NCBI GenBank assembly: GCA_964035575.1
Contig: OZ037838.1
Coordinates: 1,054,001-1,118,000, forward strand
Reading direction: 5' to 3'
DNA length: 64,000 nucleotides
Source of the DNA: Rhynchopus sp. YZ270_cl-10
Lineage: Eukaryota
This document shows positions 1 to 64,000 of the stretch, piece by piece. The position numbers were made by a program, and so were the translations under genes. How positions within the stretch are numbered: the first letter of the stretch is position 1; every line of letters begins with the position of its first letter. The notes beneath the pieces were generated by a model. The model ran no database searches. It was given only the letters and a program-made list of their open reading frames with translations, and was not told where the DNA came from.

Positions 1-20
1 TGTACCCCTACTGCGAGTGA
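1..20 (+). CDS. 3' tail of a further Ubl-beta-propeller family copy (truncated by window edge)
   Basis: tgtacccctactgcgagtga matches the family terminus ctgtaccc...gagtga (LYPxxE*). The downstream spacer (112-211) matches that following copy 10 (40591-40690). Confidence 0.6.
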
Positions 21-850
21 TGTTTATGCTTTGCCACCATGTGAAATGGGTGTGGTGACTTGCCCCCTTGTATTCCGTGGAGGCGGAAGAACTGGTGTCA
101 ACAGAAGCCTGCGTCTTGCCACCACACACCTATCCCGTGATGGCAGATCTGCATCCACGAGCAAGACACCGCAGACCACCTTGTCGCAGCCGAACACCAC
201 ATCGCCTCCCGCCAGGCCGCCCTCGTCACCCTCCACACAGAGATGTGCGCCATGGTGAGACCTATTCATATGCTCACTGCTGTTCATTTTTGTTGAACAA
301 GATAAAACAAAAAGCTTGCGTTTCTTTTATCGAACAGATTTTATTCTCCGCCCCGTACCCAAAACATAAACACCACTGTGAATCAGAAAAAATATTTTCC
401 CTTTTCTTTTTTCTTCCACACACGCTTGTTTTTGTGCTTCGTTCATTTTTTATTAAAAAAGCTTTTGTTGCTTTCCTTGTGAACTATGCCTGCGGTCTAT
501 ACGTTGCACCATGCCTCTTGTTTCCCCCCTTTCCCCCCTTGTTTCGAGTGCGAAACGTTTCTCCATGTATTGCACGGGAAACAACATGACAAACAGGTGC
601 AGGGTGGTTCCGTGCTTACCATAGAACCTGGCACCTTGTGTGTCTCCCAAAAACCAAAAAAGCGTTGTGTGTGAAGTTTTGAAGGAAGGAAAAATATAAC
701 CTGTACCCCAGAACTTCTACCCCAACCCAAAACAACGACCCCCATCCCTCGTCCCCTCTTTCCACGTGTCCACCCTCTCAGCTCCTTCAACTGTCCACCC
801 AACAGAACATTAAATTGCATCACACCAACACAGCTCTTGAAATAACGACC

Positions 851-1987
851 ATGGATGTGACCTTTGTGCTGGAAGAGTCAGGCGTGACTGCGACAGTGGA
901 GGTGCCGTGCGAGGCGGACGTTGCAGCGGCAAAGGAGGTTGCGTGCACGGCGCTTGCTGTCTCGCCTGCGTCTGTCGAGATGCGCATCGGCACGCAGGTG
1001 CTGGAGGGGACGTGCCGTCTGCAGGACACTGCGTTTGATGCAGGGGTGCAGGTTGTGCTTGCTCGCCCTCGCTTTGCCGACATCAAGTGTCCTGCTGAGT
1101 ACAGTCTAGAAATGCCAGATTTAAAGTATCAAGCGAATATAGTTCACGTATTGCTGTCTCCTTGTGGAGCACTCTGCCTCTTTACACAGAAGCAAGGCTA
1201 TATCACCGGCCTCGATACAGAAACCTTCAGCCCTGCCTTCAAGTTCAAAGTAGACTTTGAAGTGTACGGTGTGCCTGCCATCTCACGGTGCAAGACACGC
1301 TGCTACCTGCCGTGCAAGGAAGGCGTACACGAGGTTGCGCTTCCGGGTGGGGAGGTGCTCCGCAAAGTTGACGGACCCTCCTCCGCAGTGTTTGCGTGTG
1401 GCGGTGTTGTTATCTCGTTTGAAGGCGACATTGGCGTCTCTGTGTATGACGAAGACCTGACATTGCTCCGCTCTCTCTCGCACAAAGGCTGTGAGGGAGC
1501 GGCAGTGTCGGACTGTGGTGGATGGGTGATCACCTCCTCCGATTCCGAGTCCGACAACGATGGCACCGCTCGTCTGTGGGATGTGAACACAGGTGAAGCT
1601 GTGGCATGTGTGCCTGCGGAGGGGTTATGCCAAGTGGCTCTTTCACGGTCTGCCTCTGTCTTTGCTGTGGAGGGGGAGGAAAACACCGTGCAGCTCTATG
1701 ATTGGAGTGGTGCGGCTCTTCGCAGCGTTGATGTGGGTGGGGATATTGAGAGCATGCAGTTCTCCCCGTGTGGGAAGTACCTTGTGGTCAATATCTCGAA
1801 CATGATGTCTGATTTTTGTTGGGACTTCGACCTTCACCAGTATGATGTGGCGACCATGTCCTGTGTGCGTGTGATTAAGAATGCAAGCAGTTCATCGTTT
1901 GCGATATCCCCATGTTCACGTGTGGTTGTGTTTGGCGAAGGCTCCTCCATTTTCACCAGACATCTGTACCCACACAACAGTGAGTGA
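851..1987 (+). CDS. Ubiquitin-like domain + WD40-like 7-blade beta-propeller protein, copy 1
   Basis: ATG at 851 (MDVTFVLEESG...). 70-aa N-terminus with beta-grasp pattern ending L..G..L.DT......V.L, no terminal GG. Then repeated WD-like blades (ARLWDVNTGE, VQLYDWSG, MQFSPCGKYLVV, HQYDVAT). Confidence 0.85.
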   Translation: MDVTFVLEESGVTATVEVPCEADVAAAKEVACTALAVSPASVEMRIGTQVLEGTCRLQDTAFDAGVQVVLARPRFADIKCPAEYSLEMPDLKYQANIVHVLLSPCGALCLFTQKQGYITGLDTETFSPAFKFKVDFEVYGVPAISRCKTRCYLPCKEGVHEVALPGGEVLRKVDGPSSAVFACGGVVISFEGDIGVSVYDEDLTLLRSLSHKGCEGAAVSDCGGWVITSSDSESDNDGTARLWDVNTGEAVACVPAEGLCQVALSRSASVFAVEGEENTVQLYDWSGAALRSVDVGGDIESMQFSPCGKYLVVNISNMMSDFCWDFDLHQYDVATMSCVRVIKNASSSSFAISPCSRVVVFGEGSSIFTRHLYPHNSE

Positions 1988-2078
1988 TGTTTCGCGAGGG
2001 GTGGGAGGGTGGTGACACCATAACGACTACCACTAACTCAAAAGACATTGCGCCCCCTTTCCCCCTTTTTTCTTGCGT

Positions 2079-2418
2079 CACACCTTACCTATACACCCCA
2101 CAGGCACAAACCCATGGAGATCTATTGTGAAGGTGAACTCTGTGGGAGGACGGGATGTGTGGAGGTCTTACGGACAGCTCCTCTTCCTGTTCCCCTGAAG
2201 GTGCCGAGGTGATCTACACCTCAGTCAAGACACTGCCCGGCAACCGCTGCATCGCCTGCGTCTTCGGCGCAATCGAACTCTGGGACACCGAGAGCCGCAC
2301 CCTCATACGCACCCTGAAGCGCAGTGACAGAGAACGCTTCTGGCAAGACCGTGACTCCGACAGCAGCATCGACGACTTTGAATACGCAACCTGCGACGTC
2401 TTTGGGTCCATCTGCGTC
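2079..2418 (+). pseudogene. Internally deleted fragment of the type-2 Ubl-propeller gene (15637-16949)
   Basis: The 5' leader and ATG (MEIYCEGELCGRTGCVEV) are joined directly to the internal DSSSSCSPEGAEVIY...GSICV segment, near-identical to ~16463-16727. Confidence 0.85.
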
Positions 2419-2587
2419 AAGCTGCATGATGCTGCTTCTGCGACGCAAGCTGCATGTACTCCTGAGGCGTCTTCACAACATTTACTTTTGTGATTCACAA
2501 CGAAAACCACGACAACCATGCAGAACAGAACAACACCTCTCCCCCACACCCTCAACACTGCCCCAGAGCAATAATTAGCCAAAAACA

Positions 2588-3709
2588 ATGATGGATGTGA
2601 CCTTTGTGCTGGAAGAGTCAGGCGTGACTGCGACAGTGGAGGTGCCGTGCGAGGCGGACGTTGCAGCGGCAAAGGAGGTTGCGTGCACGGCGCTTGCTGT
2701 CTCGCCTGCGTCTGTCGAGATGCGCATCGGCACGCAGGTGCTGGAGGGGACGTGCCGTCTGCAGGACACTGCGTTTGATGCAGGGGTGCAGGTTGTGCTT
2801 GGCCGTCGCTTGGCCGACATCAAGTGTCCTGCTGAGTACAGTGTACCACCGCATACGGAACACTTTTTTTTGTCGCTGTCTCCTTGTGGAACGCTTTGCG
2901 TTTATTCCCATAAGGACATGTCCACTCGTGTTGGTGGCTTTGACACAGAAACTTTCGACACTGCCTTCGAGTTTGAAATCGATTTATCTGGTCGAGGTCC
3001 GCCTGCCATCTCACGGTGCAAGACACGCTGCTACATGGCGTGCAAAGAAGGTCTGCACGAGGTTGCGCTTCCGGGTGGGGAGGTGGTCCGCAAAGTCGAC
3101 GGCGACTCAAGGTCAGTGTTCGCTTGTGGTGGTGTTGTTGTCTCGAAGGGAAACAATGGCGTCTCTGTGTATGACGAAGACCTGACGTTGCTTCGCTTTC
3201 TCTCGCATGAAATGTGCACTAGGGTGGCAGCAGCTGACTGTGGTGGGTGGGTGATCACCTCCTCCTCCGTGGAGAAGAAGGCACGTCTGTGGGATGTGAA
3301 CACAGGTGAAGCTGTGGCATGTGTGTCTCTGGGGTGGTGGTACGAAGTGGCGCTTTCACGGTCTGCCTCTGTCTTTGCTGTGGTGGAGGAAAACACCGTG
3401 CACCTCTATGACTGGAGTGGTGCGACTCTTCACAGTGTTGATGTGGATGGGGATGTCGGGGACATGCAGTTCACCCCGTGTGGGAAGTACCTTGTGGTGG
3501 GGGTAAAGTCGGAATATGTTAACGACAAAGGTTGGACTATTGATAAAACATTCCTGCAACAGTATGATGTGGCGACCATGTCCTGTGTGCGTGTGATACC
3601 ATGCAACAGTTCATGGTTTGCGATATCGCCTTGTTCACGCGTTGTTGTGGTTATGCAATCAGATGGCGTCATTGCGACTAGACAACTGCACCCACACAAC
3701 AGTGAGTGA
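2588..3709 (+). CDS. Ubl + beta-propeller protein, copy 2
   Basis: Intact 373-aa ORF with the same Ubl domain and propeller framework as copy 1. Confidence 0.85.
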   Translation: MMDVTFVLEESGVTATVEVPCEADVAAAKEVACTALAVSPASVEMRIGTQVLEGTCRLQDTAFDAGVQVVLGRRLADIKCPAEYSVPPHTEHFFLSLSPCGTLCVYSHKDMSTRVGGFDTETFDTAFEFEIDLSGRGPPAISRCKTRCYMACKEGLHEVALPGGEVVRKVDGDSRSVFACGGVVVSKGNNGVSVYDEDLTLLRFLSHEMCTRVAAADCGGWVITSSSVEKKARLWDVNTGEAVACVSLGWWYEVALSRSASVFAVVEENTVHLYDWSGATLHSVDVDGDVGDMQFTPCGKYLVVGVKSEYVNDKGWTIDKTFLQQYDVATMSCVRVIPCNSSWFAISPCSRVVVVMQSDGVIATRQLHPHNSE

Positions 3710-4070
3710 TGCGTGACAAGGGGAGGGGAGGGGAGGGCACGTTTTGATGAATATAACCCAGAGTACCAACAAAAAACCCAAGGCCCTCAAGCACCCTCAA
3801 GAAACTCCCCTTTCAGCCCTGTTTCTGCTTTTCTCTTGTTTGCCTGCCACAGGTCGCCCAGTCGCCCACCTCACACGCTGCCCATGCGACACTCTCGTGT
3901 GGGTGACAGATCGCGATGCTGATTATCATTTTCCTTTCGTCACCTCTCACAACGAGAACCACCACAAACATGCAACACAGAACAACACCTCTCCCCCACC
4001 TCATCACTCCCTCCGTTTGTGGTGGAGCAAACGTGCTGATTTGCACCTTCTCACGAAGCAACGCAAAAAA

Positions 4071-5150
4071 ATGGATGTGACCTTTGTGCTGGAAGAGTCA
4101 GGTGTGACTGCGACAGTGGAGGTGCCGTGCGAGGCGGACGTTGCAGCGGCAAAGGAGGTTGCGTGCACGGCGCTTGCTGTCTCGCCTGCGTCTGTCGAGA
4201 TGCGCATCGGCACGCAGGTGCTGGAGGGGACGTGCCGTCTGCAGGACACTGCGTTTGATTCAGGGGTGCAGGTTGTGCTTGCCCGCCGCTTTGCCGACAT
4301 CAAGTGTCCTGCTGAGTACAATACAACTCGTAAGGGAAACTCGTCACTGTCGCGTTGTGGAACACTCTGCGTCTATAGTAGCATCGATGGGCATGTTGGC
4401 GGTTTCGACACAGAAACCTTCGACACTGTCTTCTCGTTCAAGGTGGACACACAAAGTGTGTTCGGTCCCCCTGCCATCTCGCAGTGCAAGACACGCTGCT
4501 ATTTGCCGTGTTTGAACCACCTTCTCGAGGTTGCGCTTCCGGGTGGGGAGGTGCTCCGCAAAGTCGATAGCATTTCAGAGTCAATGTTTGCGTGTGGCAA
4601 TGTTGTTGTCTCGAAGGGTGAAGACGGGGTCTCTGTGTATGACGAAGACCTGACGTTGCTCCGCTCTCTCTCGCACGAAGAGTGCACGACCACGGCAGTG
4701 TCGGACTGTGGTGGGTGGGTGCTCACCTCCTCCAACAAGGAGAACAACGCACGTCTGTGGGATGTGAACACAGGTGAAGCTGTGGCATGTGTGCCTTCTG
4801 GGTTGCTGCCTACAGTGGCGCTTTCACGGTCTGGCTCTGTCTTTGCTGTGGAGGGGGAGAATGACAACGTGCAGCTCTATGACTGGAGTGGTGCGGCTCT
4901 TCGCAGTGCTGATGTGGATGGGAGTATCCAGGGCATGCAGTTCACCCCGTGTGGGAAGTACCTTGTGGTAAGGAATATAGACGAGCTGCACCAGTATGAT
5001 GTGGCGACAATGTCCTGTGTGCGTGTGATCCCGCATGGGAGAGTCATGTCCTTCGCGATATCGCCATGTTCACGTGTTGTTGTGGCTATGGAACGAAAAG
5101 GCGTCATTGCGACAAGACATCTGTACCCACACAACAGGAGGGGGGGATAA
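4071..5150 (+). CDS. Ubl + beta-propeller protein, copy 3 (C-terminus supplied by inserted element)
   Basis: Family ATG at 4071. Ends HNRRGG* instead of HNSE* because a TIR element begins at ~5138. Confidence 0.85.
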   Translation: MDVTFVLEESGVTATVEVPCEADVAAAKEVACTALAVSPASVEMRIGTQVLEGTCRLQDTAFDSGVQVVLARRFADIKCPAEYNTTRKGNSSLSRCGTLCVYSSIDGHVGGFDTETFDTVFSFKVDTQSVFGPPAISQCKTRCYLPCLNHLLEVALPGGEVLRKVDSISESMFACGNVVVSKGEDGVSVYDEDLTLLRSLSHEECTTTAVSDCGGWVLTSSNKENNARLWDVNTGEAVACVPSGLLPTVALSRSGSVFAVEGENDNVQLYDWSGAALRSADVDGSIQGMQFTPCGKYLVVRNIDELHQYDVATMSCVRVIPHGRVMSFAISPCSRVVVAMERKGVIATRHLYPHNRRGG

Positions 5151-5925
5151 TTGTAGTGTCGGATAACTGTAAACTGGCGGATATAAAAAAAATTTTTATT
5201 TTGGCGCAACGTGACATAAAGCATGGATGTCCAAAGTACTTGAAGTACTTTTTTCGGATTTTTTATGGTACTTGAAGTACTTGACCCCCCTTTTTTTTCC
5301 TCTCAAAATGACAGTCAAGTACTTGAAGATTGATCAAGTACTTGACAGAAATCAAGTACTTGATACCCTGTTTTTTTTTCTCGTACTTTTTTACTTTTTT
5401 ACCCTCTGGCAGAGTCTGTCAAGTACTTGTTTTCGCAAAAAAAACGTCAAGTACTTGATCAAGTACCCACTTTTTTTTTGTACTTGATCAAGTACTTGAC
5501 GTTTTTTTTTGTGAAAAAAGTACTTGACAGAGGGAGAACAAGTAAAAAAGTACTAGAAAAAAAAATAGGGTGTCAAGTACTTGAAGTATCAAGTATTGGA
5601 TTTTTTGGGGGATCAAGTACTTGATATACTTCAAGTACTTTGGACATCCATGATAAAGGGGGGTGGGGGATAAAACAATTATCCCCCGTTTTTTCTCTCC
5701 CATTTTGTTTTATTTTATCCCCCACTACAGTTATCCCCCATTTCCCACACCGCGTTTTTGGTGTGGATTTTCCTTGGGGATGGGGATATTCAGGTGGGAA
5801 AAAGGAGATTTTTTTTTTTTATCCCCCGCTACAACTATCCCCCATTTTTTGAGAAGAAAAAACTGGCGATATTTTTTATTTTATCCGCCATTCTACAGTT
5901 ATCCCCCACTACAATTATCCCTCCC
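5138..5925. mobile_element. Non-autonomous TIR element (GGGATAA-motif rich), ends approximate
   Basis: Left gggataattgtagtgtcggataactgta vs right tacagttatcccccactacaattatccc (inverted). Many internal TTATCCCC motifs. No clear TSD. Confidence 0.6.
5222..5652. mobile_element. MITE with CA...TG ends and 6-bp TSD, nested in previous element
   Basis: TIR CATGGATGTCCAAAGTACTTGAAGTA at both ends, flanked by ATAAAG on both sides. Interior packed with AAGTACTT palindromes. Confidence 0.85.
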
Positions 5926-6309
5926 CCCCCCTTTTAGGCAGAGGCAGGGGAGAAAACAGACTGTCCAGTCAGTGTGGTTTTACTTAGTGTTCCAGTTTGG
6001 TACCCAGCTGGTTCTGGAGGGGGGGCGATGCTTTCTTTTTTTTCGGGGACATGGCACTTGTGACATATCTGAGGAAATCTTTTAGTCTACGTGAAGACGA
6101 TTCTCGTGCTCCTCACTTCTCCCCCACACTATGTCAATACAACAGGTTAGACCGTTTGGTCTGGCAGGGTTTGGGGTTTCTTCTTATTTCTCTCAGTTCA
6201 ATCTTGAACTATTTCGAGAGGATCTTTTATATTTTTTTCGACAAGAAAAAAAAAAGTGTGCTCTGGATGAGGAAGCGTTCCAACTTTTCAATATCTCCCC
6301 CATTTTTCT

Positions 6310-6700
6310 TAAGTAAGAGAAAACCGAATGGAGTGGGAACGTTAGTGAGAGCGCAGCGGAAACGATAGTGGGAACGCAACGAGATTTTTTCATAATGTTT
6401 TATTCTTCCCCACAAAATATCACGCGCAGAGAAACACTCGTTTTTTCACACAGCACGTCCGTTGTGTGCTTTTTATCAACGACACCTTTTTTCAAAATTT
6501 TTCCTCCCCGGTATCACATATGATACTGTCTTTCCATGGATACACCTGGAAAGGAGTTCCGTGCTATTCACAGAACTCGATAGGCGATTGAGCGTATCTA
6601 ACAACAACCAAAACAAAAGAAAGTACAAAGAAGAGAAGAAAAAATGCAGGAAAAATAGACAAAGAGAAAAACAAAGAGATTTTGACAAAAGGGACAATAA
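6310..6700 (+). repeat. Duplicated upstream region of type-2 Ubl-propeller gene
   Basis: Near-identical to 15210-15600 (taagtaagagaaaaccgaatgg...gagattttgacaaa). Confidence 0.85.
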
Positions 6701-6762
6701 AAATTCGCGATTTTTTCCCCACCCCGATTTATCAACAGAGTGTGTACATTAATATTTTTGCG

Positions 6763-7102
6763 TCACACCTTACCTATACACCCCACAGGCACAAGCCATG
6801 GAGATCTATTGTGAAGGTGAACTCTGTGGGAGGACGGGATGTGTGGAGGTCTTACGGACAGCCCCTCTTCCTGTTCCCCTGAAGGTGCCGAGGTGATCTA
6901 CACCTCAGTCAAGACACTGCCCGGCAACCGCTGCATCGCCTGCGTCTTCGGCGCAATCGAACTCTGGGACACCGAGAGCCGCACCCTCATACGCACCCTG
7001 AAGCGCAGTGACAGAGAACGCTTCTGGCAAGACCGTGACTCCGACAGCAGCATCGACGACTTTGAGTACGCAACCTGCGACGTCTTTGGGTCCATCTGCG
7101 TC
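6763..7102 (+). pseudogene. Internally deleted fragment of the type-2 Ubl-propeller gene
   Basis: Same deletion junction and content as 2079-2418. Confidence 0.85.
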
Positions 7103-7271
7103 AAGATGCATGATGCTGCTTCTGCGACGCAAGCTGCATGTACTCCTGAGGTGCCTTCACAACATTTCCTTTTGTGATTCACAACGAAAACCACGACAAC
7201 CATGCAGGACAGAACAACACCTCTCCCCCACACCCTCAACACTGCCCCAGAGCAATAATTAGCCAAAAACA

Positions 7272-8384
7272 ATGATGGATGTGACCTTTGTGCTGGAAGA
7301 GTCAGGCGTGACTGCGACAGTGGAGGTGCCGTGCGAGGCGAAAGTTGCAGCGGCAAAGGAGGTTGCGTGCACGGCGCTTGCTGTCTCGCCTGCGTCTGTC
7401 GAGATGCGCATCGGCACGCAAGTGCTGGAGGGGACGTGCCGTCTGCAGGACACTGCGTTTGATTCAGGGGTGCAGGTTGTGCTTGCCCGCCGCTTTGCTA
7501 ACATCAAGTGTCCTGCTGAGTACACTACAGAGCCGCAATCGACGTTGTCACTGTCGCGTTGTGGAACGCTCTGCGTCCATAGGAACGAGAGTGGGGACGT
7601 TGGCGGTTTTGACACAGAAACCTTCGACACTGTCTTCTCGTTCAAAGTGGACAATGAAGTGCGCGGTCGGCATGCCATCTCGCAGTGCAAGACACGCTGC
7701 TACCTGGCGTGCGATGAATACCTTCTCGAGGTTGCGCTTCCGGGTGGGGAGGTGCTCCGCAAAGTCAACGGCTCCTCGCACTCAGTGTTCGCGTGTGGCA
7801 ATGTTGTTGTCTCGAAGGGCACAGACGGCGTCTCTGTGTATGACGAAGACCTGACGTTGCTCCGCTCTCTCTCGCACGGGGAGTGCAGGGGCGCGGCAGT
7901 TTCAGACTGTGGTGGGTGGGTGATCACCTCCTCCAACGATGGTACAGCCGTATGTCTGTGGGATGTGAACACAGGTGTTACTGTGGCATGTGTGCATGAG
8001 TTGTGGTGTGAACAGGCGCTTTCACGGTCTGGCTCTGTCTTTGCAGCGGGGGCAAACAACACCGTGCACCTCTATGATTGGAGTGGTGCGGCTCTTCGCA
8101 GTGTTGATGTGGGTGGGGATGTGGTTCTCCATGGCATGCAGTTCACCCCGTGTGGGAAGTACCTTGTGGTGATGATAGAGGTTGCGGAGGGTACCCAGGA
8201 GTTTGGAAGTATACACCTGCACCAGTATGATGTGGCGACCATGTCCTGTGTGCGTGTGATACCGCCAATCTCAGTCTCCTACTGGGACTCCTTTGTGATA
8301 TCGCCGTGTTCGCGTGTTGTTATGATTATGCAACAGGAGGGCGTCATTGCGACAAGGCATCTGTACCCACACAACAGTGAGTGA
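7272..8384 (+). CDS. Ubl + beta-propeller protein, copy 4
   Basis: Intact 370-aa ORF, family framework. Confidence 0.85.
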   Translation: MMDVTFVLEESGVTATVEVPCEAKVAAAKEVACTALAVSPASVEMRIGTQVLEGTCRLQDTAFDSGVQVVLARRFANIKCPAEYTTEPQSTLSLSRCGTLCVHRNESGDVGGFDTETFDTVFSFKVDNEVRGRHAISQCKTRCYLACDEYLLEVALPGGEVLRKVNGSSHSVFACGNVVVSKGTDGVSVYDEDLTLLRSLSHGECRGAAVSDCGGWVITSSNDGTAVCLWDVNTGVTVACVHELWCEQALSRSGSVFAAGANNTVHLYDWSGAALRSVDVGGDVVLHGMQFTPCGKYLVVMIEVAEGTQEFGSIHLHQYDVATMSCVRVIPPISVSYWDSFVISPCSRVVMIMQQEGVIATRHLYPHNSE

Positions 8385-8635
8385 TGTGTGACCAGTGGAG
8401 GGGAGGGAGGGTGGTGATGAATATACCCCAGGGTACCAGCAAAAAACCCCAAGACCCTCACAACACCCAAGAAACTCCCTTTTTAACCCTGTTGCTGCTT
8501 TTCTCTTGTTTACCTGCCACACACCTCACTCCTGTGTGTTAATTGAAGCACGTATTTAACCCACCAACCTTCTTATTTGTCGTTGCGAAGTGACACCACA
8601 ACCATCACATCAAACACAACAGACCCCTTAACAAT

Positions 8636-9760
8636 ATGATGGATGTGACCTTTGTGCTGGAAGAGTCAGGCGTGACTGCGACAGTGGAGGTGCCGTGCGA
8701 GGCGGACGTTGCAGCGGCAAAGGAGGTTGCGTGCACGGCGCTTGCTGTCTCGCCTGCGTCTGTCGAGATGCGCATCGGCACGCAGGTGCTGGAGGGGACA
8801 TGCCGTCTGCAGGACACTGCGTTTGATGCAGGGGTGCAGGTTGTGCTTGCCTGTCCTCGCTTTGCTGACATCAAGTGTCCTGCTAAGAACAGTGTGTGCG
8901 ACAATATCCAAGGCATCGTGCAAAATGTATCACTGTCTCCTTGTGGAACGCTCTGCCTCATCGTGACTGAAGATGAAGGTTTTTCTTGTGTAGGCTTTGA
9001 CACAGAAACCTTCAACACTGCCTTCAAGTTTGAAATCGAAGATTACGGCTTCGGCCCGGGACCTGCCATCTCACGGTGCAAGACACACTGCTACCTTGCA
9101 GGTGTGGATCACTTACTCAAACTTGCGCTTCCGGGTGGGGAGGAGCTCCGCAAAGTGGACCGCCTCTCGAGGGCAGTCTTCGCGTGTGGCGGTGTTGTTG
9201 TCTCCCGACACAAAGACGGCATCTCTGTGTATGACGAAGACCTGACGTTGCTCCGCTCTCTCTCGCACGAGTGGTGCCGCAAAGCGGCAGTGTCGGACTG
9301 TGGTGGGTGGGTGATCACGTCCTCCGAAATCGGGTGCAACGCATATCTGTGGGATGTGAACACAGGTGAAGCTGTGGCATGTGTGCCTGCGGGGGGGTTA
9401 TGCCAAGTGGCGCTTTCACGGCGTGCTTCTGTCTTTGCTGTGGAGGGGCAGAATGACAACGTGCAGCTCTATGATTGGAGTGGTGCGGCTCTTCGCAGTG
9501 TTGACGTAGGTGACGGCATCGAGAGCATTCAGTTCACCCCGTGTGGGAAGTACCTTGTGGTCAATATCTCTTACATGGTATCTGATTATGATTGGAACGA
9601 CGACCTTCACCAGTATGATGTGGCGAACACGTCCTGTGTGCGTGTGATTAAGAATATCAGTGGTTCATCGTTTGCGATATCCCCATGTTCACGTGTGGTT
9701 GTGTTTGGCGACGGCTCCTCCATTGTCACCAGACATCTGTACCCACACAACAGTGAGTGA
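8636..9760 (+). CDS. Ubl + beta-propeller protein, copy 5
   Basis: Intact 374-aa ORF, family framework. Confidence 0.85.
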   Translation: MMDVTFVLEESGVTATVEVPCEADVAAAKEVACTALAVSPASVEMRIGTQVLEGTCRLQDTAFDAGVQVVLACPRFADIKCPAKNSVCDNIQGIVQNVSLSPCGTLCLIVTEDEGFSCVGFDTETFNTAFKFEIEDYGFGPGPAISRCKTHCYLAGVDHLLKLALPGGEELRKVDRLSRAVFACGGVVVSRHKDGISVYDEDLTLLRSLSHEWCRKAAVSDCGGWVITSSEIGCNAYLWDVNTGEAVACVPAGGLCQVALSRRASVFAVEGQNDNVQLYDWSGAALRSVDVGDGIESIQFTPCGKYLVVNISYMVSDYDWNDDLHQYDVANTSCVRVIKNISGSSFAISPCSRVVVFGDGSSIVTRHLYPHNSE

Positions 9761-9849
9761 TGTTTCGCGAGGGGTGGGAGGGTGGTGACACCATAACGAC
9801 TACCACTAACTCAAAAGACATTGTGCCCCCTTTCCCCCTTTTTTTTGCG

Positions 9850-9983
9850 TCACACCTTACCTATACACCCCACAGGCACAAGCCATGGAGATCTATTGTG
9901 AAGGTGAACTCTGTGGGAGGACGGGATGTGTGGAGGTCCTACCGACAGCCTCCTCCTCTGAAGGTGCCGAGGTGGTCTACACC
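9850..9983 (+). pseudogene. Doubly deleted fragment of the type-2 Ubl-propeller gene
   Basis: Same 5' part and junction (ggaggtcctaccgacagc) as the other fragments, then cut off after gaggtggtctacacc. Confidence 0.75.
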
Positions 9984-10050
9984 ATGCAGAACAGAACAAC
10001 ACCTCTCCCCACCCTCAACACTGCCCCAGAGCAATAATAAGCCAAAAACA

Positions 10051-11167
10051 ATGATGGATGTGACCTTTGTGCTGGAAGAGTCAGGCGTGACTGCGACAGT
10101 GGAGGTGCCGTGCGAGGCGGACGTTGCAGCGGCAAAGGAGGTTGCGTGCACGGCGCTTGCTGTCTCGCCTGCGTCTGTCGAGATGCGCATCGGCACGCAG
10201 GTGCTGGAGGGGACGTGTCGTCTGCAGGACACTGCGTTTGATTCAGGGGTGCAGGTTGTGCTTGCCCTCCGCTTTGCCGACATCAAGTGTCCTGCTGAGT
10301 ACAACGTCCGTGCAGAAGGAAAGTTGCTGTCGCGTTGTGGAACGCTCTGCATATACGTTTATCAAGGGAATGTTGGCGGCTTCAACACAGAAACCTTTTC
10401 CCGTGTCTTTGAGTTCGACATACCCGATATTTGGTCCAATGCGACTGCCATCTCGCAGTGCAAGACACGCTGCTACCTGCTGTGGAGGGGAGGCCTTCTC
10501 GAGATTGCGCTTCCGGGTGGGGAGGTGCTCCGCGAAGTCGACGGCACCTCGAGAGCAGTGTTCGTCTGTGGTGGTGTTGTTGTCTCCCAAGAGCGACAAC
10601 GATGGCGTCTCTGTGTATGACGAAGACCTGACGTTGCTCCGCTCTCTCTCGCACGAAGGGTGCAGCGACGTGGCAGTGGCAGACTGTGGTGGGTGGGTGA
10701 TCACCTCCTCCGAAAACGAGAGCAACGCACGTCTGTGGGATGTGAACACAGGTGAAGCTGTTGCATGTGTGCCTGCGGAGATGCAATGCGAAGTGGCGCT
10801 TTCACGGCGTGCTTCTGTCTTTGCTGTGACGGGGCGGAATAACACCGTGAAGCTCTATGATTGGAGTGGTGCGGCTCTTCGCAGTGTTGATGCACGTGAC
10901 TGCGCATGGAGCGGAGGCATCGACAGCGGTGGGGCTATGCAGTTCACCCCGTGTGGGAAGTACCTTGTGGTCAGGATATCTTACATGTCATCTGAAGATA
11001 ATTGCAACTACGACCTTCACCAGTATGATGTGGCGAACACGTCCTGTGTGCGTGTGATTGAGAATGTCAGTGGTGCATCGTTTGCGATATCCCCATGTTC
11101 ACGTGTGGTTGTGTTTGGCGAAGGGCCCATTTTCACCAGACATCTGTACCCACACAACAGTGAGTGA
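10051..11167 (+). pseudogene. Ubl + beta-propeller, copy 6, frameshifted
   Basis: Family sequence is split over two frames (ORFs 9757-10620 and 10124-11167). The shift lies in the variable loop at ~10588-10600 (gtctcccaagagcgacaacgatggc). Confidence 0.8.
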
Positions 11168-12555
11168 TGTTTCGCGAGGGGTGGGAGGGTGGTGACACCA
11201 TAACGACTACCACTAACTCAAAAGACATTGCGCCCCTTTTTTTTAGGTTTCCTTTTACATCTTCTGTTGTTGGCCGCAGGGTACTGCTTTCATCCAGCTG
11301 TGTGTCAGTCGGAGGTGCCTGCATTAAGAAATTCACTTTTTTTTTTTTTTTTTTGCTAAGGGTGGCACAACTTTTTTTTTCGTTTCCCGCTCGCTGACTC
11401 TGGGAAAAAAATGCGCGCGCGCGCAAAAAAAAAGTTTTAAAAAAAGTTTTGCCTGAAAAAAAGTCGACAAAAAAGTTGTGGGAACAGGGTGATCCTGTGG
11501 GCTTTTATACAAAATCGCCTCAGGGGCCCCAAAAACGGGTGACCCAAAACACAGTTCTTTAGCATTTCCGGAATCCGTCCAGAAAGTGGTGGGGTCAATC
11601 TCGAAAATTGGACAATTTTTTAACCACTTACTGGGGGGGGTCGAATAGTAGACCCCCCCTTTGAATAGTAGACCCCCCCCCTAAATTTTAGACTCCAATT
11701 TTTTTGACCCTATTTTAGGTGCTCGAAAGTGGATTCTGACCCCCATGTCCAGGTCACAAAAATGCCCGATGAGTCCAATAAAGCAACAGATTTCATGTTT
11801 TGAGTAGTTGTGGTAAAATGTGGAAAAAAAATTATACAGGGGGGGTCTACTATTCGGCCCCCCCCCAGTAAATTTTTGAGAATATGAGCGCCCATTTTCG
11901 GACAAAAAATGCTGCTCGAAAAAAATTTCCCCTGAAAATTTTTCAGCCCCAAAACATGCCGCGATTCGCATTTCCGGAATCTGTCCGCACTGTGGTGGGG
12001 TCAATTTGCAGAAATGGCCAAGTTCTTGGTTTTGGTCAAAATGAGTGTAAGGAAAAGGGGCCAAGGTAAACCCACAACTCAGATTTGCTCTCCTTGATGC
12101 TGAAACCATGAAAATGCGCGAAAACACCGGTATTTGCATTTCCGGAATGCGTCCGTTGTGTGGGGTCAATTTGCCGAAATGGACGAGTTTGTATAAATTT
12201 TGGTCAAAATCGTGTACAACCCCGGTGAAGAAAAAAATATTTTCACGAAAAAAAAACCCAAAATGTCCACCAGTACCCAGTACCCAGTACCGAAACTTTT
12301 TTTTCCACCAAACTTTTGGTGTGAACCGTTGTACGCGGTACAACCGCGGGAGACATACGGGCGAACCACGGGGAATTTGGAGGGGGTACCCCTTTTTATT
12401 TTTATTTTTCCCGTTTTTTGGTGTTTACTCTCACGGTGGTAAGGGTCACACAGAGTCACGGTTCTAACCGAGCGGGGTCGCAAAATTTTCTAATGCGCTG
12501 AATTATCCCAAAAAAGTGGTTTTCTCGGGGAAAATTTTTTTTCAACCCCTACAGA

Positions 12556-13320
12556 CTGTACTGTACTGTACTGTACTGTACTGTACTGTACTGTACTGTA
12601 CTGTACTGTACTGTACTGTACTGTACTGTACTGTACTGTACTGTACTGTACTGTACTGTACTGTACTGTACTGTACTGTACTGTACTGTACTGTACTGTA
12701 CTGTACTGTACTGTACTGTACTGTACTGTACTGTACTGTACTGTACTGTACTGTACTGTACTGTACTGTACTGTACTGTACTGTACTGTACTGTACTGTA
12801 CTGTACTGTACTGTACTGTACTGTACTGTACTGTACTGTACTGTACTGTACTGTACTGTACTGTACTGTACTGTACTGTACTGTACTGTACTGTACTGTA
12901 CTGTACTGTACTGTACTGTACTGTACTGTACTGTACTGTACTGTACTGTACTGTACTGTACTGTACTGTACTGTACTGTACTGTACTGTACTGTACTGTA
13001 CTGTACTGTACTGTACTGTACTGTACTGTACTGTACTGTACTGTACTGTACTGTACTGTACTGTACTGTACTGTACTGTACTGTACTGTACTGTACTGTA
13101 CTGTACTGTACTGTACTGTACTGTACTGTACTGTACTGTACTGTACTGTACTGTACTGTACTGTACTGTACTGTACTGTACTGTACTGTACTGTACTGTA
13201 CTGTACTGTACTGTACTGTACTGTACTGTACTGTACTGTACTGTACTGTACTGTACTGTACTGTACTGTACTGTACTGTACTGTACTGTACTGTACTGTA
13301 CTGTACTGTACTGTACTGTA
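12556..13320. repeat. Perfect microsatellite (CTGTA)n, ~153 units
   Basis: Direct reading, 765 bp. Confidence 0.98.
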
Positions 13321-13322
13321 CT

Positions 13323-13673
13323 CTGTGTATACTGTGTATACTGTGTATACTGTGTATACTGTGTATACTGTGTATACTGTGTATACTGTGTATACTGTGT
13401 ATACTGTGTATACTGTGTATACTGTGTATACTGTGTATACTGTGTATACTGTGTATACTGTGTATACTGTGTATACTGTGTATACTGTGTATACTGTGTA
13501 TACTGTGTATACTGTGTATACTGTGTATACTGTGTATACTGTGTATACTGTGTATACTGTGTATACTGTGTATACTGTGTATACTGTGTATACTGTGTAT
13601 ACTGTGTATACTGTGTATACTGTGTATACTGTGTATACTGTGTATACTGTGTATACTGTGTATACTGTGTATA
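13323..13673. repeat. Perfect 9-mer satellite (CTGTGTATA)n, ~39 units
   Basis: Direct reading. Confidence 0.98.
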
Positions 13674-13695
13674 CTCACAATTATCGCACAACCTA

Positions 13696-14380
13696 CCCTC
13701 CCCCGTGCATAAGTCTGCGTATAAGTCCGATTTTTGGGGGGGCTGAGGGCCTCCGGACTTATACACGGGGTTTCGGACTTATGCACGGGTATCAGACTTA
13801 TGCACCGTTCGGTTTTGTGCACCCAGGTACCCAGACCCATGCAGTGTCACATGAGTGACCCACACATGAGGGAATGTGACACCGCAAAATTTACCCTCTT
13901 CGTGCACCTTCGGTACAACGCCGCAGACAAGCCAACCAGCGTTGGACTCAGAAGAATGCCTGCTGTGCAGGTATCAAACATGAGAATCAACTCCCAGCAA
14001 CAAGGGGCACCTTTTTTGGCTGCTGTTTGGGGTGCAAAGTTTTCCACAATTTTGCAGGTAACAGGTTCACATCTTTGAGAATTGTGAGGATGATGTTTTG
14101 ACATGAGAAGCGCAAAGATGATCCCTGGTGAATACACTGCCAATAAAAATAAATTGCGCTCACTTCACTCGCGGAAAAACACCCAATATTTCCCCCCCGC
14201 TCGCTTCGCGAGCGGGAAAACGCGTCAAAAAAAAATTCTCCCTACTACCAGTACACAAAACCGGTGTATAAGTCGGCCTGTGCATAAGTCCGATCCTGAG
14301 CCCAAATCTGCCCGGACTTATACGCGGGTCATCGGACTTATGCACAGGTCATGGGGGTCGGACTTATGCACGGGGGGGAG
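13696..14380. mobile_element. TA-TSD MITE (Tc1/mariner-type) nested between the satellite arrays
   Basis: TA|CCCTCCCCCGTGCATAAGTC ... GACTTATGCACGGGGGGGAG|TA. Internal GGACTTAT motifs. Target site accTAggt. Confidence 0.75.
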
Positions 14381-14397
14381 TAGGTAATCAATTATCG

Positions 14398-14901
14398 CAG
14401 TGTGTACAGTGTGTACAGTGTGTACAGTGTGTACAGTGTGTACAGTGTGTACAGTGTGTACAGTGTGTACAGTGTGTACAGTGTGTACAGTGTGTACAGT
14501 GTGTACAGTGTGTACAGTGTGTACAGTGTGTACAGTGTGTACAGTGTGTACAGTGTGTACAGTGTGTACAGTGTGTACAGTGTGTACAGTGTGTACAGTG
14601 TGTACAGTGTGTACAGTGTGTACAGTGTGTACAGTGTGTACAGTGTGTACAGTGTGTACAGTGTGTACAGTGTGTACAGTGTGTACAGTGTGTACAGTGT
14701 GTACAGTGTGTACAGTGTGTACAGTGTGTACAGTGTGTACAGTGTGTACAGTGTGTACAGTGTGTACAGTGTGTACAGTGTGTACAGTGTGTACAGTGTG
14801 TACAGTGTGTACAGTGTGTACAGTGTGTACAGTGTGTACAGTGTGTACAGTGTGTACAGTGTGTACAGTGTGTACAGTGTGTACAGTGTGTACAGTGTGT
14901 A
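14398..14901. repeat. Perfect 9-mer satellite (CAGTGTGTA)n, ~56 units
   Basis: Direct reading. Confidence 0.98.
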
Positions 14902-15636
14902 CAGTGTATTGTACAGTGAATTTTTTCTATAGGTCAACAACTTGGCCATTTCTGCAAAATGACCCCACCACTTCCTGGGATTGGCTCAAAAATGCAAATG
15001 CCAGCGTTTTCCTTCACATTCCCGCAAACCCGGAAAAAAAAAATAAAACAGGGTACCCCCCAGCCTGGTGTTAACCACGGGAGACATACGGGCGAACCAC
15101 GGGGAATTTGGACCGGCGACACACCAATTCAAACTTTTTTTTTTTTTTTTTGAATCTCGAAAAAATAATGCGCGCGCGAGCGGGAAACGAAAAAAAAGTT
15201 GTGCCACCCTAAGTAAGAGAAAACCGAATGGAGTGGGAACGTTAGTGAGAGCGCAGCGGAAACGATAGTGGGAACGCAACGAGCTTTTTTCATAATGTTT
15301 TATTCTTCCCCACAAAATATGACGCGCAGAGAAACACTCGTTTTTTCACACAGCACGTCCGTTTGTTTGTCTTTCTCAACGACACCTTTTAAAAAAAAAA
15401 TTCCCCGGTATCACATATGATACTGATTTCCATGGATACACCTGGAAAGGAGTTCCGTGCTATTCACAGAACTCGATAGGCGATTGAGCATATCTAGCAA
15501 CAACCAAAACAGAAGAAAGTACAAAGAAGAGAATAAAAAATGCAGGAAAAATAGACAAAAGAGAAAAACAAAGAGATTTTGACAAAGTGAACAATAAAAC
15601 TCACACCTTACCTATACACCCCACAGGCACAAACCC

Positions 15637-16949
15637 ATGGAGATCTATTATGAAGGTGAACTCTGTGGGAGGACGGGATGTGTGGAGGTCCCTGTGGATG
15701 GGAGTGTTGCTGTGCTGAAGGCACTTATCGCCGACGACGCTGGGCTGCCGAAGCGCGGCTGCCGAAGCGCGGGGTCGAATACTTCCTGGGCGACACACAG
15801 CTCACGGACGACACAGCCCTGCTGCAGGACACACACATTGCACAGCACGACAAGATCCGGCTTCGGTGCATTGGCTACCCTTCAGTGTGCGCGCCTCTCC
15901 TTCCACACGAGAGACGTGCCTGCTTTGCGCTGGCAATAAGCCCAGACAGCACTAAACTGATCATCTCCACCGCAAGCGAGAAGGCGGCCCTCTACGACAT
16001 CAACACTTCGGCTCTCCTCCGTGAGTACGAAACCGGCGTCACAGACTACGAGGAATTCCCCCAGGTGCTCTTCGCGCTGCACGCAACAACCCTTTTCTAC
16101 ACAGACTCTGCCTTGAAGCTCTATGTCACCGACTACAGTGCAGATGAAGAAGCGCGCGTCTTTCCCTTCGAAGGCGCGACGCACGGAATCGACAACATAA
16201 ACGAAACGCAGGTGGCGGTCATCGAAACCGTCGACGACAATGACAGCAGCATGCTTGCCATCTGGGACATCACCACGTTAACCCAGCTCCGCATCCTTTC
16301 CTGTCGGACGTTATCGGAGGAAACCTTTCAGTATTTTGGCGTCTCCGTGTCACCATGCGGTGAACACTGTGTTGTGGGTGGGTGGGAGAACATCACAATG
16401 ATTGATCTTGCGACAGGCGAGTCCACACCGCTCCTCCGGTCAACACAGGACACCGAGATCGCTACCGACAGCTCCTCCTCCTCCTCTTCCTGCTCCTCCT
16501 CCCCTGAAGGTGCCGAGGTGATCTACACCTCAGTCAAGACACTGCCCGGCAACCGCTGCATCGCCTGCGTCTTCGGCGCAATCGAACTCTGGGACACCGA
16601 GAGCCGCACCCTCATACGCACCCTGAAGCGCAGTGACAGAGAACGCTTCTGGCAAGACCGTGACTCCGACAGCAGCATCGACGACTTTGAGTACGCAACC
16701 TGCGACGTCTTTGGGTCCATCTGCGTCTCGGTCCACATGGGCGCGCAGGAGTTTTGTGTATGGAACCTTGACACCGGGGAGAGCCTTTCAAAACAAAAGG
16801 GCACAATCCCAATGCCCCTCTTCGTCCGTGCAAGCCCCTGCGGAACGTTTTGGGTGTGGGTAGGTGCGTCCCAGGAGGAAGACGACTCAGACTCTGACGA
16901 ACAAGATGCTCCAGTGGCCTCCGTTGAAATGTGGAGAAATGCTGCCTGA
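15637..16949 (+). pseudogene. Type-2 Ubl + WD40-like beta-propeller gene, frameshifted by a 14-nt tandem duplication
   Basis: MEIYYEGELCGRTGCVEVPVDGSVAVLKALIADDAGLPKR continues in another frame as GVEYFLGDTQLTDDTALLQDTHIAQHDKIRL (Ubl pattern), then WD-like blades (AALYDINT, LAIWDITT, IELWDTES, FCVWNLDTGE). ggctgccgaagcgc is duplicated at 15743-15770. Confidence 0.8.
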
Positions 16950-17668
16950 GTTTTTTGTTTAGATGTGCGTACACTAGAGGCCCGTTCATTTTTCAAGTTT
17001 TCTTTTGTCTTGTGTAAAAAAAAAAACAAATAGCGAAGCACAACCTGAACGCACCTGAGAGCTAGTGAATCTCTCCCCTTTCACAGATGGCCAACCTTTC
17101 GTAAGGGAGTAAAAATACATTTGGGATTTCGGGGGGAAAAAAAACGTCAAAAAAATATTATATATTTAGCGGATGGGTACAACTTGGACCTGGACTTTTA
17201 ACTCTCTTTTCAAAAGTTCTTTTCATCTTCCAGTGTTATTGTTGTCTCTTTAGGAAACACCAAAACACCAATTTGAAGGGCCATTTCCGTCGCATTTTGT
17301 TTTGTTTTGTTTGTTTTTTTTTGTGCGTCTCATTTGTTCTACTGCAACGTTGTACTTTCTTTAAGGTGACTAAGCACGAGAGGTCTTCCTTTTTAGGCTT
17401 TGCGAAAGGTCCAAAAAGGCATTTTCCCCCCCAGGGTGGATGTGATCAGCGACAGACCAAACGACGAAAGAAATAAAGAAAATGGGATATTTCATTTCCT
17501 GTGTGTCAGGTCTTTATAGATCGTTGTTGTTCAGGTATGCGGTTTAGTGCCGATGAGGATTTTTCAATTTCTATTTGTTGCTATTTTTCCACAACAAACA
17601 CATACAAAAAAAGCAAGGGTACTTCTTTAGCACCCTCTGTACCTTCTTTTCATTAGAAAAAGAATGTA

Positions 17669-18681
17669 CCCTCATAGTAAAAATAATGTTTTTTCAAAAA
17701 TAAATTAATAAAAAAAATGACCCAAAAGTAACATTTTTTTTGTAACAATTTAATAAAATGTTTTATTCGTTTTTTTGCAGTTGGGCAAAAAGTAACAAAT
17801 GTTACAAGAAAAAATAAAAAGCCCATGGTTGAAGCACGGGAGTACCATAGGGAACTGGGTTGCTGACCACACCATCCAGGCTGTACCTCAATTTTTTTTT
17901 TTGCCTGCGGCGCCATTTTCCCCTTTTTGCTCCGCAAAAAAGGGTTCGTTGAGTGACTCTGTGTAAAAAGCTATATTTTTACACCATGGGTGTCCGCGCT
18001 GTATGCTTTATTAGCCCCCCCAGTAACATTTTTGTTACGCCTGCGGCGTAACAAAAATGTTACAAAAAAATAAAATCCAAACAATGAAAAAAGTAACAAA
18101 ATGCAAAAACACGGGTCGGGAAAGATCTTTTTTTTTTTTTTTTTTTTTTCGAGAAAAAAAATCCTCTTCTCCCGAAAAAAAAAAAAAAAAAAAGATTTTT
18201 GGGAGAAAAAAAAAAAGAGAAAAGATTTGAAAATCCTGGAAAAATCCTGAAAAATCCTGGAAAAATCCATGAAATTTCATGAAAAATCTCGAGATCTTGA
18301 GAAATCTTTGAAAAAAAAAAAAAAAAGATTTTCAAAATCTTTTTTTTTTTTTTTCCCAAAAAGATTTTTCAAAATCCCAAAAATCTTTTTTATCTTTTTT
18401 TTGAGAAAAAAAAAGATTTTCAAGATCTTTTTCATCTTTTTTTCTCTTTTTTTCCTTTTTTTCCTTTTTTTTTCAGGATTTTTCAAAGATCTCAAAGATC
18501 TCGAGAGATCCTGAAAAAAAAAGACAAAAATCCTGAAAATCTTGATTTTTTTTTTTTTCCTCTCGAAAAAAGACAAAAAAAGACAAAAGATCTTTCCTGA
18601 CCCGTGCAAAAATGTTATAAAAAAAATAAAAATCGCCGAAATAATTTATTTGTAACAATAACATAATTTATACTATGAGGG
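17669..18681. mobile_element. TA-TSD MITE (Tc1/mariner-type)
   Basis: TA|CCCTCATAGTAAAAATAATGTT ... AACATAATTTATACTATGAGGG|TA. Confidence 0.8.
18110..18606. mobile_element. MITE with CA...TG ends and 6-bp TSD, nested
   Basis: CACGGGTCGGGAAAGATCTTTT ... AAAAGATCTTTCCTGACCCGTG, flanked by CAAAAA on both sides. Interior rich in AGATCT/AAATCTT motifs. Confidence 0.8.
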
Positions 18682-19619
18682 TATATGAAACAATTTCTAT
18701 TTGTTGCTATTTTTCTTCTTTTGTGAAAATCAAAAGGGTATTGGGTCTCCCGACACGGTACTTCACCTCAGGGAACCTACGGGAGCGAACCCTGTTGTGC
18801 ACGATGTGTGTGAACGATATCATATGAGACCGGCGTGTGTGTGTGTGTTTGATAACTAATAGGGGGGTAATTCTTGCGCAGAATATGGCCCCAATGTGTG
18901 TGTGTGTGTATCTGTGTTGTGTACACGTTCTTTTTTGCTTTCCCTAAAAATAGTTGCAAAATGGGTTTTTGCAGAGTCCAAATCTTTCCAAACAAAAAAA
19001 AACCCCCCACCCTACTCCGTTGGGTGCAACACTCTTCTCTTCGTCTTGATTCGTTGTTTTTCCCCCTCTACATTTTTTTTTATACCTACAAGCGTAGCTT
19101 AAAAGAGAAATAGTTCCTCAGATACGGTCGCCAATCACCCCTCTAACAGGGTAATTGAGCAATCAACGAAAAAAAATCTTTACTTACCCATCGGAGTTAC
19201 TATTTTTTACACAATAGAGGCACTCATATTCCACTAGTCTTTTGAGGTGAGGCTGAGGAGCTGAGATGCTTACCACGTACCCCTTTTTTTTCTCCGCAGT
19301 ACACCGGTCATGTACCAAGGTACACTGTCACTGAGCGGGCTTTGCTGCATTGCGAGTAAACTTTTTTTTCTTCTTCTCCGCTCGATATCCCCCAGCCTTC
19401 CTTGCCGTCCCAGATGCGTTTTCTTTTCTTTTCTTTCTTTACTATCTGTTTCACTTTTATTTTATCTGTCCTTTCCCCACCCCCCTCCCCCTCCCCCGGT
19501 TCTTGCAAAACACCCCCCATAGCGTACCAAAAAATAGCCTCCCTATATACCTCTTTTATTCCCCCTTTTTCCCCTCCCATTTTTTTTTCAACACCCATCT
19601 TTAACAGTGATGTGCAAAG

Positions 19620-20597
19620 ATGTCTCAGGTACTTCTTGATGTGTTTGCCTCGTTTTGTGTATTCGGTGCTGGCAGGCGGAAGGATGTCCCGAAGAGCACC
19701 CTCGAAATGGACAATGTAAAATTCATGAAATTCTGCAGAGAATGCTGTCTATTAGACGAATGTTTGACCAAGATTGATGCGGATTTGTTATTCCAAAAAT
19801 CGAAACCGCTCCGTGCGAGGAAGGTTGGCTGGGCTGCCTTTGTAGATATGTTCTGCGAAATCGCACGCCGCAAAGGTGTTTCCCCTGAGGACCTCGAAGA
19901 CCATATACTTCGCTCCGGTGGTCGTCCATTACAAGCTAACTCTGCCCTTCGTCATACACAACGTACCACCACCAACACCACCACCCCTCCTACCGGCTCC
20001 ATCATCGAACCTCTCTCAGGGGAAGAATTACCTAGTGCAATAGGCAGAGTACTACCATGGGAAAGCCCAAACTGGTCTTTCTCACCTCATCTCATGACCC
20101 AAGCCGGCTGGCGTCCAGGAGGCTCGACAGCACCGCAGAGTCAACCCCAAGCTGTTCTGGATGACTCCCGCCTTCCTACCCCAGAATCGGTGCTAATCGA
20201 AGCCCGCGCGAGGTCTGGAGGGGGTGACATCATTAAGGGGGCAACCGCAGCCTCTGTCTATCGGTCTTTGTCTCAAGGGCATGGAGAGAGAAGGAGGAGG
20301 GTCGGAGGAGGGTCCTTTGGGTTTCCTGTCTCGGTAGGGATGATGCCTTCGGTGAGGACGCAAGCGGTGGAGAGAGGAGGAGGAGGTGGTGGTGGTGGTG
20401 GAGGGGGGGTTGCCAGTACCGTGCGCACGTTGTCCCCGAGGCATCCTCACCCGTTTGATAAAGTGGGGTCCGTGGAGAGTCCCCTAACAGGAGGTAGGTT
20501 GCCGCGTGAGATTGGGCGAGTGCTGCCCTGGGAAAGCCCCAACTGGAGAGCCCTGCCCCAAGCGCCGGAGTTGTTTGCGTCACCAAGGATGGGGTGA
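19620..20597 (+). CDS. p25-alpha/TPPP-domain protein with long low-complexity C-terminus
   Basis: N-terminal F..FC.FG...EMDNVKFMKFCREC.LLD..LT..DADLLF.K.K....RK....F......IA.RKG is the p25-alpha signature. Confidence 0.8.
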   Translation: MSQVLLDVFASFCVFGAGRRKDVPKSTLEMDNVKFMKFCRECCLLDECLTKIDADLLFQKSKPLRARKVGWAAFVDMFCEIARRKGVSPEDLEDHILRSGGRPLQANSALRHTQRTTTNTTTPPTGSIIEPLSGEELPSAIGRVLPWESPNWSFSPHLMTQAGWRPGGSTAPQSQPQAVLDDSRLPTPESVLIEARARSGGGDIIKGATAASVYRSLSQGHGERRRRVGGGSFGFPVSVGMMPSVRTQAVERGGGGGGGGGGGVASTVRTLSPRHPHPFDKVGSVESPLTGGRLPREIGRVLPWESPNWRALPQAPELFASPRMG

Positions 20598-20985
20598 AGA
20601 AGAGGAGGAGGAAGAGGATTGATTTTTTTTTTTTGAAATTTTCTGTGAAATTGTTGCAGAAAAAAAAGGGTGAGGGTGAGGGTGAGGGGGGGATTTTTTT
20701 AGAAGAAAAAAAACTGAACAAAACAACTGAAAAAATAGAAAAGAAAAAGTCTTAAAAGAAAGCAACAGAACAATGCAGTGCGAATACTAATCTTATCGTG
20801 AAAGCTTATTGTCGTAAGCGCGATTCATGGTTCGGTTTCTTTTTTAAGTGGACTATTGTCTGATCAAAGACAAATCATTGACAGGGGGAAAAGGGGGAAA
20901 AGGACAACGACCGCTCACAAAGTGGTGTGCATCAAAAAAGAAAATTTGTGTACAGAACCCGTCTTCGGACACAGGGGAGTATCGG

Positions 20986-21120
20986 GTGCGAAACGTTTAT
21001 CCATGTATTGCACGGGAAACAACATGACAAACAGGTGCAGGGTGGTTCCGTGCATATCATAGAACCTGGCACCCTCTCCCAAAAACCAAAAAGCGTTGTG
21101 TAGTTTTGAAGGAAGGGAAA
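20986..21120 (+). repeat. Dispersed ~140-bp repeat (second copy at ~548-692)
   Basis: Shared gtgcgaaacgttt.tccatgtattgcacgggaaacaacatgacaaacaggtgcagggtggttccgtgc...gttttgaaggaagg. The adjacent 21128-21177 also recurs at 59311-59360. Confidence 0.85.
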
Positions 21121-22936
21121 AACTTTGTAGCGGAGCACACTCTAGGGTGGCTACACTAATACAACCAAGTTTTCAAGAAACGATTCCGTCAAATGCTATA
21201 GCGGTGTTGCCCGAAAAGGGAACCATATTTGTCATATCCGAACAAATAACAAATGACCTTACCTCTCTCCCCCCGCAATGATTTCCCTCTCCTATTTCCC
21301 CCATCCCACAGCAGCTGAAGAAAAGAAGTTGTACTACATTGATTGTGATCAAGGTGACTAAACACGGAAGGCTTAGGTTCATCTTTGTCATTTTCCCTTT
21401 TTGTTTTTTGTTATTTGAAAGTACATGAATTTGTTTTTTACTGAATAGTGCCTCCTGCCATGTTAGGGAAACTTGATGTGATGTCGCGGATTGGTCGCTA
21501 CTCCTATTTTAGGTTGAGCCTAAAAAAATAGTGCACACATATGGATATATTTTATATGCCGCACTAATGCTGTTCTGTATTTTATAATTATACAGAATGC
21601 AAAAAAAAAGCATGCATACAATACAGCAGTCCTGTATGCTCTATGTTTTTTTCCTTACAGAAGTGGTACATAAAAAGAAACCCAAAGAAAACAATGTAAC
21701 CTTTTTAGGTTAGAAAGAGCGTGATGACATTTATACCCTAAAAAAAATGTCCGTTTATAGTACCCAACGGAAAAAGTACCCAGGCGCAGCTCAGTGCGTC
21801 CTGTTTTTATTTTGTAAAAAAAAAAAAAAAGAGAGCTACATGTAGGTGGACCGTTTTTGGTCTTTTTACTGTCTGTAAATCCGCTTCTGTCGCTTCGGCG
21901 GCTTTTGATACCGTAGGTGAGGACAATGGTATGTTCCCTAACCTTCTCTGAGGATCAGGCTTGTACTGATCCCTTTTTACAACGTCAGACCAATGTGCGT
22001 CATTGCCACATTCTGGGTAAGGTGTGCAGTCTGTGGTCCCAAGTTGTAGGGATTGCAAGAGTAGAAACATTGGTATTTTTACTGGTTAGGCCAATTTGAT
22101 CGTGGTGTGGTAATCTTAGCGGTTATCTGTTGTCTCTAGTTGTGATGGAGCGACTTATAGCTAACGAAGTCCGGTTAAGACTAAGGTGGTCGCGGTACAT
22201 TTGTTGTTTATAATGGTTTGGTCATGCGTGCCAATGTTATACTCTTTTCTTTTCGCTTTGAATTGTCGAATTGTACAAAGGACAAAGGATGGTTAAACGA
22301 GTTTTAATCATTGCTTGGGCGGCGAACTACTAAGTCCAGAAAATTCAGTTAAAGCTTTTTCTTTTATGGAAAAAAAAAAACAAACGAGTTCTATTTTCAA
22401 TTTTTGATGTTTATTGTGTGGTGTATACTGAGTGTTACACAGTACGGTGGCTGTGTAGATATTTGTTTGGATTGGTAGCATTATTGCACGGAATACTTTA
22501 CGTATACACGGCAGCCATCAAAGCCAGGACTTTTTAGGTTATCTAACCCTCCGGTGCAGCATACAGGACTTACCTGTAAATAGATAAAAAGAAAACGAGA
22601 CTTTTTTGCTTTTATGTGTGTTTCCCCTACCCAAAAAAAAAAAAGGCTTTAGTAGAAGGTACCAAATGTTCACACGAACATCGGTTTCATAACTTTCACC
22701 CACCATATAAAGGGGAATTACTGAAGATGTCTACCCTTTTGAATACTACTGTATAATTCTTAAGACTGAAACAGGGTAAAAGTTCGAAACCAATCTACTG
22801 AAAGTTTCAATTTATGCAAGGAAACAGTTTATTTTTCCCCTTTCACATTTTTGCAACAAGGAATTTAAAAAAAAAAGATGGGTTGTTGTTGTTTTTTATA
22901 CACTTCCCTAATGCTTTCAAATTTTATTTGAAAGTA

Positions 22937-24337
22937 CAGTGTGACACAGAATTAATGGCCGATGACGACATTTTGTAAAAATTGTTATATTATTCTAAAA
23001 AATAGGCAAAATTTGACTCATTTCATTGCATTTTCAACTGGCCGTGTATGAAAAGTGTGTGTGTGGGGAAAATATTAACATGGAAATATCCCTTTTTGGT
23101 AAAAAAGGGTGTATGTGTAAAAAAAAAAAATACAGTGTAGCAGTACAAACGAGTGGGTGCACAAAAATAAATAGAGCATGCATTAGTATTTTGTGTGCAT
23201 TCCGTTGGAATTGCGAACTGCGTCTAGGCGTCGTGGCATTGACATGATGTAACGTGCAACGAAGCTATTGTCCATCTTGGACCATTCCTTGTTGATGGCA
23301 CGTTTAAGTGCTGACACGTCTTTGGGCTCCCGTTCGTTGACTGCAGTCTGCAGCTTGGCCCACAGGTTCTCAATAGGATTGAGATCAGGGGAGTTGCCTG
23401 GCCAGTCAGCTTTAGGGAGGAACGAGAAAGGTTGGGAGGAGAGGAATGCTTGAGTAACGTTCGCAGTGTGGCAGGGTGCCCCATCCTGCTGAAACGTGTA
23501 GCTACTGTCAGGCAGGAGTTCTTTTATTTCTTTGAGCGCTTTCTGTAAGACGAGCGTACGGTACTTCTCTGCATTGATAGCACCGTCATAGAAATAGAGC
23601 TTCGTCTTACCTCTGGTGGTGATTCCTCCCCAGACGAACCTTCTGCGTAGCCTGACCTTATCAACGGTTGGGGGCGGCTCATCACCATCTGCAACCCAGA
23701 CAACATCGTTCTTCTTGCTCACCCGAGAAAAAAGCCAAAAGTCTTTTTCATCGGTGAACATCACCTTTGACCAGTCGGTGTTTCGATGCGTTTCAGCAAA
23801 CTCTATCCGGGCAGTGATGTTCTTTTCCGAGAGCTTTGGTTTGCTCTTCGTTTGAACGGGCTTCAGCCCCTTCTCCTTCAGGCACCTGCGGACACTCTCC
23901 CTCGAAATCTGTAGTCGCGACGCTACTTTCCTGCAAGACTGAAACCGCTTGCCCCGCATGTGTCTAACCACCCTATTCTTAACGGTGTCGGTGGTGGCCG
24001 ATCTCTTGCGTCCCCTCCCTGGCTTGTCCGAAAAATTCCGCTCTCCAGCGCGGTACTCCTTCACCCACCTACCCAAACTCCTCTTCGCAACGTTCAGCAA
24101 CTCCGCCACCTCATCATGGCTCTTACCGCCAACAACGACTAGCGACGCTGCCTGTAGGCGCAACCCTTCCCTCGTGGCCTCAGTGTTCACTTTACCCTTA
24201 ACCATTATATTTTTGCTTTTATTGTGTTCCTGGGCGTAAATATTTTATGTTTTGGGGGTGTTTTGAATATGTCCTTGTCAAAATTTGCCGTTTTTTTATA
24301 AAATGTCTTCATCGGCCATTAATTCTGTGTCACACTG
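22937..24337 (-). mobile_element. Complete Tc1-like transposon (DD37E)
   Basis: ~38-bp TIR CAGTGTGACACAGAATTAATGGCCGATGA(C/A)GACATTTT, TA TSD at both ends, intact transposase inside. Confidence 0.95.
23183..24205 (-). CDS. Tc1/mariner (IS630-Tc1) transposase, 340 aa
   Basis: HTH region with GRGRK linker. Catalytic motifs FTDEK, FQQDGAPCH, WPGNSPDLNPIENLW. C-terminus SMPRRL..V....G..TKY. Confidence 0.95.
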   Translation of the reverse strand: MVKGKVNTEATREGLRLQAASLVVVGGKSHDEVAELLNVAKRSLGRWVKEYRAGERNFSDKPGRGRKRSATTDTVKNRVVRHMRGKRFQSCRKVASRLQISRESVRRCLKEKGLKPVQTKSKPKLSEKNITARIEFAETHRNTDWSKVMFTDEKDFWLFSRVSKKNDVVWVADGDEPPPTVDKVRLRRRFVWGGITTRGKTKLYFYDGAINAEKYRTLVLQKALKEIKELLPDSSYTFQQDGAPCHTANVTQAFLSSQPFSFLPKADWPGNSPDLNPIENLWAKLQTAVNEREPKDVSALKRAINKEWSKMDNSFVARYIMSMPRRLDAVRNSNGMHTKY

Positions 24338-24461
24338 TATATGAATTTGTTTTTGTTCACTGTGTATTTTTCTTTCATGTGAACAGTGCACGAACACAGA
24401 ATTACAAAAAATGTATTTCTGCTCTTTGCTTTCTTTTCGTTTCGTTTAAGAAAAGAAAGTA

Positions 24462-24855
24462 CCGTAATCGTAAGATTTCTGGGGCGTAAGTATTCTGGGA
24501 TGTAAATATTCTGGGACGTAACAAAACTGGGACATTTTGGATTTTTTAAAACTTGGGACATTTTTACGTCCCAGAATATTTACGTCCCAGAATTGTCTGT
24601 GTGACCTTCCCCCCTCCCTCACCCATGCACTTCGGTGCAAACCCAAACATGTCCAACAAACAAAAAAAATATACATACTTGGGCCGGTTATGATCCCTCC
24701 GCCAACCAGCCGCACCCCACCACCCACACCCCCAAAAAATTGACAAGTACCCGGAAAACCGCCCGAACAATTCTGGGACGTAACAAAACTGGGACAATTG
24801 GGGGAAAATCTGAAACTTGGGACATTTTTACGCCCCAGAATTTTTACGATTACGG
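24462..24855. mobile_element. TA-TSD MITE (CCGTA ends, Tc1/mariner/pogo-type)
   Basis: TA|CCGTAATCGTAAGATTTCTGGGGCGTAA ... TTACGCCCCAGAATTTTTACGATTACGG|TA. Empty-site-like sequences at ~58526-58567 and ~61445-61490. Confidence 0.85.
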
Positions 24856-25461
24856 TATATGAAACAATGCTTTGTAAAGTGATAAAACTCCCATCTCATC
24901 TCATCTCTCTCTCCCTAGATCAAAAAAGGTGACGAGAGGCTTAAGTTCATCAGATCTATTTTTTTGATAAAACTTGAAAAAACAATTTATTGCCAATTCT
25001 AAAAAAAAAAAAAAAATGGAGACAGCGCTGCTGGGCAAACAAAAATATACGGATTGAAAAAAGACAGAAGCTTTGTTTCTTTGAGTACTCAATCAACAAC
25101 AACCTTTCAGTTTAACACATTTTTTTTTATCTTTTTGTTTTTCAGATTTGAGCGCAAACAAAAAAATCCATTTTTTTTGTCATTACTAGAACAGCAAACA
25201 CAGCCTCTCACGCGTGGATACCAATGAAGTGCAACGTTTTCTTTTTGTTTTGATTTGTTTTGCTTTTATAGATAGACAATAAACTCCCCCCTTTCCTCTC
25301 CCCCACACCCGATGATAACAGTCCCAGGCTGCCAACTTTTTTTTGGCGACTTTGAACTTTGTAAGAAAACAAAGAAGAAATGGCTAAGGCTGTCTCTGAT
25401 TTTATTGTGTCACCTCATGAAATGAAGGAGGAAATAGAAACAAAGCATTTTGAACACACTA

Positions 25462-26137
25462 CAGTACGGCGCCATATTACGGTGGCGCAATATTACGGGT
25501 GCGCGATATTACGGGGCGCATAATTATGGGTAAAAAATGGATTTACCCATAATTATGCACGCCCGTAGTGAAACTTTTTTTTTTAGAAAAATTGTTGGAA
25601 TGGTAGTTGCCACCTGTGCAAGCTCCACTGTGCGTCGTAAAAACCTCGAAAATATTGCGCGTCGTGGCGAACATTTCAACAATTGTGACATAAAAAGCAG
25701 GAGGCAACACGATTAGGTGAAGTCATCAATGTTACATCGACGAGGAAAGCCCCCCAGTTGCACTTCCTATGGCAGTGTGGCAGATCTCTTGCCCCAGCAC
25801 CGTGAATCCTTCGTGTGCCATCCGCCTTCACCATCAGGACGTCTGCTGAGAAGGAAGAGAAGGCGAATCGGAAGCTTCTGCTGAGGGAGGAAATTGCCAG
25901 TTTGCTGTCCTTGGAGGGTGGGCAAGCCACGAAGAGGCGGCGGTGTAGGAGTTGCGGTGGCAGAGGAGACAAGGTGGCAGAGTGACATGTGTGAGGTCAT
26001 CCACAATGGATTGTGAAGAAAGTTTTTTTGAAAAAAAAAAGTTTTATTACGGGTGCGCAATATTACGGGGCGCATAATTATGGGTAAATATTGGAGTTAC
26101 CCATAATTATGCGCCCCCGTAATATGGCGCCGCACTG
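25462..26137. mobile_element. TA-TSD non-autonomous element (CAGT ends), possible transposase relic inside
   Basis: TA|CAGTACGGCGCCATATTACGG ... CCGTAATATGGCGCCGCACTG|TA. GC-rich core with a KRRRCRSCGGRG knuckle-like remnant. A truncated relative lies at ~51927-52045. Confidence 0.8.
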
Positions 26138-26439
26138 TAGCGGTTCTAGGGACGAACCGCGTTGCAGAGCCACTCCTCACCAAACAGGTCGAGGTGTGTG
26201 CGTTTCACCACAACCTCCCCCATGGGTTTTATCGTGTGATGAGTGTTAAGTTTCTATTTCAATTCGTTTGTTTTGTTTGATAAATTGTTGGAGTAGTGTA
26301 GTTGCCTCCATTGTGTTTTTGTTCTTTTTTTTTCAACAAAACAAAAAGTTCAGAGGTGACTAGGCAAGAGACAGGCTTGCATCATCTAATCATTTTTAAA
26401 TATTTTTTGAACGGGCTTTCTGCGAATCACTATTTCCTT

Positions 26440-27119
26440 CACCATGGACTCGTAATGACATTACGTGACGAGGGACGAGGGAAATTACGTGGGAAATTAC
26501 GCGCGCAATGACGTCGTCACGACGCGGGCACCCCCTCGTAATGACGACGTCATGACGTGGGGTTTCCCTCGTCACGACGACGGCATTACGACGTCATGAC
26601 GAGGGGGTGCCCTCGTAATTACGAGGGCACCCCTCGTAATTACGAGGGGTGCTCCCGTGGTCATTGTCTGGCTATTGCCTCCCAGGGAAAGGGACTCTCG
26701 AATTTTTTTTTTGGCCCCTATATAGGGCTAATTTCGACGATTTGAGGCCATTAAAAGCAAAATTTGGCACTTTTAAGCATCTGTGGGGGTCTAATGGCCG
26801 TATTTTGGCTGAAATTTGACTTGACAATTTTTTTCACCATTTGGTCAATCTGAGGTTTTCTTTGGATTTTTTGGGCCACTTTATGACCTACCACGCCCGA
26901 TTTTTGAAAAAAAAAATTTTTTTTGTATTGGTCAAAAATCGCCTTGTCGTGGGTGCCCACGTCATGACGACGTCGTGACGTGGTAATTACGAGGGGGTGC
27001 CCTCGTAATTACCTCGTCATGACGAGGGCACCCCCTCGTAATTACGAGGGGGTGCCCTCGTCAAGGCACTCGTAATTACCTCGTCATGACGCGCGTAATG
27101 TCATTACGAGTCCATGGTG
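26440..27119. mobile_element. MITE with CAC...GTG ends, apparent 2-bp TSD (CMC/EnSpm-like)
   Basis: 26-bp TIR CACCATGGACTCGTAATGACATTACG, TT on both sides. Subterminal CTCGTAATTACGAG / GTCATGAC repeats. Confidence 0.8.
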
Positions 27120-27457
27120 TTCTAATTTAGTGCAACAGATGCCCAATAATGTAGGCCCCCTCTTCCCCCTGCACCCTGCACCCATCACCCCCCTCACTTT
27201 CCCCCAATAGATCGGTTGAAGTAAAAAAATGATGTTTTTTTTGGTTTTTTTTTTTTGGGCAGAGGACCCTCACCGGACCCTACATCACTTCATATTCCTG
27301 CAATGAATCTTGGTTCATCTGATGAGTGGAAGCGGGAGTAGCACATATCAGATGTAAACCACGAAAATTGGATGTAGGAATGGACTGCTTGGGTGTCCAC
27401 CTCCCCGGGTACAGCCGGTCATTGTACCAAATGTTGTATTTCAAGCCAACTTTTTAT

Positions 27458-27560
27458 AACAACAAACTTGTAGAAGCCAGCGCAGCTGAAGCTGTGCGAT
27501 AACGAATATGATAAGGTGACTAAGCACGAGAGGCTTAGGGTCATCTTATAAACTTTTCTT
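27458..27560 (+). repeat. Sense-oriented dispersed hairpin repeat, reference copy
   Basis: AAGGTGACTAAGCACGAGAGGCTTAGGGTCATCTTATAAACTTTT. Variants at ~17363, 21351, 27783, 31089, 52655, 58247, 58927 and 59503. Confidence 0.8.
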
Positions 27561-27831
27561 TTGTTCCATCTTGCGAAATATTTGACACCCCTACCCACAC
27601 CACACATCATTACCCCTCCCTTCAGACCGGCGGGGGACCCTATATTGCATAACAACAAGCAAACAAAACCAAACTCATTTCCCCCTCTTTTTCTTCCATA
27701 CACACAAAAATCATCTAGCTTCCCAAAAAGAAAACATTATCTAATGGGTGTCTGCGCATTCTGAGCTATTTATTATTGTTTCAAGGTGACTGGGCACGGC
27801 TTAGGATCATCTTACATACCTTCTTCAAAGG

Positions 27832-29229
27832 ATGACACATCGGTTGTATATTAATCAAAGCCCGCCACCGCAACAGCTCTGGACGTGCACTCCTCCGCCA
27901 CAGCTTCACTCTTCTCCTTCTTTCGATCCTTTCGTTCAGTCTGGGACCGCACCACCATCGCTAGATGCAACCCGACCTACCTCTTTGCTTGATGTACCGA
28001 GAGAGGTGTTAGAGTTGGTAGCCTTGTTCTTATCAAATGCATACCAAGTAGGTGTGGTGCACGAACTGTCAAACTTTCAGAGGGTCTGTCGAAGGACCTT
28101 CGAGGTGACCACGGTAGAGCGTTGGCTTACGGTGTGGGAGGCGACATATAAAGACCAGCTGACAGATGCATCGCAACGGTTTTCTGTTGCGCTTGCTTCT
28201 TCTGCACCGCATTTGTCTCTCGCCTCTGCAGAGTCGATGCGAAAGGCGTTCATAAAGCAGGTCGTGACGTCTACTGTTGCGTACCATCTTGAGTTGGGTC
28301 TCCTCCCTCCTGCTCCTCCTTCTTGGTGTAGCTCCAGTCTAGCGGTGGAGAAGACGCTGTGTGATACTCTGAGATTCTGCGTCTTCCAAGTCCGCACCGC
28401 GCAGCTTGAGCTTCAATGTACCCGAGGTAAGGTTCCGGTGATAGAATCCGCCGCAGTGCTCACGTCGCTCATCCACATCGTCATCGGGGTGTTGCGATAC
28501 CTCTCGATCCCGGACCCGCCTTTGGTTATAACCACGCCGCCGATGTGCTGCATTTGTGCGACCTGGATGCTTTATTTGATGGCCTACGGGTTGTATCGTG
28601 TCATGCGTGCAACGATTCGTAAGATTCCCGACGAAGCTGCAGCACTCTGGCAACTAGGAGGGTCCGAGGTGAGTCTCTCGAAGAGGGGGGTGCGCGGGTG
28701 GGTGTACGGTGGGGTGGATGTGTTCCAGAGGTTGTCGGGGGATAAGCGGTTTGTGGGTGCGCTGGCGTGGACGTGCTGTTTGTTGTTGTCGGTCGCGTTG
28801 TGGGTGATCGAGGTGAGTCGTGGGGAGCGTGCTACGACTGAGCGGATTCTGCTGAATGTGTTTGCCCCCCCGACCTTCGCAGCGTCGTTAGTGGCGTGGC
28901 AGCGTTCGGGGAAGAAGCTTGGGCTTGTCGCGGGTGGGGTGGTGGGCTCGCTGATTACCTGTATCATCGTGCTCCCATGGCTCCTCTTTCTGGGGCTAGG
29001 CATGTGGTCGCTCACGGCGCTGCTCCGTATCCACCGTGTTTCATATCGTGCACCCAGGTCCTATTCCCCCGCCCACTGGAAGCTAGGTGTTCTCCTGGGT
29101 AACACCGTGATTCTGTCAATCTGTGTGATGAGTGCGAGCTGGTTCGTCTCGCTCGCGTTGTTCCTGAAGACGCTGTTGCTTGCCCTGGTTGTGCTGTCCT
29201 GTTGGGTATGCGGGGGTGGGGTATCATAA
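27832..29229 (+). CDS. F-box-like motif + multipass membrane protein, 465 aa
   Basis: SLLDVPREVLELVALFLS...FQRVCRRTFEV resembles the F-box consensus. Several long hydrophobic segments in the C-terminal half. GC-rich ORF within AT-rich flanks. Confidence 0.7.
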   Translation: MTHRLYINQSPPPQQLWTCTPPPQLHSSPSFDPFVQSGTAPPSLDATRPTSLLDVPREVLELVALFLSNAYQVGVVHELSNFQRVCRRTFEVTTVERWLTVWEATYKDQLTDASQRFSVALASSAPHLSLASAESMRKAFIKQVVTSTVAYHLELGLLPPAPPSWCSSSLAVEKTLCDTLRFCVFQVRTAQLELQCTRGKVPVIESAAVLTSLIHIVIGVLRYLSIPDPPLVITTPPMCCICATWMLYLMAYGLYRVMRATIRKIPDEAAALWQLGGSEVSLSKRGVRGWVYGGVDVFQRLSGDKRFVGALAWTCCLLLSVALWVIEVSRGERATTERILLNVFAPPTFAASLVAWQRSGKKLGLVAGGVVGSLITCIIVLPWLLFLGLGMWSLTALLRIHRVSYRAPRSYSPAHWKLGVLLGNTVILSICVMSASWFVSLALFLKTLLLALVVLSCWVCGGGVS

Positions 29230-29725
29230 AGGGGTGGTCATTGAAAGTTCTCAAATTCAGGACGACTGACGTCTATTTTTAAAAACCAGAGAGAGTTGGA
29301 AATGGTGAAGTAATCGTTCTTTTGAATGTGTGAAGTTTTAGGGCAGTGCCTGCGTCCCAGAAGCGTTTGCACAATCAACGTCATTTTAGGTTTGGTAAAA
29401 ATTGACGGACATTGATCGATGAGATCGAAGGTCTCCCCTGTATCAATTACTTTACAATATTACGCTAAAGTGGTCCATATTTTTTCAAAAAAAGACGGTA
29501 TATGAAATAATATGACATTTTCTCTATTTTGCAGATCGCAGTGACTATTTTTGTCCCCCTGCTGACACGATGTAAAAGCCTAGGTGTCCCGCTTCCGATC
29601 AACTATGTCCTTGTCCAGGTATGTGCCGAACAGAGTTTCTGACATGAATATTTTTTTCCAGCGCATGCGTCCGACGATGAACGGTGAGGCGTTCGCACTT
29701 TCAACTTCTCTTTTTTTTTTTTTAA

Positions 29726-31085
29726 CCCTTTAGCCCCCAGCTGGACATATATGTCCAAGCAAATCCCAACGAGCAATGGGAAAAGTTCTACTCATTTTCG
29801 TAAAAATATTTTTTATATTTTGAAAGATTTTGCGCCGATCTTTCAAAAGAAGCAAGAATCAAAAAGTTTTGTGCATCGGGTATATCTTTGGATGCTGGAG
29901 GGAAGGCGGGACTGCCACAGAAAATCATGTTTTTTGACCAACACCCCCTGAAATATCCCTCCTAATACCACTAGGCTATTAATGGAGTTCTACTCATTTT
30001 CAGAAAAACATTTTTTTATATTTTGAAAGATTTTTCACCGATCTTTCAAAATACGCCATCTAAGAACACTTTTATGCATCTGGGTTTTCCTTGGATGCCG
30101 GGGAGCGTGAAAAAGTACGGGAAAAAGTCACTTTTCCAGAGCCTCCATGTGATCAAAAATTTTCTACTCGTTTTCGTGGAAACACTTTTTTTGTGTGGAA
30201 AGATTTCGTTCGCATCTTTCAAAATACGCAAAAATCGAAAACTTTTATGCATCTGTGATATCCTCGGATTTTGGTGAGATTTTACCACCAAAATCATGAT
30301 TTTTAACGTTGCTAAGGTCGCAAGGCTAGTAGGGTTGATAAGTAGGGTTCTACTCATTTTCGTGAAAAGATTTTTACATTTTTGGAAAGATTTGATGTCA
30401 AATCTGTCAAAAGAAGCAAGAATCGAAAACTTTTGTGCATCTGAGTGCACTTTGGAAGTCCGTGAGAACCACCACCAAAATCACTGTTTTTTCTGCCTTA
30501 TTCCCACCCAGAACACACTATAAGCCGGGTTTTCACTATTTTTTCGTATTTTAGAGTGCTTTTTTTGTGAATTTTCGGCACACAGGGTCGTTCTGACCCG
30601 TTCTGGGGGTGTTTCGGACCTGTAGATGCCAAAAAACGTGAAAAAAATCGCATTTTTACGTGTGTAATGGTGTTTCAGTGTAAATCGTTAGGGAAATCGA
30701 TTTTTAGACATGCTGCTAACAGAGCTACACTCATCTAAGTTGGGTTCTACTTGGACTTTTTGCTCGATTTTTTTTTCTTTGGAAAGATTTTGTGGCGAAT
30801 CTTTCAAATAAAGCAGTTTTTGGGCGGCAATAATTTACTAGGGTTGTCTCGGCAGGTAGAGAGAGTAAAAAATCAAAAGGTCAATTTTATGCTCACCTCA
30901 TTTTGGGGATAACATTTTTTTTCGAAAAAAAACTTTAAAAAATGGAATTGAAAGCCGTGTTCAAAATCTTTCAATTGCGGCCAGGTACGATCAAAAATTT
31001 GCATCTGGGGTCCCCTTACCGGTTGGAGAGCCCCAAAAACCAAAACTCAAAAGTGGGTCGAAAATCTGGCCTGGGGGCTAAAGGG
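29726..31085. mobile_element. Non-autonomous piggyBac-like element
   Basis: TTAA|CCCTTTAGCCCCCAG ... CTGGGGGCTAAAGGG|TTAA. No ORF. Confidence 0.9.
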
Positions 31086-32194
31086 TTAAAGGTGACTGAG
31101 CACGAGAGGCTTAGGGTCATCTTATAAACTTTTCTTTTTTTTCCTTGCGAATAATTCTTCACGTGGCATTCACAAGATCTTACCTCAGATATGGAAGAAT
31201 AACCCCGAGCTTTGCTAAGATATTGGTGGTGGGATAAATCGCCTCTTAACTAACCAACGACTCACAATCCACTCTTCTCTCCAACAGGGGCTGATATGCG
31301 TAGCCCTGCTGCTGCACGGATGAAGCAGATGAACTCTTTCGCTTCTCTTATTGAACACAATGCCATTTTTTATTTTTTTATTTTCAATGCACAGTGTGAA
31401 GCTCTAATATCTCAATACTCAAACGAACGCTCAACTTGCATTTTTTTTTTTATTGTATCAAGCATTGACGAATAGAAATGGAAAACGACGGATGCGTGCG
31501 CCTTAGCGTTTTTGTTTTCCACTAACATATCCTGTCGTTTTCTATTTTGAAGGTAGGAGGGTGAGTGTGACCTTCTACAAGATCACTCTCCCCCTCTCCC
31601 CTAAATATGCTTTCTTATTCTCGGTGGAATGGAAACGTATGTTGGTAAGGCAACCTATCTTATGCCTGAAAAAATTTGTTGGAAACATTCCACGTTTGTC
31701 GGACTATTTGGAAGCTATTTTTTCTTCGCTTCAAAGTAAACATAAAAGACATAAAGAAACCTAACGTAGCACCGGCGTAGTCGTACCCCCTTTCTTTTCG
31801 ACCATATCTTTCCTTCTCTGCATCCAATGAACGGTGAGGCATTTGCACACTTTCAACTTCTCTTTCCTTCTCCCCAAGACCCTTCAGTCCACGTACGCTG
31901 TTCTCCTCACTTCGCTTGGTGGGGAGGTTGGTACAGAAAGACAGTAGTACCAGAGATCACCTTTCGACAAGTATTTGCACGTCAGATGGCGATGGTATAG
32001 AGTGGGGTAGTATGCGGAGGGCGTGTGGGTTTTAACTATTGTGCAAAACATACGGCATAAAAGGAAAGATGGGAACACTTTTGTTGATCCCAACACCTGT
32101 GCTATCAATTTGTTGATTGCGTATGTTGAAACACCATTGTGGTTTTGGTTACGTGGTGTTCCTTCAATATCTCAATAGGTGCCTCAATAAAACA

Positions 32195-33368
32195 ATGGAT
32201 GTGACCTTTGTGCTGGAAGAGTCAGGCGTGACTGCGACAGTGGAGGTGCCGTGCGAGGCGGACGTTGCAGCGGCAAAGGAGGTTGCGTGCACGGCGCTTG
32301 CTGTCTCGCCTGCGTCTGTCGAGATGCGCATCGGCACGCAGGTGCTGGAGGGGACGTGCCGTCTGCAGGACACTGCGTTTGATGCAGGGGTGCAGGTTGT
32401 GCTTGCCCGCCCTCGCTTGGCCGACATCAAGTGTCCTGCTCAGTACAGTGTGTGCGACAATGCAACGAGGTGGATGAGCTACTTGTCACTCTCGCGTTGT
32501 GGAACGCTCTGCGTCTATCGTGACCGGTGTGGGTACGTTGGCGGTTTTGACACAGAAACCTTCGACACTGTCTTCTCGTTCAAAGTGGACAATGAAGTGC
32601 GCGGTCCGCCTGCCATCTCGCAGTGCAAGACACGCTGTTATCTGTCGTGTGGGGATTGCTCTCTCGAGGTTGCGCTTCCAGCCGGGGAGGTGCTCCGCAA
32701 AGTCGACATCTCGGTTTCATTACAGACGCATGGCAATGTCGTTGTCTCTTGCTCTGAAGACAGCGTCTCTATATATGGCGAAGACCTGACGTTGCTCCGC
32801 TCTCTCTTGCACGAAGAGCGTAAGGGTGTGGCAGTATCGGACTGTGGTGGGTGGGTGATCACCTCCAGTGAGGACGACGTACTTCTGTGGGATGTGAACA
32901 CAGGTGAAGCTGTGGTATGTATGCCGATCGAGGGGGAGGAGAGATGTTGGGCGGTGGCTCTTTCACGGTCTGCCTCTGTCTTTGCTGTGGCGGGCTGGGT
33001 GGAGGGGGAGGACGACACCACTGAGGAAAAGATCGTGCAGCTATGATTGGAGTGGTGCGGCTCTTCGCAGTGTTGATGTGGGTGGGGTTGTCTATGGCAT
33101 GGAGTTCACCCCGTGTGGGAAGTACCTTGTGGTGAGGGTGGTTGTTGCGGAATTTATGGATGATGAAGACACCTATGATCCTGATGGCTATTACTATGAG
33201 CACAATGCATACCTGCGCCAGTATGATGTAGCGACCATGTCCTGTGTGCGTGAGATGCCGCAAAAAACCGAGGATGGTGCATTTACGATATCGCCGTGTT
33301 CACGTGTTGTTGTGGTCACGCAATCAGATGGCGTCATTGTGACCCGTACTCTGGTTAGCAATGTGTGA
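32195..33368 (+). pseudogene. Ubl + beta-propeller, copy 7, frameshifted
   Basis: Family ATG at 32195. gtgcagctatgattgg at ~33036-51 lacks 2 nt relative to the family gtgcagctctatgattgg. The remainder continues in ORF 32904-33368. Confidence 0.8.
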
Positions 33369-33451
33369 GGCGGTGGTAGGGAAGTGGATGAGAGGAAGAA
33401 TGGTGATCAATATATCCCAGGGTCCCAGCTACCCACGTCATACGCTGTGTG

Positions 33452-34249
33452 TTTTCAACTTACCTTCCTTCACCCCCCTGTAAGGGCAACCGTAGGTGAA
33501 GTAAGGTATAGTATTGAAATCGATGTGGGGGGGGAGTAAAGGGTCAATTTTACAAAACCAGATTTTGAGGAAAATTTTAGCCGAAAATGGGCCCCACGTA
33601 TAAGCAACCGGGCTCATATTTCTCAAAATTTAAGTGGTCAAAAAATTGTCCAATTTTCGAGATTGACCCCACCACTGCACGGGCGGAGCCCAAAAATGCA
33701 AATAAGGACCCTTTTTAATTTTCAACTTACCTTCCTTCACCCCCCTGTAAGGGCAACCGTAGGTGAAGTAAGGTATAGTATTGAAATCGATGTGGGGGGG
33801 GGAGTAAAGGGTCAATTTTACAAAACCAGATTTTGAGGAAAATTTTAGCCGAAAATGGGCCCCACGTATAAGCAACCGGGCTCATATTTCTCAAAATTTA
33901 AGTGGTCAAAAAATTGTCCAATTTTCGAGATTGACCCCACCACTGCACGGGCGGAGCCCAAAAATGCAAATAAGGACCCTTTTCAACTTACCTTCCTTCA
34001 CCCCCCTGTAAGGGCAACCGTAGGTGAAGTAAGGTATAGTATTGAAATCGATGTGGGGGGGGAGTAAAGGGTCAATTTTACAAAACCAGATTTTGAGGAA
34101 AATTTTAGCCGAAAATGGGCCCCACGTATAAGCAACCGGGCTCATATTTCTCAAAATTTAAGTGGTCAAAAAATTGTCCAATTTTCGAGATTGACCCCAC
34201 CACTGCACGGGCGGAGCCCAAAAATGCAAATAAGGACCCTTTTTAATTT
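33452..34249. repeat. Three head-to-tail copies of a ~265-bp unit
   Basis: Unit starts (ttttcaacttaccttcc) at ~33452, ~33719 and ~33980. Near-identical copies. Confidence 0.92.
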
Positions 34250-35012
34250 GTTCTCTTGAAATGTGTAATTTCATGTTTTCGCGAAAAAAATAACAACTGA
34301 TCCTACAAGGGTTGAAAACAACAATAACAACAAGGACAAGTAATTGCTAAGAAAAAACGGGGTGTGCTGTGGAAAACTCCGCGCGATTTTCAAAACCACC
34401 GTAGCATCCTGGCGATTTGCTGGAGGTGCTGATGCTCCTGGTGTGATCGATGTGTTGTAGTCTGTGCATTCTGTGTTCCTTCCACACTGCTCCAACGACG
34501 ACGACAATGTGGGGAGCCTGTGGACAAAAACGAGCTGGACCACGCCGAGCCTGCCGAGCCGACGTCCAACAACGCTCTCGAGCGGATGGTGCTGGACGAA
34601 GAGGACAGCCCCCCTTCTTGAACGTTTCAGATGCTGGCGTCCCAGTGGGTCTGGCAGCGTACGAAGAGCGTTAGGATACCTGCAGAAGAGCAGAATGCTG
34701 GGCGTGTTGTAGATTATTTCTACAGGATGGAGTTCCACATCACACCCCGTTTTTTTTCCGATAGCAATTACTTGTTTTTTTATATTTTTATTCTTCACAC
34801 CCACGTCCCACCCTTTGCATGAGCTCGACTAAGATGTGTTTTAGCACGTTTCAACTACTCTTTTCTTGAAAACGTCCAGAAATGGATGTCAAAGAGGAGA
34901 AAAACTCTTAGCCTGAAGTACATAAATGAGGTGAGTGCACAACAGAACGGGAATAAACAAAAACTCTCAGACGTTTGAATCATTTCCCACCACAAAGTAT
35001 TTGTCCTATTAA

Positions 35013-36015
35013 CCCTTTATGGACCACGACCGATTTTTTCGATTTGCTAGGATCTTCTCTCCCATAGGTAAAATGAGATCCGATGCATATTTTTGATCGT
35101 ACCTGGCCGCAATTGAAAGATTTTGAGCAGATCTTTCAAATGGAGCAGAAATCGAAATAAAATGAGAAAAATGGAAAATTGAAAATTGAGGAGAGCTGAT
35201 ATTTTTTTCTGAAAATTTTGAAGAAAAAAATTATTCCGGTTGCGCACCTGTTTTTTCGGTTTTCGAAAATGGCTTTATTTGAAAGATCGGTTCAAAATCT
35301 TTCAAAAGAAAAAAAAATCGATCAAAAAGTCCTAGTAGATAATGTCTCACTGCATGGAGAGAAGGTACCAACCAACTATATATACCGTAATTGTACAGAG
35401 GTAGGACAGTACAAAAGTTGGGGCTTTTGGGACTTTTGGCCAACTTGGCCTGGTGCTGAACAAAGGTGAACGCCGCATCCCCCGCACATGTAATCTGTTT
35501 TCAGACGCCTGTTTCCCAAGCAAGAAGAAGTTGTCGACCAACACCCTCCTGCCAGTGTCTCTGTACCTTGACCGTGTTGATATAGATTTTCTGTACAATG
35601 TCCCTCAAAAGACAAAATGCAATAAATACACGGAGAAGAGGCACATCCAGTTCAGGGTCAGGAACTGCAACTACGCGTGTTACTTTGCCCAGTCGCGGGT
35701 ATTTTCCATTATTTTAGTTTCGTTCTGAAGACCGTACAAAATGGTTCCCTGCACACCAAAGTTTGAATCCTCTGATGACTCAAGCGCGTCAGAATGGTAC
35801 ATTATTCCCAAAAAATGACCCAAAATACCCTATTATGTGATAATGCCGGGTGTGGATGAGAGGGGATGAGAGCGTCAAAAAAAATCGAATCTTGCGTCTT
35901 TTGAAAGATTTCGCACAAAATCTTCTCATTTAAAAAAAAAATCTTCAAAAAGTCCTAGTGGAAGCCAATTTAGGTGGTTGCGTGGACATATATGTCCCCT
36001 CTGGTCCTTAAAGGG
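35013..36015. mobile_element. Non-autonomous piggyBac-like element, related to 29726-31085 in opposite orientation
   Basis: TTAA|CCCTTTATGGACCA ... TGGTCCTTAAAGGG|TTAA. Shares ggacatatatgtcc and the reverse complement of aaatctttcaattgcggccaggtacgatcaaaaat. Confidence 0.88.
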
Positions 36016-36356
36016 TTAAAAAAAAACCCCCCTCAAGACCCTCAAAACACCCCCCAAGAAACTCCCTTTTCAGCCCTGTTGCTGCTTTTCTCTTATTTCT
36101 GCCTGCCACAGGTCGTCCACCTCGCTCACTATATCGCGCCTTCACGGTCTCTACCTGGGCAGTCGTGTCTAGCGTTGTCATGTTTGTTTGTAGCACACAA
36201 GTAAGAAGAGAGACTCTAGGTCTCATTGGCGTTTGTGCTCAAGAGTTGTGTTGTTCTGCTTGTGTGTTGCCGTTGTTAACCCACCAACCTTCTTATTTGT
36301 CGTTGCGAAGTTACCCCACCAACCATCACATCAAACACAACAGACCCCTTAACAAT

Positions 36357-37526
36357 ATGATGGATGTGACCTTTGTGCTGGAAGAGTCAGGCGTGACTGC
36401 GACAGTGGAGGTGCCGTGCGAGGCGAACGTTGCAGCGGCAAAGGAGGTTGCGTGCACGGCGCTTGCTGTCTCGCCTGCGTCTGTCGAGATGCGCATCGGC
36501 ACGCAGGTGCTGGAGGGGACGTGCCGTCTGCAAGACACTGCGTTTGGCGCAGGGGTGCAGGTTGTGCTTACCCGCCCTCGCTTTGCCGACATCAAGTGTC
36601 CTGCTGAGTACGATACACAGGGCACCTTGCAAAATTTCTCACTGTCTCCTTGTGGAACGCTCTGCCTCGTTGTCGTGGCTGTCGATGCACGTATTGCCTG
36701 TGTAGGCTTCGACACAGAAACCTTCAACACTGCCTTCGAGTTTGACTTCGGACGTAATTGCCTCGGAGCACCTGCCATCCTGACTGCCATTTCGCAGTGC
36801 AAGACACTCTGCTACGTGGCGTGTGTGGATCACCTTCTCGAGCTTGCGCTTCCGGGGTGGGGAGGTGCTCCGCAAAGTTACAAGACCCTCGACAGCAGTG
36901 TTTGCCCGCGGTGGTGTTGTTGTCTCGCCGGCATAGACGGCGTCTCTGTGTATGACGAAGACCTGACGTTGCTCCGCTCTCTCTCGCACGAAGGGTGCCG
37001 CAGCATTTATGGAGCGGCAGTGTCGGACTGTGGTGGGTGGGTGATCACCTCCTCCGAGAAGAACACACGTCTGTGGGATGTGAACACAGGTGAAGCTGTG
37101 GCATGTGTGGAAAGCATGCCTCCGCGAGCGTGGGAGTTAAAGCTAGCGCTTTCACGGTCTGCCTCTGTCTTTGCTGTGGGTTGCAATCAAGAAGTGCAGC
37201 TCTATCATTGGAGTGGTGCGGCTCTTGGCAACATTAAAAAGCCGTCTCGCAAGTACCTTCTCGATGGCGTGCAGTTCACTCCCTGTGGGAAGTACGTCAT
37301 CGTTGACTTTAGGAAAGCATCAAGGTCTGAGGACGAAACTTTCCTCCTCCAACAGTATGATCTGGCGACCATGTCCTGTGTGAGTGTGATACGAAAATGC
37401 TGGAGTGAGTTTGTGATATCACCGTGTTCACGTGTGGTTATGTACGAGTCAGGAGAAAGTGCCGCCCTTGTGACGAGGCATCTGTACCCACTACTTCAAG
37501 CCAGCAGGAAACGCCGCAGGAAGTGA
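36357..37526 (+). CDS. Ubl + beta-propeller protein, copy 8 (internal compensated frameshift, basic C-terminal tail)
   Basis: Family ATG at 36357 and ORF open throughout. ~36856-36933 reads in a shifted frame. Ends LLQASRKRRRK. Confidence 0.75.
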   Translation: MMDVTFVLEESGVTATVEVPCEANVAAAKEVACTALAVSPASVEMRIGTQVLEGTCRLQDTAFGAGVQVVLTRPRFADIKCPAEYDTQGTLQNFSLSPCGTLCLVVVAVDARIACVGFDTETFNTAFEFDFGRNCLGAPAILTAISQCKTLCYVACVDHLLELALPGWGGAPQSYKTLDSSVCPRWCCCLAGIDGVSVYDEDLTLLRSLSHEGCRSIYGAAVSDCGGWVITSSEKNTRLWDVNTGEAVACVESMPPRAWELKLALSRSASVFAVGCNQEVQLYHWSGAALGNIKKPSRKYLLDGVQFTPCGKYVIVDFRKASRSEDETFLLQQYDLATMSCVSVIRKCWSEFVISPCSRVVMYESGESAALVTRHLYPLLQASRKRRRK

Positions 37527-37867
37527 CGTCCTTGTGACACGACATCTGTACCCCTACTGAGTGATGCAGTCCACCCTGTGTGGGAAGTACCTCCTCGCTG
37601 TCGCTGAGTACTGCGGTGTGTTGCTGTCGTGCGTTGCATCAGTATTTGCGTTGCACCCTCGACCTACTAGCCTGTGAGGGAATTCATTTTCAGATATTTT
37701 GAGGATAACGACCACACCACCCTTTACCTCTCTTTTTCACTTTTGCTTTGTTAAAACCCTCTTCTGTTGGTGGAAACTACAGACACAACGAAACCATCAC
37801 AAACACACGAAACAACCCACACCTCATCTCCTTCCTAGCAGAGGTGGAACAAGAAGAAGACAAAACA

Positions 37868-38971
37868 ATGGATGTGACCTTTGTGCTGGAAGAGTCGGGC
37901 GTGACTGCGACAGTGGAGGTGCCGTGCGAGGCGAACGTTGCAGCGGCAAAGGAGGTTGCGTGCACGGCGCTTGCTGTCTCGCCTGCGTCTGTCGAGATGC
38001 GCATCGGCACGCAGGTGCTGGAGGGGACGTGCCGTCTGCAGGACACTGCGTTTGATGCAGGGGTGCAGGTTGTGCTTGCCTGCCCTCGCTTGGCCGACAT
38101 CAAGTGTCCTGCTGACTGCATTGTCGACCGGAATGTTCGTTACGTGTCGCTCTCGCGTTGTGGGTCACTCTGTATCTTCTATTGTGGTGGCGATGTGAGT
38201 GCTGTCGACACAGAAACCTTCGACACCGTCTTCTCGTTCAATGTGGAGGATGCTGATCCCAGCGTCCCTGCCATCTCGCAGTGCAAGACACGCTGCTACC
38301 TGATGAGTCGGCAGAGAGACTGTTTTCTTGAGGTTGCGCTTCCGGGTGGGGAGGTGGTCCGCAAAGTCGATGGCACCTCGCTGTCAGTGTTCGCGTGTGG
38401 CAGTGTAGTTGTCTCCCAAGGCAAAGACGGTGTCTCTGTGTATGACGAAGACCTGACGTTGCTCCGCTTTCTCTCGCACGAAGGGTGCAGGCGTGTGGCA
38501 CTGTCGGACTGTGGTGGGTGGGTGATCAGCTTTTCCGAAGTCGACAACAACGCACGAGTGTGGGATGTTGAGACAGGTGAAGCCGTCATATGCGTGACGA
38601 GAGTGCCAGGGGAGCGGTGCGTGGCACTTTCAAGTTCTGCCTCTGTCTTTGCTGTGGTGAGCTCCAACAGAGTGCAGCTCTATGATTGGAGTGGTATGGT
38701 TTTTGGCAGTATTCAAATTTGTGGTGTTGTCTCGTACATGCAGTTCACCCCATGCGGGAAGTACCTTGTAGTGAAGGTTGACGATGTGATTCATTCCGAA
38801 GGGCGTGTGGTTCGCACAATACACCAGTATGATGTTGAGACTCTATCCTGTGTGCGTGTGTTCACGGACGTTGCTGGGGTGTCGTTTGCGTTGTCGCCGT
38901 GTTCACGTGTGGTTGTGTTTGGGTCTTACCACTATGTTGTAACAAGACATCTGTACCCGCACAACGAGTGA
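37868..38971 (+). CDS. Ubl + beta-propeller protein, copy 9
   Basis: Family ATG at 37868, intact. Confidence 0.85.
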   Translation: MDVTFVLEESGVTATVEVPCEANVAAAKEVACTALAVSPASVEMRIGTQVLEGTCRLQDTAFDAGVQVVLACPRLADIKCPADCIVDRNVRYVSLSRCGSLCIFYCGGDVSAVDTETFDTVFSFNVEDADPSVPAISQCKTRCYLMSRQRDCFLEVALPGGEVVRKVDGTSLSVFACGSVVVSQGKDGVSVYDEDLTLLRFLSHEGCRRVALSDCGGWVISFSEVDNNARVWDVETGEAVICVTRVPGERCVALSSSASVFAVVSSNRVQLYDWSGMVFGSIQICGVVSYMQFTPCGKYLVVKVDDVIHSEGRVVRTIHQYDVETLSCVRVFTDVAGVSFALSPCSRVVVFGSYHYVVTRHLYPHNE

Positions 38972-39472
38972 TGTTTTTGTTTATATTTTTGTAAAGGCCA
39001 CCGCTTCTTCTTCTTCTTCTTGATGGTTTGTCATGCAAGGCATCGTCGACATCACAGGTGTTGCTGTGGCATGTATGCTGGTGGAGGGGTTGAATGTCGC
39101 GCTTGTGCGGTCTCTGCCTGGGCAGTCGTGTCTAGCGTTGTCATGTTTGTCTGTTGCACACAAGTAAGAAGAGAGACTCCAGGTCTCATTGGCGCTTGTT
39201 TTTCAAGAGTTTGTGTGTTGTTCTGCTCTTGTGAGTTGCTGTTAAAAGGAAACACAAACCTGCCTTCGAGCGGTTGTGCGCCTTCCCAGTTCACCACAGT
39301 ACGGGCAAGCCACGAGGTTTCTTTTCACCTCCTATGTATTTTCCGCAAGGTAATCTTTAAATTGCTTGCTTTGTCAGAGTTTGTTGAAACGCGTATTTAA
39401 CCCGCCAACCTTCTTATTTGTCGTTGCGAAGTGACCCCACCAACCATCAAACACAACAGACCCCTTAACAAT

Positions 39473-40588
39473 ATGATGGATGTGACCTTTGTGCTGGAAG
39501 AGTCAGGCGTGACTGCGACAGTGGAGGTGCCGTGCGAGGCGGACGTTGCAGCGGCAAAGGAGGTTGCGTGCACGGCGCTTGCTGTCTCGCCTGCGTCTGT
39601 CGAGATGCGCATCGGCACGCAGGTGCTGGAGGGGACGTGCCGTCTGCAGGACACTGCGTTTGATGCAGGGGTGCAGGTTGTGCTTGCCCGTCCTCGCGTT
39701 GCTGACATCAAGTGTCCTGCTGAGAAGGAAGTAGATGGGATGGTGCACAATCTCTCGTTGTCTCCTTGTGGAACGCTCTGCCTCGTTGCATGCGTGACTG
39801 ACGATGAACGTTTTGCCTGCGTAGGCTTTGACACAGAAACCTTCAACACTGCCTTCGAGTTTGACTTCGGACGTAATTGCTTCGGAGCACCTGCCATATC
39901 GAGATGCAAGACACGCTGCTACCTACCGTGTAGGCAAGACTTACGCAAGGTTGCGCTTCCGGGTGGGGAGGTACTCCGCAAAGTCGACGGCGACTTGTAC
40001 TCAGTGTTCGCGTGTGGCGGTGTTGTTGTCTCGAAGCACAAAGACGGGGTCTCTGTGTATGACGAAGACCTGACGTTGCTCCGCTCTTTCTCGCACAAAG
40101 GGTGCACCCAGTGGTGCGGCGCGGCAGTGTCGGACTGTGGTGGGTGGGTGATCACCTCGTCTCACAGTGAGAAGAAGACACGTCTGTGGGATGTGAAGAC
40201 AGGTGAAGCTGTGGCATGTGTGCCTATGTCAGGGTGTGATGTCGCACTGTCAAGGTCTGCCTCTGTCTTTGCTGTAGGGGGCTATGTGGATGAGGCATGG
40301 AGAGTGCAGCTCTACGGCTGGAGTGGTGCAGCTCTTCAGAACACCACTACCTCAGAGTTCTTTGACCTGCAATTTACCCCGTGTGGGAAGTACCTTGTGG
40401 TCAATGTACTTAGGAGTGGAGCAGCAGAGCTGCGACAGTATGATGTGGCGACTATGTCGTGTGTACTTGTGATCCCAGACGTCAAACGTACGTCGTTTGC
40501 GATATCACCGTGTTCGCGCGTGGTTGTGTTTGTATCATCCGAAAGCGACAGTATTGTAACAAGACATCTGTACCCCCACAACGAGTGA
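39473..40588 (+). CDS. Ubl + beta-propeller protein, copy 10
   Basis: Family ATG at 39473, intact. Confidence 0.85.
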   Translation: MMDVTFVLEESGVTATVEVPCEADVAAAKEVACTALAVSPASVEMRIGTQVLEGTCRLQDTAFDAGVQVVLARPRVADIKCPAEKEVDGMVHNLSLSPCGTLCLVACVTDDERFACVGFDTETFNTAFEFDFGRNCFGAPAISRCKTRCYLPCRQDLRKVALPGGEVLRKVDGDLYSVFACGGVVVSKHKDGVSVYDEDLTLLRSFSHKGCTQWCGAAVSDCGGWVITSSHSEKKTRLWDVKTGEAVACVPMSGCDVALSRSASVFAVGGYVDEAWRVQLYGWSGAALQNTTTSEFFDLQFTPCGKYLVVNVLRSGAAELRQYDVATMSCVLVIPDVKRTSFAISPCSRVVVFVSSESDSIVTRHLYPHNE

Positions 40589-41117
40589 TACGTCTTGCCA
40601 CCACACACCTATCCAGTGATGGCAGATCTGCATCCACAAGCAAGACACTGCAGACCACCTTGTCGCAGCCGAACACCACATCGCCTCCCGTCAGCGACAT
40701 CTTTTTACGGTTGGTTGCTCAAAGCTCGGCACAGAAGAAGCCCTCCGTCTGCACACGACGCACCTCGAGGCTGCAGCCACAGCAACAGCAAGGGTGCAGG
40801 CCGCAGAAGGAACGGAGCCTTTCCATGCGATTTCCCACCTCATTACCGATGATGAGCTTGTATGGAGGCAGAGCCACACTTCATCGACAGGTCGAGGTGT
40901 GTGCGTTTCACTGCTTGTGTTTTGATTGCTTTATTCTTAGTAGGGGTGCAGACAAAGGAAGAGTAGGAGGGCGGTTTCAATTTTAGTCTTATCTAGCCAC
41001 CCAAACAACGACCCCCATCCCTCGTCCCCTCTTTCCACGTGTCCACCCTCTCAGCTCCTTCAACTGTCCACCAAACAGAACATTAAATTGCATCACACCA
41101 ACACAGATCTCGAAACA

Positions 41118-42362
41118 ATGATGGATGTGACCTTTGTGCTGGAAGAGTCAGGCGTGACTGCGACAGTGGAGGTGCCGTGCGAGGCGAAGGTTGCAGCGGC
41201 AAAGGAGGTTGCGTGCACGGCGCTTGCTGTCTCGCCTGTGTCTGTCGAGATGCGCATCGGCACGCAGGTGCTGGAGGGGACGTGCCGTCTGCAGGACACT
41301 GCGTTTGATGCAGGGGTGCAGGTTGTGCTTGCCCGCCCTCGCTTGGCCGACATCAAGTGTCCTGCTGAGAAGGAAGTAGATGGGAACGTGACATCCTTGT
41401 CACTGTCGCGTTGTGGAACGCTGTGCATCTACCACAAGGCTATGGCGTTCAGACGCGGCTCCTGGAGTAACTATTGTGTTGGTGGCTTCGACACAGACAC
41501 CTTCGAAACCGTTTTCTCCTTTGCAGTGAAAGCTTGGAGCCTGCTCGGTCCGCCTGCCATCTCGCAGTGCAAGACACGCTGCTACCTGGCGTGCAACAGC
41601 ATTTTCAAGGTTGCGCTTCCGGGTGGGGAGGTGCTCCTCAAAATCGACGGTATTTCAGAGTCAGTGTTCGTCTGTGGCAATGTTGTTGTCTCCCAAGGCA
41701 AAGACGGCGTCTCTGTGTATGACGAAGACCTGACGTTACTCCGCTCTCTCTCGCACGAAGGTTGTATTAAAGCGGCCGTCTCGGACTGTGGTGGGTGGGT
41801 GGTCAGCTTCTCTTACACCGACAAGAACGCACGTGTGTGGGATGTGAACACAGGTGTTCACATTGCTGTGGCATGTGTGCCGGTGGTTCAATCCCAAACT
41901 ACTTTGGCACCGTCGCAACAGTGTGAAGTAGCTGTGTCGCGTTCTGCCTCGATGTTTGCTGTAGGATTCTCTCAAGGAGTGTACCATCGAGGAGGGTACA
42001 GAGGCGTACGTCTCTTTGATATGAGTGGCGCAGTTCTTCATGATGTTGACGTGGAGGGCGACTACCTGGGCATGCAGTTCACCCCGTGTGGGAAGTACCT
42101 TGTGTTGATGTCTTATGTAACTAATTCTGACGATGAAGAAGATGGCGGACCAGTGCTGAGCCAGTGGGATGTGGTGACCATGTCCCGTGTGCAAGGTACG
42201 GATGGTTACCGCGGGTTGTTTGCGATATCGCCGTGTTCTCGTGTGGCTTTGAGTGTACGCGAAGACTGCTTTAACTACATCTGTACAAATCATCTGTACC
42301 CTCATGAAGCAGTTAAGAAGGTGAAGAAGGCGGCACCCAAACAATGCCAAATGAAGCCTTGA
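41118..42362 (+). CDS. Ubl + beta-propeller protein, copy 11 (extended basic C-terminus)
   Basis: Family ATG at 41118, intact. Longer loops and tail HEAVKKVKKAAPKQCQMKP. Confidence 0.85.
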   Translation: MMDVTFVLEESGVTATVEVPCEAKVAAAKEVACTALAVSPVSVEMRIGTQVLEGTCRLQDTAFDAGVQVVLARPRLADIKCPAEKEVDGNVTSLSLSRCGTLCIYHKAMAFRRGSWSNYCVGGFDTDTFETVFSFAVKAWSLLGPPAISQCKTRCYLACNSIFKVALPGGEVLLKIDGISESVFVCGNVVVSQGKDGVSVYDEDLTLLRSLSHEGCIKAAVSDCGGWVVSFSYTDKNARVWDVNTGVHIAVACVPVVQSQTTLAPSQQCEVAVSRSASMFAVGFSQGVYHRGGYRGVRLFDMSGAVLHDVDVEGDYLGMQFTPCGKYLVLMSYVTNSDDEEDGGPVLSQWDVVTMSRVQGTDGYRGLFAISPCSRVALSVREDCFNYICTNHLYPHEAVKKVKKAAPKQCQMKP

Positions 42363-42675
42363 GGAATGCTTGCAGCCAACTCCGCGCCAACGTGCGAACG
42401 ATCTGCAACTCCCCCCCCCGCAGCGTCTAAATAGTACATTTTTAAAGACCAAAAACAACAACTTTCATTCAACCCCCTCCGTAGCGTCTGTTCATAGTGG
42501 CTACGTACCATTTGCCTTTTGTCATCATTCAGATCCCATAGCGTTTCTTTGCGGTGTTTAGCCCAAGCAAAGATGCAAAGCTTAGATCTGACGGTGCCAG
42601 TGTTTTTGTGTCGTCTCACGGCGTCTCTGTGTATGGCGAAGACCTGACGTTGCTCTCCGGTCTCTCGCACGAGAG

Positions 42676-45405
42676 ATGCAAGTCTCTGCCATGCCAGAGC
42701 GGGTCGTGAAAGATAATCAAAAAAGAAAGTCTACCCATTTTTGTATGGATACCGCGCGAAAACTACGTGCCCTTTGCTATTGCTTACCACTTGTTGTGTT
42801 TACCCTCGGCCTCATGACCGCTGACCTCACCGATGTTAGTCCACAATACGCACGCCATATCACCTCCCACACCCTCACACCCTCACCCTCAGCACCCCCA
42901 CCCACCCTCCCAAATGGGCTATATCCTGCCGACCCTTTGTACGTTTTGAGCCCCACCGACACGTCGCATCTGACGAGCGAGAGCGAGACCATGCGGCTCA
43001 ACGTTCCCATCTATTTTGTGATTTTGATAGCAACCTTGATGAGCACATCGTCGTCCATCGGGGGTGGGCTCATCATCTACCTCGAGTCCCTGCGGTCTTT
43101 GGAGGCGGGGGTACGTACCGCCAGCGCTTCCGAGGTCTTCAGCCTCCAGGAGGCACTGCGCACTGTGGACCGCAAAGTTGTGGAGCAGGTCCTTCTCGTC
43201 AAAAACTTCTTTTTCCTTGCAAACCAGGTTCGTCACAACGACTCTGCGGAGTGGACACGCCAGATGACGGCGCTCTTCTTCGCCCAGGTCAATTCTTCGC
43301 AGACCACTTACTACCTCGCCATGCAACTCTTGCCTTATCAACCCAAGCTCAACGCAACCAACACTGTGTACGTCAGCGTGTGGTCCGACATCCTCTCCAC
43401 TGGCGGACGTCTGATGGTCTACGGTGAGGCAGGCCCACACCGCGGCAAGGTCATCTCTGATACAGGCATGCTCCTGGTTGACTGCTACTCCCTTGCCGCA
43501 TCGGGCGAGGTCTCTGAGTACCTATACCTCTGGGAACAGTACTACACGAGCTATGCGGAGGACGGCGTGACGTACACCGTGGACCCCGCTGCAGACATCA
43601 TGGAGAACGACCCCATCCGTCCACCACCGTACGCCCATGCAGTCAATGTGCCCGGTGCGCATGCAGAGCGCTACGCAGGCCCAAGGTATTGGCACTCCCC
43701 CGACCTCGCGTTGATATATTCGTACCACAACATCGATGCTATGTTCGCACCCCCACCCCCACCGCACCCCTGGGCGCACTACCGTGCTATCCGTATTACG
43801 TACGGCTACCTGTCGGATCTATTCTTGAATATCTTTGAGACGTTCCACAATGATGCTGATACAGAAGTATATCTGGTCAATAGGCGGCCCGGGAAAACGT
43901 ATGGGCGCGTCCTCGCAGCGACGGTGGCAGGGTTCAGTGTGGTGCCTGCGAACTGCCAGGGGGTGGGGATGAAAGGCGATGTGGCGGAGTTGAGTGGGTG
44001 CTACACGAATGTGACGCACCACCTCCCGAAGGAGGTGGGGGAGGCGTTCAGGGCTGTGGACGCTGTGCCGGATACCTTCCTGAAGCATACCTGTGGGGAC
44101 GAGGCGTTCTTTCTGAGGGGTGCGCGTGTGGGTGCAGACCTGTTGTTGGTGTGGATGCGGCCGGTGTCAGTGGTACAGGGGAAGGTGAACGACGCGCTCT
44201 ATCTGCTCCTGGTGTTCGTCCTGCTGGTCCTCCTGTTTGATGCATTCGTCTCGGTGTCGGAGATTGTCTTCATCGCAATCCCGCTCCACTCGCTCGCAGC
44301 GTCCATCACAGCAACAGGCGCATTGAACACAGAGGATGCCAGCGATTTGATTGTCCGCTTCCGCAACAAAGTCATCATGGTGTCCGAGATCCGCTCGCTC
44401 ATGGAAGGCATGGCAGAGACCATCGCAAAGCTGAATGAGTTCCGCACCTTTATTCCGTTGTCCGCGCAAGAAGGCATATCAGACCAGTCGTCCAGCGTGG
44501 AGGCCGAGGAGGTGTCGTCAGAAGATACGGTGTGCTCAGGGAACACAGCGTCTCTGGCGTCTGCAGCATCTATTGCGTCAATGGCGCGCTCGCAGACAAG
44601 CCAGATGGAGGCCTTCAGTTTGAATATGACCCACTTTCGACCGATGGCCGTGCTCGTGTCGAACATTGTGAACTGGCATGAGGAAGTAGGAGGAGACCCC
44701 AGCGACGCCTTCACCACAAAGCAGTCCACTCTCGTCACCGTCATCTGCGCGAGTGTGAAGCGTTTTAAAGGGTCCGTCGACTTTTTCTTTGGGGACCGCT
44801 TTCTGCTCGGGTGGAGCACCGCGAAGAAGCAGTCTGAGTACACCCTGCACTGCGGGGAGTGCGCGCTGAACCTTTCCGATACGTTTACGGTGCTGGGGTA
44901 CCGCTCCTCCTTCGGCTTCTGCGTGGCGCAGGGGCGGGCGGGGAATGCGGGGAACAACCAGGTACGTCGTTTTGCTGTTGTGTCCCCTGCCATTGCGCAG
45001 GCTAACACCTTAGAAAGGTACGGCAAAGCTATGGGCATTGACGTCGTGACGGATGGACGGGCCATATCGAGCCTGCAGAACAACAACTTCGTCTTCAGGG
45101 TGCTGGACGGCATACGCTACCCAAAGGACACCGAGCCCACAGCGCTCATAGCGGTCATGACAAAGCATGCCATCAAGGATGAGGAGTGGATGTACCAGCT
45201 CGCCCAGGTGGGCCAAGACAACCCGCACTGCGAGATGAACCAATACCTCCTCAGCGTCCTGGCAGGGGTCGACGCAAAGCCGAAGTTGCAGCCCCCTACG
45301 GGTCAACCAATCCCTAAACAGTTCCTCCAAGCCCAAGCACAGCGTTTCGAGCCGATTGAGTTGGTTTTCTCCAGAGGTGGTGGGGAAGCGTTGAAGAAGT
45401 CGTAA
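42676..45405 (+). CDS. Receptor-type class III nucleotide cyclase-like protein (degenerate); true start may be 42745 or 42991
   Basis: TM (VPIYFVILIATLM...GGGLIIYL), ~370-aa extracellular region, TM (LYLLLVFVLLVLLF), HAMP-like helix (SEIRSLMEGM), then cyclase-like AVLVSNIVNW, KGSVDFFFGDRFLLGW, AGNAGNNQVRRFAVVSPAIAQANTLE and DEEWMYQL. Confidence 0.8.
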   Translation: MQVSAMPERVVKDNQKRKSTHFCMDTARKLRALCYCLPLVVFTLGLMTADLTDVSPQYARHITSHTLTPSPSAPPPTLPNGLYPADPLYVLSPTDTSHLTSESETMRLNVPIYFVILIATLMSTSSSIGGGLIIYLESLRSLEAGVRTASASEVFSLQEALRTVDRKVVEQVLLVKNFFFLANQVRHNDSAEWTRQMTALFFAQVNSSQTTYYLAMQLLPYQPKLNATNTVYVSVWSDILSTGGRLMVYGEAGPHRGKVISDTGMLLVDCYSLAASGEVSEYLYLWEQYYTSYAEDGVTYTVDPAADIMENDPIRPPPYAHAVNVPGAHAERYAGPRYWHSPDLALIYSYHNIDAMFAPPPPPHPWAHYRAIRITYGYLSDLFLNIFETFHNDADTEVYLVNRRPGKTYGRVLAATVAGFSVVPANCQGVGMKGDVAELSGCYTNVTHHLPKEVGEAFRAVDAVPDTFLKHTCGDEAFFLRGARVGADLLLVWMRPVSVVQGKVNDALYLLLVFVLLVLLFDAFVSVSEIVFIAIPLHSLAASITATGALNTEDASDLIVRFRNKVIMVSEIRSLMEGMAETIAKLNEFRTFIPLSAQEGISDQSSSVEAEEVSSEDTVCSGNTASLASAASIASMARSQTSQMEAFSLNMTHFRPMAVLVSNIVNWHEEVGGDPSDAFTTKQSTLVTVICASVKRFKGSVDFFFGDRFLLGWSTAKKQSEYTLHCGECALNLSDTFTVLGYRSSFGFCVAQGRAGNAGNNQVRRFAVVSPAIAQANTLERYGKAMGIDVVTDGRAISSLQNNNFVFRVLDGIRYPKDTEPTALIAVMTKHAIKDEEWMYQLAQVGQDNPHCEMNQYLLSVLAGVDAKPKLQPPTGQPIPKQFLQAQAQRFEPIELVFSRGGGEALKKS

Positions 45406-46530
45406 GAGGTAAGAGGAGTTCAAACATACAGAAAAAACATTCGACACGCTGTATGAGCTCGACTGAGATTCGTTTTAGCAACGTTTCAACTTCTCTTTTT
45501 TTGCAACGATGAATATAAGCCCCCGATGAAGAATGCGAGGCATACGTTTGTATCAACGCTTTCTCCCTTTTTTTTTTCACCCAACATACCAGACCTGACT
45601 CCCTAACTGTCGTTTCCACGCCACGAGGAGAGGGGGGCGGGTTACTCAGGGGGGATACGGTAGACACACGGAACAGGATGCCTTTCTTTGAGTTTAGCCG
45701 ACTCTAGTATCTTTTCGGTGTGATGTGCATGTTACAAAGCTTTGCATCAAATCCCCTTTTCAAATGCAGTGGCAGGATACCATCTGTAACTGAGCCGTAT
45801 TGTGGAAGCGAACAACAACTTTCATTTTTTTTTTCCCCCCCCCCTTCCCGTTTTTAGCCTTTTGAGCAACAAGCAAAGAGTAACGAGTCTCTCCAGCATT
45901 TTTTTTTTAGCGCACGACGTGGGTTGCGTACCATTCGGAATTAAATATTGTCTCGTGGGTTGCGTACCATTCGGAATTAAATATTGTCTCTTTTTTCTTC
46001 TAATATGCGTTGTTTCTTTTCATTGTCCCTTGGCTCCAATTCGGGGATCGGTTCAATGAAAGCATTTGTGTAGAAAAGTTCTGGGATGTAGGTTTTATTG
46101 TTTCTGATAAACTTTTCTTGTTTTTGCTCCGCTGAAAATAAAGCTCCCAATGTCTTAGGGAATCCCCTTGCATTTTACAGCCTAAAAATGCAACTTGGCC
46201 AAAGCCGCAAAAAGTTGACCATTTTTTTTTTCAAAATGACATCGCCATGAAGAGCGCTAACGCAAAAGGGTTTGTGAGCCCTGGGAGGGTGGTATTATTT
46301 GTTTTGATTTTCATACTGTGGGTGTTATAACGTTATCTATAACGTTAATAACGTTATTAAAAGTGTTATTTTTGTTATTTTTTTTCCTATCTACTTCTAA
46401 GGGCCAGGAGTGGTTCGGAACGTGCCCAAAACCCCCCAAAAAAATTTTTTGGGGGGGTTACAACAAAAAAAATGCCCCAAAAACATGTTTTTTTCATATT
46501 TTAAAAAAATTCCAACAAAAAAAGTGTTAA

Positions 46531-47692
46531 CCCTTTGGGAACTAACCGCCACTGTGGTGGCGGTTATAACAATTTTTCTTAGGAAGACGAGTTAGACATG
46601 ATCTGCTCAATATTTTCGACCAACTCTTGGCATGGTGGAAAGATTTTATGGCCCATCTTTCCAAAGAAGCAAGAATAGAAGATTTTGTAAAAAATGCATT
46701 CGTGTCAGATGGTGGCGCCCCCAAGCCAATTTTCGAAGAAATCAGAAAAAGTGGGTTTTTTAAAATTTTTCCGTTTTAGTGCTCCCACGTGAGTAAGATA
46801 TCTTTAAAATGGTATTTTTCAAAAACTCGGGGTGTCGTGAAAAGATTTCTTGCAAATCTATCCAATAACGCCATTTTCGGGGGGAAAAAAATAGGTGTGG
46901 TATGCAGAAAGCGGAATAAGCAGTTTTTGACAGATCTGTCACAGGCTTTAATTCACCACTCGTCAAAAAATAAATATATTTTTTTTTCTGGAACTGATCT
47001 CGCATTGCTTTGCATTCCGGCAGTTTCGCGCATTTAACGACGCTAAAAGTTTTCAAAAATGGCCAATCTGAAGTCAATTTACTCACTTTCCCCCCTAACA
47101 TACCCTACTTTTTTCCACTTTTCCCTAGTAAAAGTGCCATTTTTAGACATGTTGCCTGAGGCCTCAAAATATGGAAAATTCACCCATACCCCGCCCCAAA
47201 AATGCCCGGAAATGCGTTTCCGGGCCGAAATTTAGGAAAATGTGAAAAAATTGACCCAAAAAATGCACTTTTAATTGTTGTCACACCCCCCTTTACCACC
47301 TTTTCAGGTGACCCAGGCTCTCCAGTATCTAATAAATTTCCAGGATGCCAAAACTGAAATTTTTTTGCTTCTTTGGATTTATTTGATGAAAAATCTTTCA
47401 ATTCCGCCCCTCGACTTTGGTTTTTATGCATGTGGGACCATATTACCCACGTTCTCGGGTGGCCCTCTGTGAGTACCCCTTTTAAGTATGACACCAGGCT
47501 CTCCAGTATCCAATAAATTTCCAGGATGCCAAAAATGATAATTTCTTGCTTCTTTGGATTTATTTGATAAAAAATCTTTCAATTCCGCCCCTCGACTTTG
47601 GTTTTTATGCATGTGGGACCATATTACCCACCTTCCTCTGTGGGGACCCCAATTTTGGGTGTTTAATTCAGCCACCCTTCGGTCCCAAAGGG
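46531..47692. mobile_element. Nested piggyBac-like element
   Basis: TTAA|CCCTTTGGGA ... TCCCAAAGGG|TTAA. Internal duplication with ~180-bp period (47313 and 47494). Confidence 0.82.
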
Positions 47693-50448
47693 TTAATGGA
47701 GTGTTATTTGAGTGTTATTTTCAACATTTTTTTTCACAAAAATGCCAAAAATGCCAGATTTTGCCAACAAAAATACCAAAAATGGCCGAAAGTTACATAT
47801 TTTTACCTCCTACACACCAAAAATCCACCAAAAATGTGTCCCGAGAAAAAATGAGTCCCAAAAATAGCCACTCTCAAAAAAGTTCCTATTTAAAAATTCT
47901 TCCAAAACATAACTTACAATTAGTAGTTTTCATTGACGCGCAATTATTGACGAGCACAAAATCCTGTTACAGACGTGCAATGTGTAACCGCTAAAGACGC
48001 CTCCCTAAAGCGATGGTGGTAGGTGAAGGGGAGGGAGGAGGTGAAAAGTGCAAGGGGGGTCTGGAGGACCCCGGGAGAGCTTGGTCGACGTTCCCGCGTA
48101 ATGCAGGATACATAAAGACGCGTTCCTCCGTCCCAGATGGGTCATCGCTTGCACTTCTTCATTGAACCAACGACCTCCGTTGTTTTGGTCATACCCCGGC
48201 TCGCTGATTTTGAGACCAAATATTTTCCCCAGCAATTTTTACCCACAAAAAATTGGGAATTTTTTATTTTTGCTGCCTGATATGCAGGGCCTTTTCTAAG
48301 TCCATGGGCCCATGGCACCCCTCCGAAAACACACTTTTTTTCTGTACAAATGCCACACGTAAAGAAAATATTTTTTCTGTACAAATGCCACAGGCAAAAT
48401 ATTTTTTCTGGACTTTTGCCACATGGGAGGTGGGGGGTGGGGTGAACAAAGTGACCCCGTCACAGCCAGAACGCGACCCAATTGGTCAAACGCCGAAGGA
48501 AAAGGAAGCATGCAGCATGGCGAAAGGAAAAAAGTAGCGTACCGTGCGCCTGCGGCGCAAGATTGCAAGCCCCCCATGACATAGTTTGGCTGTAAAATGT
48601 GCAATTTTAAGCACAATATTTTGAAATGTTGCGTACCGTGGCTTCGCCAAAACTTTCGTTCAGCAAAATATGGAAGTAACATTTACGGGAACTGACGATA
48701 ATGACCAACGACAGTGCCATTTGATGTCAACATTTTTTTTAGAAATGTTGCGCACCGTGGCTTCGCCAGGAATCAGTTCTGTTTCGTATTTGCGTTAATT
48801 AGTCTTGGTTTCCCATCCCCTCCCTCCCTAGTTCATACGCAAGGGCATCTTCCCTTTCTGTGCACCGCTTAGTGGTGTCCTTACGTCACTTTTGACCATA
48901 CTTTTCTTTTCCTCACCCCCACCCCTTTGCTTTAACTTTGCTTGCACACCCCGACCCACCCGGAGAGGCCTGGGGACGGGATAGTTCACAACCGCCCCTT
49001 CTCCTATTTGACTCATTTTTCCCCTTCTTCAACCCCCACCCCCGAAAAACCCCTCTCAAAAATATGAGGGGAGATGCCCCGCCAACGCACCGACCGGAAA
49101 GCTCGGAATGGGTTTTGAAAATATGCGGGGAGATGCCCCGCCAACGTACCGACCGGAAAGCTCGGAATGGGTTTCCGGGGGTTTTTTACGTGTGGCATTT
49201 GTACAGAAAAAAGTCATTGGCACCTCGGCCAAAATCGGGGTTTTTGGCTCAACTTAGAGCCACCCCTGCTGATATGTTGTGCAGGTCTGGAGTGGAAGCG
49301 TGTAATTACAAATACTTAATTACACAGTTTCCACTCATTTTCCACAGAAAATCCCAGACCTAGACCCATCACAAGAGCTTGCCAAGAGCTTGTAATAATC
49401 TACAAAACTCTAATAATACTCTAATAAATCACTCATCATTGATTTTAGTTTTGTTTTACACCACCCCCATAGTCCACCCTAATTATTATGAAACTCTTAG
49501 TCAGTCACTGCTATAGCCATTTAACCCAGGGAGCATAGCGTGTGCAAGAAATTCGACTTTGGAAACCTTCTGGAAAGTCTGTCCTCTGCTCGCGGAGGAC
49601 TAGGCACAAGAAAATATTGCGTTCCCCCAGAAACCAGTTTTTGTCACAGTAATTTTTGCCCAGGGCATGCTCTTGAAGCATGGCGGCTTGGTGTGAGAAG
49701 GGGCAGTGTGTTGTTTTGTTCGATTTCAACGGTTGTTAGAACGAGTCAAGTGGATGCTTATCTAAACACTGACTTTAGTACAGACCCGAGAGATCACACA
49801 TGACTTTGAGGAAAGAACAAAGCAATGCATCTGTACCCGCACGCCAGGTTGTAGTTACTTCAGAATTTTCTTAAGTTTGCATGAAAGAGAAGGGGGCGAA
49901 ACCTTTGTATACGTTTACGACGAAGGTAGTAGCCTAATGACAACCATGTGGTGGCTGTAATTCACATCCCTTAGAATTACCAGAATTCAGCCTTTGATGA
50001 AGTAACGTGCATACTTGTATGTGCGTGTCACGCTTCTCCACCCTTAAATGGGTGCACATGCACGAAGATTAGTAGGCAAGTGGTAACCCTTCTCGACTAG
50101 TGCAAACTTAAGAATTTTCTGCTGGAACTTACCAAAATCGATTTTCTTTCACCCCAAACACCCGCAACACCCCACCTGCTACTTCGGTAGCCTGTGTTGT
50201 TGGGAGTTGGTTCTCATGTTGATCCCCAGTGTCTTGCACTGCTTCTTCTGAGCCCAACGCTGTTTGGCCTGTCGACGTAATAAATACGAAGACAGGGGGG
50301 CGGTGCCAACAATTTTCCAATGATGTAACGTTTATCTGATTGATTTATCGGTTGATATACCTTGGCAATGCTTGTGTGCTACTTCATGCACACCAAGAAA
50401 GGTATATTGAACGGTACTTTCAAGCGATACTTCGTTATGTCATTGGGG

Positions 50449-50628
50449 GTTATTTTTGTTATTGCGTTATGGTACCCAGGTGCCCAGGCACAGGCACCCA
50501 GGTCCAGGTACCCACGTACACAGGTACCCAGGTACCCAGGTACACCGGCACTGTGTACTGGGTACCTGGGTACCTGGGTACCTGGGTACCTGGGTGCCTG
50601 GGTACCATAACGCAATAACAAAAATAAC
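50449..50628. repeat. ~180-bp near-palindrome built of GGTACCCA units
   Basis: gttatttttgttattgcgttatggtacccagg ... cctgggtaccataacgcaataacaaaaataac. Confidence 0.85.
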
Positions 50629-50723
50629 AGTTATAACGGTGTTATAACGTTATCGATAACGTTATAACACTTTTATTTTTTGTTATAACGTTATTGGATA
50701 ACGTTATAACAAAAATAACGTTA

Positions 50724-51659
50724 GGGTAGATAAACAAATTTATTTGTTTCTTGTCCACCGTACGTACAGAATCTCGAGATTCCCAGAAAAAATGTTTGTT
50801 TTTAAAAATGTTTATTGTGACCTGAGCGGTACTTTAGAGTGTTTTTAGACACACTTGTGACCCCACCGAGGAAAGCAATCGGCTCGCGCAATCAAAAGAA
50901 AGCAGAGAAAAGGGAAAAAATAAAAAGGAAAAAAGTTGGGTACCGTGCGCCTGCGGCGCTACCTGTTCCCAGTCAACAACACAATTTCATCTGAAGTTGG
51001 GTTTGCAGACCTGAAAATGACCCTTGCTTACGAGTATGGGTTCATACTTTGTGAAAATTTAAGTCACTAAAATTTTGCCCATTTTTCCGTATATCCCCCA
51101 CCACAGCCCGGGATTGGCTCGGAAATGCCACAAAACACTGTTATTTCCACCCCTTGATGCACAACTGTTTGAGGTGTGTTTTTTTTTGGTCCCGAAACAC
51201 GATTTTTCAGACTTTCCAAAAGTGGGCACGAAGCCTGCTCCGTAACATTCAGGGCTAAGTGTGAGCTTCCTTCTTGTCAGTGAAGGGATGACCTTCGGGA
51301 CTTAGCGAGGCCAGAAACATCCTCGGAAATGCTGAGCTGAGCGTGCAGAAGATCTGCCACGGAAGCATGCAAGGCGCTATCCGCGCAAAATGTGGAAGCG
51401 TTCTGGGAGCAGTGGCGAACCGCTAAACGTACAAGAACATTATAAAAAACTGAGAACTAACATCGCCGTATCCCCCCCAATGACACCTACCATCAACGAG
51501 GCATGTGAAATCAATGTAGTTGTCTCCCTTCTGCTTGCCCCGCTCCCATGGTAGCGATTTTTTTCCAACATTTTTTCCCAACTAATATTTTTTTCCGTAC
51601 GTACGTACAGAATTTCAAAACGTCTCGGACAAGAAACAATTAAATTTATTTATCTACCC
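50724..51659. mobile_element. Nested TTA-TSD element (PIF/Harbinger- or Zator-like)
   Basis: TTA|GGGTAGATAAACAAATTTATTTGTTTCTTGTCC ... GGACAAGAAACAATTAAATTTATTTATCTACCC|TTA. Confidence 0.85.
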
Positions 51660-52789
51660 TTATAACAAAAATAACGTTATACATAACGTTATAACACCCA
51701 CAGTATGCATTTTGATTTTGAAAAAAAAAAACTGGGTGGTGCCCGGGCACTACCCAATTTAATTTATCGCCAATTTTTTGCGGACTACACTGTACGTTAC
51801 ACCTCTATACGCTTTCTGTTACTGAATTGAAGCTTTCTTTTTTTTGCAGTCAGGGCTGTGATTGCCTAGCAACTTTACCCCCACTTTTTAAAAAAAAAAT
51901 AATTTCATCGAAGAATTGTTGGAATTCAGTGGGGCGCAATATTGCGCCTAACGATGGGTAAATCCAATATTTACCCATGATTAGGTTACCCATAATATTG
52001 TACCCGTAATAAAACTCGTAGTGTGTAGTGTAGTTGCCACCTGTGCACCACTGTCTTTTTATTTTTATTTTGAGTTTCTCTGACGTTTGTCGTTCCCCTC
52101 AAAGGGGGCGCACAATAGTGGTAGAACACAACACTGTAGGAAATGTGGACTTCCGTCCACTTTCTCCCTCCACTTCAGTTGGAAAACTAGTATTTGTTCA
52201 GTTTCAAAAGAATGCAAAAGACGCCTTTCCCTTTTGATACCCTCTTCATCTATTACCCATAGCAGCACACAGCACAGCACCACATACACACGGGGGTAGT
52301 AGGCAGCGTGAGGGGCACAGTATCTCAACGTTATTGTTTTTGGTTGAATATTCGAATAATTGGATTTTGACAAATAAATGGCGGATAAAGAGGACTCCCT
52401 GGAGGCAGAACTGCAGCGATATCGAGAGCTCAAGGTATGGGATTTCCCCCCAAAAAAATAGCGTCTTTTGTTTTGGCACCCGGACTGTGAGGCTACGACC
52501 ATCGCCCTCCTTTCACGTTCTCGCGCTACACCATGCTCAGGCTCGAACTACATCGTGCCAAAATATCGAACTCCGGCTAGGGAAATGACATCATCCCAAC
52601 CAACAAATTTGTGGAAACCCACGCAGCTGATGCTGCGCGATAACGAAGGTGATCAAGGTGAGTAAGAGAGGCTTAGGGTCATCTTATAAACCTTTTTTTG
52701 TTTGGTTGGTACGCACACGTCATACACTCTTCTGCACTCTAATCCACCCCACTTTTGGCGCTGCACCCACTCAGATAGGTGTTGTAAAG

Positions 52790-53347
52790 ATGCCAGCAGA
52801 GAATATCACATTCTCAGTCCACTGACCGCCAAACTCCTCAGTATCAGCCAGTTCATCCATATCTGCACCCTCCACCCCACCCCCCTCTCCACAGACCCGC
52901 CTTCGCTTGAACAAAGAAGAGACAGTTCCTGAAGACCCTCCTACACCAACTGCAGCAGAGCTGAATGCGTACCGCGCTGGGCTGAAGGCTGTCAGGCAGC
53001 GCGACGCTGAGGAGGAGCGTGCTGAGGCTGCGAGGAGAAGCGAGCGACTGGGGGTGTTGCTGGGGCTGGAGGAGGACGGGGTGGGGGTGGCGTGCGAGCA
53101 GGAGTGGCAGGATGCCTGGGGGCAGGTGCAGGCGAACCGTGTGCACATGGCACAGCTGCACGTAGACACCTTAGAGACGGACGAAGAAGAGGGCCGTGTC
53201 GCCCTCGAACTCCAATGGACAAGTGACACCACCTCCACAATCTCCACCCTCCTCTCCCGATGCAACCACGAAGAGCACACCCGAAACTGGTACCAAATAT
53301 GGATGAAGGGTTGGGACCTGAGGAAAAGCAATCTCGAAATGAAATAA
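52790..53347 (+). pseudogene. Small Ser/Pro-rich + coiled-coil protein gene with in-frame TGA at codon 12
   Basis: ATG at 52790 is in frame with ORF 52907-53347: MPAENITFSVH*PPNSSVSASSSISAPSTPPPSPQTRLRLNKEE... Coding-like GC content. Confidence 0.45.
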
Positions 53348-53547
53348 AAAAATCCCTCTTTTTCAGGAGCGGGTTTCTTTTTATTGCAAAAAAATAAACA
53401 AAGCGAAATTTCTGAATAACCACTTTCCCCCCTCAAAAACCCCACAAAAAACCCTTCAGGAAAACAATATATACACCACTCCCCCCTTTCCCCCCTCCGC
53501 ATTTCTTTTCATTCTTTCTTCTGATTTTTTATTAAAACAACAACACA

Positions 53548-56500
53548 ATGAGGGCGGGGCGTGTGCTTTGGCTCTGCCTGCTTGCTTCCTCCGTCCTAAA
53601 TGGGGTACACGGGTTTGACATGAAGTGCCAGCAGGTCATTCAAAGCCTTCTTACTCCGAAGATCACTGGGTGTTTGGTGCAGGATTTTTATGAGGTCGCG
53701 TACACGCAAGATTTTGGCGCGCAGGTGAATTTGGGGATCCCGTTGGCACCTATGCCGTATTTCAATCCATATTACCATACAGATGCTAACCTGCCACTGC
53801 CAAGCATCGCAGAGCTGGTTCGTGATGGCTACAGCATGGTCTGGGTTTTTCCTGCAAGCAAGGCATGTGGCGGGCTTCCCGCAGTCTGTGGAGCAACACC
53901 TTCTTGCTTCGATGCGTCACCGCTGCAGTCTGATAGAATCGCTCGGTCTCAGGTCATGCAGCTTTTTAAACAGGCAGCGAGCCTTCCAGCACAGCATCTA
54001 GAATTGTATTGTAGTGCTGATGCCATGGCATGCCCAGGCGAAACCCAAACTGAATCTTTCGATTATAAGCACTGCACCGGGGTTGTTGTCATCCAGGACA
54101 CCCCATTTCCTGGAGTGTCTGGCACTTCAGTTGCACCCCCTACCCCTTCCCCCGCCGCAGTAACCGCAGTGCCGAACACCTCAGGCGGGGGCGGGCCGGT
54201 TGCGCCGGATGAAACTGCAACACCGTCCACCCCTTTGCCCGCTGGGAGAACATATGTCCCTGCCCCACCACCTACCGACGCGCCCATCGCAGTCCCAACC
54301 GGGGTAACTCCAATCGCTGATGCACCGCAACTCCGTTTAGGAGATGGGTCCAAGGTAGTGTTGGAACAACGCAGTCTAGGTGCAGGAGGGAAGGTGTATG
54401 TCAATGTAGTAGGAAATGCACAGTTTGACGGTACGGCAATGAATACGTCGGTTGATGTGCAGTTATCCGAGATGTATAAGGGAAGGTTAGGTGATGCAGA
54501 TTTCGCTCGCGCGCAGGAAATGTTTTTGCAGTACACCCGAATCACCGGGGCGTTGCTGCCTTCCGTCGAAGGGGTGAAGGAGATGGAGATTTCTCTTGCA
54601 GTTGACGACAGCTTTCTTAACTTCGCCTGCGCCTTTGGCCTCTACATCCCCGATACCGACAGCACCGCGAACAACTCCCTCCCTTCCCTCCTCCACCTTA
54701 CCCTCACCGTCTCCAAACAAAGCCTCATCCCTGACAACGGTGCGACCATTCCAACGGATGGACACTACTCTCTTCCTTTTCAGGTTATCCTATCCGAGGC
54801 GGTAGTGTTTTACCGTGGTCTGTACCCAGAAGGGAGAAGCAATTTTCTTGTTGGAGAGAACCCGATATTTGAGGTGCGTCTTTGTGGTGATTACTTCAAT
54901 GCAGAGAGCCCTGAAGCAGGGTTTCTTGGATTGAATTTGATGCCGTTATTTCGGGTTGGCTCAGAGCCGGAGGGGGTGGTGATGAAGTCGGGGCTGAGCG
55001 AGGAAGGGGTCGCGCTTGAGAGGTCTTCTTCTTCTGCATATAACCGAGACGGTGCGGTATTGGAGGGAGCATCGTACGATATATTAAAGATCACGTTGAC
55101 AGCACCTAAATTCAATGAGGACAAAATGGGGGATAATTTTTCGATGTTGTTCTCGCTGAGAGGCGATGTGGATGGGTTCCCCGCATGGCAATTCGCTTCC
55201 GGGAAATTACCGCAAACTTCATCGTCTGGGGATATGAGTGGTACATCATTACACATTCGCATGCAAACCACATGCCTGCCAGGAGACCCCTGCGACTGCC
55301 CCCACCATTGCTGGCGTTGTGTTGGCGAGCACGGAGAATGTATATGCGCGCCCGGGTGGACCGGAGAGCTCTGCGATGAACAGTCGTCTCTCATGATCGC
55401 TACATCGCTGACTGGAGGCGCGGCTATTGCGTCCACTTCTCTGGATGTGATGTTGGCACAATCCTTTTTAACCCCGGTTCACACCCTCACCACCCTCCAA
55501 CTCCTATACTTTATAGGAAAGATGGAATGTACGAAGGGAGATTCTAAGGACGCAACCGCAGGGCTGGCGCTCACAGTTCGTCCCTTTTCGTGGGATTTTA
55601 GTACCTCAGAGACGTTTAATGTTATGGCAACGATGGTGGTACTGCAGATAGCTTTTGTGGTGTTGCATGTGACGGTGGTGGCGTGTGTTTTCATTGCGAC
55701 GAACAAAAATGTGAGGAGCTGGGCGGCAGCGGCAGCGAAGGTAGGGTTTCCGAATGTGTCGTTTGTTGTAATGGTGATTCTGTGCATTCCCACTCAGGGA
55801 AGCCTGGTGAACCAAGAGGAGATGTTTTCGATGGTGCCAGTAGTAGGTGTCATGGCGACGGTGGGGGTGGTGGGGATGATAGTCTTTTTGACATGGTTTG
55901 CGAGAAATTGCATTTCAGGGGATGCAGCGGTGCGCAATGCAGAGTTTCTTGAATTCAATTTGGGCAACACATCGTGCAACGCTCGTCTCGCTCTTTCGTC
56001 GCAAGGAGGCTCAATGATGAGGCTCTTCCGCATTTTTCTCCCCAAAGGCTATTGGAGCTCCCGGCATATTCAGAATAGAGGGTTCATGCACAGCTATGCG
56101 TTGGTCTTTCATGAGTACCTTCCGTCGACGGCAGTGTGGTTTCCGTTGTTGAGTTATATTCGTCTTCCGTTTCTGGCGTATTTAACGTATGAAGGGAGGA
56201 GTGGGTGTAAAGCGCGTGGTGTTGTTATCCTGGTCTTTTCCGTTCTGCACTGCGCTGTATGGTTGTATACGTCGCCGTTAAAGTCGATTGGTGCGAATGT
56301 AACGTTCGCATTTTCTTATGTAGTGTTCATCCTTCTGGTTGCAGCGTTCTTTTGGGTAGCTCCTGCGGTGCCTTTGTTGGTAATGCTTCTTCTTGTCGCA
56401 ATGATTTTTTTTTCGATTTGGCAGACCATCACCGTCATTTATACTAGAATTAAACAACCAAAACGGAAAAGCTTTGCAACGAAGGAAGAATACGAAGACG

Positions 56501-58116
56501 ACCTACAAAGCCCCCCGCGCGCCATCGATGAGGCTAAGGTGTTGGAAATATCATCCAAAAAATCTGGAGAAGATGTCATAAATCTTGCGAGGTCCGGCAC
56601 AACGAAGTACTGCGAAGTGCATTCAATGGTGATCGCGGTGTTTTCTTCTCGCTCTTCACATGGCGCTGAATGTGTCATCCCCTTTGGAGAATGTGAAGTA
56701 GAGTTCACCGGGGGAGGCTTCATCTTCAAAAATTACAAACCCCGCAAAAATTTGGTCCTGCTCCCAAGCTCCCCCGAGAAGGCTGCCCGACTCTGGACGC
56801 TCCTCAGCGAAATTAAAATGGGGGCAACGCGCCTCGTTCCTACCAATGCGGCACCTCTTACGACGCAGGACCGTACAGAGTACTACACTCTTTCCGAAGA
56901 GGATGCGATACCTACTTCAACAGGACGTTATATACCATGTGTCAAAAATGGGAGCAGACCGAGGGATTCGCCTTCAATGGCCTTTCGTATGCAGGGTAGT
57001 GCAAGGTTGTTGATGCATGAGGTGAACAGAGGGCAGCTCAGTGCAGTGCAACAGAAGGTGCTTCACGCAGAGCTATCAGTACTAAGCAGACTCCGAAACG
57101 ATTTTTTGTTGTCCGCGGAGAACCCTTTCGAGACCACTTCGCATATCAAATGGGTAGTAAAATACGCGCATCTTGGAAATCTTGCACACCATATAACGAC
57201 CTCTGGAAAGATGGACGAAGCTACCGCCGCATTTTTCTTCGCAGAAGCGCTTCTCGGAATGGAACACCTTCACGCTAATAACATCATTTTCAGAAATTTT
57301 TCTCCGACAGATATTTTATTTGAACGTGGGGGCCACGTAGTATTGTCCTGCCCCGGGGTTCCACACCCGGTTTCTGAAGAAAAATGGGGTTACGTTGCAC
57401 CGGAAGTTCTTTCCCTAAACGACCCCACTGAAAAATCGGATGTTTTTTCGTTGGGGTGTGTACTTTATTTCATGACGCATGGGGTGGCACCGTTTAATGG
57501 ATCGACAGCAGAGATTGTGAAGAGAATGGTTCTCGCGAAGTCACCGCATATTCAGGACGTCGGAAGCGAGCTTCGCGAGGTGCTCTCTTCATGTCTCCAG
57601 AAGGACCCGAAAGCACGGCGTGTCGTTTCAAATGTCAAAACGTTTGCGTGGTTTTCTTCTCGAGGGGCCGATTTTACAGCGATTTCGAGGCGAACAGTAT
57701 CTCCCCCTCTGTTAGGAGCCGCGCCAAGGCTGTGTGATAGCGTCGTGTACGCAGAGGAGACGACAAATCCGTTGTTGGTTTTGTTTGAGTCAAAGAGCTC
57801 CGCATCATCAAGGAAGGATAGGGGGGAGACCACGACGGACACGGAGGATGCACAAAAGGGGACCAAGGCGTTGCTCGAACCTAGCGAGGGGAATAGCACC
57901 CCAATCTCTGGGAGTAAAGTGTCGTCCACTCTTTCGGTGGCGTCTTCTGCGCCGCTTTCTCCAAGAGGAGCAAATGTACCATGTGACGCAAGCCTGGGAG
58001 GAACGACCCTCAGCTGTGCAGGGAGTGCGGTGGAGAAGGAGGAGGAGAAGGAGAAAGAGCTGGACACACCCCCATTAAAGCTTTCGGGGGTGAATGCCAA
58101 AGGTGGATTGGAATGA
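53548..58116 (+). CDS. Signal peptide - ectodomain - EGF-like - multipass TM - PH-like - AGC-like pseudokinase, 1522 aa
   Basis: N-terminal signal peptide, Pro/Thr stalk, EGF-like CVGEHGECICAPGWTGELC, ~7-9 hydrophobic helices, then kinase-fold motifs (ELSVLSRLRNDFL, LGMEHLHANNIIFRNFSPTDIL, GYVAPEVL, KSDVFSLGCVLY, CLQKDPKAR). Confidence 0.85.
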   Translation: MRAGRVLWLCLLASSVLNGVHGFDMKCQQVIQSLLTPKITGCLVQDFYEVAYTQDFGAQVNLGIPLAPMPYFNPYYHTDANLPLPSIAELVRDGYSMVWVFPASKACGGLPAVCGATPSCFDASPLQSDRIARSQVMQLFKQAASLPAQHLELYCSADAMACPGETQTESFDYKHCTGVVVIQDTPFPGVSGTSVAPPTPSPAAVTAVPNTSGGGGPVAPDETATPSTPLPAGRTYVPAPPPTDAPIAVPTGVTPIADAPQLRLGDGSKVVLEQRSLGAGGKVYVNVVGNAQFDGTAMNTSVDVQLSEMYKGRLGDADFARAQEMFLQYTRITGALLPSVEGVKEMEISLAVDDSFLNFACAFGLYIPDTDSTANNSLPSLLHLTLTVSKQSLIPDNGATIPTDGHYSLPFQVILSEAVVFYRGLYPEGRSNFLVGENPIFEVRLCGDYFNAESPEAGFLGLNLMPLFRVGSEPEGVVMKSGLSEEGVALERSSSSAYNRDGAVLEGASYDILKITLTAPKFNEDKMGDNFSMLFSLRGDVDGFPAWQFASGKLPQTSSSGDMSGTSLHIRMQTTCLPGDPCDCPHHCWRCVGEHGECICAPGWTGELCDEQSSLMIATSLTGGAAIASTSLDVMLAQSFLTPVHTLTTLQLLYFIGKMECTKGDSKDATAGLALTVRPFSWDFSTSETFNVMATMVVLQIAFVVLHVTVVACVFIATNKNVRSWAAAAAKVGFPNVSFVVMVILCIPTQGSLVNQEEMFSMVPVVGVMATVGVVGMIVFLTWFARNCISGDAAVRNAEFLEFNLGNTSCNARLALSSQGGSMMRLFRIFLPKGYWSSRHIQNRGFMHSYALVFHEYLPSTAVWFPLLSYIRLPFLAYLTYEGRSGCKARGVVILVFSVLHCAVWLYTSPLKSIGANVTFAFSYVVFILLVAAFFWVAPAVPLLVMLLLVAMIFFSIWQTITVIYTRIKQPKRKSFATKEEYEDDLQSPPRAIDEAKVLEISSKKSGEDVINLARSGTTKYCEVHSMVIAVFSSRSSHGAECVIPFGECEVEFTGGGFIFKNYKPRKNLVLLPSSPEKAARLWTLLSEIKMGATRLVPTNAAPLTTQDRTEYYTLSEEDAIPTSTGRYIPCVKNGSRPRDSPSMAFRMQGSARLLMHEVNRGQLSAVQQKVLHAELSVLSRLRNDFLLSAENPFETTSHIKWVVKYAHLGNLAHHITTSGKMDEATAAFFFAEALLGMEHLHANNIIFRNFSPTDILFERGGHVVLSCPGVPHPVSEEKWGYVAPEVLSLNDPTEKSDVFSLGCVLYFMTHGVAPFNGSTAEIVKRMVLAKSPHIQDVGSELREVLSSCLQKDPKARRVVSNVKTFAWFSSRGADFTAISRRTVSPPLLGAAPRLCDSVVYAEETTNPLLVLFESKSSASSRKDRGETTTDTEDAQKGTKALLEPSEGNSTPISGSKVSSTLSVASSAPLSPRGANVPCDASLGGTTLSCAGSAVEKEEEKEKELDTPPLKLSGVNAKGGLE

Positions 58117-61100
58117 AAGGAAAATATAAAAAAAGGTGGGGGGGAAATGGATGATTTGGGTTAGGGGGGTGACGGGGAAGGGGGGGGATTTTTTTTTTGA
58201 AAGAAAGTGGAGTCGGTAGGGGTTGTTATGTGTTTGTTTTGTTTTTGGTGACTAAGCATGAAAGGCTTAGGTTCATTTTATAAACTTTTCCCTTTTTTTA
58301 AAGTAGTAGTAGATGTTCCAACAGCGGAGCATTGCCAAATGTGGATGTGTGTATGGGGGTACCCAACTCTGTGTGTTTGTGTTATTGAAAAAAGCTGGTC
58401 AAAAAAAAAAAAAAAAAAAACTTTGGAAGGTGCAGAAAAACAAAGCGAACAGGAGATAGTATTGTTGACGCATCGACCCATATGGTATCATCTCTTGTTC
58501 ACTTTTTTTACCTGTTTTTTTTTCTTGCTTTCTTTTCGTTTCGCTAAGAAAAGAAAGTATATGAAATAAATTTCTTTTTTTGGGTTTTTTTTTTGTATCC
58601 TGTGAATGGGAGATACGGGCAAACCCAGATCTCTTATTCCCTGCAAGAACAGGCCAACAGCCCATATCTTAACCCTTATCTCCTGTTCGCCCCTTATCTC
58701 TTATTCACCCCCAAATCTCTTATTCACCCCCCCCAGTAAGAAGGTGCCTTGGTGAGCGGGTTGACACTTTATGTACACCCCTGGCCGCTTTGGGCATGAG
58801 TAAGGTGAGTCTTTTGTGTCTCACTTCATTGTTTCTTCTTTTTCTTCTTTTTCTTCCTTTTTGAACAACGTTGCCAAACGAATTTTTGGATCTGTCCAAA
58901 AACACAATGTACTCCCTTTTTATTAAAAGGTGAACGTGACTAAGCCATGATATGCTTAGCTCAACTGACCGACATTAGTTTTTCTTTTTCTTTTTTGATG
59001 ACATCCGCTTCTCTTCGCTCTCTTCTAAGGGTCCTGCGAAGAAAAAAATCGTGGCGGCTAGACCTGATAGCGATCCAAAAAATCAAACACAAATGTGCTT
59101 GGTGCTAGTCCTGTTCTCTTAGCAGAGGGGAACGAAACGGTCTAAAAATCCAACAAAAAATTTGTTTCTGATCTGTACTGCTGGATGTACCTTTGGGTCC
59201 TTTTTTTTATTTTCTTTTGTTCCCCACTCCCTGTTTTTTCGTGGAAATGTGAGTGAAAATGGAAAAAAAAATCTTTTCAAAAAACCCCTGTTACAAAAAA
59301 AAATAACCTATAGCGGAGCACACTCTAGGGTGGCTACACTAATATAACCAAGTTTTCAAAAAACCTGCTCGAAGTTGTATCACCGACTCCTTCTTCTATA
59401 CCATTACCATTTTTCTACTCCCCCTTTTCCCTTCTTCAGAAAGTTACCGTGCGACAGCAAACCCCTAGGGGGTGTTTTTTTCTTTTCTTTTTTTCCCTTT
59501 TCAAGGTGATAAAGATGTAAGAGGCCTTGGAGCAAGGTGTTAGGTGTGTTAGGTGTGTTGGGGTCATCTTATTCACTTTTCTTTTGAAGCTTTGCGTTTT
59601 TCTCTTTTGTTATTTTTATTTTTATTTTTTTGCCCCTTTCAGTTCCTTCATTTTCTTTTTGGGGTATTTTTTTCCCCCCTATTCACGCATTTAGGGTATG
59701 TTGTTACGCAAAACCAAGATTACCCTTTTTTTCTTCTCCGTTTTCAATTTATTGAATGCATATGGTGAAACATTTTGTTAACTTATCTACAGCTTGCAGA
59801 TTCGGCAGAAGGGCTGGCACAGTGCCTGCCATCATCACCTTGAGATGTCTGCACGTTATCAAAAGCATGTTGCCTTTTTTTAAAACTAAGTCAGTGCCTG
59901 CCTCCCAGAGGCACTATCCACTTTACGATTTTTTTTTGACTGGTATTCTTTCTTGCTGTCATTTATTTGTTTTCTTGTATCTATGATTTTGCGCAAGAAG
60001 TTATTGTTTTTATCGCTCCACCCGATTTTGACTGAATTTTTTTTGGTGCAGTTTGGGGAAATTTAAAAACCACCAAAACTCCCCCAAATTTCAGGCGCAA
60101 AATCAGGTGGTCGTTTCAAAGCGTTTATTTTCTCATAGCAAATTATCTCTACGTCAGTGAGAGAGAACCACATCAAAAAAAAAAAAAAACGTGGAGATTG
60201 GGTGAAGGAACGACAAAGTTACACTCTTCAGAACTCTGAGGTGGGGTTTTTTTCCCCCCATCCGATGTTTGTTGCGTGACTGTATCTGTGGTCTCATATA
60301 ACCCCTTAAAAACCGGTGATAGGTCATACCTTCAAGAATGAATGAAGAATGAAGATAATACACTATAATATAAACATAGAACGAAAACTGGGAAGTACAC
60401 CCAGATTATCGCTGCCCTTGAGGCGAGATGACATTACGTGTATTTGACACGAAACCCCTTGGATACTGTGCACAAGAGGGAGGGTACGCGGTACGAAAAA
60501 AAAGATCGAACCAAAAACTTCTCGATTTCCCCCCCTTTTTTCTTTTTTCCCTTCTCAACTGGGATGGCACAGACATAGTGATAAAAACAGTCAAAACACA
60601 CGGAGAATATACTCTGAATGCACTCCCAGTATCCGTTCTGAGATTCGTTTTAGGACGTTTCAATTTTTTCTCTTTTGTTTGTTCATTTTTCTGGGATTTG
60701 AGATACCCCATGTCTTTTTCAGTGTCTCCGGAGTGATGTGATTTTTTTATATAGAAAGGTTATTGGGAGAGGAAATCAACGAAAAATTCTTTTTCTGATT
60801 TCGTTTCTTTTATCAGGCTAGCTTAAACTCAGATATCAGTTTTTTATTTTTTTTATATAGTCAGTGCCTGCGTCCCAGAGGCGTTTGCAACTGTCAACTC
60901 CACCTTTTTTTTTTTATGTGACCATTTGATTGTCTTAGTGTAGACACCCGAGGATGAGCTCCGCATACTGAACCTTTTATTTTATTTTATTTACTTTTTG
61001 TGTCACGAGAGGTCCCAAGCCACAAGGCGGCACCAAGAACAGTGGTGCAGGTTGGGTTGCTTTTGAACTCCGCCGTTTTTTTCCCCATTAGCCCCTCTGA

Positions 61101-61659
61101 TAGAGCCCGAAGACATGACCCTCTTGTTTGGCTTCTTAACTGAATTTTTTTTTCATGTCTTTTTTACAAAGTTGTTCGCACCAGAAAATTTTTTTTTCTG
61201 CTTTTTTTTTTCTGCTTCACAATCTACGTATCTGAGGCAGTTGGTTGATCTCAACCATTTTTTATTTTCTATTTTCAAAAAAATGTGCGAGGGGGGTTTT
61301 TTTTTTGCGCCTTTTTTCTGTTCTCTTTTTTTTTTCTCTTCAAGTTGTCTTTCTCAGATGTGTTGAGTGCCTCCCCCCCCATTGCATTCCCCCTTGCATT
61401 TTTCAAGTTTTGCTAAAGAAAGCAAGGGTACATTTGTCGCACCCTCTTTGCTTTCTTTTCGTTTCTTTAAGAAAAGAAAGTATATGAAATAAGTTTTGCT
61501 TCCTCTCTTTAGGTAAAACGTGCAAAAGGGCGACCTTGCCAACCTTCCTTCATCCCCCCCCAGGGAAACCGAAGGTGAAGTAAGGTATAGTATTGAAACC
61601 AGGCTTCGCGCTAACTTTTGGGGGAAAAAAATCTGAAAGATACGGTTCCTATACATAGC

Positions 61660-64000
61660 GCTCCAATTAGACTCTAACTAGATAATTAGAGTCGGCAGTT
61701 CGAGTATAATTAGAGTCTTTAAAACTCTAACTGAACTCTAATACTCTAACTGGACTCTAATTAGAGTCTAATTAGAGTCCTATAAGAGGGTCAATAAAGA
61801 GGGGCACATCAATCAATGCTATAGCCATCAACCCAGGGGGCATAGCTAGTGCAAGAAATTCGACTTTGTAATCCAGAAAGTCTGTTCTCTGCTTGCAGAG
61901 AACCAGACACAAGAAAATATTGTTTGTTCCCCCAGAAAACCAGTGCACAATTCACACTCCTTGTGGGTGGTCTTATTGCCTTTCCCTCCCTCCCTAGCAC
62001 TTTCCCTCCCTCCCTGGCCGGACCCCAGGGAGTTTACTTTCCGCAAAAAAATTTTTTTTTGGCAAAGACAATTTTCAGCCAAAAAAAAATTTTTTTTTTG
62101 GGCTCACATCAGGGCTTCCCGCAGGATCTGGGGTTTTGGCTTCCCAGGGGGACCAGCCAAAAAAAGGTGAAAAAAATTTTTTTTTCGCGCCTTGTTGTGT
62201 GTGGTGTGTAGTACTAACGCTGACGCTACATTACGTTACGCGCCTCTACGCACTTTAAGCGGTCAAAAATCTTTTTTTTCGCCTCCGGCGAAAATGTCCC
62301 GGTAAACCGTTAAAACTGCTGCATTCACTCGCATATTGCATATCATCTCACGTTCCCCACCTTTGCAGACATTTCCTAGTAGGGGACGAAAGTTGTTGGC
62401 GAAGCCACGGTACGCAGCATTTCAAAATATTGTGCTTAAAATTGCACTATTTTACAGCCAAACTATGTCATGGGTGGCTTGCAATCTTGCGCCGCAGGCG
62501 CACGGTACGCTACTTTTTTCCTTGGCCCCGAAGAGGCAGAAAATAGCGGTTGCAAAGAACCACGAGTATGCCTCATGAACAAAGTGACCCCGTCACAGCC
62601 AGAACGCGACTCAATTGGTCAAACGCCGAAGGAAAAGGAAGCATGCAGCGTGGCGAAATAAGGCCTGAGCAGATAACTTGGGACTCCGCCGGTCGCTTTG
62701 CAAATTCCATTATGGAAATCTGTCTTGGTCCGGAGGACTTTTTTGGTGCCATCTTTTCCCCCTGTTAGTTGCCTGTATTTGGATGCGCGGCGACGGGAGG
62801 GTAGGAAAAGTTTAAAAAAAATGTGGAAAATTCCTAATAGGCAGCCTCGGAACACTCAACGGCAGGCTGGTCCCCCCTGGTCCCCCCTTATTTTTTTCTT
62901 TTTTCCCCAGGGGGACCAGTGGTCCCCCCTGGTCCCCCCTGTGGGAAGCCCTGTCACATGGGCCCAAAAATGCAACAAACCGAAAAATTTTGATGTTTTG
63001 AGCACCACATATTTACCAACTGGTTACTTTCCCTTTGGGAAAGTGATCTCCCCGGGAAATCACTTTCCGGGGGGGGGAAAATAGCACTTTTTTGCATTTT
63101 AACGCTCGGGAAAGTGCCTAGTCGGGAGGTAAAGCCTCATCCCTCCCTCCCAAGGCCCCTCGGGAACCCCTCGGGAAAACAAAAAATGCCTCGGGCCTTC
63201 GGCCCTCGCTGCATTTTTTATTTTCCCTCTGGGATCCCTCGGGACCTATGGGAGGGAGGGAAATAGCTATTTTAGCACAGGCATTTTGGCCCAGGGGCAT
63301 GCACTTGAAGCATGGCTATTTAGTGTGTATGGGGCAGTGTTGTTTTGTTATGAATTCTCTTTGGTATTGTCGATCGCGGGTAGTTGTTCAACGCGAGGCT
63401 TGGATCTCTCCTGGGTTCATAAGTAGTATTTCTTCGGATGAAATGAACGTATGCTCGCTATAGATTTCCCGTCAACACAGCCTTTGATACTGGGATTACC
63501 CCTTCGACCCCTTAGTGGTAGTTAAATTCGATTGATATTTACATTCCTACAGATGAAAGAACAAGACACCACTTCTGTACCCGCGCATCAACATTTGTAG
63601 AAAATTTTGCACCCCAAACACCTTCAATAATGCCCGCCAAAAGGCGCCCCTTGTTGCTGGGAGTTTCTCATGTTTGATACCTGCACAGCAGGCATTCCTC
63701 TGAGTCCAACGCTGCTTGGCCTGTCTGCGGCGTTGCACCGAAGGTGCACATAGAGTTTTTGCATCGCATTCCCTAATGTATGGGGCACTCACACTTGAGG
63801 GCATGTGCCACTGCGCGGGTCTGAGTACCTGGGTACCCATAGCTGAGAATAAGCCGAGTCCCGGTACTGGGTACTAGGTACAGTAGGACTAGGACTAGGC
63901 CCCCACCCTCCCGCGACCGGGTCCCCGACCCGCTTTCAGGCGGACCACAGCGCCTTCACATATTGTGTCCCAGTCCGGCTGAGAACTCGGTTCCCCAAGT
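61660..64000. mobile_element. Patchwork of non-autonomous transposon sequence related to 48.2-50.3 kb and 13.8-14.1 kb; ends not defined
   Basis: Shared blocks: 61817-61935 with 49509-49635; 62576-62655 with 48443-48525; 62402-62518 with the reverse complement of 48530-48645; 63600-63840 with the reverse complement of 13820-14045. Confidence 0.65.

What the first reader, a model, noticed from the sequence alone, without database searches (positions are those of the whole stretch)
851..42362. Constant-Ubl / variable-propeller gene array: candidate diversified recognition system linked to the ubiquitin machinery
Seen: 11 paralogs in two clusters. The first 210 nt (70-aa ubiquitin-like domain) differ by only about 0-5 nt between copies, synonymous sites included, yet the propellers differ heavily in patches. 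Established: integral Ubl domains without a terminal GG are docking modules (proteasome, p97/Cdc48, E3 complexes). Expanded adaptor families with a conserved docking domain and a fast-evolving binding domain (F-box and MATH-BTB in nematodes and plants) are associated with targeting foreign proteins. Inference: this may be an undescribed protist repertoire of intracellular receptors (no signal peptide or TM) that route variable targets, e.g. viral or endosymbiont proteins, to one fixed host partner.
Basis: partly seen in the sequence, partly recalled or inferred. Interest (0 to 1): 0.88.

Follow-up and report, generated by a model that had tools for sequence, protein, structure and literature searches.

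The report
Variable-faced ubiquitin-like propeller gene family
A single-celled eukaryote carries well over a hundred genes that join an almost unchanging ubiquitin-like domain to a seven-bladed propeller whose binding face differs in nearly every copy, which likely makes them a home-grown set of intracellular binders for many, probably foreign, targets that would be handed to one shared cellular machine.

Summary
Observation confirmed and larger than reported. Eleven copies lie in the window (three with broken frames); at least 120 distinct relatives exist, 91 on the window's contig. The N-terminus is a beta-grasp fold without GG; the rest is a 7-bladed WD40 propeller. Variation sits on the top binding face: loop identity 32% against 92% for bottom loops and 97% for the Ubl. 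Silent divergence falls from about 1.0 in these loops to 0.02 in the Ubl, and copies are mosaics, so gene conversion homogenises the framework. Codon models give moderate support for positive selection in the loops (LRT 9-14). Two corrections: the Ubl's DNA identity mostly reflects conversion, not proof of one partner, and its Ile44 patch is not conserved, so classical proteasome docking is unlikely. Targets, partner, expression and lineage are untested. It works like fungal HET-E WD40 domains and F-box/BTB adaptors but is neither. The scan earlier noted top-face-variable WD40 arrays without a Ubl in another genome. I found no description in ten paper searches.

The parts
851..1987 (+). copy c01, 378 aa, intact; Ubl = 851-1060 (residues 1-70), propeller about residues 78-372
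2591..3709 (+). copy c02, 372 aa, intact
4071..5150 (+). copy c03, 359 aa; last codons replaced by an inverted-repeat element that begins at 5137
7275..8384 (+). copy c04, 369 aa, intact
8639..9760 (+). copy c05, 373 aa, intact
10054..11167 (+). copy c06, frameshifted near 10590 (blade 3)
32195..33368 (+). copy c07, frameshifted near 33040 (blade 5)
36360..37526 (+). copy c08, open 388-aa frame but with a compensated double frameshift at about 36855-36930 that scrambles about 23 residues
37868..38971 (+). copy c09, 367 aa, intact, long branch
39476..40588 (+). copy c10, 370 aa, intact
41121..42362 (+). copy c11, 413 aa, intact, most divergent propeller, basic tail
1..20 (+). probable last codons of a twelfth copy cut by the window edge; 112-215 matches the flank downstream of c10
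   Evidence: translation; self-BLAST 112-215 to 40591-40694
15637..16949 (+). gene of a second, unrelated-propeller Ubl-WD40 type, frame broken by a 14-nt tandem duplication at 15743-15772; its Ubl is about 28% identical to the family's
2078..2418 (+). remnants of the second-type gene inside the repeated unit (also 6763-7102 and 9850-9983)
42618..42680 (+). short propeller fragment at the end of the array (others at 37555-37592 and 39053-39091)

Best explanation
This is a tandem family of over a hundred genes that join a nearly constant ubiquitin-like domain to a WD40 propeller with a hypervariable top face, and it likely works as a repertoire of intracellular binders for many, probably foreign, proteins that would be passed to one shared host machine. 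Shown: the two folds, the family size, the confinement of variation to the 14 DA and BC loops, and homogenisation of the rest at DNA level with mosaic copies. Supported but not proven: diversifying selection on the loops. Inferred: frequent gene conversion between paralogues erases differences except where selection keeps loops different, and also shuffles loops into new combinations, with broken copies as possible donors; each protein binds its target on the top face; the invariant Ubl and the conserved bottom face contact a common partner of the protein-disposal system (an E3 ligase scaffold or an AAA-ATPase is likelier than the proteasome's own ubiquitin receptors, because the Ile44 patch is lost); the driver is conflict with viruses, intracellular bacteria or their effectors.
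For: Folds: Ubl model pLDDT 83.7, TM 0.87 and Z 12.8 to ubiquitin-fold proteins; propeller aligns over about 308 columns to G-beta/TLE/PRP19. Family: 120 of 120 listed hits 58-94% identical, 91 on the window's contig. Entropy in 113 non-window proteins: top loops 2.46 bits, bottom loops 0.27, strands 0.57, Ubl 0.09; 73 of 98 top columns above 2 bits against 0 of 57 bottom columns. Most loops have about 85-118 different strings among 121 proteins (BC3 69). dS 0.019 Ubl, 0.22 bottom, 0.35 strands, about 1.0 top; silent differences fall from 0.335 one codon from a loop to 0.016 beyond 15 codons, the divergence-peak pattern described in PMC3924837. 46-50% of informative site pairs fail the four-gamete test at every distance, nearest neighbours switch along the gene, blade distances correlate only -0.02 to 0.27, 5' and 3' flank types are uncoupled. 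Site models on top loops: M2a v M1a LRT 33; with free rate classes LRT 12.6 and 9.4; with multi-nucleotide changes 12.3 and 10.2, and 0 of 111 null simulations reached 11.6; strands 0.0 and bottom 2.4 as controls. The same DA and BC loops are the selected surface of fungal HET-E (PMC1805685, section 10).
Against: No target, partner or transcript was observed. Average omega of the top loops is about 1 (1.08) and pairwise pN/pS is 0.72-0.83, which relaxed constraint on old loops could also give. The site models use only 8 copies and a star tree that counts shared variants repeatedly: the Ubl itself gave LRT 6.1 from about two sites, omega estimates are unstable (2.5 to the bound) and site posteriors correlate weakly with entropy (rho 0.19, P 0.06). 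Top loops are the least constrained part of WD40 folds in general (own knowledge). The PHI-like test was not significant (P 0.33) and adjacency of shared loops was marginal (P 0.02). The 113 database proteins are the best scorers to the profile, which favours a consensus Ubl and framework. Three of 11 window copies are broken. The Ile44 patch is not conserved.
Confidence: 0.5

Rival explanations
1. Diversified binders, but the Ubl is not a route to degradation: it is an extraction handle or signalling contact (as the Ytm1/Rsa4 Ubl is for the Rea1 MIDAS domain), a cap on the propeller's own bottom face, or a decoy for pathogen ubiquitin-processing enzymes.
For: Ile44 patch replaced, domain strongly acidic (11 acidic, 4 basic in residues 1-72). 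Ubl+WD40 proteins with a known job use the Ubl as an AAA-ATPase handle (PMC4737154, passages). Ubls with low similarity to ubiquitin usually bind through the helix/beta2 groove (PMC7226360, passages). An NLE+WD40 cluster appears among weak Atlas leads (score 0.83).
Against: No NLE (PF08154) match at E up to 10; the profile's 60 best solved-structure hits are ubiquitin, engineered ubiquitin variants or close Ubls such as UBL4A.
Confidence: 0.2
2. Genomic drift: a dispensable gene amplified by unequal crossing-over; conversion homogenises long conserved tracts and the loops diverge only because they are unconstrained and too different to be converted.
For: Top-loop omega about 1 on average; 3 of 11 copies broken, arrays littered with transposons; lineage-specific plant F-box genes were read this way (PMC3030570, abstract only).
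Against: Strands and bottom loops are under purifying selection (omega 0.47 and 0.37, P<1e-4); a class with omega above 1 survives rate-variation and multi-hit nulls; near-invariant codons alternate with hypervariable ones inside loops; at least 120 full-length frames.
Confidence: 0.15
3. The repertoire reads self-made polymorphic ligands: kin or mating-type recognition, or antidotes in a conflict with selfish elements, as HET-E reads HET-C.
For: Closest evolutionary parallel, HET-E/HET-D, is an allorecognition system (PMC1805685, abstract and section 10).
Against: No linked polymorphic partner gene in the window; over a hundred specificities in one genome exceeds what a few allelic partners need (inference); no death or NACHT domain.
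Confidence: 0.12
4. A dedicated mutator or templated process rewrites the loops (hypermutation spilling into flanks) rather than selection under conversion.
For: Silent sites also peak at loops; multi-nucleotide changes improve the fit; loops vary in length.
Against: Flanks are of several unrelated types, implying old copies; near-invariant codons sit between hypervariable ones; no donor cassette or retroelement enzyme seen in the window.
Confidence: 0.03

Closest known systems
Podospora HNWD/NWD family (HET-E, HET-D), PMC1805685
   Same: WD40 propeller diversified in the d-a and b-c loops of the top face; concerted evolution plus positive selection; cytosolic recognition.
   Different: No NACHT or HET domain; conversion acts between whole paralogues position by position, not between near-identical repeats within a gene; over 120 genes against about 10; constant N-terminal Ubl.
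Nematode and plant F-box and MATH-BTB adaptors (as summarised in PMC4334554; drift reading in PMC3030570)
   Same: Conserved N-terminal docking-type domain, fast-evolving binding domain, tandem clusters, pseudogenes.
   Different: No F-box or BTB domain; the constant module is a Ubl; DNA-level homogenisation of the constant module; cullin link not shown.
Ytm1/WDR12 and Rsa4/NLE1 (PMC4737154)
   Same: Same architecture: N-terminal integral Ubl followed by a WD40 propeller (seven blades in Ytm1).
   Different: Those are conserved ribosome-assembly factors with an NLE-type Ubl that binds Rea1 MIDAS; here no NLE match, a massive family and a hypervariable face.
UBL shuttle factors (Rad23, Dsk2, Ddi1) and midnolin
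   Same: Integral Ubl without GG joined to a cargo-binding domain; these Ubls appear among fold matches.
   Different: No UBA domain; Ile44 patch not conserved; cargo domain is a diversified propeller. Their mechanisms are recalled, not read here.
MHC, plant R-gene and immunoglobulin clusters (PMC3924837)
   Same: Conversion among many paralogues with divergence peaks at selected sites and pseudogenes as possible donors.
   Different: Different folds; unicellular host; no somatic process shown.

Membership tests
Integral (type II) ubiquitin-like domain | beta-grasp fold of about 70 residues | tested here: met
   pLDDT 83.7; TM 0.87; Z 12.8, rmsd 1.6 over 75 residues; profile aligns to ubiquitin, single-domain E 0.009-0.16. 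No Pfam ubiquitin hit for the single sequence.
Integral (type II) ubiquitin-like domain | no C-terminal GG, embedded in a larger protein | tested here: met
   0 of 121 with GG at residues 68-80
Proteasome-docking UBL shuttles (Rad23/Dsk2 type) | Ile44-centred hydrophobic patch | tested here: not met
   By the ungapped alignment the patch positions 8 and 44 fall on E9 and R45; position 70 on A71 is extrapolated one residue beyond the aligned range; one printed alignment has a gap at this strand
Proteasome-docking UBL shuttles (Rad23/Dsk2 type) | UBA domain | tested here: not met
   no such Pfam match in 8 intact copies; model leaves no room
WD40 propeller proteins | seven four-stranded blades with velcro closure | tested here: met
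   best profile hits PkwA and WDR5; PF00400 scores 16-21 bits, under its cut-off of 27
Ytm1/WDR12, Rsa4/NLE1 | NLE-type Ubl (PF08154) | tested here: not met
   no match at E up to 10; neither protein among the 60 best hits shown
Ytm1/WDR12, Rsa4/NLE1 | conserved glutamate that binds Rea1 MIDAS | not testable with these tools
   no alignment to these Ubls was obtained
Fungal HNWD/NWD NLRs | NACHT and HET domains | tested here: not met
   359-413 aa proteins, only propeller matches
Fungal HNWD/NWD NLRs | near-identical WD repeats within a gene | tested here: not met
   blastn of c01 shows no internal repeat match
Fungal HNWD/NWD NLRs | diversification of d-a and b-c loops | tested here: met
   selection support moderate
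F-box / MATH-BTB cullin adaptors | F-box or BTB domain | tested here: not met
F-box / MATH-BTB cullin adaptors | constant docking domain, positively selected binding domain, birth-death | tested here: met
F-box / MATH-BTB cullin adaptors | binding to a cullin ligase | not testable with these tools
   no genome or partner sequence held

The most novel reading that the evidence does not exclude
A unicellular eukaryote has evolved an antibody-like intracellular repertoire: several hundred germline genes with a conversion-homogenised framework and 14 freely shuffled hypervariable loops on a WD40 face, each carrying a built-in ubiquitin-fold tag that delivers bound viral or bacterial proteins to a disposal machine, a new class of immune adaptor parallel to F-box and BTB proteins.
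Probability: 0.3. Interest if true: 0.9.

Novelty: new variant of a known kind. Interest (0 to 1): 0.74.

Why it matters
How free-living protists recognise viruses and intracellular bacteria is largely open. This family gives a concrete, testable candidate: one invariant domain for a pull-down that should name the downstream machine, and over a hundred natural variants of one binding face. It also shows the MHC-like pattern of conversion with divergence peaks at codon resolution in a unicellular genome, and is a natural library of WD40 binders with defined framework and variable positions.

Tried and rejected
No whole genome is held, so no direct census. One search reported 439 hits at E<=0.001 but listed 120; the other 319 were not seen and may include generic WD40s. 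The sensitive search of cluster representatives could not be run, so the range outside this organism is poorly tested. Relatives elsewhere: none confirmed among 87 metagenome and 55 viral pattern matches; 8 of 64 metagenome candidates were generic WD40s at 24-38% identity with no Ubl match. Atlas: best scores 0.84 (whole) and 0.82 (Ubl), leads only. No RNA holder listed. Summed contig depth over the Ubl is hundreds of times that of unique loops, but the tool states this is no copy number; one search listed only 3 variants, too few for dN/dS. Lineage: the p25-alpha search gave one unnamed relative and cluster look-ups gave no names; intronless same-strand genes suggest a euglenozoan-like protist, an inference only. 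Single-sequence Ubl searches against PDB and Pfam failed and the full-length model left residues 1-77 under pLDDT 50; the domain folded only alone, with an alignment that included the second-type Ubl. IQ-TREE omega values were not extracted, only likelihoods. One subset fit (20 sites, omega 70) was degenerate and is not used. Complex prediction of Ubl with propeller was not available. No Rfam match. Codon tests used 8 of 11 copies (broken ones left out); protein statistics used 121 sequences (8 window + 113 database; P0095 dropped for a shifted start, 6 duplicates of window copies removed). Paper searches listed no description of this family; six were aimed at that question (19, 34, 58, 61, 82, 93, plus 63), the organism's name was unknown, and subscription papers and supplements were not seen.
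Full report
Observation. The window is eukaryotic-looking DNA whose long intronless genes lie on the + strand. Eleven copies of the gene start at 851, 2591, 4071, 7275, 8639, 10054, 32195, 36360, 37868, 39476 and 41121. Their first 210 nt differ by 0-6 nt in 55 pairs, mean 2.9. Similarity begins at the start codon: identity is about 0.29 at -90 and -60 and 0.97-0.99 from the ATG to +210. Eight copies are intact; c06 and c07 are frameshifted and c08 has a compensated double frameshift. Contigs of public runs from two studies hold copy-specific loops unchanged.

Family size. A profile of nine copies found 439 proteins at E<=0.001; the 120 listed are 58-94% identical to c01, essentially full length and unnamed. 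By the contig lengths given, 91 lie on a 2,712,987-base contig (the length given for the window's own proteins), 24 on one of 456,684 and 5 on three others (counted by hand). I take them to be one organism because the Ubl is nearly identical; that the other contigs belong to the same assembly is inferred.

Folds. The full model gives seven four-stranded blades closed by a strand at 82-85 and matches G-beta, TLE1 and PRP19 over about 308 columns. The N-terminal domain folded alone at pLDDT 83.7 and matches ubiquitin, ISG15, SUMO and integral Ubls (TM up to 0.87; Z 12.8); these top rows are tied, so the fold names no partner. The profile aligns without gaps to ubiquitin. There is no GG (0 of 121). 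In that alignment the Ile44 patch positions are E9, R45 and, by one residue's extrapolation, A71, while Phe4, Lys27 and Asp58 equivalents are kept; the domain is acidic. PMC7226360 (passages seen) says Ubls close to ubiquitin use the Ile44 patch and divergent ones usually the helix/beta2 groove.

Where the variation is. Using strand limits from the model, the d-a and b-c loops (top face) average 2.46 bits in 113 non-window proteins, the a-b and c-d loops (bottom face) 0.27, strands 0.57 and the Ubl 0.09. Mean pairwise identity is 32%, 92%, 81% and 97% (1500 sampled pairs). All 14 top loops vary; 6785 of 7260 pairs share no identical loop. In eight disjoint close pairs 25% of top positions differ against 5% of bottom and 2.5% of Ubl positions. 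Section 10 of PMC1805685 (read) places the selected residues of HET-E in the same two loops and calls the top the protein-interaction platform.

How the pattern arises. Silent divergence among the eight intact copies is 0.019 in the Ubl, 0.22 bottom, 0.35 strands and about 1.0 top, and falls with distance from the nearest loop (0.335, 0.24, 0.18, 0.20, 0.19, 0.10, 0.10, 0.016). Protein-level selection cannot do that alone. About half of 123 informative sites' pairs are incompatible at every distance, nearest neighbours change along each gene, blades are nearly unlinked, the tree is star-like with 55 of 118 inner branches unresolved (quick tree), and one downstream flank type is joined to three different upstream types. 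A PHI-like test was not significant (P 0.33), as expected if linkage is lost even at short range, though homoplasy could contribute. This fits gene conversion with divergence peaks at selected sites (PMC3924837, passages seen). The uninterrupted Ubl is the longest convertible tract, so its near-identity is expected without special constraint. Its protein is under modest purifying selection (8 of 13 changes silent against 27-31% expected, P 0.01-0.02).

Selection. Strands and bottom loops have omega 0.47 and 0.37; top loops average 1.08 although they contain near-invariant residues. A class with omega above 1 is favoured against nulls with free rate classes (LRT 12.6, 9.4) and multi-nucleotide changes (12.3, 10.2); 0 of 111 simulations reached the observed 11.6; strands and bottom loops give 0.0 and 2.4. 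Against: eight sequences, saturation, a star tree that over-counts shared variants (the Ubl gave 6.1), unstable estimates, pairwise pN/pS 0.72-0.83. I rate diversifying selection at about 0.75.

Mechanism. Shown: constant Ubl, conserved bottom face, variable top face, homogenised and shuffled framework. [quoted passage not shown] The partner is likelier an E3 scaffold or AAA-ATPase than a proteasome ubiquitin receptor. Overall confidence 0.5. Rivals: Ubl as non-degradative handle, cap or decoy (0.2), drift (0.15; PMC3030570, abstract), self or kin recognition (0.12), a loop mutator (0.03).

Comparison and novelty. It works like HET-E in its surface and evolution and like F-box/BTB adaptors in its two-part design, and it shares the architecture of Ytm1 and Rsa4 (PMC4737154, passages seen), but it fails the defining tests of each. 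Two earlier scan notes describe top-face-variable WD40 arrays without a Ubl in another genome; I did not test them and they are not independent support. Verdict: real, a new variant of a known kind, interest 0.74.

Noticed in passing
window 15637-16949 +: A second Ubl-WD40 gene with an unrelated propeller, broken by a 14-nt duplication. The database holds one matching protein, P0123, that reads through this place, so an intact twin may lie elsewhere on the contig. Its Ubl has a weak Pfam ubiquitin match (E 0.23). It suggests the Ubl module is shared by more propeller families.
   Followed up: partly
c01 residues 105, 147, 183, 222, 307, 355: Six of seven a-b turns on the bottom face carry a nearly invariant cysteine (113-121 of 121); a ring that might bind metal, be modified or sense redox state.
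   Followed up: no
window 23183-24205 -: Intact Tc1/mariner-type transposase with inverted repeats at 22935-22981 and 24293-24339; its 90% cluster has 30 members on many contigs.
   Followed up: partly
window 11358-15213: About 3.85-kb element with terminal inverted repeats between c06 and the second-type gene, holding 5-nt and 9-nt satellites (12555-13675, 14398-14907).
   Followed up: partly
window 5137-5928: Nested MITE-like inverted-repeat elements that cut the last codons of c03.
   Followed up: partly
protein P0103 (2,712,987-base contig): A family member with a C-terminal extension of about 250 residues without a Pfam match; fusion or read-through not resolved.
   Followed up: no
window 851-1063, runs X1 and X2: Some contigs carry a more divergent Ubl (7-11 changes) continuing into unlike sequence, hinting at further subfamilies.
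   Followed up: no
window 27832-29229 +: 465-aa multi-membrane protein whose N-terminal part resembles an F-box motif by eye (recalled pattern); Pfam gave only a weak DUF1378 match.
   Followed up: no
window 42676-45405 + and 53548-58116 +: A 909-aa membrane protein with no Pfam or PDB match, cyclase-like by eye only; and a 1522-aa multi-membrane protein with a C-terminal kinase domain.
   Followed up: partly
window 19620-20597 +; 33452-34249: p25-alpha domain protein with one unnamed relative at 59%; three-copy 260-nt tandem repeat just after c07.
   Followed up: partly
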